From: a virus
Taxonomy: Duplodnaviria > Caudoviricetes
Reading direction: 5' to 3' (one strand)
DNA: 64,000 nucleotides
Virus record (IMG/VR): IMGVR_UViG_3300028591_000106
Span: 64,001 to 128,000 of that record
The notes under the pieces were generated by a model, which saw only the letters and a program-made list of their open reading frames with translations, had not been told where the DNA came from and made no database searches. Both the position numbers and the translations under genes were made by a program. Below are positions 1-64,000 of the stretch, one piece after another (position 1 is the first letter of the stretch; each line of letters begins with the position of its first letter).

Positions 1-561
1 ATCGCCATTAAATTTAAAAATACTAACCTTGCCAAGTGATGCATCATAGTCTGGCGGCGGAATAATTAAATATTCATTATAACTAAAAGCATGATCTTCA
101 CACTCGAAAGTGCCTGTTTCACAAAGTTCTGCAAGAATAGAGTTATAAACTTCTCTGCTCATATCAGAAATATTAAGATAATAAGCTCCAACATAATCGC
201 TAATAAAAGAATATCCTTCAGTATTAACGCCAAGAACTTTTGCTCGAACTTTTAATGAAATATCATTAGTTACAAGTACACCATTGCGTTCTTTAGTTAG
301 CTATATAAGTTGGTCATCGGCGCTTACTCCCTTTGGATCGTCAAGAGTAAATTCAATATTACTAATATTCATATTTTTAGCAATAGTGACTGCCGCCTTA
401 CGAGCCTTCTATCCAATTTCTGAATTTTGATTTTTCTTCAGATCATCAATTTCTCTTAATACACACATTGGAATAATCCAATATTCCTCTTCTCTAGTTA
501 CTACTTGAGGGTAATCAAGAAGAACATTTGTATCAAGGATTTTAACTTTCTTATCTTCCAA
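1..561 (-). CDS. PIN-domain/PhoH2-like protein, N-terminal part (runs off the window)
   Basis: TTG start; ILDTNVLLDYP...IPMCVLREIDDLKK PIN motif; open only if in-frame TAGs are read as Gln; the PhoH ATPase domain would lie outside the window. Confidence 0.75.
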
Positions 562-581
562 AAGTCTTCAACTCCTAATAA

Positions 582-613
582 AAAAGAGGGGAAGCATAAA
601 ACTCCCCCTCTTT
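582..613 (-). terminator. intrinsic terminator
   Basis: AAAGAGGGGGA/TCCCCCTCTTT inverted repeat with A/T tracts, downstream of the ATPase gene. Confidence 0.7.
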
Positions 614-620
614 ATAGATT

Positions 621-1586
621 TTAAAGAACGGCGGTTTTAATTTCATTTAGTGCCTGATGCAATTTTTCAACATCTTGCGGCAAAATCTCTGAAAACTTAG
701 TAGGCTTACCAAAGACCTCTTCAAGAATCTTAGAAACCTCTTCCACCTTTCCGGCATCTGTTGCCTAAGTAAAGACAATCTTTGCCTGTTCAATTAATTC
801 ATCAAAATTAAGTTCAAGATAAGCATTATCAGCTTCAGTTGCCTGAGAGTTATGAGCTTCAGCTTCTTTATCACAAGCGGTCTGAATGGCTTCAGCAATA
901 TCATTATAACTAAATTTTACCTTTGGCTCAATATACTGAAAACGAGACTTTGCAAGGAATCTTTCGTCTCCTCTGAAGAATATGAAACGCTCCTTATTGC
1001 CTTCGTTATCAATAGGAATAAGACGAATATAACCAACAAGGTCAACCATCTTATTGATAATATCAAAAGGACGAGCAGGAAGAGCTGGAACAATTCGTGT
1101 ATATTCCTTGCCAGCGTCATCCTTAAAGACTTTTTCTGTAGCATGGGAAATAAATACAATACCATAGCCAGATTTAGAAAGAGTATCGAGACCAGAGATT
1201 AGTTCTTGCTTTGCAATTTCATAACCCTAGCCCCAATTGAGTTCTCCAATACGAACTACATTATTATCAGCGCAGATCTTTCTTACGAGAAGTTCCCACA
1301 TCATATCAGCAGTATCAATACAAATTGTCTCGAACTTTTCTTTAAGGGCTTCATTCTTAGAAAGCTGATTTACAACAGATTTCCAGTCTGACCAAGTTTT
1401 AATCTGCTGAACAAAAACATTGTCCAAAGCATTAGTACCTTGTTCAAATCCTAAAATCAATGATTTTGGAAACTATGAAGCCAATGTGGTTTTACCAATA
1501 CCAGGGTCTCCATAAAGAAGGATGAACTTGCCTTTAAGACTACGGCTAATTCTCTGCGGTTCAAGTGCCATTAAATTTACAGCCAT
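621..1586 (-). CDS. AAA_24/Sak4-like ATPase (recombination protein), 321 aa
   Basis: Walker A GDPGIGKTT, Walker B TICIDT, FISH motif; joins track ORFs through TAG at 1473, 1227 and 765; ends TAA. Confidence 0.8.
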
Positions 1587-1626
1587 TTATATCCCTCCTA
1601 ATATTTAGATAAAAGTCCAGTTGGGA

Positions 1627-2538
1627 TTACCAACTGAACTTATTATCAGTCTTAGGAGTCTGAGTTCTACCCTGCGGTGCCTTTGTCTTGCTCTCCTCAA
1701 TACGCTTCAAACGAGCCTGAAGACCTGCCATGATGTCGTCGGAATCATAAGCACGCTCTTCGCTAAGACCACACTCGGAACCACTTGTGATGATAAACTC
1801 ACGGCAGCTAGTAGTCTTCTTACGAATAATAGGCTCACCAAAGCCCTGCTTCTCTTCCCAAGTCTCTACCTTATGAGACATATTGATTCTACCAGCGATC
1901 TTAACAGTATCGCCTTCATTCCAGTTTGCAGAAATGAACTGAACTGCGCTAGGAGAAGCTGCAATCATAGGAATGACATCTACCTTGCCCTGATAGCCAA
2001 CAACAGCAACAGTAACTTCAAGTCTACCAGTTTCAATGCCTTCCTTATCTACTTCAGGCTTAGTCTTGAGAATAGTACCACTAATCTCAAATCTAGCTTC
2101 AGGAGTAAAATCTTCAAGAGAACCATTATAAACATTCAGGAAGTTAGAACGAATCTTGTAAGAACTTCTCTCCTGATTGCTTCTGGAGTCAAACCAGACA
2201 TTTTCACTAAGCTGTGCGCCCTTAACAGTAATCTTAGAAGCCAACTGCGGCTGATCTTCTGGACAGGCGGCGAGAGAGGTAAGCTTTTCCTTGTAACCAA
2301 CAACGATTGGATAAAGGTTGCTAACTGTACCATCTTTCTTCAGCTTCGTTGCATAAAGCTCAATAGGAATTTCGCATTCACTGAGCTATCCGTTGATTTC
2401 CTGATCCACTTTAATGGTAGCCTTACCAACAACGATATCCTTGCCGTCAGCAGTCTACTTCTCTTCAAGCTCTAGTTCTTTCAAAATACCGGTAACATCT
2501 ACATTATTAATACTTGGTGTTTCATTAATATTAAGCAT
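1627..2538 (-). CDS. putative OB-fold single-stranded DNA-binding protein, 303 aa
   Basis: ATG 2538 with GGAGG RBS; 2 TAG near the N-terminus; beta-rich with a flexible tail ending in an aromatic residue; next to the Sak4-like ATPase. Confidence 0.55.
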
Positions 2539-2633
2539 TCTTTAACCTCCAAACAATTACAACTATAAAGTAAATTAGGAAATCAACGGAGCGCTTAAAC
2601 GCTCCGCTAATCCCTACCGACTATTAGTAATTA

Positions 2634-2921
2634 TTACTCAGCGTCGGTGACTGCATCTGGATCGAAAGCTGCGCCAGCCTCGGTGAGGTAGAACACAGAA
2701 ACTTCCTTGGTCTTGCCCTCTGCATCGGTGCGAGTCTCCTTCTCACGAACTGCATAGCCCTTGTTGCAAAGACCAGTGACAGAACCGGTGACAGAACCAG
2801 CCTTCTCAAAACCAAGCTCGGTCTGGACTTCCTTAGTTGTGAAACGAACGCCTACGCCAGCTGCCTTCAAGAACTCAAACACCTTACGAGAATTTTCAGT
2901 CATAGTACCTTTCTTAGCCAT
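2634..2921 (-). CDS. small basic winged-helix-like DNA-binding protein
   Basis: track ORF with RBS; VFEFLK...T.KEV...LG...GSVTGL..KGY pattern. Confidence 0.5.
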   Translation of the reverse strand: MAKKGTMTENSRKVFEFLKAAGVGVRFTTKEVQTELGFEKAGSVTGSVTGLCNKGYAVREKETRTDAEGKTKEVSVFYLTEAGAAFDPDAVTDAE

Positions 2922-2993
2922 TAAAAATCACTCCTTAAATATAAGTAAATATAGTTTATTAAAATAGCGTAGTTGCTATTTTTTTACAATTTT

Positions 2994-3022
2994 ATTATAT
3001 CACACTGTGGATAAAAAGTCAA
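2994..3022 (-). promoter_or_regulatory. sigma70-type promoter
   Basis: TTGACT-17bp-TATAAT on the minus strand. Confidence 0.75.
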
Positions 3023-3411
3023 ATCTCTGACTGCTTTTTATCAGGTGACATCAAATCTTTGACCATCTGTTCTGATAGGTCAATAGCTTTATTAAAAGAA
3101 ATAATTAAGCCATGCATTCTAGCTGCACTATAGTGGAACGCTAGTGCGACATAATTAATTTCGGTGAGAGACAAATTAAAGTCGCCAGATAACAATTTTT
3201 GTCTAACTTTTTCATACTTTGAAGCATCTTTCCTCAATGTTTCAACAAATTCCTAAGCATCGTAATTACCAATTTTTTCAGTTGCGATACTCTCTTTGTT
3301 GTCTAGTAATGGATCGGTAAGATTATAAATCCTATCAGTTACCGCCTCAAGTGCGGCTAAAGCAGGATCCTTATTTTTTATAATAATTTCTCTTTTTTGT
3401 TCAAGAGTCAT
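3019..3411 (-). CDS. hypothetical protein, 130 aa
   Basis: ATG 3411 with GGAGG RBS; one in-frame TAG. Confidence 0.65.
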
Positions 3412-3475
3412 ATTAATTCCTCCCTTTCTCATTTTCTATATTAAGTATATCATAGATTATGAAAAAAGTCAAACA

Positions 3476-5884
3476 TTAGGCTTTTATCAAATCTACAATT
3501 TTTGATCCTTCAGGAAGTTTCATCGCTTTAACACCAGTTGCTTCACGAGACAATACTCTCAGTTCGCCAGTATTAAATTTCAGAGTTCCTTTGTTTGATA
3601 TAACAATTATATCACAGTCTTCATTCAAAGTCAAGAATTTAACTATTTCATCGCCCTCTCGAACGCCAGAAATCCTCTTGCCTTTGATACCTCTATTGCA
3701 AACAGGGAAATCAGCAATATCGGCTTTCTTAATAAGACCATCACTGGATACTGTAACAAGATACTTACCAGTAATAATCTTGGAATCAATTACCTTATCG
3801 CCATCACTTAGCTTAATCGCTTTTACTCCGGCGGTTACTCTACCAATCGTGGTTATTGATTCTGTATCAATTATAACATAATTTCCAAAAGAAGTCAAGA
3901 TTCCGACTCGCTCTTTATTCATAAAATGAACAGCGACAACTTCATCATCATCTTTAAGATTGATAGCCTTCAAAGACTTTCCACGCTTCTTCTCATATTC
4001 AGATGCACTTGTCTTTTTAATCATACCATTTTTAGTAATAAAGACAAAGTTTTCCACTTCACTCTTACGAGCAATAGTAGTAATAGTATTGATTCTTTCG
4101 CCATTTGTAAACTCAAAAAGCTGATTTACATTGATCTTACCACCGACAGGTAAATCAGATGTGGCAATAGAATACATATTACCCTTATTGGAAAATGCAA
4201 GAAGCGTACCAAGATTGTTGTCAGAAAGAGTTTGAGTTATAGCTTCTCTATCGCCAACTTTAACTTTTGATCCTTTACCGCCGCGGCGAACAGACATAAG
4301 AGTAGAAGACTCCTGTGTATAAATATTGCCGAGGTTGGTAAAGTGAATAAGAAGTTCCTTCTTTTCGATAGGTTCTGCATCTTCTTCTTCGCCGGCAAAG
4401 TCAAAATTAGTCAAACGAGTTCTACGCTCGTCGCCATATTTCTTTGCAATTTCACGAAGATCTTTCTCGATTTCTGCATAAAGTAACTTATTATCAGCAA
4501 GAATATCTTCATGCTCCTTCTTCTCAACGAGAAGTTTTGCTTTTTCATCGTCATAAGATGAACTCTCAAGATGAGTCAATTTGCTTAAAGTGAGTTTAAG
4601 AATAGCATCAGCTTGTTCTTCATCAAGAGGATACTTCTTCATCAGCTCAGATCTAGCTTGATCTTTATCATCAGAGAAACGAATTGTCTGAACTACATCA
4701 TCAATATTTGCAATAGCAATAAGTAAACCATCTATAATGTGAATACGATGCGTAATCTTTTTAATGTAGAATTGATGAATTTTAGTTCTAATATCAATCT
4801 CATGGTCAAGGTGCGCCTGCAAAGCCTCTTTCCAAGAAAAGAGTTTAGGATAAGTACCATGATCAAGCATAATCATGTTAATAGGATAACAAGAATCCAA
4901 ATCTGTCTTTTTGAACAGAGTTTTAATCATCTTGCTAGGATTAACACCTTTTTCAAGAACAATCTTTAGATTTGCGGTATTTTTAGACAAATCCTTAATT
5001 CCGTCTTTTGCAATACCAATAATCTCTCCGTTATTGATTCCATCAACAATCTGCTCAACAATAGTATGAGTATAAACTCCATATGGAACTTCTGTAAAAT
5101 ACAACGCATTTTCATCAGAATTAAACTCTACAGTTGCTCTCATACGAACAGAACTACCCAGCTTCTTGCCGTTCCATTTCATACCTTGCACAGCTTCACC
5201 ACCGCCATATCGAAGAACTTCCTTAACAGCATCTGCATTAAGAATAGTTCCACCGATACAGAAATCCGGTGCGCAATAGATTTCATCAAAATCAATATCT
5301 GGATTCCACAATAATTTAATCATAGCTTCATTAACTTCTCTTAAATTAAACTGTGGAATAGAACTTGCCATAGCCGTAGCAATACCAGAAGTACCATTTA
5401 CAATATTATAAAATCCTAAAGAAGGAACTACACTTGGGAATTGTTTTGTTCCAGAATAATTGTCAAACCAAATGTCTACGCAATCTTCGTCAATCCCGTC
5501 ATAAAGCTGGCAACCAAGTTCACCTAGTCTCATATCAGTATAACGGGCGGCGGAAGGCTTACCAGTTTTAATATGACCAAACTGTCCCTTAAATCCCATA
5601 AGAGGATATCTCATGTTATAAGGACGAGCAAGTCTTGTTAAAAGATCATAACAGGCGGCGTCACCATGAACATAGAAATCTGCCATAGCTCCACCGACAC
5701 ATTCTTGAGACTTAACAAAAGGTTTCTTATAAGTATATTTACGAAGAAGCAATGAATACATACACATACGATGAGACGGCTTTAAACCGTCTCTCGCATC
5801 AATAACAGCACGATCTTGAATTGTCATGCCAGCATATGTACCAAAGCTATCTTCAACAACAGATAACATATCGAGTTCGTTCAT
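3476..5884 (-). CDS. gyrA: type IIA topoisomerase subunit A (GyrA/ParC-like)
   Basis: DGLKP, YVHGD, AARYT catalytic Tyr, C-terminal beta-pinwheel repeats; no TAG. Confidence 0.92.
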   Translation of the reverse strand: MNELDMLSVVEDSFGTYAGMTIQDRAVIDARDGLKPSHRMCMYSLLLRKYTYKKPFVKSQECVGGAMADFYVHGDAACYDLLTRLARPYNMRYPLMGFKGQFGHIKTGKPSAARYTDMRLGELGCQLYDGIDEDCVDIWFDNYSGTKQFPSVVPSLGFYNIVNGTSGIATAMASSIPQFNLREVNEAMIKLLWNPDIDFDEIYCAPDFCIGGTILNADAVKEVLRYGGGEAVQGMKWNGKKLGSSVRMRATVEFNSDENALYFTEVPYGVYTHTIVEQIVDGINNGEIIGIAKDGIKDLSKNTANLKIVLEKGVNPSKMIKTLFKKTDLDSCYPINMIMLDHGTYPKLFSWKEALQAHLDHEIDIRTKIHQFYIKKITHRIHIIDGLLIAIANIDDVVQTIRFSDDKDQARSELMKKYPLDEEQADAILKLTLSKLTHLESSSYDDEKAKLLVEKKEHEDILADNKLLYAEIEKDLREIAKKYGDERRTRLTNFDFAGEEEDAEPIEKKELLIHFTNLGNIYTQESSTLMSVRRGGKGSKVKVGDREAITQTLSDNNLGTLLAFSNKGNMYSIATSDLPVGGKINVNQLFEFTNGERINTITTIARKSEVENFVFITKNGMIKKTSASEYEKKRGKSLKAINLKDDDEVVAVHFMNKERVGILTSFGNYVIIDTESITTIGRVTAGVKAIKLSDGDKVIDSKIITGKYLVTVSSDGLIKKADIADFPVCNRGIKGKRISGVREGDEIVKFLTLNEDCDIIVISNKGTLKFNTGELRVLSREATGVKAMKLPEGSKIVDLIKA

Positions 5885-5905
5885 TTTATCACTCCTTATA
5901 ATAAT

Positions 5906-5934
5906 ATTATATCATATTTACTTTTAAAAGTCAA
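5906..5934 (-). promoter_or_regulatory. sigma70-type promoter
   Basis: TTGACT-17bp-TATAAT. Confidence 0.75.
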
Positions 5935-5937
5935 ATG

Positions 5938-7830
5938 TTAAACATTATTATACTTACTAAAATCAATACGAGACATAACGAACTCTTTTCTTGGCTTAAT
6001 ATCAACACCCATAAGCTCGCAAAGTCTTTGAGCAGCTTCTTCTGAGTATATAATCTGCTCCATCTTTTGTCCGCCAGTTTTAGAGAACATTGTTGCCTTC
6101 AAGTCTGCTTCTTCAAGCTGACCAAGTCCTTTAATACGGTCCAAGTCGCCTTTGATCTTGCCCTTAGCTTTTGCGGCGGCAAGCTCTTCATCAGTATAAT
6201 ACCAGCTCAATGGCTGCATATTTTTATCATACGCAATATGAAGAGGACAGCGTAGCCAGTATACACGATTTTCTTGTAAAAATTGAGGACAAATTCTATA
6301 AAGGTTGGCGAGAATAAGAAGTGCAATATGATAGCCGTCATCATCAGCATCAACGCAGATAGCAATTTTTCCATAACGGAGTTTCTTTTTATCATAGTGA
6401 CCAACATCAATTCCTAGAGCATAGATTAAAAGCTCAATTTCTTTATTGCTAAAATACTTTTCATCGTCATCTTCTTTTAATCCATTTAACATCTTACCAC
6501 GAAGATACATTACTCCATAGTTCTTTGTATCTCGACCTGCGATAATTGCATTGCCTGCAGAGTCTCCCTCGCACACACAAAGAATAGAATCTTCACCCAA
6601 GTTCTCTGCATCAGCAAGTTTATCAAGAAAAGCTACCTTCTGCTTACGAAGTTCATTCATCTTCTTATTACGATTCAATGCGGCTTCTCTTGCTTTATTT
6701 GCAGCTTTTTCAGCATTTGCAAATTTCTTCATCATTTCAATGATAGGTCCAAAGTCAGGAGTATCAGAGAATTGAGTCAGTCCATCATCAAATGCCTGTG
6801 ATGCAAGAGTACGAAGATTAGGGTTGTTAATCTTGCTCTTAGTCTGGTTTGCAAATGAAGGATTGACAACGCGGCAGTTAATCGCATATACTAATCCTTT
6901 ACGAATAAGGTCTGGATCAAAGTTCTCTCCACTTAAAGATTTAATCTTTGTGGTGATCTTTGTTTTAGCTCCAGTGATAGGAGAGCCGCCTTCCGGACAA
7001 TAAAGACCATTAACAAAAACATAGTCTTGAGTAGGATCTGCAGTCCACATGAAAGCAATTTCTACTTCATCAACTCCATCTGTTGCAGAAGCAAGAATCG
7101 GAGCAAGCATAAGCGGCTTTTCAACATGGTCTCGAATGAAGTCTGCGATACCATTTTCAGAGTAATATTCCTCTTTCTTACCTCCCTTTGTAGCAACAAT
7201 AAAATGAATACCTCTGTTAAGGTAAGAAATATTCTTTATCTCACTACAAATTCTTTCATAAGAAAAGCCTTCTGTATCATTAACAAAAACTTCTTTATCA
7301 GGTTTAAAAACGATAAGAGTTCCAGTTTTCTTTTTATCGTCTACAACAATACCGCTATCTTTAAGATTAACTTCTCGATAATCTTTCAGGATACCTTTAT
7401 CGAAGCAGGCTTCTGCAACTTTTCCATCTCTAATACTACGAACATTAAAATATTCTGAACTCATACATACAGCTGTACCGCCAATACCGTTAAGTCCAGA
7501 ACTATTTTTATATGCGTTTTTATCAAACTTACCACCGGTATGACTCTCAGTATAAATTGCAACAAGGATGTTCTTCCCGTCTTTAATACCAAAAGGAACG
7601 CCGCGTCCATAGTCTCTTACTTCGATACGGTCAGTTTCCTCATCAAGAGTAATTTCAATTCTATCGCCATAACCAGCTAAAGCCTCATCAGTAGAGTTGT
7701 TTATAATCTCTTTAAGTGCCTGATAAATACCTTCAGTGTCATCTGAACCAAGATACATTTGAATACGAGTTCTCATAGCTTCTCTTGTTTCAAGATGCTG
7801 AATACTATCAATACTATAATCTTGAGCCAT
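5938..7830 (-). CDS. gyrB: type IIA topoisomerase subunit B (GyrB/ParE-like)
   Basis: EIINNSTDE, DYGRGVP, HTGGKF, EGDSA, LRGK, DADDDG, KGLG motifs; no TAG. Confidence 0.93.
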   Translation of the reverse strand: MAQDYSIDSIQHLETREAMRTRIQMYLGSDDTEGIYQALKEIINNSTDEALAGYGDRIEITLDEETDRIEVRDYGRGVPFGIKDGKNILVAIYTESHTGGKFDKNAYKNSSGLNGIGGTAVCMSSEYFNVRSIRDGKVAEACFDKGILKDYREVNLKDSGIVVDDKKKTGTLIVFKPDKEVFVNDTEGFSYERICSEIKNISYLNRGIHFIVATKGGKKEEYYSENGIADFIRDHVEKPLMLAPILASATDGVDEVEIAFMWTADPTQDYVFVNGLYCPEGGSPITGAKTKITTKIKSLSGENFDPDLIRKGLVYAINCRVVNPSFANQTKSKINNPNLRTLASQAFDDGLTQFSDTPDFGPIIEMMKKFANAEKAANKAREAALNRNKKMNELRKQKVAFLDKLADAENLGEDSILCVCEGDSAGNAIIAGRDTKNYGVMYLRGKMLNGLKEDDDEKYFSNKEIELLIYALGIDVGHYDKKKLRYGKIAICVDADDDGYHIALLILANLYRICPQFLQENRVYWLRCPLHIAYDKNMQPLSWYYTDEELAAAKAKGKIKGDLDRIKGLGQLEEADLKATMFSKTGGQKMEQIIYSEEAAQRLCELMGVDIKPRKEFVMSRIDFSKYNNV

Positions 7831-7858
7831 TTAATCACTCCTTTCTATTTATAATTTA

Positions 7859-7887
7859 ATTATATCATAAAAAACGAAAAAAGTCAA
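7859..7887 (-). promoter_or_regulatory. sigma70-type promoter with its -35 box inside an inverted repeat
   Basis: TTGACT-17bp-TATAAT; AAAGTCAAGA/TCTTGACTTT inverted repeat at about 7880-7906. Confidence 0.7.
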
Positions 7888-8058
7888 GATATTTAGTCTT
7901 GACTTTCATTACTATTAAAAATTTTATCTAAAATATCTTCAATACAATATTTCATTCATCTCTATTTTCCTCAATCATTTTCATTGTTCTTTTCCAATCC
8001 ATATCACTAAGAATATTGCCAATAAAAAATACTCCAAGAATAATTAATACATATTTCA

Positions 8059-9006
8059 TTACTTCTGCTCCTTCAAATACTTGATTGCACTTTGTACTGC
8101 ATTAGCTCCATCAGATGCAGCAGTTAGAGCTTGTCGTGTCATTTTTGTGCGACAATCTCCGGCGGCAAAGAAGCCTGGATTAAGCATACTAATACCAGTA
8201 TCCAATGCGGTTATATAACCGTCTTTATTAACTACATCAGAAATATTAATATGAGCAGTATTTGGAATCATACCAATCGCGACAAAAACTCCGTCAACAC
8301 TAATACATAGCAATCTTGCTTTACCATCATCTGGTACTTTACGGAACAATACTATTTTATGCTGCTCTTCGCCATCAGTAATAGAAAAGCGATTTGTTGC
8401 AATTTCATTAACGATAAAATCATAGGTAATGTGAATATTTTTAATTTTAGAAACTCTTTCAAAAGTTGCTGGTGCTGCAGTTACATTGCGGTCGCACATA
8501 ATAATATGAACTTGCTTACAAATCTTTGATAGATATTCTGCTTGAGTAAAAGCCACATCACCGCCGCCAATAACAGCAACAGTTTTATCTTTATATAGTG
8601 CTCCGTCACAAAGTGCGCAATAATGAATCGGGATTCCTTCTTCGATTTCACAATTCAATTCTCTATGTCTTGCGCCAAGGGCATAAATGATTGCTTTCGC
8701 ATAGTCTTCTGTACCATCAGTATATTCAACTGCGAATCCGCCTTCTACAAGTTCACTAACTACTCCTATCTCATGTTCTTCAACTTTAATTCCATTTGCT
8801 TCAAGTTGATCATGAAGTTTCATAGCTAAATCGAAGCCAGACATTGGTTCTACACAAGGAAAATTTTCTACAAGAATAGCATTACTAATCTATCCGAAGT
8901 CATATTCATCGCGTCCAACAAGTTTAAAATCAAGATTTGCGCGCTTAGCATAGAGGGCGGCAGTCATACCTGCCATACCATTACCGAGAATTATTAAGTC
9001 TTTCAT
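8059..9006 (-). CDS. trxB: thioredoxin reductase, 315 aa
   Basis: GNGMAGMTAALYA FAD motif, FG(TAG)I at the conserved GQ, HYCALCDG redox motif, VIGGGD, FAAGD. Confidence 0.9.
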
Positions 9007-9172
9007 CGTCTACCTCCTCGAATAAAGATAAGCCATCTTCAATGTTAATTGATTCTCCATTATAACCTATAATTGTGCCGTCACAATCTGAATCTTTGTC
9101 AATTAATCCCATTTCATTAAGAATCTTATCAAGTGATGATAAAGCTTCTTCAGAAAAATCAATATGCTTCAC
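8981..9172 (-). CDS. hypothetical protein
   Basis: track ORF coupled to its neighbours by overlap. Confidence 0.5.
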   Translation of the reverse strand: MKHIDFSEEALSSLDKILNEMGLIDKDSDCDGTIIGYNGESINIEDGLSLFEEVDDERLNNSR

Positions 9173-9600
9173 TGATTATCCCCCAAATCAATTTCATAGT
9201 CTGGTAAAACACGAATTCCCTTTAAATCTTTTTCAAGAGTGCTTTTTTGAAAAGGAAAACAACCGCAATGAGGTTCTATATTTGCTGATACCATAAATAT
9301 TTCAGTAACTACATCATAAGAAAAATTACTGTCAAAAATTACTGCATTAGCCCTGCGGCCGCGAAAAGAAATCACTTCATCATTCATTAAATAAATGTCA
9401 ATCTATTGATGGATACCTCTATATTTAATGGCTTTCTCAAATTTAATTTTATTAAAATTTAATTCATTTGCGTCAATTTCTTTTTCAAATATAGCCATAG
9501 ATTCTTTATCCTTGCAGAAAATATTAACAGTAAAAGGCTTAGGATACCATTTAAATCTATCCATTAAGTCTTCAAATATCATATCATTTAAATATCTCAT
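9169..9600 (-). CDS. hypothetical protein, 143 aa
   Basis: track ORFs 9403-9600 and 9169-9387 fuse in frame across the TAG at 9403. Confidence 0.6.
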
Positions 9601-9863
9601 TATCTATTCTCCCAATAATTAGATTCTCTCTGTTGCATCCTGATCTCTTTATCAACGATTTGACTTAATCTATTACGCTGTTGGATATCATAAGCCTTAT
9701 GTCCGCAACATGGACACTTAACATACCAGCTATCTCCTTCTCTTTGATCGCCACAATATGTATATTCGGTCTTATCTGCCTTACCAATCCAGCCGCAATT
9801 AAGGCATTCAAAATATTTATATTCTTTAGTAACTTCAAGATTACCCTCAACTATTGTTTTCAT
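9600..9863 (-). CDS. zinc-ribbon protein
   Basis: CxxC ... CPCC motifs. Confidence 0.6.
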   Translation of the reverse strand: MKTIVEGNLEVTKEYKYFECLNCGWIGKADKTEYTYCGDQREGDSWYVKCPCCGHKAYDIQQRNRLSQIVDKEIRMQQRESNYWENR

Positions 9864-10107
9864 TATTGTCCTCCATTTTTTTTCGATGTAAATAATCTAA
9901 TGTCATTCCCTTGGCAGTATCGCAATTATAATAATCTCGACAGGATTGACAAAATAGATTATATCCCTCATTCTGACACTTATAGCAATCGCCACATCCG
10001 GGCGCACCGCCATTAACTTCTGCAATTAAGCAAGTCTTACAAATACAGTGGTGACAAAATTTCTTAACATTGTCCTCATGCTCTTTTTGAATTTCAATTG
10101 CTCCCAT
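9847..10107 (-). CDS. Cys-rich small protein
   Basis: about 10 Cys in CxxC pairs; GGAGG RBS. Confidence 0.6.
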   Translation of the reverse strand: MGAIEIQKEHEDNVKKFCHHCICKTCLIAEVNGGAPGCGDCYKCQNEGYNLFCQSCRDYYNCDTAKGMTLDYLHRKKMEDNNENNS

Positions 10108-10597
10108 TAATCCAATCCTCCAATCTCATTGCTTTTTGATTACAAGATGCTAAATTAACTCCAAGTAGTTCATCATAAACAGGTGAGCTATCTGGAATAA
10201 AACGCCCAAACTTAACTATAATATTATCTCTGCCATCAAAAAGCCATAATTTATAAAGTTTTCCTTTAATTTCTTCAGGATAATACCCAGTATAAATTAC
10301 AATATCATCCTTGCTTTTCTGTCTGAATTTCTATATAAAATCAAACAAATATAAAAAGTCGTCAAAAGGTTCAAGTCCTCCTATAACAACTGCCTCTGTA
10401 ATTGAATTATTTAAATATCTTTCAATTACTTCATCATACTCAACTTCGATAGTAGGTGCGGCGGCAAGAGAAGAGTTCTAACATACAGGTCTTCCACATT
10501 CTTTATCGCACTTAAAACTACAAGAAGGAAAGTTAATAAACATCGAAGGCTTCTTGTAATTTACGAAATCTTCATCAATTATTCCTTTTATTAGCAT
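10094..10597 (-). CDS. nrdG: anaerobic ribonucleotide reductase activase (radical SAM), 167 aa
   Basis: DEDFVNYKKPSMFI, CSFKCDKECG...C(TAG)N matching the conserved CQN, GGLEP, IYTGY, KFGRF; absent from the track because of TAGs. Confidence 0.85.
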
Positions 10598-11006
10598 TAA
10601 CTTCCTCCTAAATTTTCTCCATAGCAGCTCTTATATTTTCAGTTGAAACTGCATGAATTAATGGTATTTCACTATATTTATCAATAACTTTCTCTTCTTT
10701 AGAATCTCCTCCAAATTCATTAAACCAATCTTTCCACGCTTTTGTAATAGCTTCTTTACTATATATTCTTCCCATACGGTCAGGACCAGAACAATCCATT
10801 ATGCTCATTCTAACAAGTGTCTTTTTCATTTCATCTTCTGAAACTTGGGGAGGATTAAATTCCGCAAAGGTATTTAACCATTCAGGTGGATGTTCTGGCA
10901 CAATAGTGGTATTTCTCATGGCTTCTAATATATTTTCATCCTTAAAAAGTTCTTCAAAAAACTTTTTCAATTCTTCATAATCATTCGTACCCATATTCAT
11001 GATCAA
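10575..11006 (-). CDS. hypothetical protein
   Basis: track ORF 10608-11006 extended through TAG to the TGA at 10575. Confidence 0.55.
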
Positions 11007-11382
11007 CCTTCCTTACTATAGCTTCCATCCCGCATCTTTTAGCAATATCAATCATTCCTTTTGTACCGCGAGATTGTCCATCCCAAAAAGCAAAAAGTAT
11101 TGCCTTATCAGAATCCTTAATAGCATAATCAGCCATTTCCTTATTCCTAATCATTCCTGCTGCCTTACCATAGGTATCCCATTGAGCATGGAAGACAGTC
11201 AATTTTAACCCATAAGATTTAGCTAACTATTCGCCTAAACTATCTGCACCTCTTGCTCCGCCAGAAATGATCTCAACATTTTCTTTAAGAATACCGCGGC
11301 TCATAAAACATGAAACCACGGTATCCTCAACTATGTCATAATCGTAAAAATTGCGCGAACCGGCAATAATTACTTTAATCAT
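10981..11382 (-). CDS. SLOG-superfamily (YspA/DUF2493-like) protein
   Basis: VIIAGSRNF, IISGGARGAD, AGMIRN.EMA, AFWDGQSRGT; one TAG. Confidence 0.8.
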
Positions 11383-13324
11383 TAACATTCTCCCATCTTC
11401 TCATGGTATATTCCTTCCTTCTAGCCTTTGTCCAAGTCTTAATTGGAGTGTAGAAACCTACAACTCTAGTATACTCGGTTGCAACTGGCTTACCACAAAC
11501 AGGGCAGGTCATACCATAGAAAGCATGATTATCTTCGCAAGCCTGAATTTTTGTATTAAATGCGAAATATGTAACACCCTGATCAGCGATATACTCAACC
11601 ATCTTACGAGCAGTTTCATAATTGTTGAAAGGCGCATCAATATTCGCATGAAGAATAGAACCGCCATTGCAGAATCCATCAAACATAGCCTGAACTCTGA
11701 CACGCTCTTGAAGAGTAGTTTTAATACCAAGCGGCATAAACTGATTACCATAAAGAGGAAGATCATAAATATCTGCTGTTGGATAGAAGAACTGGTCTTT
11801 CTTCATAAGTTTAGCGGCAGCGTTCTCGCCAGGGATCTGTTCGGTATTGATCTTATAATCAAACTTACCTTCTTCAAGGAAAGCATCTGCAACAGATCTC
11901 ATTGTTTCAAAAATCTTCTTACCAAAATCTGCAGCCTCTTGAGTATAGAAAGTATTACCCAGCTTATCCTGATAAGTACAGCCAAATTTCTTCATTGTCT
12001 CATAAATGCCAATGAAGCCAATGGTATTATACAAATGCTCAAAATCAATAAGTCCATAGCTAAAATTAGGAAGAAGTCCTTTTTCAACATTACGCTCAAT
12101 AATGTGACGAACAACATGAAGAGAACGAACAACACAAAGAGTTCTATTCTTAAGTTCTTCCAGATACTCTTCTTTACTATTTGTATCAAGAGCAAGTCTT
12201 GCAAGGTTAATTGTATTAACTTTAACAGAACCAACCTTCAAAGCAGTACCACCAATAGAGTTGAAATATCCAAGATCACGAATATCGCTCTTAAGGCGGC
12301 AACAATTAGACAAGCTAGAAACATTGTCATCAATGAATAGATTGGAGTCGCTCCATCTCATATTATGTTCAATAGCCCAACCTGCAAAATCTTCATCAAG
12401 GAACTTGCCATCTTTTCTGACAAGTGAAATTGTAGAAACAGGGAAGGTGAACATATTTTCTGAACGAATATCTGCCATAACTTCCATATATTTCTTCTGG
12501 AAGTCAATGATTCCCTCGATATCATCAATCATAAAAGAACCATCAGGGAACTCAGAGCCGCCAAATAGTGCTTCGAGATATTCTCTATCAAAAACAGAGG
12601 TATTAGTAAATGCAGACTGCTGCCCATCTCTTACGCATGGCTGATTGACAGCATAGATAAATCTCTGGATATTCTGGCGACCATAGACATCTTCATTACC
12701 GCTTGACTTAATTCCAAGATAGTTTTCATCGACATCCTTTTTCCAGAAATAATACATATAAGGAATAAGGTTAGGTAGACCGACTGCACCTGAAGTTCTG
12801 TTACTTGCAAAGTTAATAAACTCCTTTACAAAATCAACAAAAGTTGTCAAGTGCTTAGGCGGCTTAGCATTGAAAGAATCTTCAAGGAAATAAAGTCCTT
12901 TATTCGCCAAATCTGTTAAATCATATGCAAAACAATAAGATTTGAAAGTAGATGTATCTGCGTCGTGCATATAAATTTCGCCCATCCATTCACGACGGAG
13001 CCATTCATTTGCAGCTTTGAAGCCATATGCCTTCTACATTTCAAAATAAATCTTCTAAAAAGCCATAACTTTTCTGTGAGGTTTTGGCATTTCAGAAAGA
13101 AGGGTTACAATATCCTTGCGTCTTACATTACTATTTGAATCAATAGAACTATCTGCAACAACAGCTTCACCGATAAAATTATCCATAAATTCGCCATATG
13201 AAAGCTGTTCATCACCAGCACCATTTAATGTAGCAAGTTCTGTACCAAATTCATCTTGTAACTTGTTCCACTAAGTAGTGAAGTTTTTATTCCTTTTACC
13301 AATATTACTAACATTATACTGCAT
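11375..13324 (-). CDS. nrdD: class III anaerobic ribonucleoside-triphosphate reductase, 649 aa
   Basis: IYMHD, YCFAY, TFPV, SNCCRL, TRVVGF glycyl-radical motif, C-terminal Zn site; 3 TAG at codons 18, 90 and 97. Confidence 0.93.
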
Positions 13325-13329
13325 TTAAT

Positions 13330-13533
13330 TCACCTCTGATTAATCCATTCTACGGCGGCACGAAAATCCATAATCTTTCCATTAACTTCGAGCATTGGCG
13401 CTTCATGCCAACCTTGTGATTTCATAAAACTTACATCATCACAAACACTGTAGTTAATGCCGGCTTTCGCAAGTTTCTTTTCCAGAACCTAGCATCGAGG
13501 ACAGTGCGTAGAATAAAGAGTAATTGATTCCAT
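13330..13533 (-). CDS. glutaredoxin/NrdH-like redoxin, 67 aa
   Basis: LYSTHCPRC(TAG)VLEKKL...APMLEVNG; directly upstream of nrdD. Confidence 0.8.
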
Positions 13534-13567
13534 TAGCTTCACTCCTTTCATCTTATTTTATAATTTT

Positions 13568-13596
13568 ATTATACCACATTCTTTCTTAAAAGTCAA
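13568..13596 (-). promoter_or_regulatory. sigma70-type promoter of the nrd operon
   Basis: TTGACT-17bp-TATAAT with an extended -10 TG. Confidence 0.75.
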
Positions 13597-13614
13597 GTGA
13601 TACATTTATTAAGT

Positions 13615-13671
13615 AAAAAATGAGCGATTCGCCTCAAATGAATTGATGAACTCATTTTGACCGAATCGCTC
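13615..13671 (-). terminator. long stem-loop, likely a terminator after the RNase H gene
   Basis: GAGCGATTCG/CGAATCGCTC plus an inner stem, followed by a T run on the minus strand. Confidence 0.6.
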
Positions 13672-13679
13672 GAATAGTA

Positions 13680-14189
13680 TTAAATTGTAGCGGTAAAAGA
13701 ACCATGAATAGATACTTCTTGCTTTCCCTGAACAGCATATCTATCTGCGAGATTATTGCCGACAGTAGTAGCGTGTCCTTTTACTTTTTGAATTTTGACC
13801 ATTGGCATTTCTTTTAATAGCGCGTAAATAGCCTTGATTGCAGTAAGATTTTCAATAGGCTCATGTTTTCTACCGCGAGTCCAGCCATTAGCTTCCCACT
13901 TTTTAACCCAGTCATTAAAAATGTTTACACAATAAGCTGAATCGGAAAAAACAGTTGCATTAGAAAAAGGAGTAAAATCTTCTCTTTTCTTTAACCAAAG
14001 AAGAGCCTGATAAATTCCATATAGCTCCATTGCATTATTAGTAGTTTCAGGTTCGCCGCCATAGAATCCACAAATACGACATCCACAATCATCGTAAACA
14101 ATAGTGGACCATCCGCCGGCAACACGAACATATTCTCCATTGACCTTTTTCATTGTGGCGGCGCCATCAGTATAGATATTAAAGTTCAT
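13680..14189 (-). CDS. rnhA: ribonuclease HI
   Basis: IYTDGA, TTNNAMEL, SDSAY, KVKGH, GNNLAD. Confidence 0.92.
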   Translation of the reverse strand: MNFNIYTDGAATMKKVNGEYVRVAGGWSTIVYDDCGCRICGFYGGEPETTNNAMELYGIYQALLWLKKREDFTPFSNATVFSDSAYCVNIFNDWVKKWEANGWTRGRKHEPIENLTAIKAIYALLKEMPMVKIQKVKGHATTVGNNLADRYAVQGKQEVSIHGSFTATI

Positions 14190-14192
14190 TCT

Positions 14193-14441
14193 TTACACTC
14201 CTCTTTCTTCAAAATGTTTACAACTATCATCTGGTTTAAAACAAGGAATACCACTTGTGATTATTCCATAACCTTCACCGCCAGTAGGATAAGCATTGAG
14301 ATTTACCCAACCAGTTGAAATTTCTTGCTTCCCATAAAAATGAAAATAATCAGTTATATCTTGACGGACGGCGGCGGAACAACCTACATATTCGGAGTTC
14401 GCTGCTTTTCGAGCATACTTACAGTCTCTACATTCTTTCAT
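14193..14441 (-). CDS. Cys-containing hypothetical protein
   Basis: track ORF with its own promoter (14474-14502). Confidence 0.55.
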   Translation of the reverse strand: MKECRDCKYARKAANSEYVGCSAAVRQDITDYFHFYGKQEISTGWVNLNAYPTGGEGYGIITSGIPCFKPDDSCKHFEERGV

Positions 14442-14508
14442 TAGCCTTCTCTCCTTTCTAACTTTCTATTTATATCATATCATAAAAAATAAAAAAAGTC
14501 AAAAATTT

Positions 14509-14536
14509 AAGGGGTAGAAACTAATCTACCCCTTTT
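14509..14536 (-). terminator. intrinsic terminator
   Basis: AAGGGGTAGA/TCTACCCCTT inverted repeat. Confidence 0.65.
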
Positions 14537-14537
14537 A

Positions 14538-14933
14538 TTACTTAGTATCCCACTTCATCATTTCTTCATAGATTTCATGAACATAACTATTTCCGTTTAA
14601 TAAGGTATAAACTTCATAAAGACTACATAAGTCTTTTTTAGTATTACCCGGAAGTATTTTTCTGTCTTTATATTTTTCATAGATATAGGTTATTTCATGT
14701 CTTAATGAAGCTCTTGTGGCTTCTTGATCTTTTTCAATATCTGATTTTAAGCCAACGAGTAAAGCTTTTACTTCTTCAACTTTATCAGTAACAATTTGTT
14801 CAGTATGCTCTTTATAGCTTTTCTTAAACCATTTCATTGGTAATTTAAAGATGATGCCAATAAGAGTACCAATGACGATTATCGCACTACAAACTGAACC
14901 AATTACGGTAATAACCTAAATGGCCTTATCCAT
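14538..14933 (-). CDS. membrane protein (N-terminal TM helix, holin-neighbour-like family)
   Basis: ATG 14933; TAG at codon 6; TM helix followed by LRHEI...LYEVY..LNGNSY. Confidence 0.6.
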
Positions 14934-14937
14934 CTTC

Positions 14938-15330
14938 TCACCTCCGTTTCAGCAAGTCATTGTGAAATTGCGTGATGACACGATACTCCATTTTTGTCAA
15001 CAAGCTCTATAGAGTGAGATTGTCATAATCCCAATAAGGGACTCTAATAAGTGGTATACCTTTTGCTAAACAATAAGCATTTTTTCTTCTATCTCTTTCC
15101 TAAGCTTTTCTAAAGTCTATAATTGTTTTCTAATATCTTTTAACCCACTTAAAGTGCTGTTCTCCATCATACTCGATTAAAGCTACTAATTTACCTTTTG
15201 AATAAATAGCAAAGTCAAATCGTAATAAATGTCCGCCATAGTTTTTAAGGTCTGGAAAACTTACTTCTTTCTTATAAGTAATTCCGCCGCACTATAGAAG
15301 TTTAGCGATTTTATCCTCGCCTTTGCTCAC
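14938..15330 (-). CDS. PD-(D/E)xK Vsr/DUF559-like endonuclease, 130 aa
   Basis: SKGE..I, LRFDFAI, IEYDGEQH, D..KN.YC...GIPLIRVPYW; 4 TAG; absent from the track. Confidence 0.8.
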
Positions 15331-16277
15331 AAGTCGTCTCTCCTTTTGGGCGGCTTCGGCATTGGAGGAGGAGGCGGTGGGAAGAATGGCTTAGGAGGTT
15401 TAGGTAGCGGTTCTCCTTTATAATAAGGGGAATAAGGAACTTCTCCATCAACAACATGATAAGTTGCAATATGATATAGCTGTCTACCATGTTCATCAAT
15501 AGGAATACCATATGGATATTTTCTCTTTAATTTTGCAATAGATTCGTCAATGGTTTCTCGATTCCATTCATATAAGTCGCATTCCAGAGCCGCAGAGAAA
15601 TGAGTCGTATTAATAACATCATGATGTCTAGGCTTCATCCATTCGGTTGGTGCCTTGGCATTAATAATAATTTCTCTCCATTCCATTAAATTAAGCTAAA
15701 TGGTCTCTAAAGAATCTTTGTTAAGTTCATAAGGAACACGATAAAATGCTTCTTGGCACTTCTTTAGTTCGTAAAGAGAACTCTCTTTATCATAAACAAG
15801 CTAAATTAAAATAAAATATTTAGTATCCTTATAAACAACATTAACAAAGTTAATTCCATTGAACTTAGCCCCAAATAATTTTCCAACATTATCACTATTG
15901 TCGAAAATTACTTCGGCTGGAAAATAGTCTTTCTCATTCATTAATGGGAAACCATCAAATCCCGGAATCGTTACATAGCGCTCTGTCAATTCAAAAGCAA
16001 ATGCAGGATCGCCAAGATCATTCTGAATAAGAGTTGCAGTTTTCAAATAATCTTTCTTATACTTGCACATTTCAAAATGTTTACAAGTAAAGCACCTTGG
16101 TTTGACCTGTGTATGAGCTGGCGGAGCAGGCGGCATATATGGAGCCAACATCGGAGGGTTCTTTACAGGATGTACCTTTTCTCCAGGCCAGCCCAACCCT
16201 GGAGTATCAACACCAGGTGGTGGTGGAGGAAGAAAGTCCCAACGAGGTTCCACTTGATAATCTCTCATCGCTTTCAC
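15327..16277 (-). CDS. proline-rich hypothetical protein, about 316 aa
   Basis: track ORFs 15801-16277 and 15327-15686 fuse across 2 TAG; poly-Pro at both ends, CxxC..CxC motif. Confidence 0.65.
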
Positions 16278-16357
16278 CTCACAATAAAAAAATAAGAGGA
16301 ATAGAAAACTATCCCTCTTAATTTAATGTATTTTATTGTATAGGTTTATCTAAGGTT

Positions 16358-17494
16358 TTAATTAGCAATTTGATCGTATAGACAATCCTCGGCTCTCTTG
16401 TCATCTCTCCAAGTCTTGATAATACCGTGGCGAAGACTGAAGCCACCATCAATATGCTCGGTCATCATTCCACTAAGCTCAGCGACCTTACCCTTCCACT
16501 TCTCAGGCTCAGTAACGATACCTTCTCGAAGAGCTTCTGTAATTCCCTGCATCCATGCGATTTTAACCGGAACGCCATCTTTTAAAACGGAGAAAGATAC
16601 AGAACCTGCCCATCCATAGAAGTAATATTTTGTAACAGGTTCAACAGGAACTCCATTGATATAGTCCTTAAACTGACTTGTGGAGTACTTCTGACCAGTC
16701 TTTGTATTCTCCCAGTAAGGCCATGTCGCAAGCAGCTCAGGAGTCTTAGCTGAATGAACTCTTGTTGCGGGCGCATAATCGCCATCAAGAAAAGCGTCGA
16801 TCGTTTCTTCGAGCTCTCTCTTCATTTTAAGAGTCATCCAAGCTGTGCGCTTGCCGGGAAGATATTTGCAATCCTTACGAGTGATAACGATTCCTTCTCC
16901 GCCGGCGGCAATAACAGAGCCGAAAAGATCCCAAAGTTCAGGACCTTCAAGATACTCTGCGATTGAAGTATGTTCATTCTTAAGAACATCAAGCAGCTCA
17001 TAGTTAAGATACTTTTCAATTCTTTCCTCGAACTTAATATCAATCAGAGACTTTCCCTTATATGCAAGAACATCAAAAACATAAAAATGAAGCCATCCGT
17101 TAGTCTTCTGTCGTTCGATGCACTTGTCTTTCAGACAGCCAAGAACAGAAGTAACTTTACGGCTGCCCTCATTGTTCGGGAAGTAGATTTCTCCTACCAA
17201 AACAGTGCCATTTGGTACACAAGAAAGCTCTTCACAAATATGAGGAATCCATTCTGCCTTATCAGCAAATTCACCACTAACACCTGCATCACGACTTCTA
17301 AGATGAATTTGTCCATCCATGTCTTTAATAATCATGCTCCAGAAGCCATCCATTTTGCGGCTTCCAAGATAGTTATGAGATGTAGCAAGTTCTTTTGCTT
17401 TTGCGGTTCGATTACCTTTAAAACTTGAAGTAAAGCTATAATATTTCATAGCTTTCATATTCCAAAAATCATAGTTATCAATCAAAATCTCCAT
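16358..17494 (-). CDS. ATP-dependent DNA ligase
   Basis: SRKMDG motif I, LVGEIY, FYVFDVL, EGIVI, LKMK; no TAG. Confidence 0.85.
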   Translation of the reverse strand: MEILIDNYDFWNMKAMKYYSFTSSFKGNRTAKAKELATSHNYLGSRKMDGFWSMIIKDMDGQIHLRSRDAGVSGEFADKAEWIPHICEELSCVPNGTVLVGEIYFPNNEGSRKVTSVLGCLKDKCIERQKTNGWLHFYVFDVLAYKGKSLIDIKFEERIEKYLNYELLDVLKNEHTSIAEYLEGPELWDLFGSVIAAGGEGIVITRKDCKYLPGKRTAWMTLKMKRELEETIDAFLDGDYAPATRVHSAKTPELLATWPYWENTKTGQKYSTSQFKDYINGVPVEPVTKYYFYGWAGSVSFSVLKDGVPVKIAWMQGITEALREGIVTEPEKWKGKVAELSGMMTEHIDGGFSLRHGIIKTWRDDKRAEDCLYDQIAN

Positions 17495-17528
17495 TGTTTT
17501 CCTCCTTTATTTTTCTAATTATATTATA

Positions 17529-18278
17529 TCACAATTTTCCCATAAAGTAAAGTTTTCCGTTTTTCAAATTTTTGAGTTCCTTAATATCAATAAGAGGATT
17601 ATCATCTACAATAAAAATAGGATTGGTTTTAGATTTTGTTAAAGCCCAACGATAAAATCTAAATTTATCAAATTTTCCAGACCATTGGAAATTTTTATTT
17701 GAATTGATATGTGCGATAATTATAGCGCGAGGCGGCACATCGACATAGGCATAGTCACCAACTCTAAAGTTAATATATGGATAGTTTGTTGTATTATACT
17801 GATTCATGTGATCTAATCTGGCTTCATGATAATAATCTCTCTTTCCAAGAGGAGCCATACCTTGAGAAAATCCTCCATGACCAAAACTACCATACCATTC
17901 CATTTCTCCAATTATATATGGTTGAATAAGATTATTTTTATTGGCATAATCAATATAATCTTTAAGAGTTCTTTTCGGACCTTTTTGCTGATGCAGAATT
18001 TTATAATCATGATAACATTCATCCCATCGTTCTTTAGATAGCTCTCGCACATCTTTGAACGCATAATTCCCAATAACAGAATGGTGCAGGGCAATAAGTG
18101 TAGGAGAAATATCATATCCCCAAAGTGTTTTACATTCTATTTTGTCAAGAATATTTGCTCCGCCAACCGTTAAATCAAAACATTCGGTATTGTCTAGGCC
18201 ATCATGTTTTTTAATGTATTCATTAATTACTTCTGCGACGATCTTGCAATCATCTTGATTCGTTCCCATATAAAGCAT
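17529..18278 (-). CDS. Dam/D12-class DNA adenine methyltransferase homologue, catalytic motif degenerate
   Basis: YMG...DLTVGGANILDKI...GYDISPTLIALH N-terminus typical of phage Dam-like MTases; no DPPY; start overlaps the upstream stop (TAATG). Confidence 0.6.
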   Translation of the reverse strand: MLYMGTNQDDCKIVAEVINEYIKKHDGLDNTECFDLTVGGANILDKIECKTLWGYDISPTLIALHHSVIGNYAFKDVRELSKERWDECYHDYKILHQQKGPKRTLKDYIDYANKNNLIQPYIIGEMEWYGSFGHGGFSQGMAPLGKRDYYHEARLDHMNQYNTTNYPYINFRVGDYAYVDVPPRAIIIAHINSNKNFQWSGKFDKFRFYRWALTKSKTNPIFIVDDNPLIDIKELKNLKNGKLYFMGKL

Positions 18279-18793
18279 TAGTTTTCTTCCTCTCCAATCC
18301 AAGTCTCAACAAATAACTTAGCCTCTTGATTGAGTTCGTCAAGTCCTCGACTATTATCTATCGTAATATCATATTGATAATTTCTTACATTATCATCTGC
18401 ATGATTACCATAGGTAATTGATTCACCACGCTGTACTAAAATTGTAATAGCATTGTAGTCTTTAACAAATCGTGCTATTTCCTCTGGCTCGCGGCAATCA
18501 ATAAAAACAGCATCAATTTGTCCGATAAAGTTAAAAGCTTCAAGTGTTTCTTTAATATTCTAATACGGAACATCCTTCCATCGAGTTAAAGCATCTTTCA
18601 AATCAGAAAGAAATCTTCTGTCGTTTAATGACTTGCCGCCGTCCCAGCCGAAATGTCTAGCCATTCCCTTTACATAATCAATAGTAGATACAATCCTTAT
18701 ATCGTATCCTTCCTATTCAGCAATAGTTTCAACCATTTTTTCAAAAGTGGTTTTTCCTGAACCGCCTGTTCCATTTACAATAAAAATCTTCAT
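18278..18793 (-). CDS. deoxynucleoside monophosphate kinase-like P-loop protein, 171 aa
   Basis: VNGTGGSGKTT, GWDG.K...R.FLSDLK, IDCREPEE, NHAD; 2 TAG; absent from the track. Confidence 0.8.
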
Positions 18794-19653
18794 TCGCTAT
18801 CCTCCATAAATTCCTCATAATTATAAGTATATAAGGGATGATAAATTGTATTTTCTCCAATTATAATATTGTAGTCATTTGGAGCATGATAACGGTGCAT
18901 ATAAGGATTTAAATTTGTTTTAGTCCATTCAGCGGCTTCTTCTGAATCTACTTGATAAAGGAAGATTGCAGGACTGTCTTCTTCAATATCTTTCTTAAGA
19001 ATAAAGTCATAACACTTAAAATCTTTTTCAGTGCCTGAAAGTTTAAAAAGTATTACTTCTTTAGGGATATAACCTATTTCTACAAAATCTGTAGTATTTC
19101 CAAGAGGATACTGATAAAATTTATAAATAGGTTCTTCAGTATCTACTTGACGATAATGCTCTTTTTCTTTTTTACAATAAAAATTAAATAATTGATTGAT
19201 TTGTGATGGAGTAAATCTTTCAACTGGATTTACTATTGATAAATGCTTAGATTCTTCAGGGATGGGAGTTACATTATAAATAGGATGAAATCCCCTAATA
19301 TATATGCCTTTTTTCATTTTCTTTAATTTCTTTTTACCAATTGGAGTAGCATCGGAATAAACCTTCTTTTGGTCATTAGATTCAGGCATATATGAGAACA
19401 TTTCTGGCTTTACTGTTGTTAATGGAGACAAACTTAAAATAAGTTTATATGCAAGATAATCATATGTCTCATTTTCAATTTCAAATATAATTGGATACTT
19501 CATTTTAATAAGGTGTCCATAATTTCTTAAAAAGTTATTGATAAAATTTAAGATAGCTACATCAGTATCTTTAATAGGATCTTCCATATGAGGACCGTCA
19601 AATCTATAACGATTTATAATCTCAAGATAGTTTCTGATAAGATTTGCTGTCAT
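18790..19653 (-). CDS. hypothetical protein, 287 aa
   Basis: track ORF with GGAGG RBS and an upstream promoter. Confidence 0.7.
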   Translation of the reverse strand: MTANLIRNYLEIINRYRFDGPHMEDPIKDTDVAILNFINNFLRNYGHLIKMKYPIIFEIENETYDYLAYKLILSLSPLTTVKPEMFSYMPESNDQKKVYSDATPIGKKKLKKMKKGIYIRGFHPIYNVTPIPEESKHLSIVNPVERFTPSQINQLFNFYCKKEKEHYRQVDTEEPIYKFYQYPLGNTTDFVEIGYIPKEVILFKLSGTEKDFKCYDFILKKDIEEDSPAIFLYQVDSEEAAEWTKTNLNPYMHRYHAPNDYNIIIGENTIYHPLYTYNYEEFMEDSE

Positions 19654-19687
19654 TAAAATCCCTCCATTTTCAAAATTTTCTATTTTT

Positions 19688-19716
19688 AGTATAACATAGA
19701 AAAGTCAGAAAGTCAA
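19688..19716 (-). promoter_or_regulatory. sigma70-type promoter at the strand-switch point
   Basis: TTGACT-17bp-TATACT; the divergent arms meet at 19654-19746. Confidence 0.7.
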
Positions 19717-19746
19717 TTTTTTGATAATGAATAAGGAGTGAAAATA

Positions 19747-20001
19747 ATGAATTTTCAATATAAATTAAATAAGCATTTACTTGGTAGAAACGCGGCGTAG
19801 TTGGTTTTTGAAATCAACTCATTGCATAGCGGCGTGTCTATATATAGAAAAGATGCCACTACTTGTATTAACGCGAAGTCTCTGGTGGGAGTTCTTTCAG
19901 GTTATTACAAGATTGGAGACATTATTACAGTATATGTTGATAATGTTGAGGATTTGAGCAGAGTAAAGGAAATATTAAATGAATATGGAACTGAAGTGTG
20001 A
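19747..20001 (+). CDS. HPr/Crh-like protein lacking His15, 84 aa
   Basis: HLLGRNAA(TAG)LV aligns to GLHARPAAQLV; INAKSLVGVLS Ser46 motif; GD.ITV. Confidence 0.75.
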
Positions 20002-20022
20002 GTTCTATTAGGAGGCGAAATA

Positions 20023-20307
20023 ATGGATTATCGTATGTATTCTGGGGGAGCCCCAGCAGGCAAAAATGTAATTCCATTAATCAAGGAGTCTTTAAAAGCA
20101 CAGGGAATTAAAGTAGATGGTCCCCTTAAAATGGTTGCATTTGAAGGCTCTAGTGGAACGAAATTTAAGCTCAATTAGCATGAAGAAGAGACCGCTATCC
20201 CTTCAACAGGAAGATTTGTAACCCCTTACGCAGGAGACCGTTTTATGCCAGTTTACAATCTCATCTTCACTGAAGCATTTAGCGGCGACATTTACTACAT
20301 TATTTAA
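20023..20307 (+). CDS. hypothetical protein, 94 aa
   Basis: GGAGG RBS, one TAG, TAA stop. Confidence 0.65.
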
Positions 20308-20320
20308 GAGGTGAGATTAA

Positions 20321-22843
20321 ATGGAAGGATTCTTTAATCCGTTCGTCGGCGGAGCTGGCGGTGGCGGCGGCGGTGGAGTCGGACCACAAGGCCCCAAGGG
20401 CGATAAAGGTGATAAAGGTGATAAAGGTGATAAAGGTGATACTGGTAATGGTATTGCTTCTATCGTTCGTACAGGTAGCGAGGGCAATCTCGATTCCTAT
20501 GTAATTAATTTTACTAACGGCAGTACATTTTCTTTCACCGTAACTAATGGTTTAGATGGAGCGACTGGTGCGACAGGACCAAAAGGTGACAAGGGTGATA
20601 AGGGAGACACTGGTGAACAAGGCCCTAAAGGAGATACCGGTGAACAAGGTATCCAAGGTATCTAGGGAGAACAGGGTGTCCCAGGTGTAAATGGAAGCAA
20701 CGGTGCCGATGGTGTCGATGGTGTTTCAGTTACTGGAGCCTCTATTGATGCTCAAGGACACTTAATCTTAACTCTTAGTAGGGGCGCGGCAATTGATGCC
20801 GGTCTTGCAAAGGGTGAAGATGGTACTTCTATTACTATTTTAGGTAGCTTTAATGATTCTTCTAGTCTTCCTTCTTCAGGAAATACTAAAGGAGATTGCT
20901 ACTTAATTGATGGAGACCTTTGGGTTTATACCAATAGTTCAAAAACTGGATCTGTTAATGGATTTGAAAATGTTGGTCGTATTCAAGGTCCTGCCGGTAG
21001 AGGTATTTCTGCAGTTGCAATTAGAGATGGAAATCTCTATGTTACTTTTACTGATGACTTAGCAAATCCAGTTTACATCGGTCCAGTAAAAGGAGAAAAA
21101 GGTGACACTGGTGAGACCGGTCCACAAGGTATTCAAGGTATTCAAGGTATTCAGGGTGAGCAAGGTCCTCAAGGAGAGTAGGGTATTCAGGGTATTAAGG
21201 GTGATACTGGTGTTGGTATTACTTCAATTACAAAAACTTCTACCTCTGGATTGACTGATACTTATACTATTACCTATAGTGACAATACATCAACTACCTT
21301 TACAGTAACTAATGGTGCCAAGGGTAATGCTGGTGAGCAGGGCGAAACAGGTAATGGAATTGTTTCTATCTTGAAAACGGGAACATCTGAACTCGTTGAC
21401 ACCTATACAATTACCTATACGAATGGTGGCACAGATACTTTTACAGTAACTAATGGAGCTAATGGAGCTAATGGAGCTAATGGCGCTGATGGTGCAAAAG
21501 GCGATAAAGGTGATAAGGGTGACAAGGGTGATACTGGTAATGGTATTGCTTCTATTACTAAAACTGGAACCTCTGGACTTGTTGATACTTATACTATTAC
21601 TTATACAGATAATACTACAAAAACATTTACAGTTAAGAACGGTGTTTCTGTTACTGCTGCTTCTATTGTAAATGACGAACTTATCTTAACTCTTAGCGAA
21701 GGAAATCCAATTAATGTAGGAAAAGTAATTTTGAGAAGCACTCAAATTTCTTTTGTATTAAGTTCATCTAATTGGACTCGTCTTTAGGATGGATCTTATC
21801 AATATGTTTATAGCAATAATAATATTAAAGCAGACAGTTTTGTTGATGTCGGTCCAGCTCTTGGTATCACTTAGGACCAGCTCAATGCTTTGCTTGGTAC
21901 TAAATTAACCGTTGCTAGCCTTGCTAATGGCAGCATAACTCTTGTTGCTTACGGCGAAGCTCCAAATATTGATATTCCTATGCTTCTTGTTATTGAAGGT
22001 AGTTATCAGGAAGTTACTCCTGTTATCACTGTTGATGATACTTTAAGCAAAGTTTCTACCAATCCAATTCAAAACTAGGCAGTAGCTAATAAGTTTGAAG
22101 AGCAAGACAATAAAATTGATTCTCTTATGGAGACAAAAAGCAACAATTTACTTACTTTCAATACTGTTACTGCAGGTTCAGGTTATACAGCAATAAAGCG
22201 TTCAGATGGTTCACTTGCTATTTCTGCAGACGGTACTTAGAGAGGTAGCACTGGAACTGTTACACTTACAAGTGACACAGTTTTGCCGCCTGGAGACTAT
22301 GTATTCTCAGGTTGTAAAGGAGGCTCTTCTTCTACATACTATATGAATCTTCGTAAAAAGGGTGGCGCTGTTATTGCTGTTAGTTTTGACGATCCTACGC
22401 CTTTTACCTTGGCTGAATCTACTGAAGTTTCTTTGGAAGTTGTCGCTGTTGGTGGCGTGACTATGACAGATAGATTATTCTATCCGATGATTGTTAGCGC
22501 GCTAGTTGATAATCCAACCTTTGATCGAGAAGATGCTGCAAGCCATCCTATCGTAGTAGTAGGTCATGATAAAGTAGATGTTGTTTTTGGTCGTAAGGAT
22601 TATTATTTAGTTTAGGTTACTGTATTGAGTAGAAATACTCCTGGCTAGGTCATTAAATTCGCTTATTATTGGGTAGAAAGAAACAGTGGAGTAGATCGTG
22701 CTACAGTAATTTTTGACACTACAAGTGGACCAGAAGGGGCTCCAACATTCAGCAAATATTATGATGAAAATGGCACTCCTTGCGTTAGAATTTCAGATAC
22801 TTATAATAACAGAGATATTGTTGCAACTGTTATCGGATATTAA
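20321..22843 (+). CDS. collagen-like tail fibre protein, 840 aa
   Basis: Gly-X-Y repeats with TAG at Gln positions; repeated GNGIASI.KTGTSGLVDTYTITYT modules; one frame from 20321 to TAA 22841. Confidence 0.8.
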
Positions 22844-22855
22844 GGAGGGGAGTGA

Positions 22856-23509
22856 ATGGGAGCAATTTTACACTTGCCGCAGGGCGGCGCTCAGATTGTT
22901 GTTGTTTCTGAAATCCCTGAAGTTCCTATTCCTGGCGAAGATGCAACAACTCAAGAAATTCTAACAACACTTGGAACTTATACTCATGTTGTTGCTCCAG
23001 ACGGAACTTATAGAACAATCGAAGATATATGGGCAGATTATGAGAGTTGGGAGACAACTGCAGGTAACGGAGATATGGTACTAATTAATGATCAAAAGCA
23101 TAATGGATTGAATTTCCAGCCTCAATCTAGTTAGCATCCATATACAGTCAGCTTTATGTATATCGACCGCGTTATGAATTTTGCTTCAAAAAGAGTCATT
23201 GGGCAAGCAAGAATTAGTGAAGGAAGCTGGGGTAATACTGTTGTTAAAATTCATATTATCCCTTATTCTATTACTTCAACTGTTGATAGTGATATAACTA
23301 AAGTTAAGAATTATCTTGATGGTGGAGCGGCAAACGGTATTGTTACTTTAAGTTTTAGACACAATGGCTATGGTCCTGCTAATGATGATGTTGGAATTAT
23401 GCTTGGCGAGCTTGCTTCTGCAGGTCGTTATAAGATCGCGATTTCAATGGAATCTGACCAAACGAATGTTTGTCCTTCAATTTACGAATTAAATTTCCGT
23501 ACTTATTAA
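22856..23509 (+). CDS. hypothetical (tail-associated) protein, 217 aa
   Basis: two track ORFs fuse across the TAG at 23132. Confidence 0.65.
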
Positions 23510-23513
23510 AGTC

Positions 23514-23542
23514 TTGACTTTTCTCGCAAAGTATGGTATATT
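23514..23542 (+). promoter_or_regulatory. sigma70-type promoter inside the tail module
   Basis: TTGACT-17bp-TATATT with an extended -10 TG. Confidence 0.6.
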
Positions 23543-23563
23543 TATTATAATGGGGTGAAAGAA

Positions 23564-23896
23564 ATGCAAAATATTAATGTCCCAGTAAGAAAAAAGAAGA
23601 AGAGCATTGAAGAATTTTCCAAGTTACTTCTTCGTATGATTGTAGGGCTTACTATGGTTATTACTTTCTTTTGTATTTTCTTTTGCTTTAAATTTGAAAC
23701 AACCGAGCCTTTAACTTATCTCGTGCCGTCAGTTTTCACAGAGCTGGCGGCCGGGACTGGCTTTTATTATTGGAAAGCTAAGTCTGAAAATAAGATTAAG
23801 ATTACACTCGGTGCTATTGATGATTTAAGGCAGAAAGAAGACTTAACAGAGAATGAAGTAAGAATTATGGAAGCTCTAATAAATAGTTTGGGGTGA
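23564..23896 (+). CDS. two-TM holin-like membrane protein
   Basis: basic N-terminus, EFSK, 2 TM helices, GFYYWKAKSEN; no TAG. Confidence 0.6.
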   Translation: MQNINVPVRKKKKSIEEFSKLLLRMIVGLTMVITFFCIFFCFKFETTEPLTYLVPSVFTELAAGTGFYYWKAKSENKIKITLGAIDDLRQKEDLTENEVRIMEALINSLG

Positions 23897-23900
23897 GAGA

Positions 23901-24161
23901 ATGAAGAAAAATATTCCTGCAACCCCACAATATTTGGACTTTCTTAAAGAAGCTGAAAGTATTGATGATTTAGGAATATGGCTAGGCGGCGCAACGGTCA
24001 CTGGTACTTATGAGTTTAAAGTTGGTGAAGATGAACCTGTTCTTTTAACAGGTGAAGATACTACCAATTTTGTAGCTCCTGACCTTGCAGCGGCAGAAAA
24101 CGAGAAATTTAAGTTTCTTCGTACTAGCGATCATAAATTTTTATGTTAGAAGGAGGAATGA
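23901..24161 (+). CDS. hypothetical protein
   Basis: track ORF extended through TAG to TGA 24159. Confidence 0.6.
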
Positions 24162-24163
24162 TA

Positions 24164-27100
24164 ATGGCAGAACCAAGAGAATTTTATTTTCCTCTCCAAG
24201 ATAAAGCTGCTGATATTGATAGAGTTCTCCATGATTTAGTTGGAATTACAGATGCCGAAAATAGCATTGGTATGTATGTAAAAGTTATTGAACAAGAAGG
24301 AAAACCTCATTTCTGGTTTGGAGAGGGCGGCGAGAAATAGAAACCTATTGAAGTTGATAGTAGAGAGGTTCCAGTTGGAGACGGATAGGAATGGGTTGAG
24401 CCATCTGAATGGTATGCATAGGTTGGATTAAGCGAATATCGTATTGAAGATCATCCCGGAGTTGGTTATGTCTTAAAAAATGTTAATTCAAAACCTTAGT
24501 GTAAAATATGGGGCGGTTTTAAATAGGATGGCGTAATACATTATTTTACTTAGGAAGAATATGAAGAGTATTTCTTGTCATATAGTAACGCTTAGTATAA
24601 ATATGCTAATATTCGTCCTTTAACGGATGAATAGATAAATGCAATTAAATCTCTTGTTTAGAATCCAGATTTTTTTGATTAGTTTAATATTACTCATTAC
24701 TGTGGACCTGCTAATTTTAATTTTACTACTGCATATAGTGTAAGTGGTGTGGAATATGTAAACTTTCTTGAAGAAGATGGAATATTGAAACTTTAGCTTA
24801 CATCTTTAGCAGTAAATTCAAAATGGGATTCTTCAACTTAGACATATATTTATACTTTAGTTTCAACATTAGAAAGTTTTAATAGCCAAATTTTATTGGA
24901 ATTTTCATCAGATAAAGATCTTGTACTTAATTTTGATTGTGAAACTAAAGTAACTGGTGGTGGTTCTCTTTTAGAGTATATAGATACTGTCACAACAGAG
25001 ATAGAAATTCATAGAGAAGATTTTTATATTGATGAAACCAGATATTTTGGTTCTGAATTTACTTAGAATCCTTATTATGCTTCTTAGCTTGTCTTTGGTA
25101 ATGATCCAAAAGGTAATTTAGGTTTTAATAATAGTTGCAATTTAACTTTAAGAGGAAAGGCAAAAATTATTGGAGATGACTCCTCTTGGGCTCATTTCGC
25201 TCATAATTCAAAGATTGAGCTATACGATAATTCTTCCATTATAGGTAAAGAAAATGGATTGTTGATTATTGGCGGAAATGCATCTGCGTTAATCGGCTAG
25301 AGAGGAATGAGTAGTAACTACAAAGGAAAACGCCATTTAATATCCAAACACTCTTCTGCTCCAAATCTTCTAATTGGAGAATATGCTTGGATTGATGCAG
25401 AAGGAACCGGATATCTAAGTATAAAAGACGATTGCGATTTATTTATGGAAGATCATGCATGGTTTGCAATGTCAGGAGAATCAAGGGTAAGTTTAGATGG
25501 CTATTCTAGACTTCATATGTCAGCCGGCTCACCATATGCTAAAAGAAATCCTTGCAGCAACCAGGTCGTAGCAGATGATCATAGATTCATTTTTTAGAGT
25601 CTTTTTGAACAAGCAGATAATGAACATATAAGAAGTGGAGATATAAGTTCTCCTACGATTTTCGAAGTAGGAAGCCAGTATGATCCTGTAATGAAGCATT
25701 ATCGTTCTTAGGCAGATGTTCCATATATCTCATAGGCACATAAGTATGTTTCAGAATCTGAATATATGTCAACATTTAAGACAGATTTAGATAATAGTAT
25801 TGTTTTCATAAGTGTCTTAAGGGATTATTGGTATAGTGATCTAGATCCATTAAATAATCAGTTACAGGCATTACTTCCTGATTATAGTATTAAAAGGTAT
25901 TATTTATTTAGTGACTAGAATGCTCTTGATAGAGTGTTAAATTTCTTAGATGAAAACCCTTCATATAAAGAGTAGTTAACCGATTTTATTGAAAGATAGC
26001 ATCCTTATTTTACTGAAGAAGAGTTTAATTTATTTGAGAGTTTTTCTTCAAGTCCTTATTTTAATTATTCTTCAGTAAAGTCTTTAAATCCGATAGCAGT
26101 AAAACAAGATCCTTCTTTTGTCAATACCATTAAGTAGCTTAATTCATTTCCATTCTTTGATATTGAATATAAAATGGAAGGATAGTATGTATATACAGCC
26201 TTGTATCTTTTTTCACAAGAGCCGGATAAAAGTGATTTTAACTATATTTTAGATAAAGATATGTTTGATCCTAAATTAGTTCGTTATAACTACGATCATA
26301 AAACTTCTTATTCTCGTTATAGCATGGACAATTATTTTGACAGTGAATAGTATTATTGTGTTGTTACTCCATATGATCCAACAGTTGCAAGTAGCGGTTG
26401 CTATATTCTTCCTTCTCTTGCAGAATAGACGAGAGGAAAACTTATATCTGATGGAGGCTCATTAAATGAAAGAAAAGTAGGTACGACTTTCTTATTTGGT
26501 GGTCCAGATACTACTGCGATAATTGAAGGCTATGGAAAAACAAATATTCGAATAGGTGGAGATCCTTAGTCTTTCATAGGTCTTGATATTACTTCTGGAG
26601 ATAATTCTGTTACTAATTTTAAAATCGGTGCTAATGAATGGGGAGAAGTAAACTATTTCTTGACAGGTAATGATCTATTTATTGAATATAGCGATTAGGC
26701 TCATATTGAAGTTCATGACAACTCTAATTTTATTTTAAGTGGCAGAAAACCAAGTACCGAGAAAGCCCTTAATGACTAGAATCTTGTATTAGGACATCAC
26801 GATGAATTGTGGACTGTTCCCAAAAAGAATAGAAGCAATACAAGTCCTACATTATAGCTATATCATGGTTCAAGTTTTTCCATGTATGGAGTACTTTTAA
26901 ACACAAGTCTAATGACTATTGCTACAGAGATACTGGGATAGATTCAAGTAGATACTATTACACTAGTGAATTTACAAAATTCTCAAAAAGAAGAAAATTA
27001 GAAGTATGTCAAGGGCGCATAGTTCTTATTAAATTATATTGATTATGATAATGAGCCTCACAATCGTACTGAAGATGTAGTTATTATTGATCGAGATACT

Positions 27101-28006
27101 CTTTTCTCTATATTAGATTTATATATGCTATTTAATAAGAATGATCGTGGGAGCAAGCATCTTGAAACTATGGTTAGAGATGTTATTGAATTTACTGAAA
27201 CTCCTTAGGATTATACTAATCCATCTGAATATCTACCTTCAGGAGCACAAACAGCAGTTTTTACAGTGACATAGGCAAGAAAATATAGTGATTATCAATA
27301 TAATTGGATATTTTATTTCAAGGTTCAAAATTGTTTAAGTGGTATTAACGATACTTATAGAATGAACAAAGTTCCTTATAATCCTTTGTGTGAAATTGCT
27401 GATAATTCTGAATTTAGAATGTGGGGCAATACTAAGTTTATGATTAAAGATACTGGTATTACTCTTAAAGATAGCTCTGTAAATGATGATTATACCTTTA
27501 CTGTTAATGAATTATAGTCTGCTATTAATGGCGGCGGAGCTTCTAGTGCAAGTCAAGTTAGTTATGATAATACAACATCTGGTTTAATCGCGACAGATGT
27601 ACAAGGCGCAATTGATGAACTTGCAGCAGGAAGTGGAAGTGGTGGCACTTCTGTTTATAAAGAAGAAGTTCTTTGGGATTCAACCACTTCTACTGACACC
27701 TAGGGTCAATATACTTTATCTAAACCTTTTACAGATTTTGATGCAATTTGTTTCAAAGTTAATTGGAGTAATAGTAATGGTAATTATAGATTTGTAAAAA
27801 TACTACCGGTTTCTATTTTTACAGAAGAAATTGGTACTCTTTCTCGAATTGCAGTAGCAACTGGAGATGTCCAATACCTATATGTTCAAGTGTCTAATGA
27901 TAGTAAATTTGTTAGACAAGATACTGTTAATGGTATGTTAATGAGTAAAATTATTGGTATAAAATATGGTACTTCAGTCGCTTCTCTTAATGGCGTTGGT
28001 TTTTGA
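24164..28006 (+). CDS. large putative tail fibre/receptor-binding protein, 1280 aa
   Basis: no TAA/TGA in frame over 3.8 kb; about 36 TAG by hand count; beta-helix-like repeats; ASQVSYDNTTSGL.ATDVQGAIDEL fibre motif near the C-terminus. Confidence 0.75.
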
Positions 28007-28016
28007 GGTGAGTTAA

Positions 28017-28814
28017 ATGAATTATATTATTGATGGAACTTAGCTTACTGCAATAGCTGATGCAATTAGAGAAAAAACTGGGGAAGTTAATACTATGACT
28101 GTCGATGAGATGCCTGATGAAATTTCAGGCATCTCAGGCGGAATACCAGTACTCACTGAATCATAGTGGAATTCATTAACAACTGCATAGAAATAGTCTT
28201 ATAATTTAGTTGCTATACGAGATAAAGATCAAGGTTTTGAACGCGGTATTCTTGTAAATGGTGCTGATTATGTTGAAAAATCTTGGGATTTTACAGTAGT
28301 TAAAACTGGTTCTATAAGTGGGACTGAGACATATGAGTTTGAAGAATCTGGAACATATCAATTATTTATGATAGCAATTAACAGTGAGGCTTCAACATTT
28401 AATTTGAATAATACAGCTAGTTTAAATAATAACGCTATTACTGGTGAAGATATGAAATACAATGCTTGGGATGGTAGTTAGACAGATAAAAGAAATTATC
28501 GTATAACTAAATTTGAATTCAATGCGAATGTAAACGATATTTTAAGTTTTGAAACCTCTAATGTATCAAGCTATACTAATACGATATATGCAATTATAAA
28601 ATCTGATATTGCGTCAGTTGTTAAAACACTATCAACAGCAGACGATGTCACATCTGGAACATATGACGAACAGGCAATTGTTATGTATGGTACTTCTAAT
28701 TCAAATGCTGGTGGAACAATAGCAATAGAAGCTTATTTACCTAATACTCTTATTACGACGCCTTCGCCTGGATAGAGTTATAAATCATCATATATTTTCT
28801 GGTTCGAAATTTAA
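28017..28814 (+). CDS. tail fibre-like protein, 265 aa
   Basis: LTAIADAIREKTG...MT.DEMPDEI N-terminal motif; several TAG; absent from the track. Confidence 0.7.
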
Positions 28815-28841
28815 TTTATATATCATAAGGAGTTGAGAGAA

Positions 28842-29972
28842 ATGGAGTATGATTTTAACAAATACGCTACCTTTGGTTCAGATGGCGGCGGAGAATTTTA
28901 TGGTAAAAATTCTCCACAAAATATTGGCTATACTGATGGCATTCCCTATCCAGAGCCAAACTGGGAGCCTTTTGAAACTGCAACTTCTTCAGTTTCAACA
29001 TTAAAAAAAAATGAAAAAATTTTAGGCATGACCTATGGTTACTTTGCCAATCGTGGAGAAATTACATCAGCTAGTGGACTTAAATCACAACAGGCGATGT
29101 TTAATCTTGGAATTAACTGGACTTGTTTAACGGTAGTAAATTATCAAGAAACATATCACTCAACTCGAATTTATGCAGATCATCTAAGAACTCCTTCTGA
29201 CTATGATATAGAGCAATTCATTTCCAACGCTCATAACCGCAATATTAAAGTTTGTTTAAAACCGATGATTCATTCAGAAGATAATGTCTGGCGTGCTCAT
29301 ATTGGCTTTCCAGATTTAAACATGGATGATCTAAATGCGTATTGGTAGCCGTGGTTTGAGTCTTACAAAAACTTTATTCTTCGCTATGCCGAATTGGCTT
29401 AGCGTTGCGGCGTAGAAATGTTGTGTATTGGATGCGAAATGCTAGGTACAGAACATCGTCGATATGATTGGGAATACATCATTAAAGAAGTTCGTAGAGT
29501 CTATCATGGTGCAGTAGTCTATAATACAAATCATGACCATGAAGATGCACAAGAGTGGTTTGATTGTCTTGACTATATTGGAACATCTGCGTACTTTCCA
29601 GTTGGTAGACCAGATAGCTCATATGCAACTATGCTAAAAAATTGGCAAGAGGTCCGTTATCGTCTTGATGCGATTGCAGAAAGCCGCGGCAAGAGATTTA
29701 TTTTTATGGAAGTAGGATGCCGCTCTGTTAAGGGAGCATCTCAACATCCTTGGGACTTCACTCAAGAATTGGAATATAGTGAATGTGAACAGGAAGATTT
29801 TTATCGCTCTTGTATGAATATATTCTATGATGATCCTTACTTTGCTGGCGTATTCTGGTGGGATTGGCCTACTAATCTTCCTAAGAAAAAAGATAAAGAA
29901 TTTTATATTTATTAGAAACAAACAGAGCGTTATTTGACTGATTTCAATAAGACTAAATTGTTAAAGAAATAA
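28842..29972 (+). CDS. glycoside hydrolase family 113 (beta-mannanase-like TIM barrel), 376 aa
   Basis: GMTYG, TPSD, KVCLKP, WRAHI, CIGCEM and FMEVGC glutamate motifs, SAYFP, FWWDW; 3 TAG. Confidence 0.8.
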
Positions 29973-29990
29973 CGCCTCAAAATTACATTA

Positions 29991-30021
29991 ATAGAGAGAA
30001 GACTAATAACCTTCTCTCTAT
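29991..30021 (+). terminator. stem-loop/terminator
   Basis: ATAGAGAGAAG/CTTCTCTCTAT followed by TTCTTTT. Confidence 0.6.
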
Positions 30022-30042
30022 TTCTTTTATGGAGGGATTTTA

Positions 30043-30225
30043 ATGCTAAAATTAACAGATGAGCAAAAGAAGGAAATCGTAAAAGCAAGATTCTATGGCT
30101 TCCTTCCTTATTAGATTGCCAATGTTATGGATATTACTTCGCCAGATGTTCTTCAAATCGTAAAAGAGAACGAAGACTATACTGCAGAATTGGAGGGAAG
30201 AAACTATGTAGATGAAGGGAATTGA
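30043..30225 (+). CDS. small HTH-like protein upstream of the lysin
   Basis: GGAGG RBS; LTDEQKKEIVKA..YG....IA..M; one TAG. Confidence 0.6.
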
Positions 30226-31297
30226 TGTTAGTGTATGGAATGGCACTATTGATTGGGCAAAAGCAAAAACAGACATTGACTTTGCAATTCTTCGTGCAGG
30301 CTATGGAAGATTAGTTTCTCAAAAAGATGGGTAGTTTGAAAATAATTACAAGGGATGCAAAGAAAATAACATTCCATTTGGCGTCTATTGGTATAACTAT
30401 GCAACAACAGTAGAAGATGCTAAAGAGGAAGCCGCAGCTTGTATTGAAGTTTTAAAGGGCAAGACTTTTGATATGCCGGTCTGGTATGACATTGAAGAAA
30501 ATAATGTCTTTGATACTGGCAAGGAAAATGTTTCTAAGATTGCAAAGGTCTTTTGTGAAGTTCTTAAGGCTGCAGGTTATAAGGTCGGTATCTATTCTTC
30601 TCTTTGCACATTCAAAGCATATTTTACAGAAGAAGTTAAAAATAAATATGATATCTGGCTTGCTCATGTAGGAGCTGGTGGTCAGCCACTTACAAAAACT
30701 TCCTATGACGGTCACAAAGAAATGTGGCAGTATTCTTGGAAGGGTGTAATTAGTGGTATTAAAGGAGATGTTGATACAGATTACTGCTATAAGGATTACA
30801 GCTCCGCCGCAGTACCTGAACCAGTAAAACCTACTACACCAATCGTTAAGCCTGCGAACGGCGGCGAAAAGATCGATGTTATTTATAGTGCTTATATTGG
30901 AAGATGGCTAGGAACCATTACTAACTATAACGATGTTAATACTAATGGTTATGCAGGTATTCCAAAGAGAGGGATCTCCGGTCTCGCTGCTAAAGCAACA
31001 AAAGGTATTTTAAGATATAGAGTCCATACTGTAAATGGACAGTGGCTTGGTTGGATTACTAATTTTAACTAGGCAAATTGGGCAACTGGTGTTGCAGGTA
31101 TTGCTGGTAGAAATATTGACGGTATCTAGGCTGAGCTTGTTGGTGTTCCCGGATATTAGGTTGAATATCGTGTTGGAACTTATAGAACTCCTGGTTATTT
31201 ATCTTGGATTCGTGGATACGGCGCCGGCTCTATGGGATATGCGGGAATCTATGGATAGACTATTGACAGAATTCAAATGAGAATTGTCAAAATTTAA
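30206..31297 (+). CDS. endolysin: GH25 muramidase with C-terminal ChW-like repeats, 363 aa
   Basis: KGIDVSVWNG.IDW, FAILRAGYG, GVYWY, WYDIEE, MWQYS, VDTD; 6 TAG including codon 2. Confidence 0.88.
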
Positions 31298-31309
31298 TGA
31301 GGTGATTTA

Positions 31310-31627
31310 ATGGAAACAATGTTGGGTATGAGTGCAGGTTCTGTTCTTGGTATTGCAGGAACTTTGGCAGCTATTAATACTATTATTGTAGAGGTATTGA
31401 AGAATATTCTTCCTAAAAAAGTTCCTACTAAAATTGTTGCCATGATCTCTGCTATGGTCGTTGTTCTTGGATACATTTTCCTTTTTGGAGTTATTACTCC
31501 TCAAAGCATTATTCTCGGTATCCTTGGCGGCTTTGTTGTAGCTTTTATTTCCATGTTCGGTTTTGATTCTCTTAAAGATATATTTAATAGATTCAAAATC
31601 AAGGAGGATGACGGTGGTGAGAAATAA
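31310..31627 (+). CDS. holin
   Basis: 3 hydrophobic helices, charged C-terminus, follows the endolysin. Confidence 0.75.
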   Translation: METMLGMSAGSVLGIAGTLAAINTIIVEVLKNILPKKVPTKIVAMISAMVVVLGYIFLFGVITPQSIILGILGGFVVAFISMFGFDSLKDIFNRFKIKEDDGGEK

Positions 31628-34600
31628 TGGCGGAAAACAGATCAACAGAACAGGAAAGGTTTGATGATTTTGTTACTAATCTTATTAAAACAACCGATGT
31701 TTCAGATTTTAATGGAGCCTTGCTTAAAGGATTGGAGAATTAGACACCTGATTTTTGGAGATATATGATTGATTATATGTATCATGAATATGAAGATTAG
31801 TATTTAGGTCATGCGCCCATTCAAGAAGATGACTTCCCCGGAACTCCATCATTTGTTGAATTTTTGAATCAGTATATTGATTTAGATAATGATACAAATA
31901 GAAAAACAAGTTGGTCTACAATTTGGCAACAAATTAAAACCAATGCAATTAAAGGGGATAATGAGGTATGGAATGAGTCATTAGCGAATATTATTAAAAC
32001 TTTCGTTAATGCTTTTGATTCTAACGGAAGAATTTATATTAGAGGCAAAGAGGGCGAAGAAGGCAGCGTTTATATTTCTATTTATGATATAATGCATGCC
32101 AACGCTGGACATAAATTTTATGGTAGCGGCGATAAAAATGATTGGGTAATCCCCAACATTAATATTGATAATGAGGCTTATGGCGAAGTAAGAGGGAAAG
32201 ATAAGATTACTTCTGTTTTAAATAATGATGAAGAACTTTAGTTCACTAGTCTTGCTAAATTTCACGATAGTACAGAAAGAATAAAAGCAGAACTTTATAA
32301 TGCTGCTAAAAGTGCGCAAGAAGTATATGTTGTATTCCTAAGTAATTCTTGGGAGGAAGCAAGAAGCCATATTACTCCTGATTTATAGCATATTTTAGAT
32401 TATTGGGAGATAAATGAAGAAGAGCTTAAGAGAATAATAGAAAATGATGGTATTAATGTGAGTCAATATTTGATAATTTATTCAGAGACTTACCCTGAAA
32501 AACCAGAATAGCTCAACGATTATCCAGATATAAAATATCCTCTTAAAGAAGCTTCATGGCTTCGTTTACTTATGCCTAAATATCTTCGTAAAGTTGAGGT
32601 TGAAGATTTAAACCGTAACTTTTGGGTACTAGGGCAAACAATGTCTGCTGTCTGTGCATTTCTTTTCGGACCAAATGCTCCTTTTGCAAAATTGTTTGAA
32701 GATATGGCGGCAGAAATAACACAGCTTTGGGAAAACATTCTTTATCTTTGGCTTGCTTTTGCTATGGCGACTTAGAAGCCTGAGATTACAGATGTCCATA
32801 CTGAAATAGTTTATCTTCCTAATAGCGTTTATGAACCATATATTAAATTTGACAATTTTGATAAAGAAACTATTGTATTTGACGATAGTTTTTGGGAAGA
32901 CGTTAAGACAAAATGTAACTATATAGTTACTTAGCATTCTGATTCTCATGTTGTTATTGTTCCTAAAATTAGATGGAAGAATTTTAAACATAATTATTAT
33001 GAGGTAGAAGTATGGCCTGGTATTCTTTGGTATAATAGGAATACTAATCAATATACATATTCTAAATTTAGAACTTTAAAGAAAATATCTGACACCGCTT
33101 ATGATGAAGATTTACGCCCATATTGCTTAGGTGCTGCATAGGCAAGTGCGAATATAGCTGTAAAAATATTAGCTGGATCTACTTTTGAGGATGCTTTTAT
33201 TAAATATAGTGTTCCTGATTTAGACCATTTATTAATAGCATGGGGAATGTCAACAGATGATTATAAAAATCTTTTAGAAGAAGAGGGTGCGGGTGTCGGA
33301 TAGTCTTTATTTAGGTTTTATTCATCTTATCCAGCAGGACTCCCAGCAGATTCAGGTAGAATAGGATTCCTTTTAAAGAAAGATCATAATGACGAATATA
33401 TCTATCCTGCAACAGTAACTGTAGCTGAATAGTGGGCTAATGATCATGACGGTATTATTGTTGATGCCGCATCCTCAACATACTATTCTTTATGTTGGGC
33501 TATTAAAGAGGATGAATTTGATTATAGCTTGATTCCATCAGATTATGTTTTAGATCATCCAGGATATAAGAGTGAACCATATTATACTATAATTAGAACT
33601 CTTCCTTCTATAAAGTTCGGATATAATTCTACCTTAAAAAGATTGTATGTTGAGAGTCTTCGTATTAAAATTTAGGATGTAGGAACATTATTCTTTTACT
33701 ATCAAGAATCTGGATCCATTATTGATGAATATGAACCAATGACCGGATATGACCAAAATGGAGCAATAATTGATTTCAAACATACGGTAAAGCCATATAG
33801 AGAAACAATTTAGAATCCTTCCGCTCCCAATCCTTAGCCGGCAGAAATTCCTTGTAATTTTCCTATCAAATCTATGATGGATGTGCATAGAGGCGCATAT
33901 TATCAAGGAGAAATTCCTAGCTGGCTTATTGCTTGGGATGCTACTCCAGAGCCACCTCCAGAACCAGAGCCTGATCCAACTCTTTATTAGATAGATTTTA
34001 AAGAGATTCAATTAAATCCTTCTTCTTTAATTTTTAATTAGATAGGAAACATATATACAATAGTTGATTAGGCATATAAAAATATTACTTCTACTAATAT
34101 TTTAGAAGAGTTTAGAGCCGCATATGGAAATAGAATGACTGGCAATGGTTACTATATGGATAATAGTGATTATAGTAGTAATATAAATAATAGCGATCAT
34201 CCATTTAAACAAGATTTCCCTATAAAAGCAGATAATGATTTAGGTTTACAGCAATGGGAATCTCGTACTGGCGGATATGGAAGACAAGAAGCTGATTTAC
34301 AAGATCATAATGATCATTCAGATTCTCCAGTTGGACAAAGTTTTTATACTTGGGAAGCATTTAATTTAATAAATGGTCTTGAACAAGTACCGAGATAGAT
34401 TAATGGTTAGCAACAATTAATTTCCGGAGATGCTTATACGCTATATAACTATGCTGATGCAAATCCTCCTTAGAAAGATAATGGTGCATATTGTTTAATG
34501 ATAGGAACTCATCAGGTTTAGTTATGGAGAAACATTTGGAGTCCAACTATAATACCTTTTGGAGGTTAGCATATTAGTTCAGAAATGGGTTCTGATTATG

Positions 34601-35484
34601 TTACCTATTATATGGATGGAGATACTCTTTCATCTATTAATTGGTAGTATGATTCAGAGGCGGCAGAAGATGCTAGAGCTAATTATCCTGCTCTTCAATA
34701 TTATCCAAAACATGCTTTTTCAATTTCAAACTGTGCTTTACTACATAGATATGAAAATTAGGAATTGCAAATAAGTGCGAAAGACATACTTTATTCTTCA
34801 TTCTTACATAAAATGTATGCCCCTTCTGGATGGTTAAGACGAAGCGGCGGTATGTATAAACATTTTAGTATGAATAAGACTTTCTATCTTATTAAAGCTA
34901 GTGATAATAATGTATTATTAGAAGATAACTGGATTTGTATGCATATTCGTACATCTTGGGGTAGATATGCTGTAAATTAGAATCCTGTAAATGTATATTC
35001 TACTAATAAATATACAGATCCTAGTGATAAAGATGATACCACAGGTTAGATTATCGCATCAATTTCAATGTACTTTTTCTTCCCTGATGGCAGATGTGTT
35101 TATGCTATTTTAGATAGATATGACTCTTATGGATTTGGAGAACATACTTATCCTACTTGGCAAAATGCTATTAGTGGCTTGGGACACGATGCAGAATATT
35201 ATTTAAAGAATTGGAACTTAAGATTCTATGGAGACTTTGGAGCAAATAATAGAGAAGTATTCTTAAAGATATATAATAAAAATAATTTTACAAGTGGAAA
35301 TCTTAAAGATGCAAACTATTCTTTATTTGGTTCAAATGGACATGATACTATACATGAATATGACGGTATTGAATATAAGTTTTCTCCTTATCCTGATAAT
35401 GAAGTCTATGATCCAATTCTTTATCCAAACACTTTAGTTAAAAATGCTGAAGGTAATAAAGTATCTATTCTAAATGAGTCTTAA
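31627..35484 (+). CDS. large hypothetical (probably virion) protein A, about 1285 aa
   Basis: track ORFs 31864, 32572, 34135, 34765 and 35068 share one frame; only TAG was seen between them in the parts read; ends TAA. Confidence 0.7.
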
Positions 35485-35496
35485 TGAGGTGAGTAA

Positions 35497-38385
35497 ATGA
35501 ATAGGGTTTATTAGTAGATTTTACAAAATTTAATTAACTCTAACTTTTAGCTCCCTGAATAGAATAGCGATTTTTATGATTGGTTAGCACACATTGCAGA
35601 AGCCTTACCAAATGCTTCTGGAAAAATAGATTTGGATAGCAATCTCCCTTCTTATTAGGAGGGGGATGCTAATCCAGTTCCAGATTGGAAAACCTCCATA
35701 TTTTATACCGATCCTGAAACGGGAGAGGAAGTAGCTAATCCATTATGGAATGAATCTGTAAAACAGCTATGGGATGCTATAAAAGAGTATAGTAAATAGC
35801 CTACTGGTGAAAATGGGTATGATGAAAGAACGATTGATATTTATCTTGAAGATAAAAAAGATACGGATACTCCAATATCTTCTATGAGTTTAGATGATAT
35901 TCGTTATTCAGATGCCGGCACAAATTTTGTTTCATTACTGTCTAGTTATGATAAATATTTCGGACCTTGGGTTAAACCTTGGCGCAATGTAGATAATTAG
36001 ATTTATAAGGAAGTAAGAAGTGTTGACTATATCTTAAAACAAATATTGAACTACACATATCTATAGTTCACAACTTATTCTTCAATTGATGCCAGCACTA
36101 GCCGCGGCAGGGGTATTATTCATGGATAGATGAGATTGCTAATGCCTAAAAATAGCCGCCATGTTATTGTCGAAGACCTGAATCGTAATTTTTGGGTGCT
36201 GGGCAATTCTATTGCTGGACTATGTGCATATTTATTTGGATCAGGATCTCCATTAAAAGATATTTATTCTCGTTTAACAAATGAGCTAATTCAATTATGG
36301 GAGAATGTTATTTCATTGTGGCTTATGGCGGCACTCTCTATGTTAAAACCATGTACTGATATCCATGTTGAATTATTCTTTGTTCCAAATAGTATGTCAG
36401 AACCATATAAGAAATATGACAATTTTGATTTATTTTAGAACATTCCTGCAACAAAAGAAGATATCATTAACAATACTGTAGCATATGCAAGAAAGTATCA
36501 AAACTCTAATTGCATCATGTTTCCAATGATTAGAAAAAATAACTATGAGAAAAATTATTTTGATTGGATTCTTATCCCCTTTGTTATCTTTATTATCAGA
36601 GAGGGAAATGGAGAAGAAAAAGTTATTGTTCAGGAGTTAAGAGACACTCAAAATTATTGGGTACAAGCTCATCCAGTTGACTATGCTCAAAAATTGTGGT
36701 GTGCTAGAGAGACTCCATTAGAATATTACTATTCTTATCCTCTTAGTGAGATTCCAATAAAAGAAGATATTTCTCAAATGGCTCATAAATTTTATTCTGG
36801 CTTTAGACCTCATTTATCTTTTACGGAAAAAGGATATGAGAAGGGTAGCTTATATTTAAAAGATCTTGAAATATCATTCACCGATGCAATAGGAGAAGCT
36901 TTTGCTAAAGATGATTTAACAACATTAAGTTTTAAAATCAATAAGCTGACTTCTGCTTTAGGTGAAGGGTATATAAATTAGACTATTAAAGAAGAAGTTA
37001 ATTCAAGTTAGGATTCAACGGATGTATTGACAGCTAGACCGACAGGAGGATCTTTTACAGGTTATTATCTTGGAGATTTTCCTTCTGCTTGTGATATAAG
37101 TGTCTAGGGTAAACATTTCAAAGTTGTTTCTGAAAACAGTCTCGCAACTTAGGCTAAGCTAATTAAAATTGGACAGTATCTTCCAAAAGTATATAACACA
37201 AGAACGGGGATTTAGACAGCAGATATTTATTCTGACCCTTCTTATTTCCATCCTCAATATAATAGTAGCCATCAAGAAACTAGCTATGAATTAAATTATA
37301 CTCCAAATGATAAGAGTAGGTATCCTGGTACTGGAATGCCTATTGATTCATGTGATTTCTATGTTTGTGATCCAAATTCATATTGCTTTAAGAGGAAAGT
37401 AGATTTAAATGAAAATCCTTCTGAAACTAATTCTGCTTGGACTAAATTAAAAGATATTGGAAATGAAGTTATTTCAGAATTTTTACACAATAAGAATACT
37501 GATAAAATAACATATCTTATGGCGGCAATTGGAGTAAGACCTTGGCGTAATGAAGATACTAAACCAAATGCTTGGTAGAAATAGGGGTATTGGACAAATA
37601 CTATCTTAACGCATATGTATCGTTTTATTCCACATAAGTTAATTGACTTTTGGGATAAATATGGTAAGTCAAAGGATGTAGAAGTATATGAATTTAACAT
37701 CAATGGTTAGAAATGTTATTTGGAATGCTTAGGCTTTGTTGGAAAAGATGAAACTGCTTTTGGCGGAACGGTTAACTTTAAGTAGGTAGTAACAACATGG
37801 AGATTGCCAGAGCTTCGTTCATATTATGATGATCACTATAATGACTTCCTTGAATTATAGGATGTTTACGATAAAGAAACTAAATATTACTTAGATATGG
37901 CAAAATATGACAGCACAGATCCTTTAAGGCAAAAATATGAAGAAGGTAAGCAAAGCGGCGATTGGACTTAGTTTGAAGATTTCTTGAGTGATAATTATCG
38001 TGATTATAAAGACGATTTCCTTCCAGCAATTAAAGTCGGTGAAGACATTACTACCTTAGCTGGATTATGGAATGTTTATGACGGCAATGTTAAAATGCTA
38101 GAATCATATCCACAACCTGCAGAACTGAATCATAAATATCATAATTAGCTTGTATATGATGATCAGGGAAGAACTTGTAGATATAGAGAAGTTGGTAGCT
38201 TGTATTTCAATTTTGTAAATAATTCAATAGTGTTACCAACTGAAACAACTCCAGTGACGATTAATAACTCACAATATTGGGCTTACTGTCGTGCATAGAA
38301 TGAACAGAATCCAAAGAAAGTCAATGGAACTTATATTATGATAATAAACGATGACATAATTTAGCAATACACAATTCATTTTTAA
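35497..38385 (+). CDS. large hypothetical protein B, about 962 aa, paralogue of protein A
   Basis: in-frame track ORFs 36130, 36517 and 37336; shares the RLLMPK..R.V.VEDLNRNFWVLG domain with A. Confidence 0.7.
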
Positions 38386-38389
38386 TTTT

Positions 38390-38435
38390 AAGGGAGAGGT
38401 CAAAACTTGACTTCTCCTTTATTTTATGATATAAT
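38390..38435 (+). promoter_or_regulatory. terminator hairpin overlapping a sigma70 promoter
   Basis: AAGGGAGAGGTCAA/TTGACTTCTCCTT stem; TTGACT(38407)-17bp-TATAAT(38430). Confidence 0.7.
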
Positions 38436-38457
38436 ATTCTTATAGAGAGGTGAGAAA

Positions 38458-39567
38458 ATGGAATTTAATATTAGATAGCAAAACATTATTAAATCTGACG
38501 CGAAAAATATTTTGTGTATGGCTACTGCAGCGGCAGGAAAGACTCGTACTTTAATTGGACGAATTGAACATTTGCTTGATAATGGTGAGCCGCCTGGTCT
38601 TATTGTTGCTTTTACCTTCACAAATTAGGCGGCTGAAGAAATGAAGAAGCGTTTAGGCGATAAATGTAGAGGAATGTTTATCGGCACTATTCATTCTTAT
38701 GGTAATAAGATTTGTAATATCGCAGGTATTGGTACTCAACTAGATATTGCTATGGAAAGATTTGATGAAATCTTAAAGAAAGCAAATCGAGTTCCTTTGA
38801 AATATTTCCCTGAAGTCGATTATTTATTTGTAGATGAGTTTCAGGATACTGACCATATTCAGTATCAATTCATTGAGCGTATTCCTGCAAAAAATAGATT
38901 CTATGTCGGTGATGAACGACAGTTTATCTATTCTTTCCGCGGTGCATCAGATGAATATATTAGACAGTTAGCAGAAGATGACAGCTTTAAGAAGTATTAT
39001 CTTGTTGAAAACTATCGTAATCCGCCTAACTTCATTCGCTTTGCAGATGAATTTCTTAATTCAATGCCCAAGATTTCGCCGCCATCCATCCCTACAAAAA
39101 CTAAAGAGGGATATCTTGATGAGGATTGCAGCTTTAATGACGCGGCAGAAGAAATGAGCTGGACAAATGATTGGACAGGTTGGGCAGTTCTTTGTCGTGC
39201 CAATAGTGAGGTAGAGGCTGCAGAGAGATATCTTAATGGTGAAAACACCAGTGGTATCAAAATTCCAAATGTTATTGTTAAGCGTGGAGATTTAGACCTC
39301 GAAGCAATGGGAGATTTACTTGGATAGAATAAGGTCAAAATTATGACAATTCATTCAGCTAAAGGTCTTGAATTCCCTCATGTAGTGGTTATTGGAGCAA
39401 AAACATTTAATCAAGAAGAGCGAAGAATCGCATATGTTGCTGCTACTAGAGCTATGGAGTCTCTTTACTGGTGTCGAACGATTCGAACCTATCGCGGCAA
39501 AGCAAGAGGGAAATCTCATTTAGCCGGAGATGTTTTCTCAAAAGATAAACCTATGATTGAATTTTGA
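38458..39567 (+). CDS. compact UvrD/Rep-like SF1 helicase, 369 aa
   Basis: Q motif at [64 protein letters not shown]. Confidence 0.88.
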
Positions 39568-39576
39568 GGTAAGATA

Positions 39577-40113
39577 ATGGATATGTCTTTAGTTACAATT
39601 TATGAGAATGATGATCAAAAAATTGAAATGGTTAAGCCTGTTGCTGACTGGCTCTGGTTTAAACGAGCGACAAGGTATAAGTTGACTCCGGCTGAATGCG
39701 AAATGATTTCAAACGAAGCAGCTCATATAGCTCTTTCTTTTGCTCCTAATAAAAGAAAATTGACAAAACCGATTATTACGACTTTAGAGATTCCTGTTTT
39801 TTCAAAAGATGTGCCATTGCTTAATCTCAGTGAGCCTTACAATATTTTTGAAGAAGCTATTCTTTTAATTGGGGATGCTTTTGGATTTGCAACTAAACCT
39901 TTAACACAAGAGTGGCGACATGATTTGGCTGTATTAGTCACAACCTACTATGAACTATAGGGATTAGGTTCTTGTCTATGCTCATTCTTCTCTGAACCAA
40001 TATGCAAAGTTGATGGATTCTTATGGTATTATAATGACGATAATGAAAGTAGAGGTCCGATTTGTTTACCTTTTATATTGAACGACGGAAAATTTAAGAA
40101 ACTTTACGAGTAA
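39577..40113 (+). CDS. hypothetical protein, 178 aa
   Basis: track ORF extended through TAG 39958 to TAA 40111. Confidence 0.6.
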
Positions 40114-40201
40114 TTATTACTTTATAATGTAGCTCTCCGTTGAGTTATTATATTTTTACAGTAATCCTTTAGATGTCGGCAACGACAAAAGGAGGATTTA
40201 A

Positions 40202-41128
40202 ATGAAAAGAAATAACTTACATGTAAGAGTAATGATTGCTGGATTTTTACTCATTTTAATTTCTGTGATCACCGTGTTCTGTTTGACTTTCTGTAACAGA
40301 ACAAATGTTACACCTGAATTATCAAGTTCACTCTCAGAAGTTGAAGAGCTGACAACAGAAACAACTGTTACAACTACTGAAACTTCATCTTATACTTCAA
40401 CGGAAACTACAACCTTGATGGAAGAATCTACAACTGCTACCCCAGTTGAAGAAACAACTATCACTGAAGTTACAACAGAAACAGTTCTGGAATAGGAATC
40501 TGAGACATTACAGACTTCTACTTCTGCATCGGCTGAACTGACAACAGAAATGACTTCAACATTACAAACTACAGCAGTAACCCCAACACCAGCTTTAAAA
40601 AGCGTTGAAGAAATTGCAAGAGAAGTGTGGCGAGGTTTGTGGGGCGTAGGAGAAGATAGAAAAGAACGCTTGGAAGCTGCAGGATATAACTACGATGAAG
40701 TACAAAAAGTAGTTTGTCAAGTCGGACATGAGTTCGAAACCAATCCAAATCCTGTAGAAGATACGCCTTGTGGACTACAAGTCTAGTTTGTAAAAACTTT
40801 TTCTCGTGGAACTTATTATGCATATGGCGGTCCTCGTAGAGGAGGCTCAGGCAGGTAGCTTATTGACTGCTCTTAGGGAGACGGCGGCATAAAAGGCTCT
40901 ATTGCAAGTTGGTATTTATATAATAATTATGGATACAATTATAATGGCAAGCGCACAACGGTTTATCTTGAGGTAGAGGGCTATCCTCAAATGAATGGTC
41001 TCTATTATCTTGATGATAGTTGCGCACCAGGATACAATAATGTAATTGACTTTTTCTTTTTATACAATAGCAACTGTCCTTTCCAATATTAGGGCGTTGT
41101 AAAAGTTGATTGCTCTATTGTAAAATAA
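40202..41128 (+). CDS. membrane-anchored cell-wall protein: TM, Thr/Glu-rich linker, CW_7 (Cpl-7) repeat, 3D-like domain
   Basis: KSVEEIAREVWRGLWG.GEDRKERLEAAGYNYDEVQ CW_7 motif; LDDSC...NVIDFF; several TAG. Confidence 0.7.
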
Positions 41129-41166
41129 CTATGTGAAAACATAGGATTACTGTAAAAATGTTTTTG

Positions 41167-41193
41167 AGGACGGCTTTATGTCGTCCTCTTTTT
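41167..41193 (+). terminator. intrinsic terminator
   Basis: GAGGACGGC/GTCGTCCTC followed by a T run. Confidence 0.7.
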
Positions 41194-41249
41194 TAATATC
41201 TTGACTTTTCTCTTGGACTGTGCTATAATAGAAAAAAGAGGTGATAGAT

Positions 41250-41837
41250 ATGGGCAAAACTTTTATTATTGCTGATTTAGATTTATTCAATGCAGATTTA
41301 GCAACTGAAATGGGATATGATGACTTTGACTCTATGAATAGAGAAGTGATCAACTCATGGAACTCTGGCGTCAAACCTGAAGATGATGTTATCATTATGG
41401 GAAATGTCGGGAATGCGACTGTCGAGCAGCTTAAATCAGTTATTTCAAAACTTAATGGAACTTTGTGGCTAACTTCCAAAACTGCAAAAGAGCAATTTAC
41501 AAAAGCTGAATGGAAAGAAATTGGTATTGATCATGTATGGAGCATTCCTCTTTTCAAGACTTATGATAATGGAGATGAGGTTTACTATCCTATTCTGCCA
41601 ATTAAAGTAATGTCTGTTTATGAGCAGCGTTATAAGGTCCTTGTAGTTGATCACAATAATCCAATTGAAGGATTTACAAAAGGAATCATGCTAAATGCTA
41701 ATGCGGCTAAGTGGCAATATTGCCCTTTGGATACAGATAATCTTATTGAACTCCACAAAAATATGCAAGAATTTGAATCAATGGAAGGCGGCGAAGAACA
41801 TAGGTCAGATATCGAGGAGGAAACAAGTAATGGCTGA
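41250..41837 (+). CDS. calcineurin-like metallophosphoesterase homologue, metal ligands degenerate
   Basis: FIIADLD, MN..VINSWNS.VKPEDDVIIMGN, KLNG scaffold; promoter at 41201-41229. Confidence 0.65.
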   Translation: MGKTFIIADLDLFNADLATEMGYDDFDSMNREVINSWNSGVKPEDDVIIMGNVGNATVEQLKSVISKLNGTLWLTSKTAKEQFTKAEWKEIGIDHVWSIPLFKTYDNGDEVYYPILPIKVMSVYEQRYKVLVVDHNNPIEGFTKGIMLNANAAKWQYCPLDTDNLIELHKNMQEFESMEGGEEHRSDIEEETSNG

Positions 41838-42180
41838 TGATATTTATACTTTTACCCTTGGTAGCGAGGAAGATATAAAAGCGCTTCAAGCTAAATCTAA
41901 ATAGTATGATTGTGATGCTCTTTATACTGTCGCGCCAAAACTTGAACCTTGCACAAGAGAAGAGTGGCAAACATTCATTAAAAATTATCCCAATAAATTG
42001 CAAGAAGATTATTATATGGATGCCTATTCTTACAATGATTTCACCATTGCTAAGATGTGGCCTGGCAGTATTGTTGCAATGGCTTTCCCAGGTTATGGCC
42101 CAAATGATCCAGATACCTTTAAGATTGCTAAAAATATGGATGAAGTTTTTGCTTCAATTAAGGAGGGTAAGAAAGAATGA
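41830..42180 (+). CDS. hypothetical protein, 116 aa
   Basis: GAGGAGG RBS; read through TAG 41902. Confidence 0.6.
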
Positions 42181-42989
42181 AAGTAACACTTGTAGGATAT
42201 ACTCCAAGACCACTTTATGTTTGTGCCGAGGCGGCAGCAGTTTGTTATAATAGCGAGCCAGACCTTAAAATTGTAAAGGGATGTATTAAATCAGGACATT
42301 AGTCTGTTCTTGAACATTGTAGTTTTACCTTTAGAATAGAAGGAATTTCTCGCAGTTGCTCGCATCAAATTGTGCGTCACCGTATTGCATCCTACTCACA
42401 GTAGAGTCAGCGTTATGTTAAATATGATGACCTTGACTGGGTAATTCCTGATTATGGAATTGATGAAGAATAGGCTCGTCATGCTTGTGATATTATGCTT
42501 AATGTCTATAAAGACATGACAGATGAAACAGATCCCGGCTTCCAGAAGTCTACTATTGATGCAGCAAGATGCGTTCTTCCAAATGCAACTCCGACAATCA
42601 TTTATGTTACGATGAATCTAAGAGCTTTAATGCATTTCTGTAATGAGCGTATGTGTGCAAGAGCATCAAAAGAAATTCGTAATGTTGCCATGAAAATGAA
42701 AGAATAGGTTATGGATGCACAACAGATTTCTTCTGAAGAAAAGAAGATTCTTGATACTGTTCTTGTTCCCAAGTGCATGGCTGGTCCTATTAAAGCTTGT
42801 CCTGAAAGAGATGGATGCGGAAGATATAAGCCACTTAAGGAATTTGTATGGCGTCCAAAAGCTAAGTGGGGAGCTTCAGATGTCGAGGGATCTCTATTGG
42901 TAAAGTGCAGTAATTGTGGGTTTGATACTGGAGCATTAAGTTTTAACTTCTGTCCATCTTGCGGTGCAGCTATGGTGGTAGATGAATAA
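42177..42989 (+). CDS. thyX: flavin-dependent thymidylate synthase with a C-terminal zinc-ribbon extension
   Basis: GH(TAG)[21 protein letters not shown](TAG)SQRY signature, AR.VLP, MNLRAL.HF..ER. Confidence 0.92.
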
Positions 42990-43981
42990 TGGAACTCTTT
43001 ATTTTATTCATTGGCATGGTTCTCGGCGTTATCGGAGGACTCTGGGTTTACAAATTTATGTTAGAGGAACCGGAGCGCCGAGAAGATCAAAAGCTATTCA
43101 CAAATTTTATGGAAGCAAGAAAGAAGGTTGTCAGTAATTTTAAGGATAATTATGACAAGTTAATTGTCGAAATAAGTGCAGAATATAAAGCAAAAAAAGA
43201 ACTTTATGAAAAGCAAATAGAAGAATTAGATGTAAAGCTTCATCTTGCAGAGGCTGAACGCGATGGTAGGATTGCTGCTATTTAGGAGGAGACTCTTAAA
43301 ATTGTTGATGCAGAATCATAGCGTAAGGCGGCTGGACTTGCTAATGTTCAAACTTATTATGATTAGCAAGAGCAACAGATTCGTGAAGACTTTGAACATT
43401 TTTAGGCGGGAATTGCTTGGGAGAAAAGAGAACTTCAAGATAAGATTAAATAGGAGCAGGCTAAGTACGATGAAATTGTTGAATCATTTAAGCGTCAAGA
43501 GCAAATCAAACAAGATAAAAACTTTTATCGTATTGTTCTATCAGAATCTTAGCTAGAAGATGTTAGAAAGCTCAAGAGTATCGCGGCGGAACTACATGAT
43601 CCATCTATTTTATATAAGTTAATTTATAAGACATATTATGAACGCCCTTTTAATGAAATGGTGGGTCGAGTTGTCACTGGGCGTGGAGATACTGGAATAT
43701 ATAAAATCACAAATCTTGAAAATGGCAGGGTCTATATAGGTCAAACTCGCTAGGCTTTCAAAGAGCGTTGGCGTACTCATGTTAAGCGAGGACTTAGAGC
43801 AGAGCCAACTACTAATAATAAACTTTACGCCGCTATGTGGGAAGAGGGCGTAGAGAATTTTACTTTTGAAGTATTAGCGGAATGTAAGGCAACAGAGCTA
43901 AATGAAAAAGAAAAAGATTATATCTCTCTTTATCACGGGGATACTTGGGGATATAATTCTACTTCTGGAAATAATAATTGA
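42989..43981 (+). CDS. TM-anchored coiled-coil protein with a C-terminal GIY-YIG endonuclease, 330 aa
   Basis: N-terminal hydrophobic helix; E/K/Q-rich helix; GIYKITN..NG.VYIGQ, RW..H, FTFEVL, LNEKE, GYN; about 7 TAG. Confidence 0.8.
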
Positions 43982-44047
43982 GAAGAAATTTGACTTTTTA
44001 TAAAAATAATGTTATAATATATATAGAAAATGAAAGAAGGGGATAAA

Positions 44048-44146
44048 ATGATCGGTCTTATTGCTTTAGCAATACTCTTATATTTATACTATTCCGGTTT
44101 AGCAGATATAATCCTAACGATCTTTTTTGGAAAGGATGACAAGTAA
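44048..44146 (+). CDS. small membrane peptide
   Basis: follows promoter 43990-44018; hydrophobic; stop overlaps the next start. Confidence 0.4.
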   Translation: MIGLIALAILLYLYYSGLADIILTIFFGKDDK

Positions 44147-44442
44147 TGGCTCGCATCACAGAAGAAATGAAAGTTCAAATCAATGAATTGTATTATCGTC
44201 TAGGGGTGAAGGCGCAGGTTGCGCGTGAGCTAGGGATTAGCCCTGCGTCTGTCACTCGTTATCTTATCCCCAACTATGTTCCTGCCGCTGACCGCCAAGT
44301 TATTGAATGCAATGCGACGCCAACTATCCCTATTGATTTCATTAACGCACTTGCTGAAGGTGGTAACTTTGTTGAATTGACTAAGCTTACGGCGGCGGAG
44401 CAGATTGAAATGGAAGAGCTGAGAAAGGAGATCTATGTATGA
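44146..44442 (+). CDS. HTH DNA-binding protein
   Basis: KAQVARELGISPASVTRY. Confidence 0.7.
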   Translation: MARITEEMKVQINELYYRLGVKAQVARELGISPASVTRYLIPNYVPAADRQVIECNATPTIPIDFINALAEGGNFVELTKLTAAEQIEMEELRKEIYV

Positions 44443-44738
44443 GTGAAGCATTTGTTGTAAAAGAAAATCCCAATGGTAAATTTATCCTCTCTCTTTCTGA
44501 ACAATTCCATCAAGACTTCCCTGATTTCGTATGTCATCAGTCCTACGGCATCCTCGCGGCTCGTTTGGTGAATATGACCTATCCTACTTTTCTTCGTTAT
44601 TGCGCAACTCATGGTGGCGAATTAGTTGGCAAGCAAGGTTATCCTGCTACTTACTTTAAGTCAGAGTCTGACGCAAAGGCAATCGCTAAAGAAATAAATA
44701 AAGGCTATAAAGCCTTTCGTGCAAAACTCATCCCCTAA
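44439..44738 (+). CDS. hypothetical protein
   Basis: track ORF with ATGA coupling. Confidence 0.6.
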   Translation: MSEAFVVKENPNGKFILSLSEQFHQDFPDFVCHQSYGILAARLVNMTYPTFLRYCATHGGELVGKQGYPATYFKSESDAKAIAKEINKGYKAFRAKLIP

Positions 44739-44772
44739 TTTTATAGGGGGTGGGTATTTTTATATATATAGG

Positions 44773-44852
44773 GATTTTTCTCTGAAAAACCTAGAGAATC
44801 TTATAAAAAGATTTTCTCTGGAAAACCTAGAAAATCCTATAAAAGATTTTTT
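44773..44852. repeat. ~36-bp tandem repeat (2 copies plus a partial) with internal dyad symmetry
   Basis: GATTTTTCTCTGAAAAACCTAGAGAATCTTATAAAAA / GATTTTCTCTGGAAAACCTAGAAAATCCTATAAAA / GATTTTTT. Confidence 0.75.
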
Positions 44853-44956
44853 GTAGAGCGCCCCATTGCTTAATTTACATAGTAGTTAGAGAAGCAATTC
44901 TCTCTGATTGGACGGCTTAAACCAATCTTTATCTATATGCAAAAGGGGTGAAAATA

Positions 44957-45637
44957 ATGCCTACTTATAAGAGATCTGGTCCAGATGGACTTGACTATGC
45001 GTTCCCTTCTAAGAGACCGCTTCCTCCTCCACCACCTCCACATCCACCTTGCCCAAAGCCAATTCCACCAGTACCTCCATGCCCTCCTCCTGATTGGAGT
45101 GTATATCCTTTCTATCCTCCTTATCAGGAATCAATCGAGCCTGTGGCATGTCCTCCTATTCCTGGAAGACACTTCCCACCTTGTCCTCCACCTCCTTTCT
45201 TCCCTCCTTATCCTATGCCAAAGCCTGAGAGAGTAGATGAGAGTTCTAAGAAGCTCGCAAAGCTTTCTAACAAGGCAAAGGTTCTCGTTCAGATGATTAA
45301 GGATTTCGAGCAGAAGAATAAGCCAGCTATCCTTACCATTGGTAACCATAGCTATCAGTTTGGTACTGATGACATTATTGACTTTAATGGCGAGCCTGCA
45401 AAGGGTATGTACTCTGCAATTATTTGTGGCGATCCAATTGAGTCTCTCGATCCAGAAGATTACACTACTGACGATACTAACACCAGAGTTTCTCTTAAGG
45501 ATCCTCAAGATCTTCTTCAGTCTGAGCTTGCAAGAGTCCGTCAGGAAATTACTCTTGTCGCTGCAGCTCTTAATGAGGAAGTTCAGGAGCCTACTGCAGG
45601 TGGAGCAGCAGTTCCTGGCACTGATGAATAGCACTGA
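44957..45637 (+). CDS. proline-rich hypothetical protein
   Basis: poly-Pro/Cys N-terminal half; TAG at 45629, then TGA 45635. Confidence 0.7.
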
Positions 45638-45736
45638 TTTTTAATATAACTTCGGGGTTGCTTTTGCAGCCCCATTTTTTTAATTAAGAATTTGACTTTT
45701 TATTAAAATTATGGTATAATTATTTTATGAAAGGGG

Positions 45737-46018
45737 ATGAAAGAGATGATAAATCCAAACACTTTACTTATGGAAAATACTCTAAAATCTTCCTTTGATG
45801 TCGTTGTTACATTAATCAATCGTTATGGAGAAGAGAAGGAGATGCACTTCAAGAAGAAGCGTAAGGACTTCTTGCGAGAAAACTATGCTGGTACTAAGCA
45901 TGTCGTTCTCGTGGACAACTATCCACCAACGCCAATGGAAGATGGCGTATACTATATTAAGCGCAATGGAAAAACCGTCTGGATCCGAATGAGCGAGGCT
46001 GAGTTTGACGGATCTTGA
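45737..46018 (+). CDS. hypothetical protein
   Basis: track ORF after promoter 45692-45720. Confidence 0.6.
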   Translation: MKEMINPNTLLMENTLKSSFDVVVTLINRYGEEKEMHFKKKRKDFLRENYAGTKHVVLVDNYPPTPMEDGVYYIKRNGKTVWIRMSEAEFDGS

Positions 46019-46382
46019 CGAAAAAAATGCAGCTCATTTGGGAGGAATAATAATGGCACTCGATCCGTATAAGTTATTTAATACCGGCTTTTACAAATCC
46101 GACCGCATTATGCCGGCGCATAAGTGTAATCTGTGTATTATAACAATGAGAGAAGTCCCTGACGGTAAGGGAGACAACCACTTCCAAAAGGTCAAGGAAG
46201 AGTGGGTAACAATCAATGGCAATGAGTTCAGGAAAGAGATGATGGAAGATCTTAAGAATAAGATCAAGAGAGAAATTGAATTGGTTTATGAAAAGCCTGA
46301 TAAGTTTGTCTTTAATAGATTCTATCTTCTTGCAACAAGACATACTATGTGGGTTTGGACTCTTGAGCCAACAGAGGACTAA
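46005..46382 (+). CDS. hypothetical protein
   Basis: track ORF. Confidence 0.55.
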   Translation: MTDLDEKNAAHLGGIIMALDPYKLFNTGFYKSDRIMPAHKCNLCIITMREVPDGKGDNHFQKVKEEWVTINGNEFRKEMMEDLKNKIKREIELVYEKPDKFVFNRFYLLATRHTMWVWTLEPTED

Positions 46383-46394
46383 GGAGGAATAGCA

Positions 46395-46838
46395 ATGAAA
46401 AAGTTTCCTATGGCAAAAGAAGCAGCTTCTTTAAGACCAGAAGATTTGGAAATGTGGGGCTTGGAACAAGATTTGAAGGAAATTAAGAAACAGATCTTTT
46501 GGGCGATCCTAGCTGGGAAAAACTATGTTACAAGAACTACTTTACGCAATATTACAAAATCCTTTTTGATTGAACAAGGCTATTATGTTGTTGAAGATCA
46601 GGACTTTTATGTTATTTATTGGGCATTCAAGCCTAGTAAACTGAAAGACAGAGATGTAAATAAAGATTTCAAAAAGTATGCAACTGGCGGCGTAGTGAAC
46701 TTCAATTCTATTTGCACTAAAGATGAAGGATTTATGTGCAGTAATGATCGTATTGACTATAATTTGCCAGATGAAAATGTGATAAGAGAGCTTGCTGACA
46801 AGATTCAGAATAAAAAATTCGACAATCTAAAAATTTGA
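46395..46838 (+). CDS. hypothetical protein
   Basis: track ORF, AGGAGG RBS. Confidence 0.65.
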   Translation: MKKFPMAKEAASLRPEDLEMWGLEQDLKEIKKQIFWAILAGKNYVTRTTLRNITKSFLIEQGYYVVEDQDFYVIYWAFKPSKLKDRDVNKDFKKYATGGVVNFNSICTKDEGFMCSNDRIDYNLPDENVIRELADKIQNKKFDNLKI

Positions 46839-46903
46839 CTTTTTGAAAAATTTTTGTTAAAATCACGCGCCCGCGCGCATATTATAATAGTATAAGGAGT
46901 TTA

Positions 46904-47149
46904 GTGATGAAGTCATTATTTAGATATCTAGGTTGGATGATAGTAACCACTAATTGTTTACTGGTTTTTTGGACTGGTGTTGTATATCTACTATGGGGAG
47001 ATAATTTACTCCAAAGGGTAGAAGGTATTTGTGGTATTGTTAATACCGTTATAATTATGATAATAGCTTGTTTATATCAAGATCAGAAAGATGAAGTCCG
47101 AGATACAAAATATAAGCCAAAGCATATGGCAAGGAGAGGAAGGGAGTGA
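46904..47149 (+). CDS. two-TM membrane protein
   Basis: track ORF after promoter 46835-46863. Confidence 0.55.
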   Translation: MMKSLFRYLGWMIVTTNCLLVFWTGVVYLLWGDNLLQRVEGICGIVNTVIIMIIACLYQDQKDEVRDTKYKPKHMARRGRE

Positions 47150-47700
47150 ATTTTTTAGTTATTGATACAGAGACAACTTATTAGAGAAAGTTGATGACAG
47201 TCGGCGCAGTTGTGGCAAATGAATAGTTTGAAATTGTTGACTAGATTTATTTGATGTCATTCGGTGCTTATATGTAGGGCGGCTTATATAAGGATAGAGT
47301 TTATAAAACAAGCCTTTGTCCAAATAAAATGCACACATCGGAGATGCTTGAAACTATTAGAAAGTTTTATGATAAGCACGAATGTGAAATGGTCTTCGCC
47401 TATAATGCTCCTTTTGATAAGAAATTGATCACTTCTTTGCCGCCAGATTAGTGGTATGACATCATGAAGATAGCTGCGTACCGACAGCATAATCCGCATC
47501 TTCCGGACAGCGAAGAGTATTGCGGCACAGGTAGACTAAAGAAGGATTATAATGCTGAGAGACTTTATAAGTTGCTATCAGGAAATAGTAGCTATAAAGA
47601 ACTTCACAATGCCTTCTAGGATGCGTGTGATGAATTAGCTATTATGAAAATGATGAAAATTCCATTAGATGTTTATAAAGAGAATGCGAGGGTTGAATGA
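47146..47700 (+). CDS. DEDDh 3'-5' exonuclease, 184 aa
   Basis: VIDTETT, AYNAPFD, HNAF(TAG)DA; 6 TAG; absent from the track. Confidence 0.8.
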
Positions 47701-47858
47701 TGCCGTTTTTCTATAATGTCCATCCACCTAACTTATTCTGTGCAATATTGCTATTAGTAGTTGTATTAGTTTATTTAGGCGTGGCAATATGGATGGTATT
47801 GGACTTCACAAAAGAATCAAGAGCAGAAAAGAAAAGGAAGAAAAGGGAGAAGAAATAA
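47700..47858 (+). CDS. small membrane protein
   Basis: TM helix and basic tail, coupled on both sides. Confidence 0.45.
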   Translation: MPFFYNVHPPNLFCAILLLVVVLVYLGVAIWMVLDFTKESRAEKKRKKREKK

Positions 47859-48040
47859 TGGAATGGGTAAGATATGATGATGTTATGGATCTGCTGCAAG
47901 AAGCACGAGAAGAAGGTCCTTGTGACATAAGATCACTTATTTGGAGACTGGACAATTTGGATTCAATTACTACTGATGAAGATGAAATGCCTCATGAAAT
48001 AAAAGCAATCAATTTTAATTCAAGAGGGGGATTAGAGTAA
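47858..48040 (+). CDS. hypothetical protein
   Basis: TAATG coupling on both sides. Confidence 0.55.
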   Translation: MEWVRYDDVMDLLQEAREEGPCDIRSLIWRLDNLDSITTDEDEMPHEIKAINFNSRGGLE

Positions 48041-48306
48041 TGTTTATCGAAATTGGCGCAGGCTTCTATAATACTGAAGATATTCGATGGATACAAAAGT
48101 GGGGCGGCGAATCAATTACCATTGCATTCAAAGGCGAAAATGATGCGAATGCTATGGATATTGAATTTGAAAGCGAAGAAGAGCGCGATAAAGAGTGGGA
48201 GAAAATCAGTTCTCAATTAGTTTATGCGCTAATTATTCAAGCGCCGTCTTAGCGTAAAAATCCATTCTATGCGGATTGGGATAATAATGGTGCTACACCG
48301 GTATAA
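48040..48306 (+). CDS. hypothetical protein
   Basis: track ORF extended through TAG 48250 to TAA 48304. Confidence 0.55.
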
Positions 48307-48402
48307 CTTTATGTTATACCGGATTTTTCTTTATAAAAACTTGACAAAAAATTCAATCTATGATATAATATATATGTAAGAAATTAAAAAGGAGGCATAA
48401 GA

Positions 48403-50265
48403 ATGAGCGTTGTGTTGTCAGATGAACAAATGAGTTTTATCGGCAAAGCACTTAGCGGCAAGAACATTCTTGTTGATGCCTGTATTGGTAGTGGAAAGAC
48501 TACTACTATTCAAGCTTTGTGCAATGCAATGAAAAAGAAGAGTATTCTTTATCTCACTTACAACAGACTTCTTAAACTGGATGCTAAGGATAAGATTAAG
48601 AATACGAATGTAACGGTACAAAATTATCACGGGTTTGCTTACTCCCAGCTCGTGGCACAGAAGATTCGTTGTGGAGTTGGAGAGCTTATCCGTACTTACA
48701 ACCGTGTTAAGCCACCTTGCCGCAAGAAGTATGATGTTTTGATCCTTGACGAGTATCAGGATATCGACGAGGATATCTCCAAGATGCTCTACACACTCAA
48801 GGAAAAGTTCCCTAATATGCAGCTTATTGCTGTTGGCGATATGGCACAGAAGATTTATGACTACACCGCTCTTGATGTCGAAGCATTCATCAATGATTTT
48901 CTTGGCAACTTTGAGAGAATGACTTTTACTCGTTGCTTCCGCCTTAGTGATGTGTATGCCGCGGCAATCGGACACGCTTGGGGCAAGCCGATTATCGGAG
49001 TCAATACTGACTGTGAAGTTGAGGTTCATGATGAAGAGTATATCTACAATTTCTTGAAAGATCACGAGCCTAGAGAGATTCTTTGCTTGGGCGCGCGTAC
49101 TGGTAAAATGGTTGATATGCTCAATCGTCTTGAATCAGATTTCCCTCAGAAGTTTAACAAGTACACGGTTTATGCATCTATCTCTGATACCGATAAGGGA
49201 AGAGTTGATCCTAACAGCTCTGTTGGTATCTTTACTACTTTTGATTCTTCAAAAGGATTGGAGAGAGACATTTGTGTAATCTTTGACTATGACTCTGCTT
49301 ATTGGAGCACTCGTAGCACTAAGCCGAACACTCGTTATGAGATTCTGCGTAACATCTTTCTTGTGGCGGCAAGTCGCGGTAAGAGAAAAATTATCTTCTG
49401 CGGCAATGAATCAAGTGTTCTTTCTTTTGCAGAAGTTGCTACGCCTTTTAATGAGGGACATGACTTCACCAAGCCTTTCAATATCTCCACTATGTTCGAC
49501 TACAAATATCGTGAAGATATTGAAGCTACCTTTGAGAATCTTGAAATCAAAGAGATTGAGCTTCCTCTTTCTGACGAGATCAAGGTTAAGCCTGTTGATG
49601 GACTGATCGACATGGGACCTTGCATCGGCTTGTTTACAGAAGCCTGCTACTTCACCAAGTACAGTATTGATGATACTATTAGCTTCCAGTGGCAGATTGA
49701 TAGAAAGATGAAGTATGATGATGATGTCGAGCAGCTTTCTTCTGAAGATCTCATGGGTAAGATTCGTTATTCTACTTATCTTTCTACTAAGCAGCGTCGT
49801 TACTTCACGCAAAGCCGCAAGATCTTTGTCAATGAAGAAGAAGAAGCTAGCATTAAAGAGCGTTTGAGTTCTGTTCTGCCGGCGAGCTGTGAAACGCAGC
49901 GTTACTGTCATCTCGATTCTTCCTACGAAGATGATGAGGGGCAGACTCAAACTCTGTCTATCGTTGGTCTTACGGATGAAATCTATGAGGGTATTGTTTA
50001 TGAGTTGAAGTTTGTTTCTGAACTTTCCCATGAACATTTCCTTCAGCTTGCAGCTTATATGGCGGCATTGAATGTTCCTGTTGGTAGAATTTGGAATATT
50101 CGTTTTAACAAGATGTATGAAGTCAGAATCAAAGACAGAGATAAATTCCTCGATGATGTTGTAACTACCATTACAAAAGGCTATGTCCAACATTTTATTC
50201 CAAGTGATAAAAAGCGAGATGTAGCCACCGCAAGTTTTGCTAATAGTCATAGATATGAGGTGTAA
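48403..50265 (+). CDS. SF1 helicase fused to a C-terminal PD-(D/E)xK (RecB-like) nuclease, 620 aa
   Basis: ACIGSGKTT, LDEYQD, VGD..QKIY, TFDSSKGLER, VAASRG; G.TD...YELKF...LQLAAY; promoter TTGACA 48341; no TAG. Confidence 0.82.
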   Translation: MSVVLSDEQMSFIGKALSGKNILVDACIGSGKTTTIQALCNAMKKKSILYLTYNRLLKLDAKDKIKNTNVTVQNYHGFAYSQLVAQKIRCGVGELIRTYNRVKPPCRKKYDVLILDEYQDIDEDISKMLYTLKEKFPNMQLIAVGDMAQKIYDYTALDVEAFINDFLGNFERMTFTRCFRLSDVYAAAIGHAWGKPIIGVNTDCEVEVHDEEYIYNFLKDHEPREILCLGARTGKMVDMLNRLESDFPQKFNKYTVYASISDTDKGRVDPNSSVGIFTTFDSSKGLERDICVIFDYDSAYWSTRSTKPNTRYEILRNIFLVAASRGKRKIIFCGNESSVLSFAEVATPFNEGHDFTKPFNISTMFDYKYREDIEATFENLEIKEIELPLSDEIKVKPVDGLIDMGPCIGLFTEACYFTKYSIDDTISFQWQIDRKMKYDDDVEQLSSEDLMGKIRYSTYLSTKQRRYFTQSRKIFVNEEEEASIKERLSSVLPASCETQRYCHLDSSYEDDEGQTQTLSIVGLTDEIYEGIVYELKFVSELSHEHFLQLAAYMAALNVPVGRIWNIRFNKMYEVRIKDRDKFLDDVVTTITKGYVQHFIPSDKKRDVATASFANSHRYEV

Positions 50266-50268
50266 GGT

Positions 50269-50466
50269 ATGCATGTAATCTGCATGAATGAAAAATGTTT
50301 AGATGAGGGCGCCTGCGATTACTGTGATGCAAGGTGCCCTAACTATACTGATGAAGAAAGTCTTCTCAGAGTTATAAATGCCCAACCCAATAAAGATTTA
50401 ATTGTCGCGGCGGCGCATAAAGTAGCTATGCTGAAGATATTGCAAGAAGGAGACCAAGAAAAGTAA
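50269..50466 (+). CDS. Cys-rich small protein
   Basis: track ORF. Confidence 0.5.
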   Translation: MHVICMNEKCLDEGACDYCDARCPNYTDEESLLRVINAQPNKDLIVAAAHKVAMLKILQEGDQEK

Positions 50467-51068
50467 TGAGACCTCTATATTATCAAGGAAAAGAAATTCG
50501 TGATGAAGGCGATTATTTCGCAATGAAAGAGTGCCTTCGTAAAGAAAAATAGAGCGTGGCTGATTTTATATACCATTGCGAAGAGTGGGCATTGAAATGC
50601 ATTGGAGATTTTGGAGACCATGACTATCTTTGTGACAGAGAACTTAAAGAAATGCAAGCTCTTTGTATAAATATCTTTGTTTGGGGCTTTTATGATGGTG
50701 ACTATATTGTTCAGCCATATTTGACATTTGATTGTCATGGACATGAAATTAAGCCGCGTGACGGAGAAAAGTTTTATATTACCTGTTATGAAAAGGGAGA
50801 GAGGAAATATATAACAAATGACGGTGAAAAACCGTTTTATCAGTCAAGCGGGCATTTTATCTATAAGATTAACAATAAGTTTTATAGGATTCCTTTTTTA
50901 GTGAAGTGGGATACTGGTAAAGATAGTGGTAATCCTTTTTTCTTCAGACCAAATTTTGATGAAATAACTAGAGTATATCCAGTTTCTAAAACAGTAGTCA
51001 CTTGGCAAGAAGAACCAGAAGATGAAGAAAAGAAAGACAATACTACTGTTTACGAAATATCATGGTAA
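50466..51068 (+). CDS. hypothetical protein, 200 aa
   Basis: TAATG start, one TAG, joins track ORF 50556. Confidence 0.6.
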
Positions 51069-51138
51069 AAATTTGACTTTTTATAAAAAATATGATATAC
51101 TTATTATAGAAAGTTAAGGAAAGGAAAGTGATGCGAAA

Positions 51139-52047
51139 ATGGATCAGAAAAAGTATGTTGACATCGAGCGTCTGAAGGACAAGTATGCAATGGCTTTTAA
51201 GGCTGGAGAGCACATCACTGTATCTGAAAAGATTGACGGTGCAAATGCATCTATCCGCTATGATGCGGAGACAGGTTCTCTTGCAGCTTTTTCTCGTCGT
51301 CAGCGACTGACCGAGGATAACAACCTGCAGGGATTCTATGCTTATGTTCTGACTCTTGATCCGGTAAAGTGGGCAGATGTAACTTCTAACGGTCGTTTCA
51401 TCGTTTTCGGCGAATGGCTTGTAAAGCACACTATCAAGTATCCGGATGACCTCATGCGTAAGTTCTATGTATTTGATGTTTGGGATACTGAGGCTGAGCA
51501 GTATGTTCCTTGGTTCCTGACCTATCAGATCGCACAGGCACTCGGACTGAAGACTGTACCGATTTTCTATGATGGTGAGTTTACTTCTTGGGAAGACCTG
51601 TACGCACTTGTCGGTCGTACCGAGATGCAGGCTGAGCCTACTGGCGAAGGTATCGTTATCAAGTCTCAGGATCGTCTTGATAACAAGTTCTCTGGTACTC
51701 CTGCATATGTAAAGATCGTTGCTAAGGAGTTCTCTGAGGTTCATCAGAGCAAGCCGCAGAAGGAGATTGATCCTGCTAAGATTGCTGCAAAGCAGGCGGC
51801 AGAAGCACAGGTCGAGACTATTGTCACTCAGCGTCGTGTTGAGAAGACTATTCAGAAGTTTGTTGAGGACAATCTTATTCCTGAAGATTGGGACGAGAAG
51901 AGCCTTGGTGCGATCGCTAAGATCCTTCCTCGTGCAGTTTATGATGACTGTGTAAAGGAAGAGCCTGAGACTGTTGCTCAGATTGAGAATTTCGGTAAGC
52001 TGTGCGCTCAGGTTGCAATGAAGCACGCTCGTGCGCTGGTAAAGTGA
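51139..52047 (+). CDS. ATP-dependent RNA ligase (Rnl2-like)
   Basis: EKIDGAN, FSR, VFGEW, FYVFDV, GEGIVIK, KIV..EF.E; promoter at 51073-51101; no TAG. Confidence 0.85.
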   Translation: MDQKKYVDIERLKDKYAMAFKAGEHITVSEKIDGANASIRYDAETGSLAAFSRRQRLTEDNNLQGFYAYVLTLDPVKWADVTSNGRFIVFGEWLVKHTIKYPDDLMRKFYVFDVWDTEAEQYVPWFLTYQIAQALGLKTVPIFYDGEFTSWEDLYALVGRTEMQAEPTGEGIVIKSQDRLDNKFSGTPAYVKIVAKEFSEVHQSKPQKEIDPAKIAAKQAAEAQVETIVTQRRVEKTIQKFVEDNLIPEDWDEKSLGAIAKILPRAVYDDCVKEEPETVAQIENFGKLCAQVAMKHARALVK

Positions 52048-52054
52048 GGTTAAT

Positions 52055-52228
52055 ATGGGCGATTTTTTTGAAACAATTATTAAGCTGATCTTTGCATGGG
52101 CGGCTTGGGCATTCATTATCTGGATTGTTTGTCTAATGTTTGGTTTAACATGGACAGCAAAAGCCGTATGGATTGCCCTTATTATTGATATCGTTGTAAG
52201 CGGTATTTATAAAATTATTACTGATTAA
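52055..52228 (+). CDS. small two-TM protein
   Basis: GAGG RBS, hydrophobic. Confidence 0.5.
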   Translation: MGDFFETIIKLIFAWAAWAFIIWIVCLMFGLTWTAKAVWIALIIDIVVSGIYKIITD

Positions 52229-52240
52229 GGAGAAATAACT

Positions 52241-53125
52241 ATGGGATTTTTTACAAATAAAGACGGAGATATTAAGATCGGAAGTATTGTGTTTTCTGCT
52301 GTTGTCGCAGTTGCGGCAGCAGCTACACTCATTTCCGCTTGTGAAGAGGTGCCGACTGGTCATACCGGTGTGCAGGTCGTAATGGGTTCTGTTCAGACAG
52401 AAACACTTGACTCCGGTTTCCATTTGAAGACACCTTTTGTATGTGATGTTGTCGAAGTGGATAATAGGATTCAGAAGATTGAAGTCGATGCAAGTGCGGT
52501 TTCAAAGGACTTGCAGGATATTGCAGCTACTATTGCAATTAACTTCCACCTTGCCCCTGAGGCATCGGTATCTATGTATAAGAGCGTAGGTCTATCTTAT
52601 GAGGACTCTATCCTTCAGCCGGCAATTCAGGAAGCTACCAAGTCTATCATGGCGCAGTACAGAGCTGAAGAGCTGATTCAGAGACGCGGCGAAGTATCTG
52701 TTGCTATTGCTGACCTGATTACTTCTAAGGTCGGAGACTATGGTATTGTAGTCGATGAATTTAACCTGACTAACTTCAGCTTCTCAAAGGCATTTGACGA
52801 TGCTATTGAAGCGAAACTGGTTGCAGAGCAAAACAAGATTAAGGCGGCTACAGAAAACGAGCAGAGAGTTGCAGCTGCTGAAGCTGATGCGGCAGAAGCA
52901 AAGGCTCGTGCAGAAGGTGAAGCCGAAGCTGCAAAGATTAAGGCACAGGGTGAAGCTGAAGCTATTAAGGCAAAGGCTGACGCTGAAGCCGAAGCTAACC
53001 GTAAGATTAGCGAGTCTATTACTCCTGAGCTGATCGACTACAATCGTATCGAGTCTTGGGATGGTAAGCTGCCTTCTGTTATGAGTGGCAGTAATGGCAA
53101 TGTAATCGTTGATGCTACTACCTAA
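52241..53125 (+). CDS. SPFH/prohibitin (band 7) membrane protein
   Basis: TM, VPTGHTGV, GFH.K.PF, SKDLQ, AIEAK..AEQ, AE-rich coil, WDGKLP. Confidence 0.9.
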   Translation: MGFFTNKDGDIKIGSIVFSAVVAVAAAATLISACEEVPTGHTGVQVVMGSVQTETLDSGFHLKTPFVCDVVEVDNRIQKIEVDASAVSKDLQDIAATIAINFHLAPEASVSMYKSVGLSYEDSILQPAIQEATKSIMAQYRAEELIQRRGEVSVAIADLITSKVGDYGIVVDEFNLTNFSFSKAFDDAIEAKLVAEQNKIKAATENEQRVAAAEADAAEAKARAEGEAEAAKIKAQGEAEAIKAKADAEAEANRKISESITPELIDYNRIESWDGKLPSVMSGSNGNVIVDATT

Positions 53126-53136
53126 TGAGGTGAATA

Positions 53137-53586
53137 ATGGATTATCCTAGAATAGAAAACGCAAGGATTAAGTCTACCTCTATTTCTATGGCTGATCATG
53201 GATGTCTGACCATTTCCCTCAATGTAGAGGGAAGTGGTTGGGGCTGTAATATCGGTGGTTGGTGTAATGGTGTAGGACATCTTGGTGCTACATTATGGAA
53301 AGGTAATGGTAGTGCCATTGTTGCTATGATGAAAATTATGGATATAGTTGGAGTATCTACTTGGGATGAACTTAAAGGAAAACTTATTAGAGTAGAAATC
53401 CCTAGTCCCGGCGCCTGCACTATTTCTAAAATTGGCAATATTATTGAGGATGAATGGTTTGACTTAAAAGCATTTTATGCAACTGATACAGGTCAGGCTA
53501 CTTTTATCCTTGATGAAACGCCGCCAGAAGAAGAAGAGAGTGGTTGGTGGGATGATGATCCTTCTGCTGAGATTCATGGAAGGTGA
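53137..53586 (+). CDS. hypothetical protein
   Basis: track ORF with RBS. Confidence 0.65.
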   Translation: MDYPRIENARIKSTSISMADHGCLTISLNVEGSGWGCNIGGWCNGVGHLGATLWKGNGSAIVAMMKIMDIVGVSTWDELKGKLIRVEIPSPGACTISKIGNIIEDEWFDLKAFYATDTGQATFILDETPPEEEESGWWDDDPSAEIHGR

Positions 53587-53592
53587 GTACTA

Positions 53593-53757
53593 ATGACTTT
53601 ACCAGAAGCGATTTAGCATTTACAAGAAACTTTAGCTGATCCTAACCATTTTTCCTGTGAAGAGTGTAGGCAAGAACATGAATAGCTTCTTGCATGGCTT
53701 ATTGAACTTTATTCAAGAAGACTACGAGACAAAGAAATAAGGTTGGGATAGGTATGA
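53593..53757 (+). CDS. small hypothetical protein
   Basis: MTL.EAI.H...C..C..EHE(TAG)L.AWL pattern; 3 TAG. Confidence 0.55.
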
Positions 53758-54749
53758 AATATGTAAATAAGATAGAGAAATGTGTTGCTACAAATAGTTT
53801 TATTGTTGGTGTAGGTAATGATAAAGAATGGAATAGTGTTACCTATATTGATCCAATAACTATGTAGCCTTTTAATCCAGCGCACACGATTAAAGCAGGA
53901 GACTTGTATTACAGGTTTACAAAAGTTAAAGGAACAGAAGATTTGAATGGAGTAGCTTTTGCTACTGCAAGGGAAGGAAATGAGCCGCCAATGGCACAAA
54001 GAAGATTTGCAGATTTTACTTATAGTTCGCCAACGCCAGACTTTAGTTTAGTTCAGGCGGCAGTTGATAAGTATGTTGATAAGTACGAAGAGGAGGAATC
54101 TATTATGGATCTTGGTAATGGTGTTTTGAAGGGTATGTTCGGTCGTCTTGGTAATGGTATGTGCCGTCTGACTATGGATGGACAGATTGCAGTTAAGGCG
54201 GGCGATCAGTATAAGTATTACGATAAGAATACGGGAAGCTTTATCAATACTGATAATTTTGTTTTCCCTGATCTTGGTATGGATATGTTCTTTGTCATTC
54301 CTACCAATGCGGTTGCCGAAGGTGATATTATCATCGCCAATGGAGTGCCTAAGTATGTTCTTAGCGTCGATCCAACCGGTAAGAATATTACTGTTCTGAA
54401 TTATATCGGCGGTATCATCGAGACTATCATGCCTGAGCGTCACATTTTCATGGGCAATATTTACTTCTATGGTAAGGTTGTTAGCCTGTTCAATGGTCAG
54501 CTCAACGGTGCTAATGGCGCCAATAACATCATGAAGTTCTATATGATGAGCGAAATGATGAAGGGTATGACCGGCGGTAGAAATGGTGGCGATATGAATC
54601 CATTTGTTATGATGGCTCTTATGGGCGGCGGCATGAATGGTATGGGCAATATGTTTGACAATCTTTTTGCCAACGCAGCTCCTGCGGCTCCTGCAACTCC
54701 CGCAGCTCCTATGACGACTAATCCCACTGTGGCTAAGGAGGCAGAGTAA
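53754..54749 (+). CDS. hypothetical protein with a Met/Gly/Asn-rich C-terminus (possible internal start at 54105)
   Basis: ATGA coupling, one TAG before track ORF 53904. Confidence 0.65.
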
Positions 54750-55636
54750 TGGGCGGAGGAAGCTGGACAAGTAAGGATTTTGCTACCTACTCTACTACGA
54801 GAGGTTTAAGTTATGACGCATCCACGGGAGCAATCGACTCCCGTGGACTAACCGCGCAGGATATGTATAGGTCTACACATCTGGATGACTCTCTCAATCC
54901 CCATCTCGTTATTCGTGAGTGTTGCGACTCTGAAGAGCATCCTAATACTATTCCTGTAATTTTGGCTCTGGATGTAACTGGATCTATGGGAGCAACTGCG
55001 GTTGAAGTAGCATCTAAGCTAAATGTTCTTATGACCAATCTCTATGAGAAGATTCAAGATGTTGAATTTATGATTATGGGCATTGGAGACTTCTACTGCG
55101 ACGATGCCCCACTTCAGGTATCTCAGTTTGAATCCGATATTCGTATCGCAGAGCAGCTCGATAAGGTTTGGTTTGAAGGCGGCGGCGGCGGTAATGGTTT
55201 TGAATCTTATACTGCGGCATGGGCTTTTGCAAATGATCGAACCAAGCTTGACTGCTGGAATAGGGGTAAGAAAGGCTTGCTAATTACTATCGGTGACGAG
55301 CCAATCAACCCTTATATTGACAAGGATAGGTGGAGACATACAGTTGACGAGACCGAGCTGTCTCTTGAAACAAAGGATCTTTATGATCAGGTCACCACGA
55401 AGTATGATGTATACCATATCCATGTTAAGCATGGCGGCAATTATTATGGCAATGTTGCAGTTCCTTCTTTTGCAAAGGTAATTGGAGAGAGCAATGTAAA
55501 GGTTGCTAGTGTCGATTCTATTGTTCAGACTATTACTGACATTGTTTGTAATCATGCTCAGTCTTCTGCTACTACTACTGCTACCGATCTGGCGGCGGAA
55601 ACTAAGTTCAATGAAGACGGAGATATCGTCTGGTAA
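54749..55636 (+). CDS. von Willebrand factor A domain protein
   Basis: MGGGSW N-terminus, LALDVTGSM MIDAS, QFESD, EGGGGGN..ESY, TIGDE. Confidence 0.85.
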   Translation: MGGGSWTSKDFATYSTTRGLSYDASTGAIDSRGLTAQDMYRSTHLDDSLNPHLVIRECCDSEEHPNTIPVILALDVTGSMGATAVEVASKLNVLMTNLYEKIQDVEFMIMGIGDFYCDDAPLQVSQFESDIRIAEQLDKVWFEGGGGGNGFESYTAAWAFANDRTKLDCWNRGKKGLLITIGDEPINPYIDKDRWRHTVDETELSLETKDLYDQVTTKYDVYHIHVKHGGNYYGNVAVPSFAKVIGESNVKVASVDSIVQTITDIVCNHAQSSATTTATDLAAETKFNEDGDIVW

Positions 55637-55646
55637 GGAGTAACAA

Positions 55647-56825
55647 ATGTTTTATATTGTGACGGGAGCAAATTATGGAGACGAGGGAAAAGGTCTTGTG
55701 ACTAATGCTTTTGCAAGTGAAGACTGCCTTGTCGTATTGAGCACTGGATCGTCTCAGCGCGCTCATACTGTTGTACATGACGGGAAGAGAATTGTCTTTC
55801 GTCACTTTGGTAGCGGCACTCTTAAGGGTGCCGCGACCTATTTTGCGAAGGATTTTCTTGTAAACCCTGCTATGTTTAGACAGGAGTATCTGAAGTTAGA
55901 AGCTATGGGTATTACGCCCGTAGTTTATATGCATGAAGATTGTGCATTCGTAACTCCAGTAGATATGTTCGCAAGTATAAATATTGAATCAAGACGCGAA
56001 AATCGTCATGGTACTACTGGATGCGGCGTTTGGGAAGCTATTCGCCGTGGCAAATATGTTGGAGAAATTACTGAAGCTCGTAGAGTAGAAGATGTCGGAT
56101 GTATTGACAGTGATTTGATTAAATACTATGAACATCGTCTTGCAGGCATTGAAGATGAAATTCCGCAGGTTGCACTAGACTTTTTGCACGGTCCAGCATT
56201 AGCACACAATTTTAGACAAGATGTAGAATTCATGTTGGATCATATCAAACTTATTCGTTACGATGAAGAAAAGTCATTCCTTCATAAATGGAAAGATATT
56301 ATCTTTGAAAATGGTCAGGGACTACTTCTCGACACAGATTATGTAGGGGAAAGTATATATACTACACCTTGCCATGTTGGTGCGCGTATTCCTGCAAGAA
56401 TTATCTTTGAGAATTTTGCAGGCGAAAATCCACAGGTGGAGTCTATCTATGTAACGAGGACCTATCTTACTCGTCATGGCGCAGGTGATTTTGCTAATGG
56501 TAGTGCAGGTACAACTCTGTATAGCAATCTTTCTCCATATATGACGGAAGATAAGACTAATGTTCCTAATTTTGGTCAAGGTTCTATCCGTTACGAAGCT
56601 TTTGATAATGCAGCAGGTCATGATTTAGTTCGTCGTATTAACGATGATACTAATATTCTTCGCAGCTATGGCATTGATGCATCAATTTCTCTTGCTGTAA
56701 CTCATACAAATGAATTTGCATTAGAGAATTTGACACAGCAAATGATATTTAGCAATCCTTATCATTATAAATATAGATTATATACATCTGATAATGAGGC
56801 TACACTCAATTTAGAAGGGGAATAA
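55647..56825 (+). CDS. purA: divergent adenylosuccinate synthetase-like protein
   Basis: GANYGDEGKG, HTV, FRHFGSG, HGTTGCG, FENGQGLLLD, TRTYLTRHGAG, QG.IRY. Confidence 0.75.
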   Translation: MFYIVTGANYGDEGKGLVTNAFASEDCLVVLSTGSSQRAHTVVHDGKRIVFRHFGSGTLKGAATYFAKDFLVNPAMFRQEYLKLEAMGITPVVYMHEDCAFVTPVDMFASINIESRRENRHGTTGCGVWEAIRRGKYVGEITEARRVEDVGCIDSDLIKYYEHRLAGIEDEIPQVALDFLHGPALAHNFRQDVEFMLDHIKLIRYDEEKSFLHKWKDIIFENGQGLLLDTDYVGESIYTTPCHVGARIPARIIFENFAGENPQVESIYVTRTYLTRHGAGDFANGSAGTTLYSNLSPYMTEDKTNVPNFGQGSIRYEAFDNAAGHDLVRRINDDTNILRSYGIDASISLAVTHTNEFALENLTQQMIFSNPYHYKYRLYTSDNEATLNLEGE

Positions 56826-56826
56826 A

Positions 56827-57003
56827 ATGGGTATACTTATAATTCTTTTTATTGTTGTTGTTGCAGTAGCTATATCTTTTTTCATTGCAGCTAGTAAAAA
56901 GTACGATAAGGATGATAAGTTTTCTGCTATTTATTGGGCGGCACTAGGTGGATTCTGGATAAGTATAGCTATTGACATCTTTAAGGCATTTTTTAAGGAG
57001 TAA
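56827..57003 (+). CDS. small two-TM protein
   Basis: hydrophobic ORF following the purA-like gene. Confidence 0.45.
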   Translation: MGILIILFIVVVAVAISFFIAASKKYDKDDKFSAIYWAALGGFWISIAIDIFKAFFKE

Positions 57004-57075
57004 CTATTAAAAATTTGACTTTCTAAAAAAAATATGCTATAATTATTATAGAAAAGTTGAGAAAGGAGCAGAGAT

Positions 57076-57996
57076 ATGACGGAATTTTATATGATGATCG
57101 GAATTGCAGGTTCTGGTAAGTCTTTCATTGCAGAGAAGTATGCTCGTTTGCATAATGCTGTTATTGTATCTTCTGATGCAATTCGTGGTGAACTTTTTGG
57201 TGATGAGAATGACCAGACGCATAATGCCGAAGTTTTCGAGGAGGTTCATCGTCGTATTCTGAACGCTCTTAAGGCAGGACAGAACGCGATTTATGATGCA
57301 ACGAATCTTTCTGCAAAGCGCCGCAAGGCATTTTTAACGCAGATCCCTGCTGATGTGGAGAAGATCGCTGTGGTTATTGCTACGGATCTCGATGTTGCTC
57401 TGCGTCAGAATGCAAGCCGTGATCGTCAGGTCCCGCCTGATGTTATCAAGACGATGCTTCTGCGCCTTCAGATGCCTCGTATCAGCGAGGGTTGGAATGG
57501 TATTGACTACATTTCTAACCCTAACAACAAGAGTGATATTCTTTCTGTCATTAAGCCTTGCGTGGGCTTCGATCAGGATAACCCTCATCACTCTGCTGAG
57601 CTGTTTGACCATATGCAGCAGGCGGCGCAGTATGTCACGATTCATGCTCATGAGTATGGATTCAGTGGTATGGATGAAGCAGAAGTCTATATTGCTGCAC
57701 TTATCCATGACATCGGTAAGCCTATTTGTAAGACATATAAGCTGTGGAGTGGAAAGATCGACGATCATGCACATTACTACGGTCATGCCGATGTTGGTGC
57801 ATATATGGTCGCTTGCTTACTTCGCACTGTTCCTGCAGAGGATTACGGTCGTTGGATGACGATTCTTGAGCTGATTCAGTATCATATGGACTGCTATGCA
57901 AGTGACGACTGGCTTGAAAAAATTGATCGTGAAAAGGGTAAGGTTTTCCGTGATAAGATTGCTTTACTTCACGAGGGGGATAAGAATGGACACTGA
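57076..57996 (+). CDS. polynucleotide kinase (AAA_33) fused to an HD phosphohydrolase
   Basis: GIAGSGKS, SSDAIR, DATN...RR, R.R.VP; QDNPHH...H, LIHDIGK, HYYGH, YHM, HEGD; promoter at 57015-57043; no TAG. Confidence 0.85.
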   Translation: MTEFYMMIGIAGSGKSFIAEKYARLHNAVIVSSDAIRGELFGDENDQTHNAEVFEEVHRRILNALKAGQNAIYDATNLSAKRRKAFLTQIPADVEKIAVVIATDLDVALRQNASRDRQVPPDVIKTMLLRLQMPRISEGWNGIDYISNPNNKSDILSVIKPCVGFDQDNPHHSAELFDHMQQAAQYVTIHAHEYGFSGMDEAEVYIAALIHDIGKPICKTYKLWSGKIDDHAHYYGHADVGAYMVACLLRTVPAEDYGRWMTILELIQYHMDCYASDDWLEKIDREKGKVFRDKIALLHEGDKNGH

Positions 57997-58300
57997 AAAG
58001 AAATATGCGGTTATTACCTATTTTATCGGTAATGATATCGGTAACGGGGTTAAAGTCGAAGTAGTCGAGCATCTTGGCAAACTACTAACTTGTACTATTT
58101 GCGACACTCCAATGGGCGCTATCAAAGAATTTGAGTCACAAGTTAATACGCTTTGTTGGAATAAGTGTCTTACTGACTGTATGAAGTCGTATTATAGAGG
58201 CTCAGACAATGTTTGTAGAGATATATTTCTCTATACCGAAGGTGACGATGGTGTTGTTTCACTGTGCCGTGTAGCTATTGTATTGGCAGGTGAATATTAA
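57986..58300 (+). CDS. hypothetical protein
   Basis: GAGGGG RBS, coupled to neighbours. Confidence 0.55.
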   Translation: MDTEKKYAVITYFIGNDIGNGVKVEVVEHLGKLLTCTICDTPMGAIKEFESQVNTLCWNKCLTDCMKSYYRGSDNVCRDIFLYTEGDDGVVSLCRVAIVLAGEY

Positions 58301-58488
58301 TGGATCTCACCCTTGAAGAGCTTCAGCTCATTCCCAAAGATGTTTCGCCGCATTAGTTTGAAGAAATCGGTGTCTATAAAAATGTAACTGTTCAAGTTTT
58401 AAGATGTCCCCATTGCGGCGAATTAAGTGTGGGGTGGATTAAACAGCCAGACACTGAAGTCATTTACGAAAAGGAGGAAGAACAATGA
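58300..58488 (+). CDS. small zinc-ribbon protein
   Basis: NVTVQVLRCPHCGE.SVGW; one TAG. Confidence 0.55.
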
Positions 58489-58880
58489 CATAGGTATATA
58501 TCCTAGCTGGTGTAGCCGCAGCTCTTTTAGTCGCCGGTATTATTGTTGGCAAAGTCGGATCAAATAGGTGTAAGACTGCACTTATTGCTCTGGGCTTTGT
58601 TTTAGGTTTTGCAGGCGTGATTACAGGATTCTTCGGCTATGAAACTTACATCATGCAACCCGTTGAATATTCAATTACAAATTGCCGCGAGGTCGAGGGC
58701 GGATATAAGCTTACCCTTGAAGGATCAATGAAGGGTTTTACTGGCGGCACAGTTTTTGTTACTGTTGATGAAGCAAAATCACTTAATCTTTTGGAATGTG
58801 ATGAAGAAGGTAATTGGAAATGGGTTGGCGGTAAGATCAACGAATCAAGAAATTGGATTTCAGATCACCGCGACAATTAA
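58485..58880 (+). CDS. membrane protein
   Basis: AGGAGG RBS, TAG at codon 3, 2 TM, joins track ORF 58617. Confidence 0.6.
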
Positions 58881-58884
58881 AAAT

Positions 58885-58913
58885 TTGACTTTTTTAGAAA
58901 ATTATGATATAAT
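58885..58913 (+). promoter_or_regulatory. sigma70-type promoter for the ncRNA-tRNA-DUF2828 transcript
   Basis: TTGACT-17bp-TATAAT with an extended -10 TG. Confidence 0.8.
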
Positions 58914-58949
58914 TATTATATAAGGTTGAGAGAGATCTCACTTATATTT

Positions 58950-59183
58950 ACGGCAGGATAACAGCAATCTATAAAATACAAATTTTATAATAGAGTATTG
59001 CTAAAATTTTTCTAACCTATTGGGCGCCGAAGAGCCACGGTTAGCGTCGCAGACTACGCAAGTTTGCCGTGGGCTACCCACGAGAGGGGTGGCAGCAATG
59101 ATTGCTAAAAGTCATCGGACTAATCGCTACTGCGTGAAAGAGCGATGTAGGGAGACTAAACCTGAAACAAAATTTCCTGTCGT
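58950..59183 (+). ncRNA. putative structured RNA (ACAGCAA element 1 with a large multi-hairpin insert)
   Basis: closing stem ACGGCAGGA/TCCTGTCGT, followed by TAACAGCAA; internal hairpins GCAGACT/AGTTTGC, GCTACCC/GGGTGGC, ATCGCT/AGCGAT. Confidence 0.6.
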
Positions 59184-59190
59184 GTTATTT

Positions 59191-59264
59191 GCCCGCGTAG
59201 CAGAATTGGCATATGCGTCCGACTCAAAATCGGAAGTTTGTGGGTTCAACTCCCACCGTGGGCA
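59191..59264 (+). tRNA. tRNA-Leu(CAA) with a short variable loop
   Basis: acceptor GCCCGCG/CGTGGGC, D-arm with GG, anticodon stem TCCGA/TCGGA with loop CTCAAAA, T-arm GTGGG-TTCAACT-CCCAC, discriminator A; no encoded CCA. Confidence 0.88.
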
Positions 59265-59267
59265 CTC

Positions 59268-59323
59268 AGTCACCAACAGCTAAAACATATTATTAAAACT
59301 TCCAATTTTAAGAATAGGTGACT
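59268..59323 (+). ncRNA. ACAGC hairpin element 2
   Basis: stem AGTCACC/GGTGACT with AACAGCTAA directly 3' of the 5' strand. Confidence 0.6.
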
Positions 59324-59329
59324 AGTCTT

Positions 59330-59382
59330 AGATTCATACAGCAACTCATATTATTTTAATTGGGTAGAATTAAATTGAATCT
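59330..59382 (+). ncRNA. ACAGC hairpin element 3
   Basis: stem AGATTCA/TGAATCT with TACAGCAA directly 3' of the 5' strand. Confidence 0.6.
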
Positions 59383-59400
59383 TGTAAGGAGGAAAAAGGA

Positions 59401-60873
59401 ATGAATTTTACAGATGCTATGAGAGGCGCAGCTAACCACACTCTTACTGAGAATGGTGCGGCTGTCTATAAGACCACCGGCAATGCAGTCCTTGACCTAT
59501 TTGCCAGAATTGGTGGTATGCGTAATGCAGATCCTCGTGAAGTTGAAGCAGCTTGGCTTCGTGCCCGCGACTTCGATAAGGAGCTTGCAGATAATCTGAT
59601 TCTTTATACCCGTAACATTCGTGAGGGCGGTCTCGGTGAGCGTAAGCTCGGTCAGATTATGCTTAAGCTGCTTGCTTTGAAGGATCCTTCTAAGGTTGCA
59701 AGAAACCTCGACACCATTGTCGCGGCTGGTCGTTATGATGACCTGTTTGTACTTCAGGGTACTAAGGTCGAGACCAGTATGATGGAGTACCTGCGTGCGC
59801 AGTTCCGTCAGGACATTGTTGACATGGGGCAGGGCAAGCCTATTTCCCTTCTGGCAAAGTGGCTGCCTTCTTGCAACGCAAGTTCTAAGGAGACTCGTAA
59901 GCTGGCTCGTAAGATGTATGTCTATTTTGGCATCTCTGAGCGCACTTACCGTAAGACTCTTTCTGCTCTGAGAAGCCATCTCGATGTTGTCGAGAAGAAG
60001 ATGTCTGCTCAGGAGTTCGACGAAATTGACTATCAGAAGGTTCCTTCTGTAGCCATGACTCGTTACCGCTCTGCTTTCGGTCGTCATGACTTCGAGCGTT
60101 TTGGTGAATATCTTAATGCGGTAAAGAAGGGTGATGCAAAGATCAATGCATCTGTCACCTACCCTTACGAGCTTATTCGCCCTTACATCCTCGGCAGAAG
60201 GGGCTGGGGTTGCCGTACAGCAGCAGCTCTTGATCCTGTTCTTGAGGCACAGTGGAAGGCTCTTCCTAACTATGTCGAGGGCAACCATAATGTTATCGTC
60301 ATGTGCGATACTTCTGGTTCTATGACCTGCGACAACTGCAAGCCTCTTGCAACTTCTGTTTCTCTTGGCATTTACTTTGCGGAGAGAAATACTGGTGCTT
60401 ATCAGAACCTCGTTATGAGCTTCTCTCAGTCTCCTGTTTTCTATGAACTGAATCCTCATGATTCTGTTCTTAACAGAACAAATGAGATCCTTCGTCACGA
60501 TCAACTGAACACCAACCTCGACGCAGCTCTTGATGCGGTATACCGTCTTGCAGTTAAGAGTGGAGACGCTCCTTCTGCACTCGTCATCATCTCTGATGGT
60601 GAGATTGACAGCTACCGTTACCAGAATGCTGCTGACATCGTTGAGAAGTGGCAGGCGATTTATGCAGGAAGCGGTATGGTCGCTCCTAAGCTTATCATGT
60701 GGAATGTTGAGTCTCGTGGCTCTCGTTACATTGGTAAGAAGGAGAACCCCGGCATTGCATACATCTCTGGTTCTTCTGCTTCTAGCTTCAAGGAGCTGGC
60801 AACGCTGATCTCTATGGATGCAGTTACCGCAATGACTCGTATCCTGACCAAGCCTCAGTTCCAGTGGAAGTAA
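59401..60873 (+). CDS. DUF2828-family Ro60/TROVE-like protein with a C-terminal vWA domain, 490 aa
   Basis: LTENGA...TTG...LDLF, R.IR.GGLGER, GRYDDL, ISLLAKWLPS, YRK.LS.LR, DTSGSM MIDAS, IISDGE.D, MWNV; no TAG. Confidence 0.82.
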   Translation: MNFTDAMRGAANHTLTENGAAVYKTTGNAVLDLFARIGGMRNADPREVEAAWLRARDFDKELADNLILYTRNIREGGLGERKLGQIMLKLLALKDPSKVARNLDTIVAAGRYDDLFVLQGTKVETSMMEYLRAQFRQDIVDMGQGKPISLLAKWLPSCNASSKETRKLARKMYVYFGISERTYRKTLSALRSHLDVVEKKMSAQEFDEIDYQKVPSVAMTRYRSAFGRHDFERFGEYLNAVKKGDAKINASVTYPYELIRPYILGRRGWGCRTAAALDPVLEAQWKALPNYVEGNHNVIVMCDTSGSMTCDNCKPLATSVSLGIYFAERNTGAYQNLVMSFSQSPVFYELNPHDSVLNRTNEILRHDQLNTNLDAALDAVYRLAVKSGDAPSALVIISDGEIDSYRYQNAADIVEKWQAIYAGSGMVAPKLIMWNVESRGSRYIGKKENPGIAYISGSSASSFKELATLISMDAVTAMTRILTKPQFQWK

Positions 60874-60874
60874 T

Positions 60875-60916
60875 CTAATATTATGGGGGCGGTTAATTCC
60901 GCCCCATAATATTAGA
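60875..60916 (+). terminator. long near-perfect palindrome after the DUF2828 gene
   Basis: TCTAATATTATGGGG(G)CGG-TTAATT-CCGCCCCATAATATTAGA; no U tract, so it may be a processing or stabilising stem. Confidence 0.5.
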
Positions 60917-60990
60917 GTATGGCGGCGAAATAAATACATATATTATGCGGGAGAAATCCTAGCTCAATAGATTATAGGAGTGTAAAGAAA

Positions 60991-61380
60991 ATGGCTACTA
61001 TGTATAAGTGTCCTGTATGCGGCAAGCAGTATACTGATCTTACTAAGCTTGCTGATTGTGTCAAGGCTGACGATGCAGCTATGAAAAAGGTTAAGAATGA
61101 TGAAAAGAATAGATATGCCAAGCTACTTGCTGCAGCTCGTGCTGATGTAAGAATGGCAGAAGATAAGCTCAGACAGAGCGTTAATGCTTACAATATGGTT
61201 GCCAATGATGCGGCAAAGAAAACTGGTGAGACCTATACTTCTTTGGAGTTCAAGGGTGTAGCTGCAGTAGCTCCAACAGCTTCAAATAAGTATGCTTTTA
61301 CTAAAGAGGCTGATGAAAAGGCTCTCGACAAGGCAGCAACTGATTTGGCAAATATTATTTTCCAGACACTTGGTATTTAA
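60991..61380 (+). CDS. hypothetical protein with an N-terminal zinc-finger-like motif and coiled coil
   Basis: YKCPVCGKQY....L..C. Confidence 0.65.
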   Translation: MATMYKCPVCGKQYTDLTKLADCVKADDAAMKKVKNDEKNRYAKLLAAARADVRMAEDKLRQSVNAYNMVANDAAKKTGETYTSLEFKGVAAVAPTASNKYAFTKEADEKALDKAATDLANIIFQTLGI

Positions 61381-61563
61381 TGGGGGAGTCAACTTTGGGG
61401 CGCAAGTTTATTCCAAATCTCCCTCAAGGAGATAAATTTTCTAAAGATACCGAGCGTGAAAATGAACGCAAGCGCGCACAAAAGCGTAGGGAAAATAGAA
61501 AGAAAGATCGCCGTAGAGATGACTATTATGACGACGACGATGAAGATTACGAATAACATCATA

Positions 61564-61595
61564 GGGCTAGGTCTATTTTGATCTAGCCCGTTTTT
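61564..61595 (+). terminator. intrinsic terminator
   Basis: GGGCTAGGTC/GATCTAGCCC followed by a T run. Confidence 0.65.
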
Positions 61596-61612
61596 GGTTT
61601 GGGAGGGGTTTA

Positions 61613-61840
61613 ATGATTACTTTTCTTTCAGCTCTTGGAGCATTACTTAGTCTGGGCGGCAATATAGCTATTGCAAAGAAAAAGAAAATTGGTTGGCTTA
61701 TTTGGATTGCAGGTAATATTGCTTGGATCATAGTTAATCTTTTGGGAGAGTTTAATTTGTCTATGGTTTTAATGTATGTAGCTTATCTCGGCATTAACAT
61801 TAAAGGCTTTATTGACTGGAATAAAGAAGGAAAAACTTGA
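61613..61840 (+). CDS. small PnuC-like (half-size, 3-TM) membrane protein
   Basis: AKKK..GWLIWI.GN..W...Y....I.GF..W pattern. Confidence 0.55.
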   Translation: MITFLSALGALLSLGGNIAIAKKKKIGWLIWIAGNIAWIIVNLLGEFNLSMVLMYVAYLGINIKGFIDWNKEGKT

Positions 61841-61896
61841 CTTTTTTCATATTATATGATATAATTATAATATAAAGATAAAAAGGAGAGGTAAGA

Positions 61897-62589
61897 ATGC
61901 ACGAGGTTAAGGACAAGACCATTTATTTCTTTGTTGATCGCAACAAAGGTAAGACATATTGTATCGGTGACTTCGACAAACTTATTGCTTTTCTTGCTGA
62001 GCGCATTCATTTCGAGAATCGTAAAGATTATGTAACTCAGCGTTTTGATAAGTGTGACTTCATTTATGATAATTGGGATTTCTCCGGTGGCGATGTCCAT
62101 TGGGTTACAGACTACAAGCTCGTTTGGGAGCGTTACTTTGATTGGCGTATTGAGAAGTTTGTATCTGGTTGGCATCATAAGAAGGTTGATTATCTTGCCG
62201 CCCGTCCTTATATGATTATTGATGATCGCGGCGGCACTATTGATTTCCGTATCTGGGAGTCACTTATCAATGCAGCTCGTGATAAAATGGTAAGTGGACA
62301 TCTTTGGGGGACAACTGCTGATGCCAAGTATGGCGAGCAGTTTGTTCGTTATCGCTATTCTAAGGAAACTTATCGCTTCCGTTGCGGTCCTGTCCCCGGA
62401 GTTCACAAGTATTCCTGCTATGGTAGCCGTCCTCATAAGGGGCTTCTGAATACTATTCGTAATGCAGATTCTATTCGTCCCAAGGCAAGAATTGATACGG
62501 ATTATTGGGATGATTTTTCACATACAGATAGATGCTGGAAAACTAACAGCAAGTGCCGTTATCAGTGGCAGAAAAATTTGAAAGGGTGA
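61897..62589 (+). CDS. hypothetical protein
   Basis: track ORF after promoter 61837-61865. Confidence 0.7.
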   Translation: MHEVKDKTIYFFVDRNKGKTYCIGDFDKLIAFLAERIHFENRKDYVTQRFDKCDFIYDNWDFSGGDVHWVTDYKLVWERYFDWRIEKFVSGWHHKKVDYLAARPYMIIDDRGGTIDFRIWESLINAARDKMVSGHLWGTTADAKYGEQFVRYRYSKETYRFRCGPVPGVHKYSCYGSRPHKGLLNTIRNADSIRPKARIDTDYWDDFSHTDRCWKTNSKCRYQWQKNLKG

Positions 62590-62593
62590 AATA

Positions 62594-62887
62594 ATGGAAA
62601 AGAGAAGAGGAACTGAAGCATTGGGAATGCAGGGATATGGTATTGATGCCTTGCTTTTTCAGTATCTTTATGGCTATATGGATACAGATACAACTACTAT
62701 TCCCGATGCAGTAAGAACTGGTTGGAATAACGCAATCGAATTTATTAGTTCAAATATTAGTGTAAATGCAGATTTCTCACAGTGGCTTGTAAGTCAGTTT
62801 AATGATAAGGAGACTGGAGAAGCCTATGTTAAGGCTTTTAGCGAATTTATAGGGAAGGATTTGTTCACTAATGAAAAAGAAAATTAA
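62594..62887 (+). CDS. hypothetical protein
   Basis: track ORF. Confidence 0.6.
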   Translation: MEKRRGTEALGMQGYGIDALLFQYLYGYMDTDTTTIPDAVRTGWNNAIEFISSNISVNADFSQWLVSQFNDKETGEAYVKAFSEFIGKDLFTNEKEN

Positions 62888-63281
62888 GATCGTTTCGCAT
62901 GGAACACAGTGGATAGATCCGAATCCTGCTCCGGTAATAATTTGTCCTGAATGTGGCGGCGAAAAATTGATCAATACATATAATCTGGATCGCTGCTATA
63001 AAGATTTTCTTTTAGTTTACCTTGAACGAGAAGGTGACTGTAGGAAATGTAAAGACTGTGGTTGCGTTTTTGAGATAGGTTCAAAGATTACAGTTAAAAA
63101 AGAACCTGCTTGGATTGCATTTGCTATTTTTGTAATTAGTTTAATTATTACGATTATATTGATGACATTTATTACCAATTATGCAACTATGGAAGAAGCG
63201 CCAGCGCTATTGACGCTTGGTGTTCTAGGTTCAATGATTTCAACAATGGTCAGCTTTGTAATTTGGTTGGCGCTATTATAA
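62871..63281 (+). CDS. zinc-ribbon protein with two C-terminal TM helices
   Basis: CPECG...CKDCG followed by hydrophobic helices. Confidence 0.6.
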   Translation: MKKKIKIVSHGTQWIDPNPAPVIICPECGGEKLINTYNLDRCYKDFLLVYLEREGDCRKCKDCGCVFEIGSKITVKKEPAWIAFAIFVISLIITIILMTFITNYATMEEAPALLTLGVLGSMISTMVSFVIWLALL

Positions 63282-63291
63282 GGAGGACGAA

Positions 63292-63510
63292 ATGTCAAAT
63301 ATTCAGGAACTTAAAGATGAACTTGAGATTCTTATGGCGCTTCCAGATTCTCAGGCAAAGCAACTTCAAACCTTGGCATTGATTGGCAAGATTCTTGTTC
63401 ACATGGAAGCACTTGAGAGGTTATATTTTAGGCAAGATATGAAAGTTACAGCTATTGAGAATAAATTAGATGAGGGCGGGAAGGTAGAAGTTAATGTTAG
63501 ATATCGCTAA
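63292..63510 (+). CDS. hypothetical protein
   Basis: AGGAGG RBS. Confidence 0.6.
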   Translation: MSNIQELKDELEILMALPDSQAKQLQTLALIGKILVHMEALERLYFRQDMKVTAIENKLDEGGKVEVNVRYR

Positions 63511-64000
63511 GAAACATGAAAAAGAATTTCAAGAGAAATATATCGAGACATGGTACGATTTACGATATCAGTACTACCGTGATAGCTCTGGTGATCGTAT
63601 TCCACAGCTTGCTGATAATTGCTATGATCGTAGAGATTTCGTTTCATTGAATGATGCCGGCGAAGTAATTGGCTTTATCAGCTATTTCTTCAATGATGTA
63701 AATTCAACAGCTTGTCAGTTCGGTATCATTAGTTTTGATATGGGCAACCGTGATTTTACAAAAGATGTTCTTCAGGTTATTGCAGATATATTCTTCAAAT
63801 TCCATCTTGATCGTATTGAGTTTTGGTGCTTTGATGACAATCCTGCGACCAATGGATATCGTGCTTTTATCAAGAGGTTCGGCGGCAGAGAGGTTGGACA
63901 TTTACGGAGATCTTGCAAGTTAATGGACGGAAACTTCCATGATTCTGTTATCTTCGAGATCTTGCGTGAAGATTTGAGAATGCGTCTTATGAGTCCAATA
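63494..64000 (+). CDS. GNAT (RimJ/RimL-like) acetyltransferase, runs off the window
   Basis: EVIGFISY, F.KF.L.RIEF....DNPA...Y....KRFGG..VG.LR....DG..HD....EIL; open to the window end. Confidence 0.7.
   Translation, partial: MLDIAKKHEKEFQEKYIETWYDLRYQYYRDSSGDRIPQLADNCYDRRDFVSLNDAGEVIGFISYFFNDVNSTACQFGIISFDMGNRDFTKDVLQVIADIFFKFHLDRIEFWCFDDNPATNGYRAFIKRFGGREVGHLRRSCKLMDGNFHDSVIFEILREDLRMRLMSPI

Follow-up and report, generated by a model that had tools for sequence, protein, structure and literature searches.

This phage very probably uses genetic code 15, in which TAG encodes glutamine throughout the genome and termination is left to TAA and TGA, with a phage-encoded tRNA(CUA) as the likely decoder and a proposed timing scheme that delays TAG-rich genes. 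The window that we analyzed is a 64,000-nucleotide stretch, bases 64001-128000 of a 146,596-bp (146.6 kb) IMG/VR phage contig that is 89% complete by CheckV. The genome has a low GC content (0.37), and the contig is a phage of gut or rumen type. A sequence-only reading of the window had proposed that TAG is read as Gln, and coding density, homologue columns and a Gln-derived tRNA(CUA) all agreed with that proposal.

We calculated coding density from greedy non-overlapping open reading frames. Within the window, density rose from 0.705 under code 11 to 0.939 with TAG readthrough, the direction expected if table 15 applies, and across the whole genome it rose from 0.709 to 0.942. Readthrough of TGA brought the window to only 0.748 and readthrough of TAA to 0.868, with ranges of 0.75-0.76 and 0.86-0.87, respectively, when the window and the whole genome were considered together. 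The gain in density and ORF length is specific to TAG. Two stretches that look like ORF deserts under code 11, one at 24-28 kb and one at 31.6-38.4 kb, had been said to fill upon readthrough, and they do so with three ORFs of 1287, 1285 and 962 codons. None of the three contains an in-frame TAA or TGA, versus 55-150 in the other five frames, and, as had also been claimed for read-through genes, each ends in TAA or TGA with the next start within 10-22 nt. Residues 14-643 of NrdD align with residues 10-642 of the T. maritima enzyme only with TAG readthrough, and code 11 cuts this ORF to 536 aa. In the collagen-repeat tail fibre, the Gly-X-Y register continues through TAG (for example GIQ-GI*-GEQ, the asterisk marking TAG). 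Annotation under table 11 makes about one quarter of the genome appear non-coding and fragments NrdD, ThyX, the lysins, the portal and tail genes, and such fragments are found among JGI/IMG entries.

Features of the window (genome 64001-128000), translated with TAG as Gln. Positions are those of the window.
Feature	Position	Strand	Evidence and TAG content
Whole window segment	1..64000		Density 0.705 to 0.939
GyrA-like (3476-5884) and GyrB-like (5938-7830) topoisomerase II subunits	3476..7830	-	Pfam PF00521 1e-91; PF00204 and Toprim; 0 TAG
Thioredoxin-reductase-like (TrxB-like) flavoprotein	8059..9102	-	Pfam Pyr_redox_2; 3 in-frame TAG
NrdG-like radical-SAM activase	10094..10597	-	Pfam Fer4_12; 2 in-frame TAG
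Anaerobic ribonucleotide reductase NrdD	11375..13324	-	Pfam NRDD 5.5e-91; 3 in-frame TAG
Collagen-repeat tail fibre	20321..22843	+	Pfam Collagen, PHROG tail-fibre families; 8 in-frame TAG
1287-codon ORF	24143..28006	+	36 in-frame TAG; 0 TAA/TGA; chance of open frame P ~1e-37; no Pfam or PHROG match
GH113 glycoside hydrolase	28833..29972	+	Pfam GH113 1.7e-94; full-length alignment to solved mannanases; 3 in-frame TAG
GH25 lysin with C-terminal repeats	30206..31297	+	Pfam Glyco_hydro_25; 6 in-frame TAG, including codon 2
1285-codon ORF	31627..35484	+	25 in-frame TAG; chance of open frame P ~1e-37; no Pfam or PHROG family match
962-codon ORF	35497..38385	+	24 in-frame TAG; chance of open frame P ~1e-28; no Pfam or PHROG family match
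UvrD-family helicase	38407..39567	+	Pfam UvrD-helicase; 4 in-frame TAG
CW_7 cell-wall-binding repeat protein	40202..41128	+	Pfam CW_7; 5 in-frame TAG
ThyX thymidylate synthase	42177..42989	+	Pfam Thy1 2.7e-57; 4 in-frame TAG
GIY-YIG domain protein, directly 3' of thyX	42989..43981	+	Pfam GIY-YIG; 7 in-frame TAG
TAG-poor, higher-GC, CAG-preferring block, start	48403..64000	+	Continues to genome 144.4 kb; 3.2 TAG per 1000 codons
tRNA-Leu(CAA)	59191..59265	+	ARAGORN, Rfam; only tRNA of the window

In genes of at least 100 aa, TAG occurred in frame 507 times, compared with 574 times for CAA and 512 for CAG. TAG makes up about a third of the phage's Gln codons, and counting it raises the share of Gln-like codons from 2.5% to 3.7% of all codons. 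These genes terminated in TAA (75) or TGA (45), the count of zero for TAG being set by construction of the ORF models. Code-11 ORFs in the TAG-poor block ended in TAA 45 times, in TGA 27 times and in TAG 4 times (4/76); three of the four TAG-ended ORFs were nested, and one would gain 15 aa. TAG is not used for termination in this phage.

To assign an amino acid to TAG, we used codon-level alignments of 133 TAG sites with related IMG/VR phages. Weighted by site, the residues were Q at 0.41, followed by E at 0.11 and K at 0.10, almost the same profile as at the phage's own CAA and CAG sites (Q 0.485, K 0.11, E 0.09). Gln led the next amino acid by approximately 124 nats in likelihood and came first in every one of 1000 bootstraps, the smallest margin being 78 nats, so the homologue comparison proposed for the Gln assignment came out in its favor. 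In the reverse test, in-frame TAGs of the relatives faced TAG in this phage at 28.5% of sites, CAA at 12% and CAG at 9%. For ThyX, the GH25 lysin and NrdD, the ENA/Logan protein collection already contains the exact translation with TAG as Gln.

The individual contexts that the sequence-only reading had quoted are all in the window: GEQGIQGI*GEQG and GEQGPQGE*GIQG in the collagen repeats, VC*N in NrdG, FG*I in TrxB, IDGI*A versus IDRIQM as an internal repeat pair of the GH25 lysin (which starts M*MKG), NIR*QN in UvrD and SYSQ*SQRY in ThyX. Its statement that Gln is expected at these positions held for some of them. Residue 40 of NrdG is Gln in 65 of 72 relatives, residue 71 of the TrxB-like protein is Gln in all three aligned relatives, and residue 24 of UvrD falls on the Q-motif Gln of the E. 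coli protein. Other TAG sites do not show such an expectation. ThyX residue 76 aligns with Leu of M. tuberculosis ThyX and with Arg in the sole aligned relative, UvrD residue 74 aligns with the Lys of TFTNKAA, and in distant solved homologues the NrdD sites face L, Y and K and the GH113 sites S, E and G. Because distant cellular homologues often lack Gln at the TAG-aligned position, single examples prove little. A few genes within the TAG-poor block hold genuine TAG sense codons; in the gene at genome 129218-129781, two such codons match Gln in each of 7 relatives.

No suppressor tRNA had been visible in the window, and ARAGORN and Rfam found only the tRNA-Leu(CAA) there. In the rest of the genome, where a tRNA-CTA had been suggested as something to look for, ARAGORN detected a tRNA with anticodon CUA at 144941-145014, approximately 17 kb downstream of the window, which Rfam also scored as a tRNA (63.5 bits). 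Over all 74 nt it is 85% and 82% identical to tRNA-Gln(CUG) genes carried by two related phages, with no difference in the acceptor and D arms; the anticodon loops, CTCTAAC versus CTCTGAC, differ only at position 36. Judged by these alignments, the tRNA(CUA) descends from a phage tRNA-Gln(CUG) via a G36-to-A change. It belongs to an array of 10 tRNAs, out of 11 in the genome; this array lies 29 nt downstream of the end of a predicted near-consensus sigma-70-type promoter (TTGACT-17-TG-TATAAT).

If the TAGs were real stops, the phage would be decayed or defective, or its sequence would contain sequencing or assembly errors. Many genes are indeed fragmented under code 11, and truncated ThyX and NrdD fragments occur among JGI/IMG entries. 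However, TAG is the sole interrupter of these frames, with no TAA or TGA interruption and no frameshift over 42,865 codons; dozens of independent contigs repeat this pattern, and the TAG positions are common to relatives or aligned with CAA or CAG. We regard this as the least likely explanation of all. That TAG is a sense codon for another amino acid, such as pyrrolysine, Glu or Lys, is scarcely more credible. ARAGORN prints the tRNA(CUA) as tRNA-Pyl, but it does so by default when the anticodon is CUA. At TAG-aligned columns E ranks second in frequency and K third, and a conserved Lys aligns with UvrD residue 74, but both trail Q by the margin given above without a single bootstrap win, and their share of 0.10-0.11 is also seen at the phage's own CAA/CAG sites. 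The resemblance of the tRNA(CUA) to tRNA-Gln(CUG) likewise speaks against it. Pyrrolysine decoding in particular is not supported by the tRNA or the homologue columns: the CUA tRNA is canonical rather than of the tRNA-Pyl type, and the columns give Gln.

A host that itself reads TAG as Gln, which the phage would mirror with no code switch upon infection, would suit the lack of an RF2 or aminoacyl-tRNA synthetase gene in the phage and the near-complete suppression needed for very TAG-rich ORFs. Yet the suppressor tRNA is encoded by the phage itself, TAG is strongly uneven among modules, with none in the capsid, gyrase and polymerase genes, and the relatives mix standard-code and TAG-recoded loci: TAG readthrough brings no gain at 14 of 60 distant portal loci and at many NrdD loci. 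No bacterium is known to use TAG for Gln. Published recoded prophages occur in standard-code hosts (10.1101/2021.08.26.457843), and we consider a recoded host very improbable, if slightly less so than the other two explanations.

Code 15 with a phage-borne suppressor remains our reading. Per 1000 codons, TAG numbered 18.9 in the structural module, 16.8 in the tail-fibre and lysis genes, 5.6 in the replication genes and 3.2 in the promoter-rich block. The genes for capsid, gyrase and DNA polymerase contained none, and the capsid and scaffold-like genes are TAG-free though they lie inside the late module. The TAG-free genes of this phage, the GyrA-like and GyrB-like genes among them, are likewise TAG-free in relatives. 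A putative late sigma factor holds 9 TAGs. By Pfam, the TAG-poor block encodes a helicase-nuclease, an RNA ligase, SPFH, PurA-like, kinase and HD, and DUF2828/VWA proteins, and stereotyped TTGAC(A/T)-17-TG-TATAAT sites, predicted to be promoters, end at 48369, 57043, 58913 and 61865 of the window. Host RNA polymerase would first transcribe this block, from 48.4 kb of the window onward, together with the tRNA array. Translation of the structural, tail-fibre and lysis genes, which are rich in TAG, would become possible after the suppressor had built up. It is from gene content and consensus promoter matches that we infer this early/late order. Very abundant or essential proteins (capsid, scaffold-like protein, gyrase, Pol III alpha and ligase) would avoid TAG.

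The sequence-only reading had reported no GlnRS or release factor gene in the window and had proposed a search for RF2 and a tRNA synthetase elsewhere in the genome. That search yielded neither: the whole contig (at the completeness given above) contained no match to a release factor (RF-1 domain, PF00472) or GlnRS-type domain (PF00749), and no anti-RF1 function was found in it. Because the contig lacks both kinds of gene, the suppressor is probably charged by the host enzyme that charges tRNA-Gln, either GlnRS or GluRS plus an amidotransferase. The demand on suppression is considerable. ORFs contain up to 79 TAGs in the genome and up to 36 in the window, and full-length yield for 79 TAGs would be 0.45 at 99% suppression per codon and 0.017 at 95%, so that such ORFs need approximately 99% suppression per codon. 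The most abundant virion proteins avoid TAG, yet suppression must be almost complete for ORFs that hold 24-79 TAGs, and no RF2 gene was found in the phage; this sharpens the question of how RF1 is overcome. A sister phage keeps its tRNA-Gln(CUG) as CUG and has two unrelated tRNA(CUA) genes besides. It is conceivable, though less likely than not, that suppressor tRNAs are born recurrently in this phage group, that the code switch, with 9 TAGs in the putative late sigma factor and one at codon 2 of the lysin, sits atop a cascade, and that some unrecognised factor neutralises host RF1 almost fully.

The phage joins a well-documented kind of recoding and leaves knowledge of phage genetic codes unchanged; it offers a well-resolved case, in which the suppressor can be traced back to a tRNA-Gln altered at one anticodon base. 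TAG-to-Gln recoding in gut phages, which the sequence-only reading had cited as established, is indeed so in the literature (bioRxiv 10.1101/2021.08.26.457843; PMC9523058; PMC10607447). Code 15 has been described in Lak, crAss-like, Garnet, Amethyst, Topaz and some Agate phages (Borges et al., bioRxiv 10.1101/2021.08.26.457843), with metaproteomic proof in crAss-like phages (PMC9523058). Like this phage, code-15 gut phages have low GC, in-frame TAG concentrated in structural and lysis genes, lightly recoded replication genes, a separate promoter-rich block nearly free of TAG, a phage-encoded suppressor tRNA(CUA) and usually no phage synthetase. RF2 and GlnRS helpers occur in some recoded clades only and are not required. 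Unlike those named clades, the phage here has no RF2 gene, capsid and scaffold-like late-module genes that are free of TAG, and a capsid and portal that resemble those of large Firmicutes siphoviruses instead.

Its nearest published relative, a distant one, is the TAG-to-Gln phage phAss-1 (OQ749652), which was published with a proposed Phassvirus group, to which Enterococcus phage EF1 is an outlier, and with Clostridia as suggested hosts (Babkin et al. 2023, PMC10607447). The group and this phage share a genome of ~136-146 kb, TAG in TerL, portal and tail genes, a tRNA-SUP-CTA and the lack of a dedicated synthetase. The capsid protein is 33% identical to that of phAss-1 and 27% identical to those of the EF1/EF5/VRE9 phages. 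Because protein similarity is only distant and no INPHARED record showed nucleotide similarity, the two are not of the same genus; phAss-1 also carries three suppressor tRNAs among 36 tRNAs, versus one among 11 here. The GH25 and CW_7 domains, together with similarity to Enterococcus, Clostridioides and Staphylococcus phages, hint at a Gram-positive host.

A further parallel is bacterial. The supE-type amber suppressors of E. coli have a tRNA-Gln body whose anticodon has changed from CUG to CUA, the same single anticodon change as in the phage tRNA(CUA). Unlike supE, the suppressor here is phage-borne and would decode about a third of the phage's Gln codons rather than allow occasional read-through.

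Coding density was calculated from greedy, non-overlapping ORF models, with one set of models per possible read-through. The window covers bases 64001-128000 of one IMG/VR virus contig, which is linear and 146,596 bp long, with a GC content of 0.37 and an estimated completeness of 89% by CheckV. Within the window, density was 0.705 with no read-through (code 11) and rose to 0.939 when TAG was read through (code 15), while read-through of TGA and TAA gave 0.748 and 0.868, respectively. Values for the whole contig were 0.709 (none), 0.942 (TAG), 0.759 (TGA), and 0.859 (TAA), and TAG read-through reduced the gene count of the contig from 262 to 167. Every in-frame TAG context quoted in the sequence-only reading was present in the sequence. 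That reading had also proposed that TAG read-through would fill apparent ORF deserts at 24-28 kb and 31.6-38.4 kb, and we found that it does so with three giant ORFs of 1287, 1285, and 962 codons containing 36, 25, and 24 TAGs. None of them has an in-frame TAA or TGA, compared with 55-150 in the other five frames (chance ~1e-37, 1e-37, and 1e-28), and all three terminate in TAA or TGA 10-22 nt ahead of the following start, the arrangement previously described for the read-through genes. The giant ORFs had no family match in Pfam or PHROGs, and an IMG/VR search returned no relatives of the 1287-aa ORF. The three TAGs of NrdD must be read through for it to align with the T. maritima enzyme across residues 14-643.

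Features of the window and contig (w, window coordinates; g, genome coordinates), with modules as annotated by Pfam and PHROGs.
Feature	Position	Strand	TAG per 1000 codons	Content
Replication and nucleotide metabolism module	w 1-19.7 kb	minus	5.6 (replication)	AAA_24 ATPase, GyrA- and GyrB-like subunits, TrxB-like flavoprotein, NrdG, NrdD, ATP-dependent DNA ligase
Tail fibre/lysis module	w 19.7-48.3 kb	plus	16.8	collagen-repeat tail fibre, three very large ORFs of unknown family, GH113, GH25 lysin, UvrD-type helicase, CW_7 protein, ThyX, GIY-YIG protein
Giant ORFs	w 24143-28006, 31627-35484, 35497-38385	plus		
GIY-YIG protein	w 42989-43981	plus		7 TAGs
Third module	w from 48.4 kb	plus	3.2	helicase-nuclease, RNA ligase, SPFH protein, PurA-like protein, kinase+HD protein, DUF2828/VWA protein
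RNA-repair-like set	w 51139-52047, 57076-57996, 59401-60873	plus		all TAG-free
PurA-like protein	w 55647-56825	plus		392 aa, PF00709 at 2.4e-24
Sigma-70-type promoters, end of second hexamer	w 45720, 48369, 57043, 58913, 61865			
Structural module	g 4-49 kb		18.9	
Putative sigma factor	g 4885-6129 (L001:4885-6129)	plus		PHROG 5767 at 3e-20; 9 in-frame TAGs
Contig genes beyond window				portal, probable capsid protein, virion proteins, PHROG-level sigma factor, Pol III alpha, RecJ, DnaB, PhoH
tRNA array	g 144.48-146.17 kb			ten tRNAs, including Gln(UUG) and Gln(CUG)
tRNA(CUA)	g 144941-145014			
abiF RNA motif	L005:19235-19271 (g ~146235-146271)			
tRNA(CUA) genes of relative G012	L180:11700-11776, 12221-12295			
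tRNA(CUA) gene of relative G009	L164:1489-1564			

Genes of at least 100 aa in our ORF models stopped at TAA (75) or TGA (45). The TAG-poor block from 48.4 kb is a stronger test of TAG as a terminator, because code-11 ORFs can be called where TAG is rare. Stops in this block were TAA in 45 cases, TGA in 27, and TAG in 4; three of the four TAG-ending ORFs were nested, and the fourth would be extended by only 15 residues.

We also investigated which amino acid is encoded at TAG. Among homologues with solved structures (ThyX, UvrD, NrdD, and GH113), Gln was found only at the Q motif of UvrD, where it aligned with residue 24; the remaining TAG sites lay at variable positions. ThyX residue 76 aligned with a Leu of M. 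tuberculosis ThyX, UvrD residue 74 with the Lys of TFTNKAA, the NrdD sites with L, Y, and K, and the GH113 sites with S, E, and G, the last two in distant homologues. Gln had been expected at each of the TAG sites quoted earlier; this held for UvrD residue 24 and for NrdG, where 65 of 72 relatives have Gln, and not for ThyX residue 76 and UvrD residue 74, so that single examples are weaker than was supposed.

Since solved homologues were uninformative at most sites, we used close phage relatives in a Codetta-like test. All phage proteins, with X at TAG, were searched by tblastn against 156 related loci from IMG/VR searches with NrdD and with portal, and the subject codon was read where the flanks were conserved. 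At the 133 TAG sites with aligned relatives, site-weighted residues were Q 0.41, E 0.11, K 0.10, and A 0.05, and the same test at the phage's own CAA/CAG sites gave Q 0.485, K 0.11, and E 0.09. Under substitution profiles trained on these alignments, Gln was ahead of the next amino acid by ~124 nats and won in 1000 of 1000 site bootstraps (minimum margin 78 nats). In the reverse direction, the relatives' in-frame TAGs aligned with TAG in this phage in 28.5% of cases, with CAA in 12%, and with CAG in 9%. With TAG included as a Gln codon, the Gln-type share of the total codon count increases from 2.5% to 3.7%. Together these data confirm the in-frame TAGs seen in the sequence-only reading and support their interpretation as Gln codons (code 15).

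The only tRNA within the window was Leu(CAA), and an Rfam scan of the window found nothing beyond it, in agreement with the earlier failure to see a tRNA(CUA) there. Such a gene is present elsewhere in the genome, in the tRNA array ~17 kb beyond the window, and scores 63.5 bits in Rfam as an ordinary tRNA; a TTGACT-17-TG-TATAAT site ends 29 nt upstream of the array. Its top matches in related phage contigs were tRNA-Gln(CUG) genes, which are 85% and 82% identical to it across the full 74 nt. No base differs in the acceptor and D arms, paired changes occur in the anticodon and T stems, and the anticodon loops read CTCTAAC in the suppressor versus CTCTGAC in tRNA-Gln(CUG). By this comparison, the suppressor's origin is traceable to one base change. 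Release-factor and GlnRS-type domains, not visible to the earlier reading in the window, were not found in searches of the whole contig either, and a host enzyme would therefore be expected to charge tRNA(CUA). The related recoded phages G012 and G009 carry two and one tRNA(CUA) genes, respectively, that are unrelated in sequence to this suppressor, and the G012 orthologue of the suppressor keeps the anticodon CUG. Suppressors in this phage group thus appear to be of several origins, which suggests repeated birth or replacement. Directly after the tRNA array we observed an Rfam abiF RNA motif (39 bits versus a gathering score of 37).

TAG frequency differed among modules. The TAG-poor block from 48.4 kb had raised GC3 and preferred CAG, and across genes TAG share correlated negatively with GC3 (rho -0.36) and CAG preference (rho -0.46). 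In this phage and its relatives alike, the genes for the capsid protein, its scaffold-like neighbour, GyrA, GyrB, Pol III alpha, and the ligase contain no TAG. Promoters close to the sigma-70-type consensus, stereotyped and with an extended -10, clustered in the TAG-poor part of the window and were nearly absent from 20-40 kb. A special context signal is supported neither by the base following TAG, which did not differ from that following CAA/CAG (chi-square p = 0.10), nor by the position of TAG along genes, which was close to uniform (KS p = 0.10). According to a published model (10.1101/2021.08.26.457843), expression starts with code-neutral early genes and factors for the code change, and the recoded late genes are expressed afterwards. 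The TAG distribution and promoters fit this model, and the same temporal order would apply here. The putative sigma factor, which has no Pfam match, heads the structural module; if it is real, late transcription itself would depend on suppression.

The demand on suppression is considerable. By simple arithmetic, per-codon suppression of 99% would give a full-length yield of 70% for the 36-TAG ORF and 45% for a 79-TAG ORF beyond the window; with 95%, the yields would be 16% and 1.7%. Nearly complete suppression would be needed, and RF1 would have to be overcome. This need, the one-base origin of the suppressor, and the capsid genes without TAG are the points worth keeping.

Several other genes drew our attention. 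The RNA-repair-like set comprises an RNA ligase (PF09414), an HD-domain fusion whose polynucleotide-kinase-like P-loop domain matches the kinase domain of C. thermocellum Pnkp, and, adjoining tRNA-Leu(CAA), a DUF2828/DUF7788/VWA (Ro/TROVE-like) protein. The divergent adenylosuccinate-synthetase-like protein had ordinary adenylosuccinate synthetases as its top solved matches, with weak E-values (1e-13), and could be either an auxiliary PurA of the ordinary kind or a PurZ-type enzyme serving 2-aminoadenine DNA. The start of the GIY-YIG protein lies at the stop codon of thyX, and no group I intron was detected by Rfam; the TAG content of this protein recalls the heavily recoded homing endonucleases of Borges et al. 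(10.1101/2021.08.26.457843).

Recoding is common among the IMG/VR relatives. There were 13 close portal relatives, and all 11 scanned loci (at least 8 kb) gained density under TAG read-through. The gain was also seen at 46 of the 60 distant portal loci, and was lacking at many of the NrdD loci. One locus found via NrdD (IMGVR_UViG_3300037400_003871, 27 kb, GC 0.27) rose in density from 0.86 to 0.97 with TGA read-through and not with TAG, and may represent code 4 within this broad group; codon alignments for TGA-to-Trp in relatives contained few TGA/TGG pairs. The ENA/Logan protein collection already has exact translations of ThyX, the lysin, and NrdD with TAG read as Gln, and the JGI/IMG members of their 90%-identity clusters are truncated fragments. 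An INPHARED nucleotide search with window 20-44 kb returned short collagen-repeat matches only. As the sequence-only reading had stated, TAG-to-Gln recoding is established in gut and animal-associated phages, with suppressor tRNAs, a late-gene bias, and, in crAss-like phages, proteomic proof (10.1101/2021.08.26.457843; PMC9523058). Among published genomes, that of phAss-1 (OQ749652) is the nearest; this TAG-recoded phage of 136 kb carries tRNA-SUP-CTA genes and lacks a synthetase, and Clostridia have been suggested as its hosts (PMC10607447). The phAss-1 capsid protein is only 33% identical to that of the phage studied here; those of Enterococcus phages EF1, EF5, and VRE9 are 27% identical.

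What the first reader, a model, noticed from the sequence alone, without database searches (positions are those of the whole stretch)
58959..59174. ~215-nt multi-hairpin RNA nested in the loop of ACAGCAA element 1
Seen in sequence: elements 2 and 3 have AT-rich loops of about 40 nt, but element 1 encloses a much longer and partly GC-rich insert. It contains many predicted helices: AGCAAT/ATTGCT around TATAAAAT/ATTTTATA, CCACGG/CCGTGG, GCAGACT/AGTTTGC, GCTACCC/GGGTGGC, AGCAA/TTGCT and ATCGCT/AGCGAT. GACTA occurs three times. I could not match it to a riboswitch, ribozyme or tmRNA from memory. Inference: it is a separate functional RNA domain carried as cargo on the protein-binding stem, as in bacterial Y RNAs that combine a Ro-binding stem with a variable effector domain.
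Basis: partly seen in the sequence, partly recalled or inferred. Interest (0 to 1): 0.7.

Follow-up and report, generated by a model that had tools for sequence, protein, structure and literature searches.

The report
Long Y-RNA-like phage RNA, Ro60-linked
A rumen phage makes a conserved, folded RNA of about 250 bases, clamped by a short stem, just upstream of a tRNA and a Ro60-shaped protein gene; it is most likely an unusually large, undescribed type of Y-RNA-like partner of that protein, but what its inner domain does is unknown.

Summary
Window 58949-59184 folds into a 10-bp closing stem around a multi-hairpin insert of 216 nt (z = -4.2). Several show compensatory changes in six related phages. 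The three GACTA copies are not above chance.

The RNA appears functional. Its last 82 nt (59093-59174) are 94-99% identical in four of the five phage types whose neighbouring gene is only ~76% identical (87-88% in the fifth). Short contigs confined to 58934-59195 occur in metatranscriptomes from three studies. ORF 59020-59283 is not conserved.

Context supports a Y-RNA-like role:
- A consensus promoter lies upstream and tRNA-Leu(CAA) starts 6 nt downstream.
- The next gene (DUF2828+vWA) models as a Ro60 ring (Foldseek E ~5e-9).
- The stem+CAGCAA "handle" is 11-fold enriched on the sense strand upstream of 166 such genes.

It is not a member of the known Y RNA families. It has no Rfam match and no GNCGAA motif in the stem, it carries no tRNA-like domain, and it is about twice their size. 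The cargo is clade-specific and its function is unknown. Protein binding is inferred, not shown.

Earlier scan notes cover the same handle family in this genome only.

The parts
58885..58913 (+). sigma-70 type promoter TTGACT-17-TATAAT with TG extension
   Evidence: One search gives 11 of 12 matches. The same promoter block is conserved upstream in many related loci. Many RNA and DNA contigs from other places match only this block.
58927..58940 (+). 5' leader hairpin UGAGA-GAGA-UCUCA
   Evidence: Read directly from the sequence. L084/L086 keep a hairpin here with different letters, GUGAG...CUCAC. The longest RNA-library contig starts at 58934.
58949..58958 (+). 5' strand of the closing ('handle') stem, UACGGCAGGA
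   Evidence: It is invariant in the close clade. Complementarity is kept despite sequence changes in L173 (ACGACAGG/CCUGUCGU), L084 (ACGGCAGAGA/UCUCUGUCGU) and L002-L006 (AAGACGCA/UGCGUCUU).
58961..58967 (+). ACAGCAA handle motif
   Evidence: The stem followed by C[AT]GC[AT]A occurs 305 times on the sense strand and 27 times on the antisense strand in the 800 nt upstream of 166 DUF2828 genes.
58963..59002 (+). hairpin A, AT-rich (AGCAAU/AUUGCU around UAUAAAAU/AUUUUAUA)
   Evidence: The stem is mostly invariant and the loop is variable, 62-79% identical.
59012..59044 (+). hairpin B module. The outer helix is CUAACC/GGUUAG. The inner helix is 3 bp and caps the loop GCCGAAGA
   Evidence: The inner stem covaries: GGC/GCC, AGU/ACU, and ACC/GGU in L084. 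L172 replaces the loop with a UUCG loop.
59049..59067 (+). variable hairpin C (GCAGACU/AGUUUGC)
   Evidence: The stem is kept with other letters in L087, L170 and L172, and as GUAAGU/ACUUAC in L082. It is deleted in L168.
59074..59092 (+). variable hairpin D (CUACCC/GGGUGG, GAGA-type loop)
   Evidence: Five of its six pairs have changes on both sides. It is deleted in L172.
59093..59174 (+). conserved 82-nt 3' domain. It comprises hairpin E (59094-59106), F (59110-59121), G (59123-59146) and H (59148-59164), then an A-rich linker
   Evidence: It is 94-99% identical to L170, L082 and L172 and 87-88% identical to L168/L169. The adjacent gene is only 75-77% identical in these phages, and 57-60% at third codon positions. 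Compensatory changes occur in E and G. Model R1 finds it only in this clade.
59175..59184 (+). 3' strand of the closing stem, UCCUGUCGUG
59185..59190 (+). 6-nt spacer UUAUUU. It would become the 3' tail of the RNA after RNase P cleavage (inferred)
   Evidence: Read from the sequence. RNase P cleavage at the tRNA 5' end is established knowledge and was not tested here.
59191..59265 (+). tRNA-Leu(CAA), 75 nt, short variable loop
   Evidence: ARAGORN and Rfam tRNA at 65.1 bits. It is conserved at this position in relatives.
59268..59382 (+). handle elements 2 (59268-59323) and 3 (59330-59382), with cargoes of 42 and 39 nt
59401..60873 (+). DUF2828 + DUF7788/vWA protein with a Ro60-like fold
   Evidence: Pfam. 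The AlphaFold2 model has pLDDT 90.3. The top Foldseek hits are Ro60 structures 2i91, 1yvp, 9l5y and 2nvo over about 500 or more aligned columns, E 5e-9 to 3e-7.
57076..57996 (+). context: polynucleotide-kinase-like AAA_33 + HD phosphohydrolase fusion
51139..52047 (+). context: RNA ligase (PF09414)

Best explanation
It is a real, expressed, non-coding RNA gene. The consensus promoter at 58885-58913 starts a transcript that runs through a small 5' hairpin, the clamped 236-nt element, tRNA-Leu(CAA) and two small handle elements, and then into the mRNA of a Ro60-shaped protein (DUF2828+vWA).

Inferred steps:
- RNase P cutting at the 5' end of the tRNA (59190/59191) releases the upstream part as an RNA of about 250-270 nt with a UUAUUU tail.
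- The closing stem plus the ACAGCAA motif (the 'handle') is the docking site for the Ro60-like ring, as the terminal stem of a Y RNA is for Ro60.
- The inner part has two conserved blocks, 59012-59044 and the 82-nt domain 59093-59174, separated by two freely changing capped hairpins. It is a folded module that gives the particle a second specificity, such as tethering another protein or RNA. This would parallel the way Y RNA loops tether PNPase.

The nearby RNA ligase and kinase-HD genes suggest a role in RNA repair or quality control during infection.

Shown here: structure, selection, presence in RNA libraries, genomic linkage and the protein fold. Inferred: processing, protein binding and the effector role.
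For: Structure:
- z = -4.15.
- 97% of pair cells are paired against 31-39% when slid, with 9 compensatory pairs.
- Hairpin C is kept with different letters.
- Strain variants in RNA contigs keep pairing: 59054 C>U against G, and 59119 A>G against U.

Selection:
- The 82-nt domain is 94-99% identical in L170, L082 and L172 (87-88% in L168/L169), where the adjacent gene is about 76% identical and 57-60% at third codon positions.
- In L168 a substitution that introduces a stop codon in the only open frame restores an A-U pair.

Expression:
- Contigs of 167-234 nt lie wholly within 58934-59195 in four RNA libraries from three studies.
- None of them continues through the tRNA.

Linkage:
- The Ro60 fold of the downstream protein.
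- The handle occurs 305 times on the sense strand against 27 on the antisense strand upstream of 166 homologous genes.
- The arrangement handle element, tRNA-Leu, two handle elements, gene is kept down to 57-67% protein identity.

Precedent and context:
- D. radiodurans Yrn2 is made as a polycistronic precursor with a tRNA (PMC4201824).
- Phage phiLo Ro60 binds two Y-like RNAs encoded upstream of its gene (PMC12135203).
- An RNA ligase and a Pnk-HD fusion lie within 8 kb.
Against: - No binding data exist. The protein is not a Pfam TROVE match and is only 12-16% identical to solved Ro60 structures.
- The canonical Ro60 site GNCGAAN0-1G is absent from the terminal stem. It occurs once, in a hairpin loop, and is not enriched in the family: 26 observed against 30 +/- 5.6 in shuffles.
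- The cargo is clade-specific. It is replaced by an unrelated 135-nt cargo in L173, shares only its ends with the 266-nt cargo of L084, and is 57-68 nt in L002-L006. Whatever it does is therefore not essential to the system.
- The RNA evidence comes from assembled contigs of libraries chosen because they hold this stretch. It gives no strand and no exact ends, and DNA carry-over cannot be excluded.
- Several helices (closing stem, CUAACC/GGUUAG, F, H) are invariant in the close clade, so covariation says nothing about them there.
Confidence: 0.55

Rival explanations
1. It is a cis-acting leader. Under this reading the folded RNA is a processing or stability scaffold for the tRNA-Leu precursor and the downstream mRNA. 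It would protect the 5' end, guide RNase P or RNase E, or serve as an operator through which the protein regulates its own operon. It would have no function of its own once cut off.
For: It lies between the only promoter and the tRNA and gene. Element 3 ends 5 nt before the Shine-Dalgarno sequence, which fits an operator role for the small handles. The leader length varies freely between relatives, from 57 to 266 nt.
Against: An 82-nt block with near-invariant sequence is more than a stability hairpin needs. RNA-library contigs cover the leader but not the tRNA or the following spacer, and in run X9 its contig has a higher figure than the flanking gene contigs, 27.8 against 5-8. This suggests the leader accumulates. 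In L082 and L168 about 110 nt are inserted between it and the tRNA without disturbing it.
Confidence: 0.15
2. It is a Ro-independent decoy or sponge. Under this reading the hairpins imitate host RNA targets of defence nucleases, or they soak up a host RNA-binding protein. The clamp would only stabilise the RNA.
For: The loop of hairpin D reads ACGAGAG. The loop of hairpin C in L082 contains UACGAGAGGAC, which is identical to the sarcin-ricin loop core as I recall it from memory. RNA-repair genes lie nearby.
Against: The look-alike loops sit in the two least conserved hairpins and change to GUGA, GAUA or UUCG-type caps in homologues. This fits ordinary tetraloop caps better than mimicry. The conserved 82-nt domain matches no tRNA, rRNA or other Rfam model at E up to 10. 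A 20-mer from it has no counterpart in 185,579 bacterial and archaeal genomes beyond one chance-level hit.
Confidence: 0.1
3. It is a neutral remnant of an insertion, for example a decayed mobile element, into an ancestral small handle hairpin.
For: The cargo size differs widely between clades. The region tolerates insertions: the closest relative carries an HNH endonuclease gene with a duplicated tRNA 5' half next to it.
Against: There is strong purifying selection on two blocks, compensatory changes, and indels that remove exactly whole hairpins.
Confidence: 0.05
4. It encodes a small protein, either ORF 59020-59283 (87 aa, TTG start) or the frame starting at ATG 59099.
For: The frame is open in the window and in L087. 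The segment from ATG 59099 to about 59184 is open in five of the six sequence types.
Against: - The 87-aa frame is broken by a frameshift in L170 and by stop codons in L082, L172 and L168.
- It runs through the tRNA gene.
- The L168 stop codon coincides with a compensatory base-pair change.
- The C-terminus is replaced wherever DNA is inserted before the tRNA.
- The ATG lies inside hairpin E, and no Pfam match was found.
Confidence: 0.03

Closest known systems
Bacterial and phage Y RNAs bound by Ro60/Rsr: S. Typhimurium and M. smegmatis YrlA/YrlB, D. radiodurans Yrn1/Yrn2 (PMC4201824)
   Same: - It is a non-coding RNA encoded right next to, and on the same strand as, a Ro60-shaped protein gene.
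- Its 5' and 3' ends pair into a long stem around a variable inner module.
- Several such RNAs occur per locus.
- Yrn2 is likewise co-transcribed with a tRNA.
   Different: - It has no GNCGAAN0-1G motif in the stem, and a different conserved motif (ACAGCAA) follows the 5' strand.
- The cargo has no T/D-arm tRNA-like domain.
- It is 236-270 nt against 80-130 nt.
- It has no Rfam match.
- The partner protein belongs to DUF2828, not Pfam TROVE.
Thermus phage phiLo Ro60 with Yrl1/Yrl2 (PMC12135203; PDB 9KOP, 9L5Y)
   Same: A phage-encoded Ro60-type ring with Y-like RNAs encoded directly upstream of its gene. The phiLo structure is among the top fold matches of the window's protein.
   Different: - The phiLo RNAs were picked by their CGAA motif and are small stem-bulge-stem RNAs.
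- Here the handle motif differs and the cargo is a large multi-hairpin fold.
- Binding was shown for phiLo and not for this RNA.
Small handle RNAs of the same phage family (elements 2 and 3 of this window; earlier notes e1-5779856 and e1-5779857)
   Same: They share the same stem + CAGC(A/T)A handle, promoter unit and gene linkage.
   Different: - Their cargo is typically 25-85 nt. Here it is 216 nt.
- This cargo has its own conserved 82-nt domain.
- This element lies upstream of the tRNA and so can be released as a separate molecule.
RNase P-dependent 3'-end formation upstream of a tRNA or tRNA-like element (MALAT1/mascRNA; polycistronic tRNA precursors). This is a 'works like' comparison only
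   Same: The mature 3' end of an upstream non-coding RNA would be made by RNase P cleavage at the 5' end of the adjacent tRNA, 6 nt after the closing stem.
   Different: Cleavage was not tested here. The comparison rests on established knowledge of RNase P and on contig ends at 59185-59195.
Large ornate phage-associated RNAs found near tRNA genes (ROOL, GOLLD)
   Same: A structured non-coding RNA in a phage from the rumen or gut, placed next to a tRNA gene.
   Different: It does not match either Rfam model, even at E up to 10. It is far smaller. It has a clamp and Ro60-like gene linkage that those RNAs lack.

Membership tests
Y RNA (YrlA/Yrn-type, Ro60-bound) | Encoded within a few kb of a Ro60 orthologue | tested here: met
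   The gene 59401-60873 starts 217 nt after the closing stem, on the same strand. It is Ro60-like by fold: Foldseek E 5e-9, TM 0.5-0.6 over about 500 or more columns. By sequence it is DUF2828, not TROVE.
Y RNA (YrlA/Yrn-type, Ro60-bound) | Long stem formed by pairing of the 5' and 3' ends, enclosing a large loop or module | tested here: met
   A 10-bp stem, 58949-58958 with 59175-59184. Complementarity is kept with other letters in L173, L084 and L002-L006.
Y RNA (YrlA/Yrn-type, Ro60-bound) | Ro60-binding motif GNCGAAN0-1G in the 5' strand of that stem (PMC4201824) | tested here: not met
   The stem and its flanks lack the motif. The only copy (GCCGAAG, 59026-59032) is in the loop of hairpin B and is lost in L172. 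The motif is not enriched upstream of 133 distinct DUF2828 genes: 26 against 30 +/- 5.6.
Y RNA (YrlA/Yrn-type, Ro60-bound) | Size 80-130 nt (PMC4201824) | tested here: not met
   236 nt from stem to stem. About 270 nt from the likely transcription start to the tRNA.
YrlA | tRNA-like domain with T and D arms inside the RNA | tested here: not met
   ARAGORN and the Rfam tRNA model find only the separate tRNA at 59191-59265 and nothing inside 58959-59174.
Y RNA (any Rfam family) | Match to a curated covariance model | tested here: not met
   No family other than tRNA reaches its gathering score in the window. Nothing relevant appears in 58800-59450 at E up to 10.
Y RNA (functional definition) | Physically bound by the Ro60 protein | not testable with these tools
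   This needs EMSA or immunoprecipitation. Only genomic linkage is available.
DUF2828-linked 'handle' RNAs (provisional family from this scan) | Closing stem of 7 bp or more, followed within 0-3 nt by C[AT]GC[AT]A, on the sense strand within 800 nt upstream of a DUF2828 gene | tested here: met
   The window's element 1 meets this definition. The definition gives 305 sense hits against 27 antisense hits in 166 loci.
T-box leader / riboswitch / self-cleaving ribozyme | Match to the Rfam model, with an expression platform (terminator or sequestered SD) in front of a regulated gene | tested here: not met
   There is no Rfam hit and no terminator between the RNA and the tRNA. The GGGUGG resemblance to the T-box core is not conserved in homologues.

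The most novel reading that the evidence does not exclude
The 82-nt conserved domain is an adaptor that recruits a second factor to the Ro60-like ring. Candidates are the phage's own kinase-HD and RNA ligase, or host PNPase. This would make a phage-encoded, RYPER-like RNA repair or quality-control particle that counters host tRNA- or rRNA-cleaving defences. The RNA subunit would be a new, long class of Y RNA, recognised through an ACAGCAA handle and matured by RNase P from a tRNA-containing precursor.
Probability: 0.2. Interest if true: 0.8.

Novelty: new variant of a known kind. Interest (0 to 1): 0.6.

Why it matters
Ro60 and its Y RNAs are studied in animals and a few bacteria. What the variable part of a Y RNA recruits is known in only a few cases, notably PNPase.

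DUF2828 proteins number in the thousands in gut and rumen phage metagenomes: 7,936 hits among 8,000 scored candidates. No paper in the searchable library discusses their function.

If they are Ro60 rings with their own RNA partners, this locus offers a compact and testable example. It has one promoter, one long clamped RNA with a sharply conserved 82-nt domain, a tRNA, two mini-RNAs and the protein, with RNA repair enzymes nearby. It could show how phages use Ro-type particles and what a large Y-RNA module does.

Tried and rejected
- Rfam at gathering scores on the whole window, and at E up to 10 on 58800-59450, gave only the tRNA. Rfam on 20 related loci also gave only tRNAs.
- BLASTN of the region against 50,697 phage records found no match.
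- A single-protein scan of viral contigs found nothing. Alignment-based scans gave 160 loci, none above 67% protein identity and none with this cargo.
- An exact 25-mer pattern in viral contigs gave 0 hits.
- A degenerate pattern for hairpin H gave 2 hits, both in GC-rich coding DNA and judged to be chance.
- A 20-mer pattern in 185,579 prokaryote genomes gave one 28-nt local match in an Agathobacter MAG contig with no other similarity. My estimate of chance matches is about 4, so it is not used as host evidence.
- nhmmer with the 7-sequence profile recovered only the ends of the L084 cargo.
- Covariance model R1 of the 82-nt domain found nothing significant outside the clade. L084 scored 16.8 bits, E = 2.2.
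- The canonical Ro60 motif is not enriched in the family.
- GACTA occurring three times is not above chance.
- A T-box-like GGGUGG, a sarcin-ricin-like ACGAGAGG and a 16S h45-like GUAGGG...CCUG were considered by eye. They are not conserved or too short to count.
- Looking for tRNA-like or anticodon-arm shapes in hairpins F-H found no 7-nt loop with U33.
- The coding reading was rejected.
- Parts of the stretch without RNA contigs (58688-58875, the tRNA, 59196-59278) are not interpreted. Contigs cannot show absence.
- Three review or analysis papers could not be fetched.

Full report
WHAT IS THERE

The window is bases 64001-128000 of a 146.6-kb phage record. The genome has 36.9% GC. It carries a tRNA array that includes a CUA-anticodon tRNA. 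This fits the TAG recoding mentioned in earlier notes.

At 58885-58913 there is a near-perfect sigma-70 promoter, TTGACT-17-TATAAT. The same block recurs upstream of the homologous gene in many related phages. Downstream, in order, lie:
- a small 5' hairpin (58927-58940);
- a 10-bp closing stem, UACGGCAGGA 58949-58958 with UCCUGUCGUG 59175-59184, that encloses 216 nt;
- a 6-nt spacer;
- tRNA-Leu(CAA) at 59191-59265;
- two small stem-loops with the same stem+ACAGC(A/T)A layout, enclosing 42 and 39 nt;
- a Shine-Dalgarno sequence and a 490-aa gene (59401-60873).

The finding's coordinates (58959-59174) are exactly the stretch between the two strands of the closing stem.

IS THE FOLD REAL?

The 236-nt element folds 4.15 standard deviations better than dinucleotide shuffles. 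I found the same RNA in six further sequence types from sheep, goat and cattle gut assemblies. They are 76-91% identical to it.

On their alignment (A3) the consensus fold has 52 pairs:
- 97.2% of cells are standard pairs, against 31-39% when partners are slid by 1-3 columns.
- Nine pairs change on both sides. These lie in hairpin B's inner stem, hairpin D, hairpin E and hairpin G.

Other points support the fold:
- Hairpin C was mis-gapped by the aligner. It is also kept with different letters, for example GUAAGU/ACUUAC in L082.
- Indels remove whole hairpins: D in L172 and C in L168.
- Caps are swapped, GCCGAAGA to UUCG in L172.

Some limits apply:
- The closing stem, CUAACC/GGUUAG, F and H never vary within this clade, so they are untested there.
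- The closing stem does keep complementarity with other letters in more distant relatives.
It overlaps the CUAACC/GGUUAG pairing, and one strand is deleted in two homologues. The two may be alternative folds.
- GACTA occurring three times is not above chance and is not conserved.

IS IT FUNCTIONAL AND NON-CODING?

The last 82 nt before the 3' strand of the stem (59093-59174) are strongly conserved. They are 94-99% identical between the window and L170, L082 and L172, and 87-88% identical to L168/L169. In these phages the adjacent protein gene is only 75-77% identical, and 57-60% at third codon positions. The block 59012-59044 is also conserved. The loop of hairpin A and hairpins C and D drift. 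This is purifying selection on sequence, beyond what pairing alone needs.

The 87-codon ORF 59020-59283 does not behave as a gene:
- It is frameshifted in L170.
- It is interrupted by stop codons in L082, L172 and L168.
- It runs through the tRNA gene.
- In L168 it is stopped by the very substitution that restores an A-U pair in hairpin G.

IS IT EXPRESSED?

Six RNA libraries hold the stretch. I laid four of them, from three studies. Each has a short contig confined to the element:
- 58934-59155: a 234-nt contig with a depth figure of 27.8, against 5-8 for the flanking gene contigs of the same run.
- 59029-59195: a 167-nt contig identical to the window.
- 58962-59154.
- 58962-59185.

None continues through the tRNA. 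A separate contig starts at 59279 and runs into the gene. The variant letters in two of the contigs keep pairing (59054 C>U opposite G, and 59119 A>G opposite U).

These are assembled contigs from libraries selected because they hold the stretch. They show presence in RNA preparations and suggest a discrete species. They do not give strand, exact ends or abundance.

THE NEIGHBOUR GENE

Pfam calls the protein DUF2828 + DUF7788 with weak vWA matches, and finds no TROVE domain. An AlphaFold2 model built from 28 homologues has pLDDT 90.3.

Its best Foldseek matches in the PDB are full-length Ro60 structures: Xenopus 1yvp/2i91, human Ro60, Thermus phage phiLo 9KOP/9L5Y and Deinococcus Rsr 2nvo. E-values run from 5e-9 to 3e-7, with TM about 0.5-0.6 over about 500 or more columns. 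Isolated vWA domains follow far behind. The protein is therefore a divergent Ro60-type ring.

An RNA ligase (51139-52047) and a kinase+HD fusion (57076-57996) lie within 8 kb. This matches the RNA-repair company that ROT/TROVE proteins keep in jumbo phages (PMC7824862).

LINKAGE OF THE HANDLE TO THE GENE

A simple finder looked for a stem of at least 7 bp, followed within 0-3 nt by C[AT]GC[AT]A, with the partner strand within 600 nt. It recovers the three elements of the window. It finds 305 instances on the sense strand and 27 on the antisense strand in the 800 nt upstream of 166 DUF2828 genes.

Most cargoes are 25-85 nt. Some of the long ones in that list are cross-pairings between neighbouring units.

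The order handle element, tRNA-Leu, two handle elements, gene is kept down to 57-67% protein identity. In those relatives the element before the tRNA has a cargo of only 57-68 nt.

Within the closer clade the cargo at this position varies:
- 135 nt and unrelated in L173;
- 183-225 nt in the window's group;
- 266 nt in L084, which shares only the first hairpins (including a GCCGAAGA-capped hairpin with a covarying stem) and the last hairpin plus A-rich linker.

A covariance model of the 82-nt domain finds nothing significant outside the clade. The cargo is thus a lineage-specific, fast-turning-over module on a conserved clamp, and it is well conserved once acquired.

MECHANISM

Best reading (0.55): this is a Y-RNA-like partner of the Ro60-like protein. 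The clamp would be the docking site and the inner fold a second-specificity module. RNase P would release the RNA from the tRNA-containing precursor.

Two precedents exist. D. radiodurans Yrn2 is made with a tRNA as a polycistronic precursor (PMC4201824). PhiLo Ro60 binds two Y-like RNAs encoded upstream of its gene and assembles with host PNPase (PMC12135203).

Binding, processing and the effector are inferences. The rivals are a purely cis-acting leader or operator (0.15), a Ro-independent decoy or sponge (0.10), a neutral insertion remnant (0.05) and a small protein (0.03).

COMPARISON WITH KNOWN FAMILIES

The RNA works like a Y RNA but fails the membership tests of the described families:
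- It has no GNCGAAN0-1G in the stem. That motif occurs once, in a hairpin loop, is lost in L172, and is not enriched in the family.
- It has no T/D-arm domain.
- It is about twice the size range of 80-130 nt.
- It matches no Rfam model.

The searchable literature holds nothing on DUF2828 function. I therefore rate it a new variant of a known kind.

Earlier notes of this scan on the same genome describe the small handle RNAs and a tRNA-shaped one. The scan has not seen this cargo in any other genome.

Noticed in passing
L087:2192-2790 (closest relative; protein 98% identical): About 566 nt are inserted between the long RNA and the tRNA. The insert carries a 168-aa HNH endonuclease gene that is readable only with TAG=Q. 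It is preceded by a duplicate of the first ~40 nt of the tRNA. It looks like a homing-endonuclease insertion at the tRNA gene.
   Followed up: partly
window 59191-59265; L002:2744-2826, L004:2747-2826: The tRNA with anticodon CAA (Leu) is 75 nt long with a 5-nt variable loop. It therefore lacks the long variable arm of bacterial tRNA-Leu. Relatives at ~66% protein identity have 80-86-nt versions at the same position. Its identity and charging are open.
   Followed up: no
L082:2655-2767 and L168:1165-1284: Two relatives carry an extra, mutually similar segment of ~110-120 nt between the 3' strand of the clamp and the tRNA. It is GC-richer and looks structured. It may be another RNA element.
   Followed up: no
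L007:2771-2901: The handle element in a phage at 57% protein identity has a 109-nt cargo with two anti-Shine-Dalgarno-like stretches, AUCACCUCCUU and UACCUCC. The first equals the 3' end of 16S rRNA as I recall it. It could mimic that end or pair with the SD of the downstream gene.
   Followed up: no
L082:2535-2550 (hairpin C loop): The loop contains UACGAGAGGAC, which is identical to the sarcin-ricin loop core of 23S rRNA as recalled from memory. The window's hairpin D loop has ACGAGAGG. This is not conserved across homologues, so it is probably an ordinary GAGA cap.
   Followed up: partly
genome 144480-146170 (beyond the window's end): A tRNA array of ten genes that includes a CUA-anticodon tRNA (ARAGORN calls it Pyl). 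This is consistent with TAG being read as an amino acid in this phage.
   Followed up: no
window 58876-58922: Many RNA- and DNA-library contigs match only the promoter block and continue into unrelated sequence on both sides. The same promoter sequence is therefore reused at many places in this phage group.
   Followed up: no
L084:2326-2457: L084, L085 and L086 carry two clamped elements in tandem before the tRNA, with cargoes of 116 nt and 266 nt. The window has only one.
   Followed up: partly
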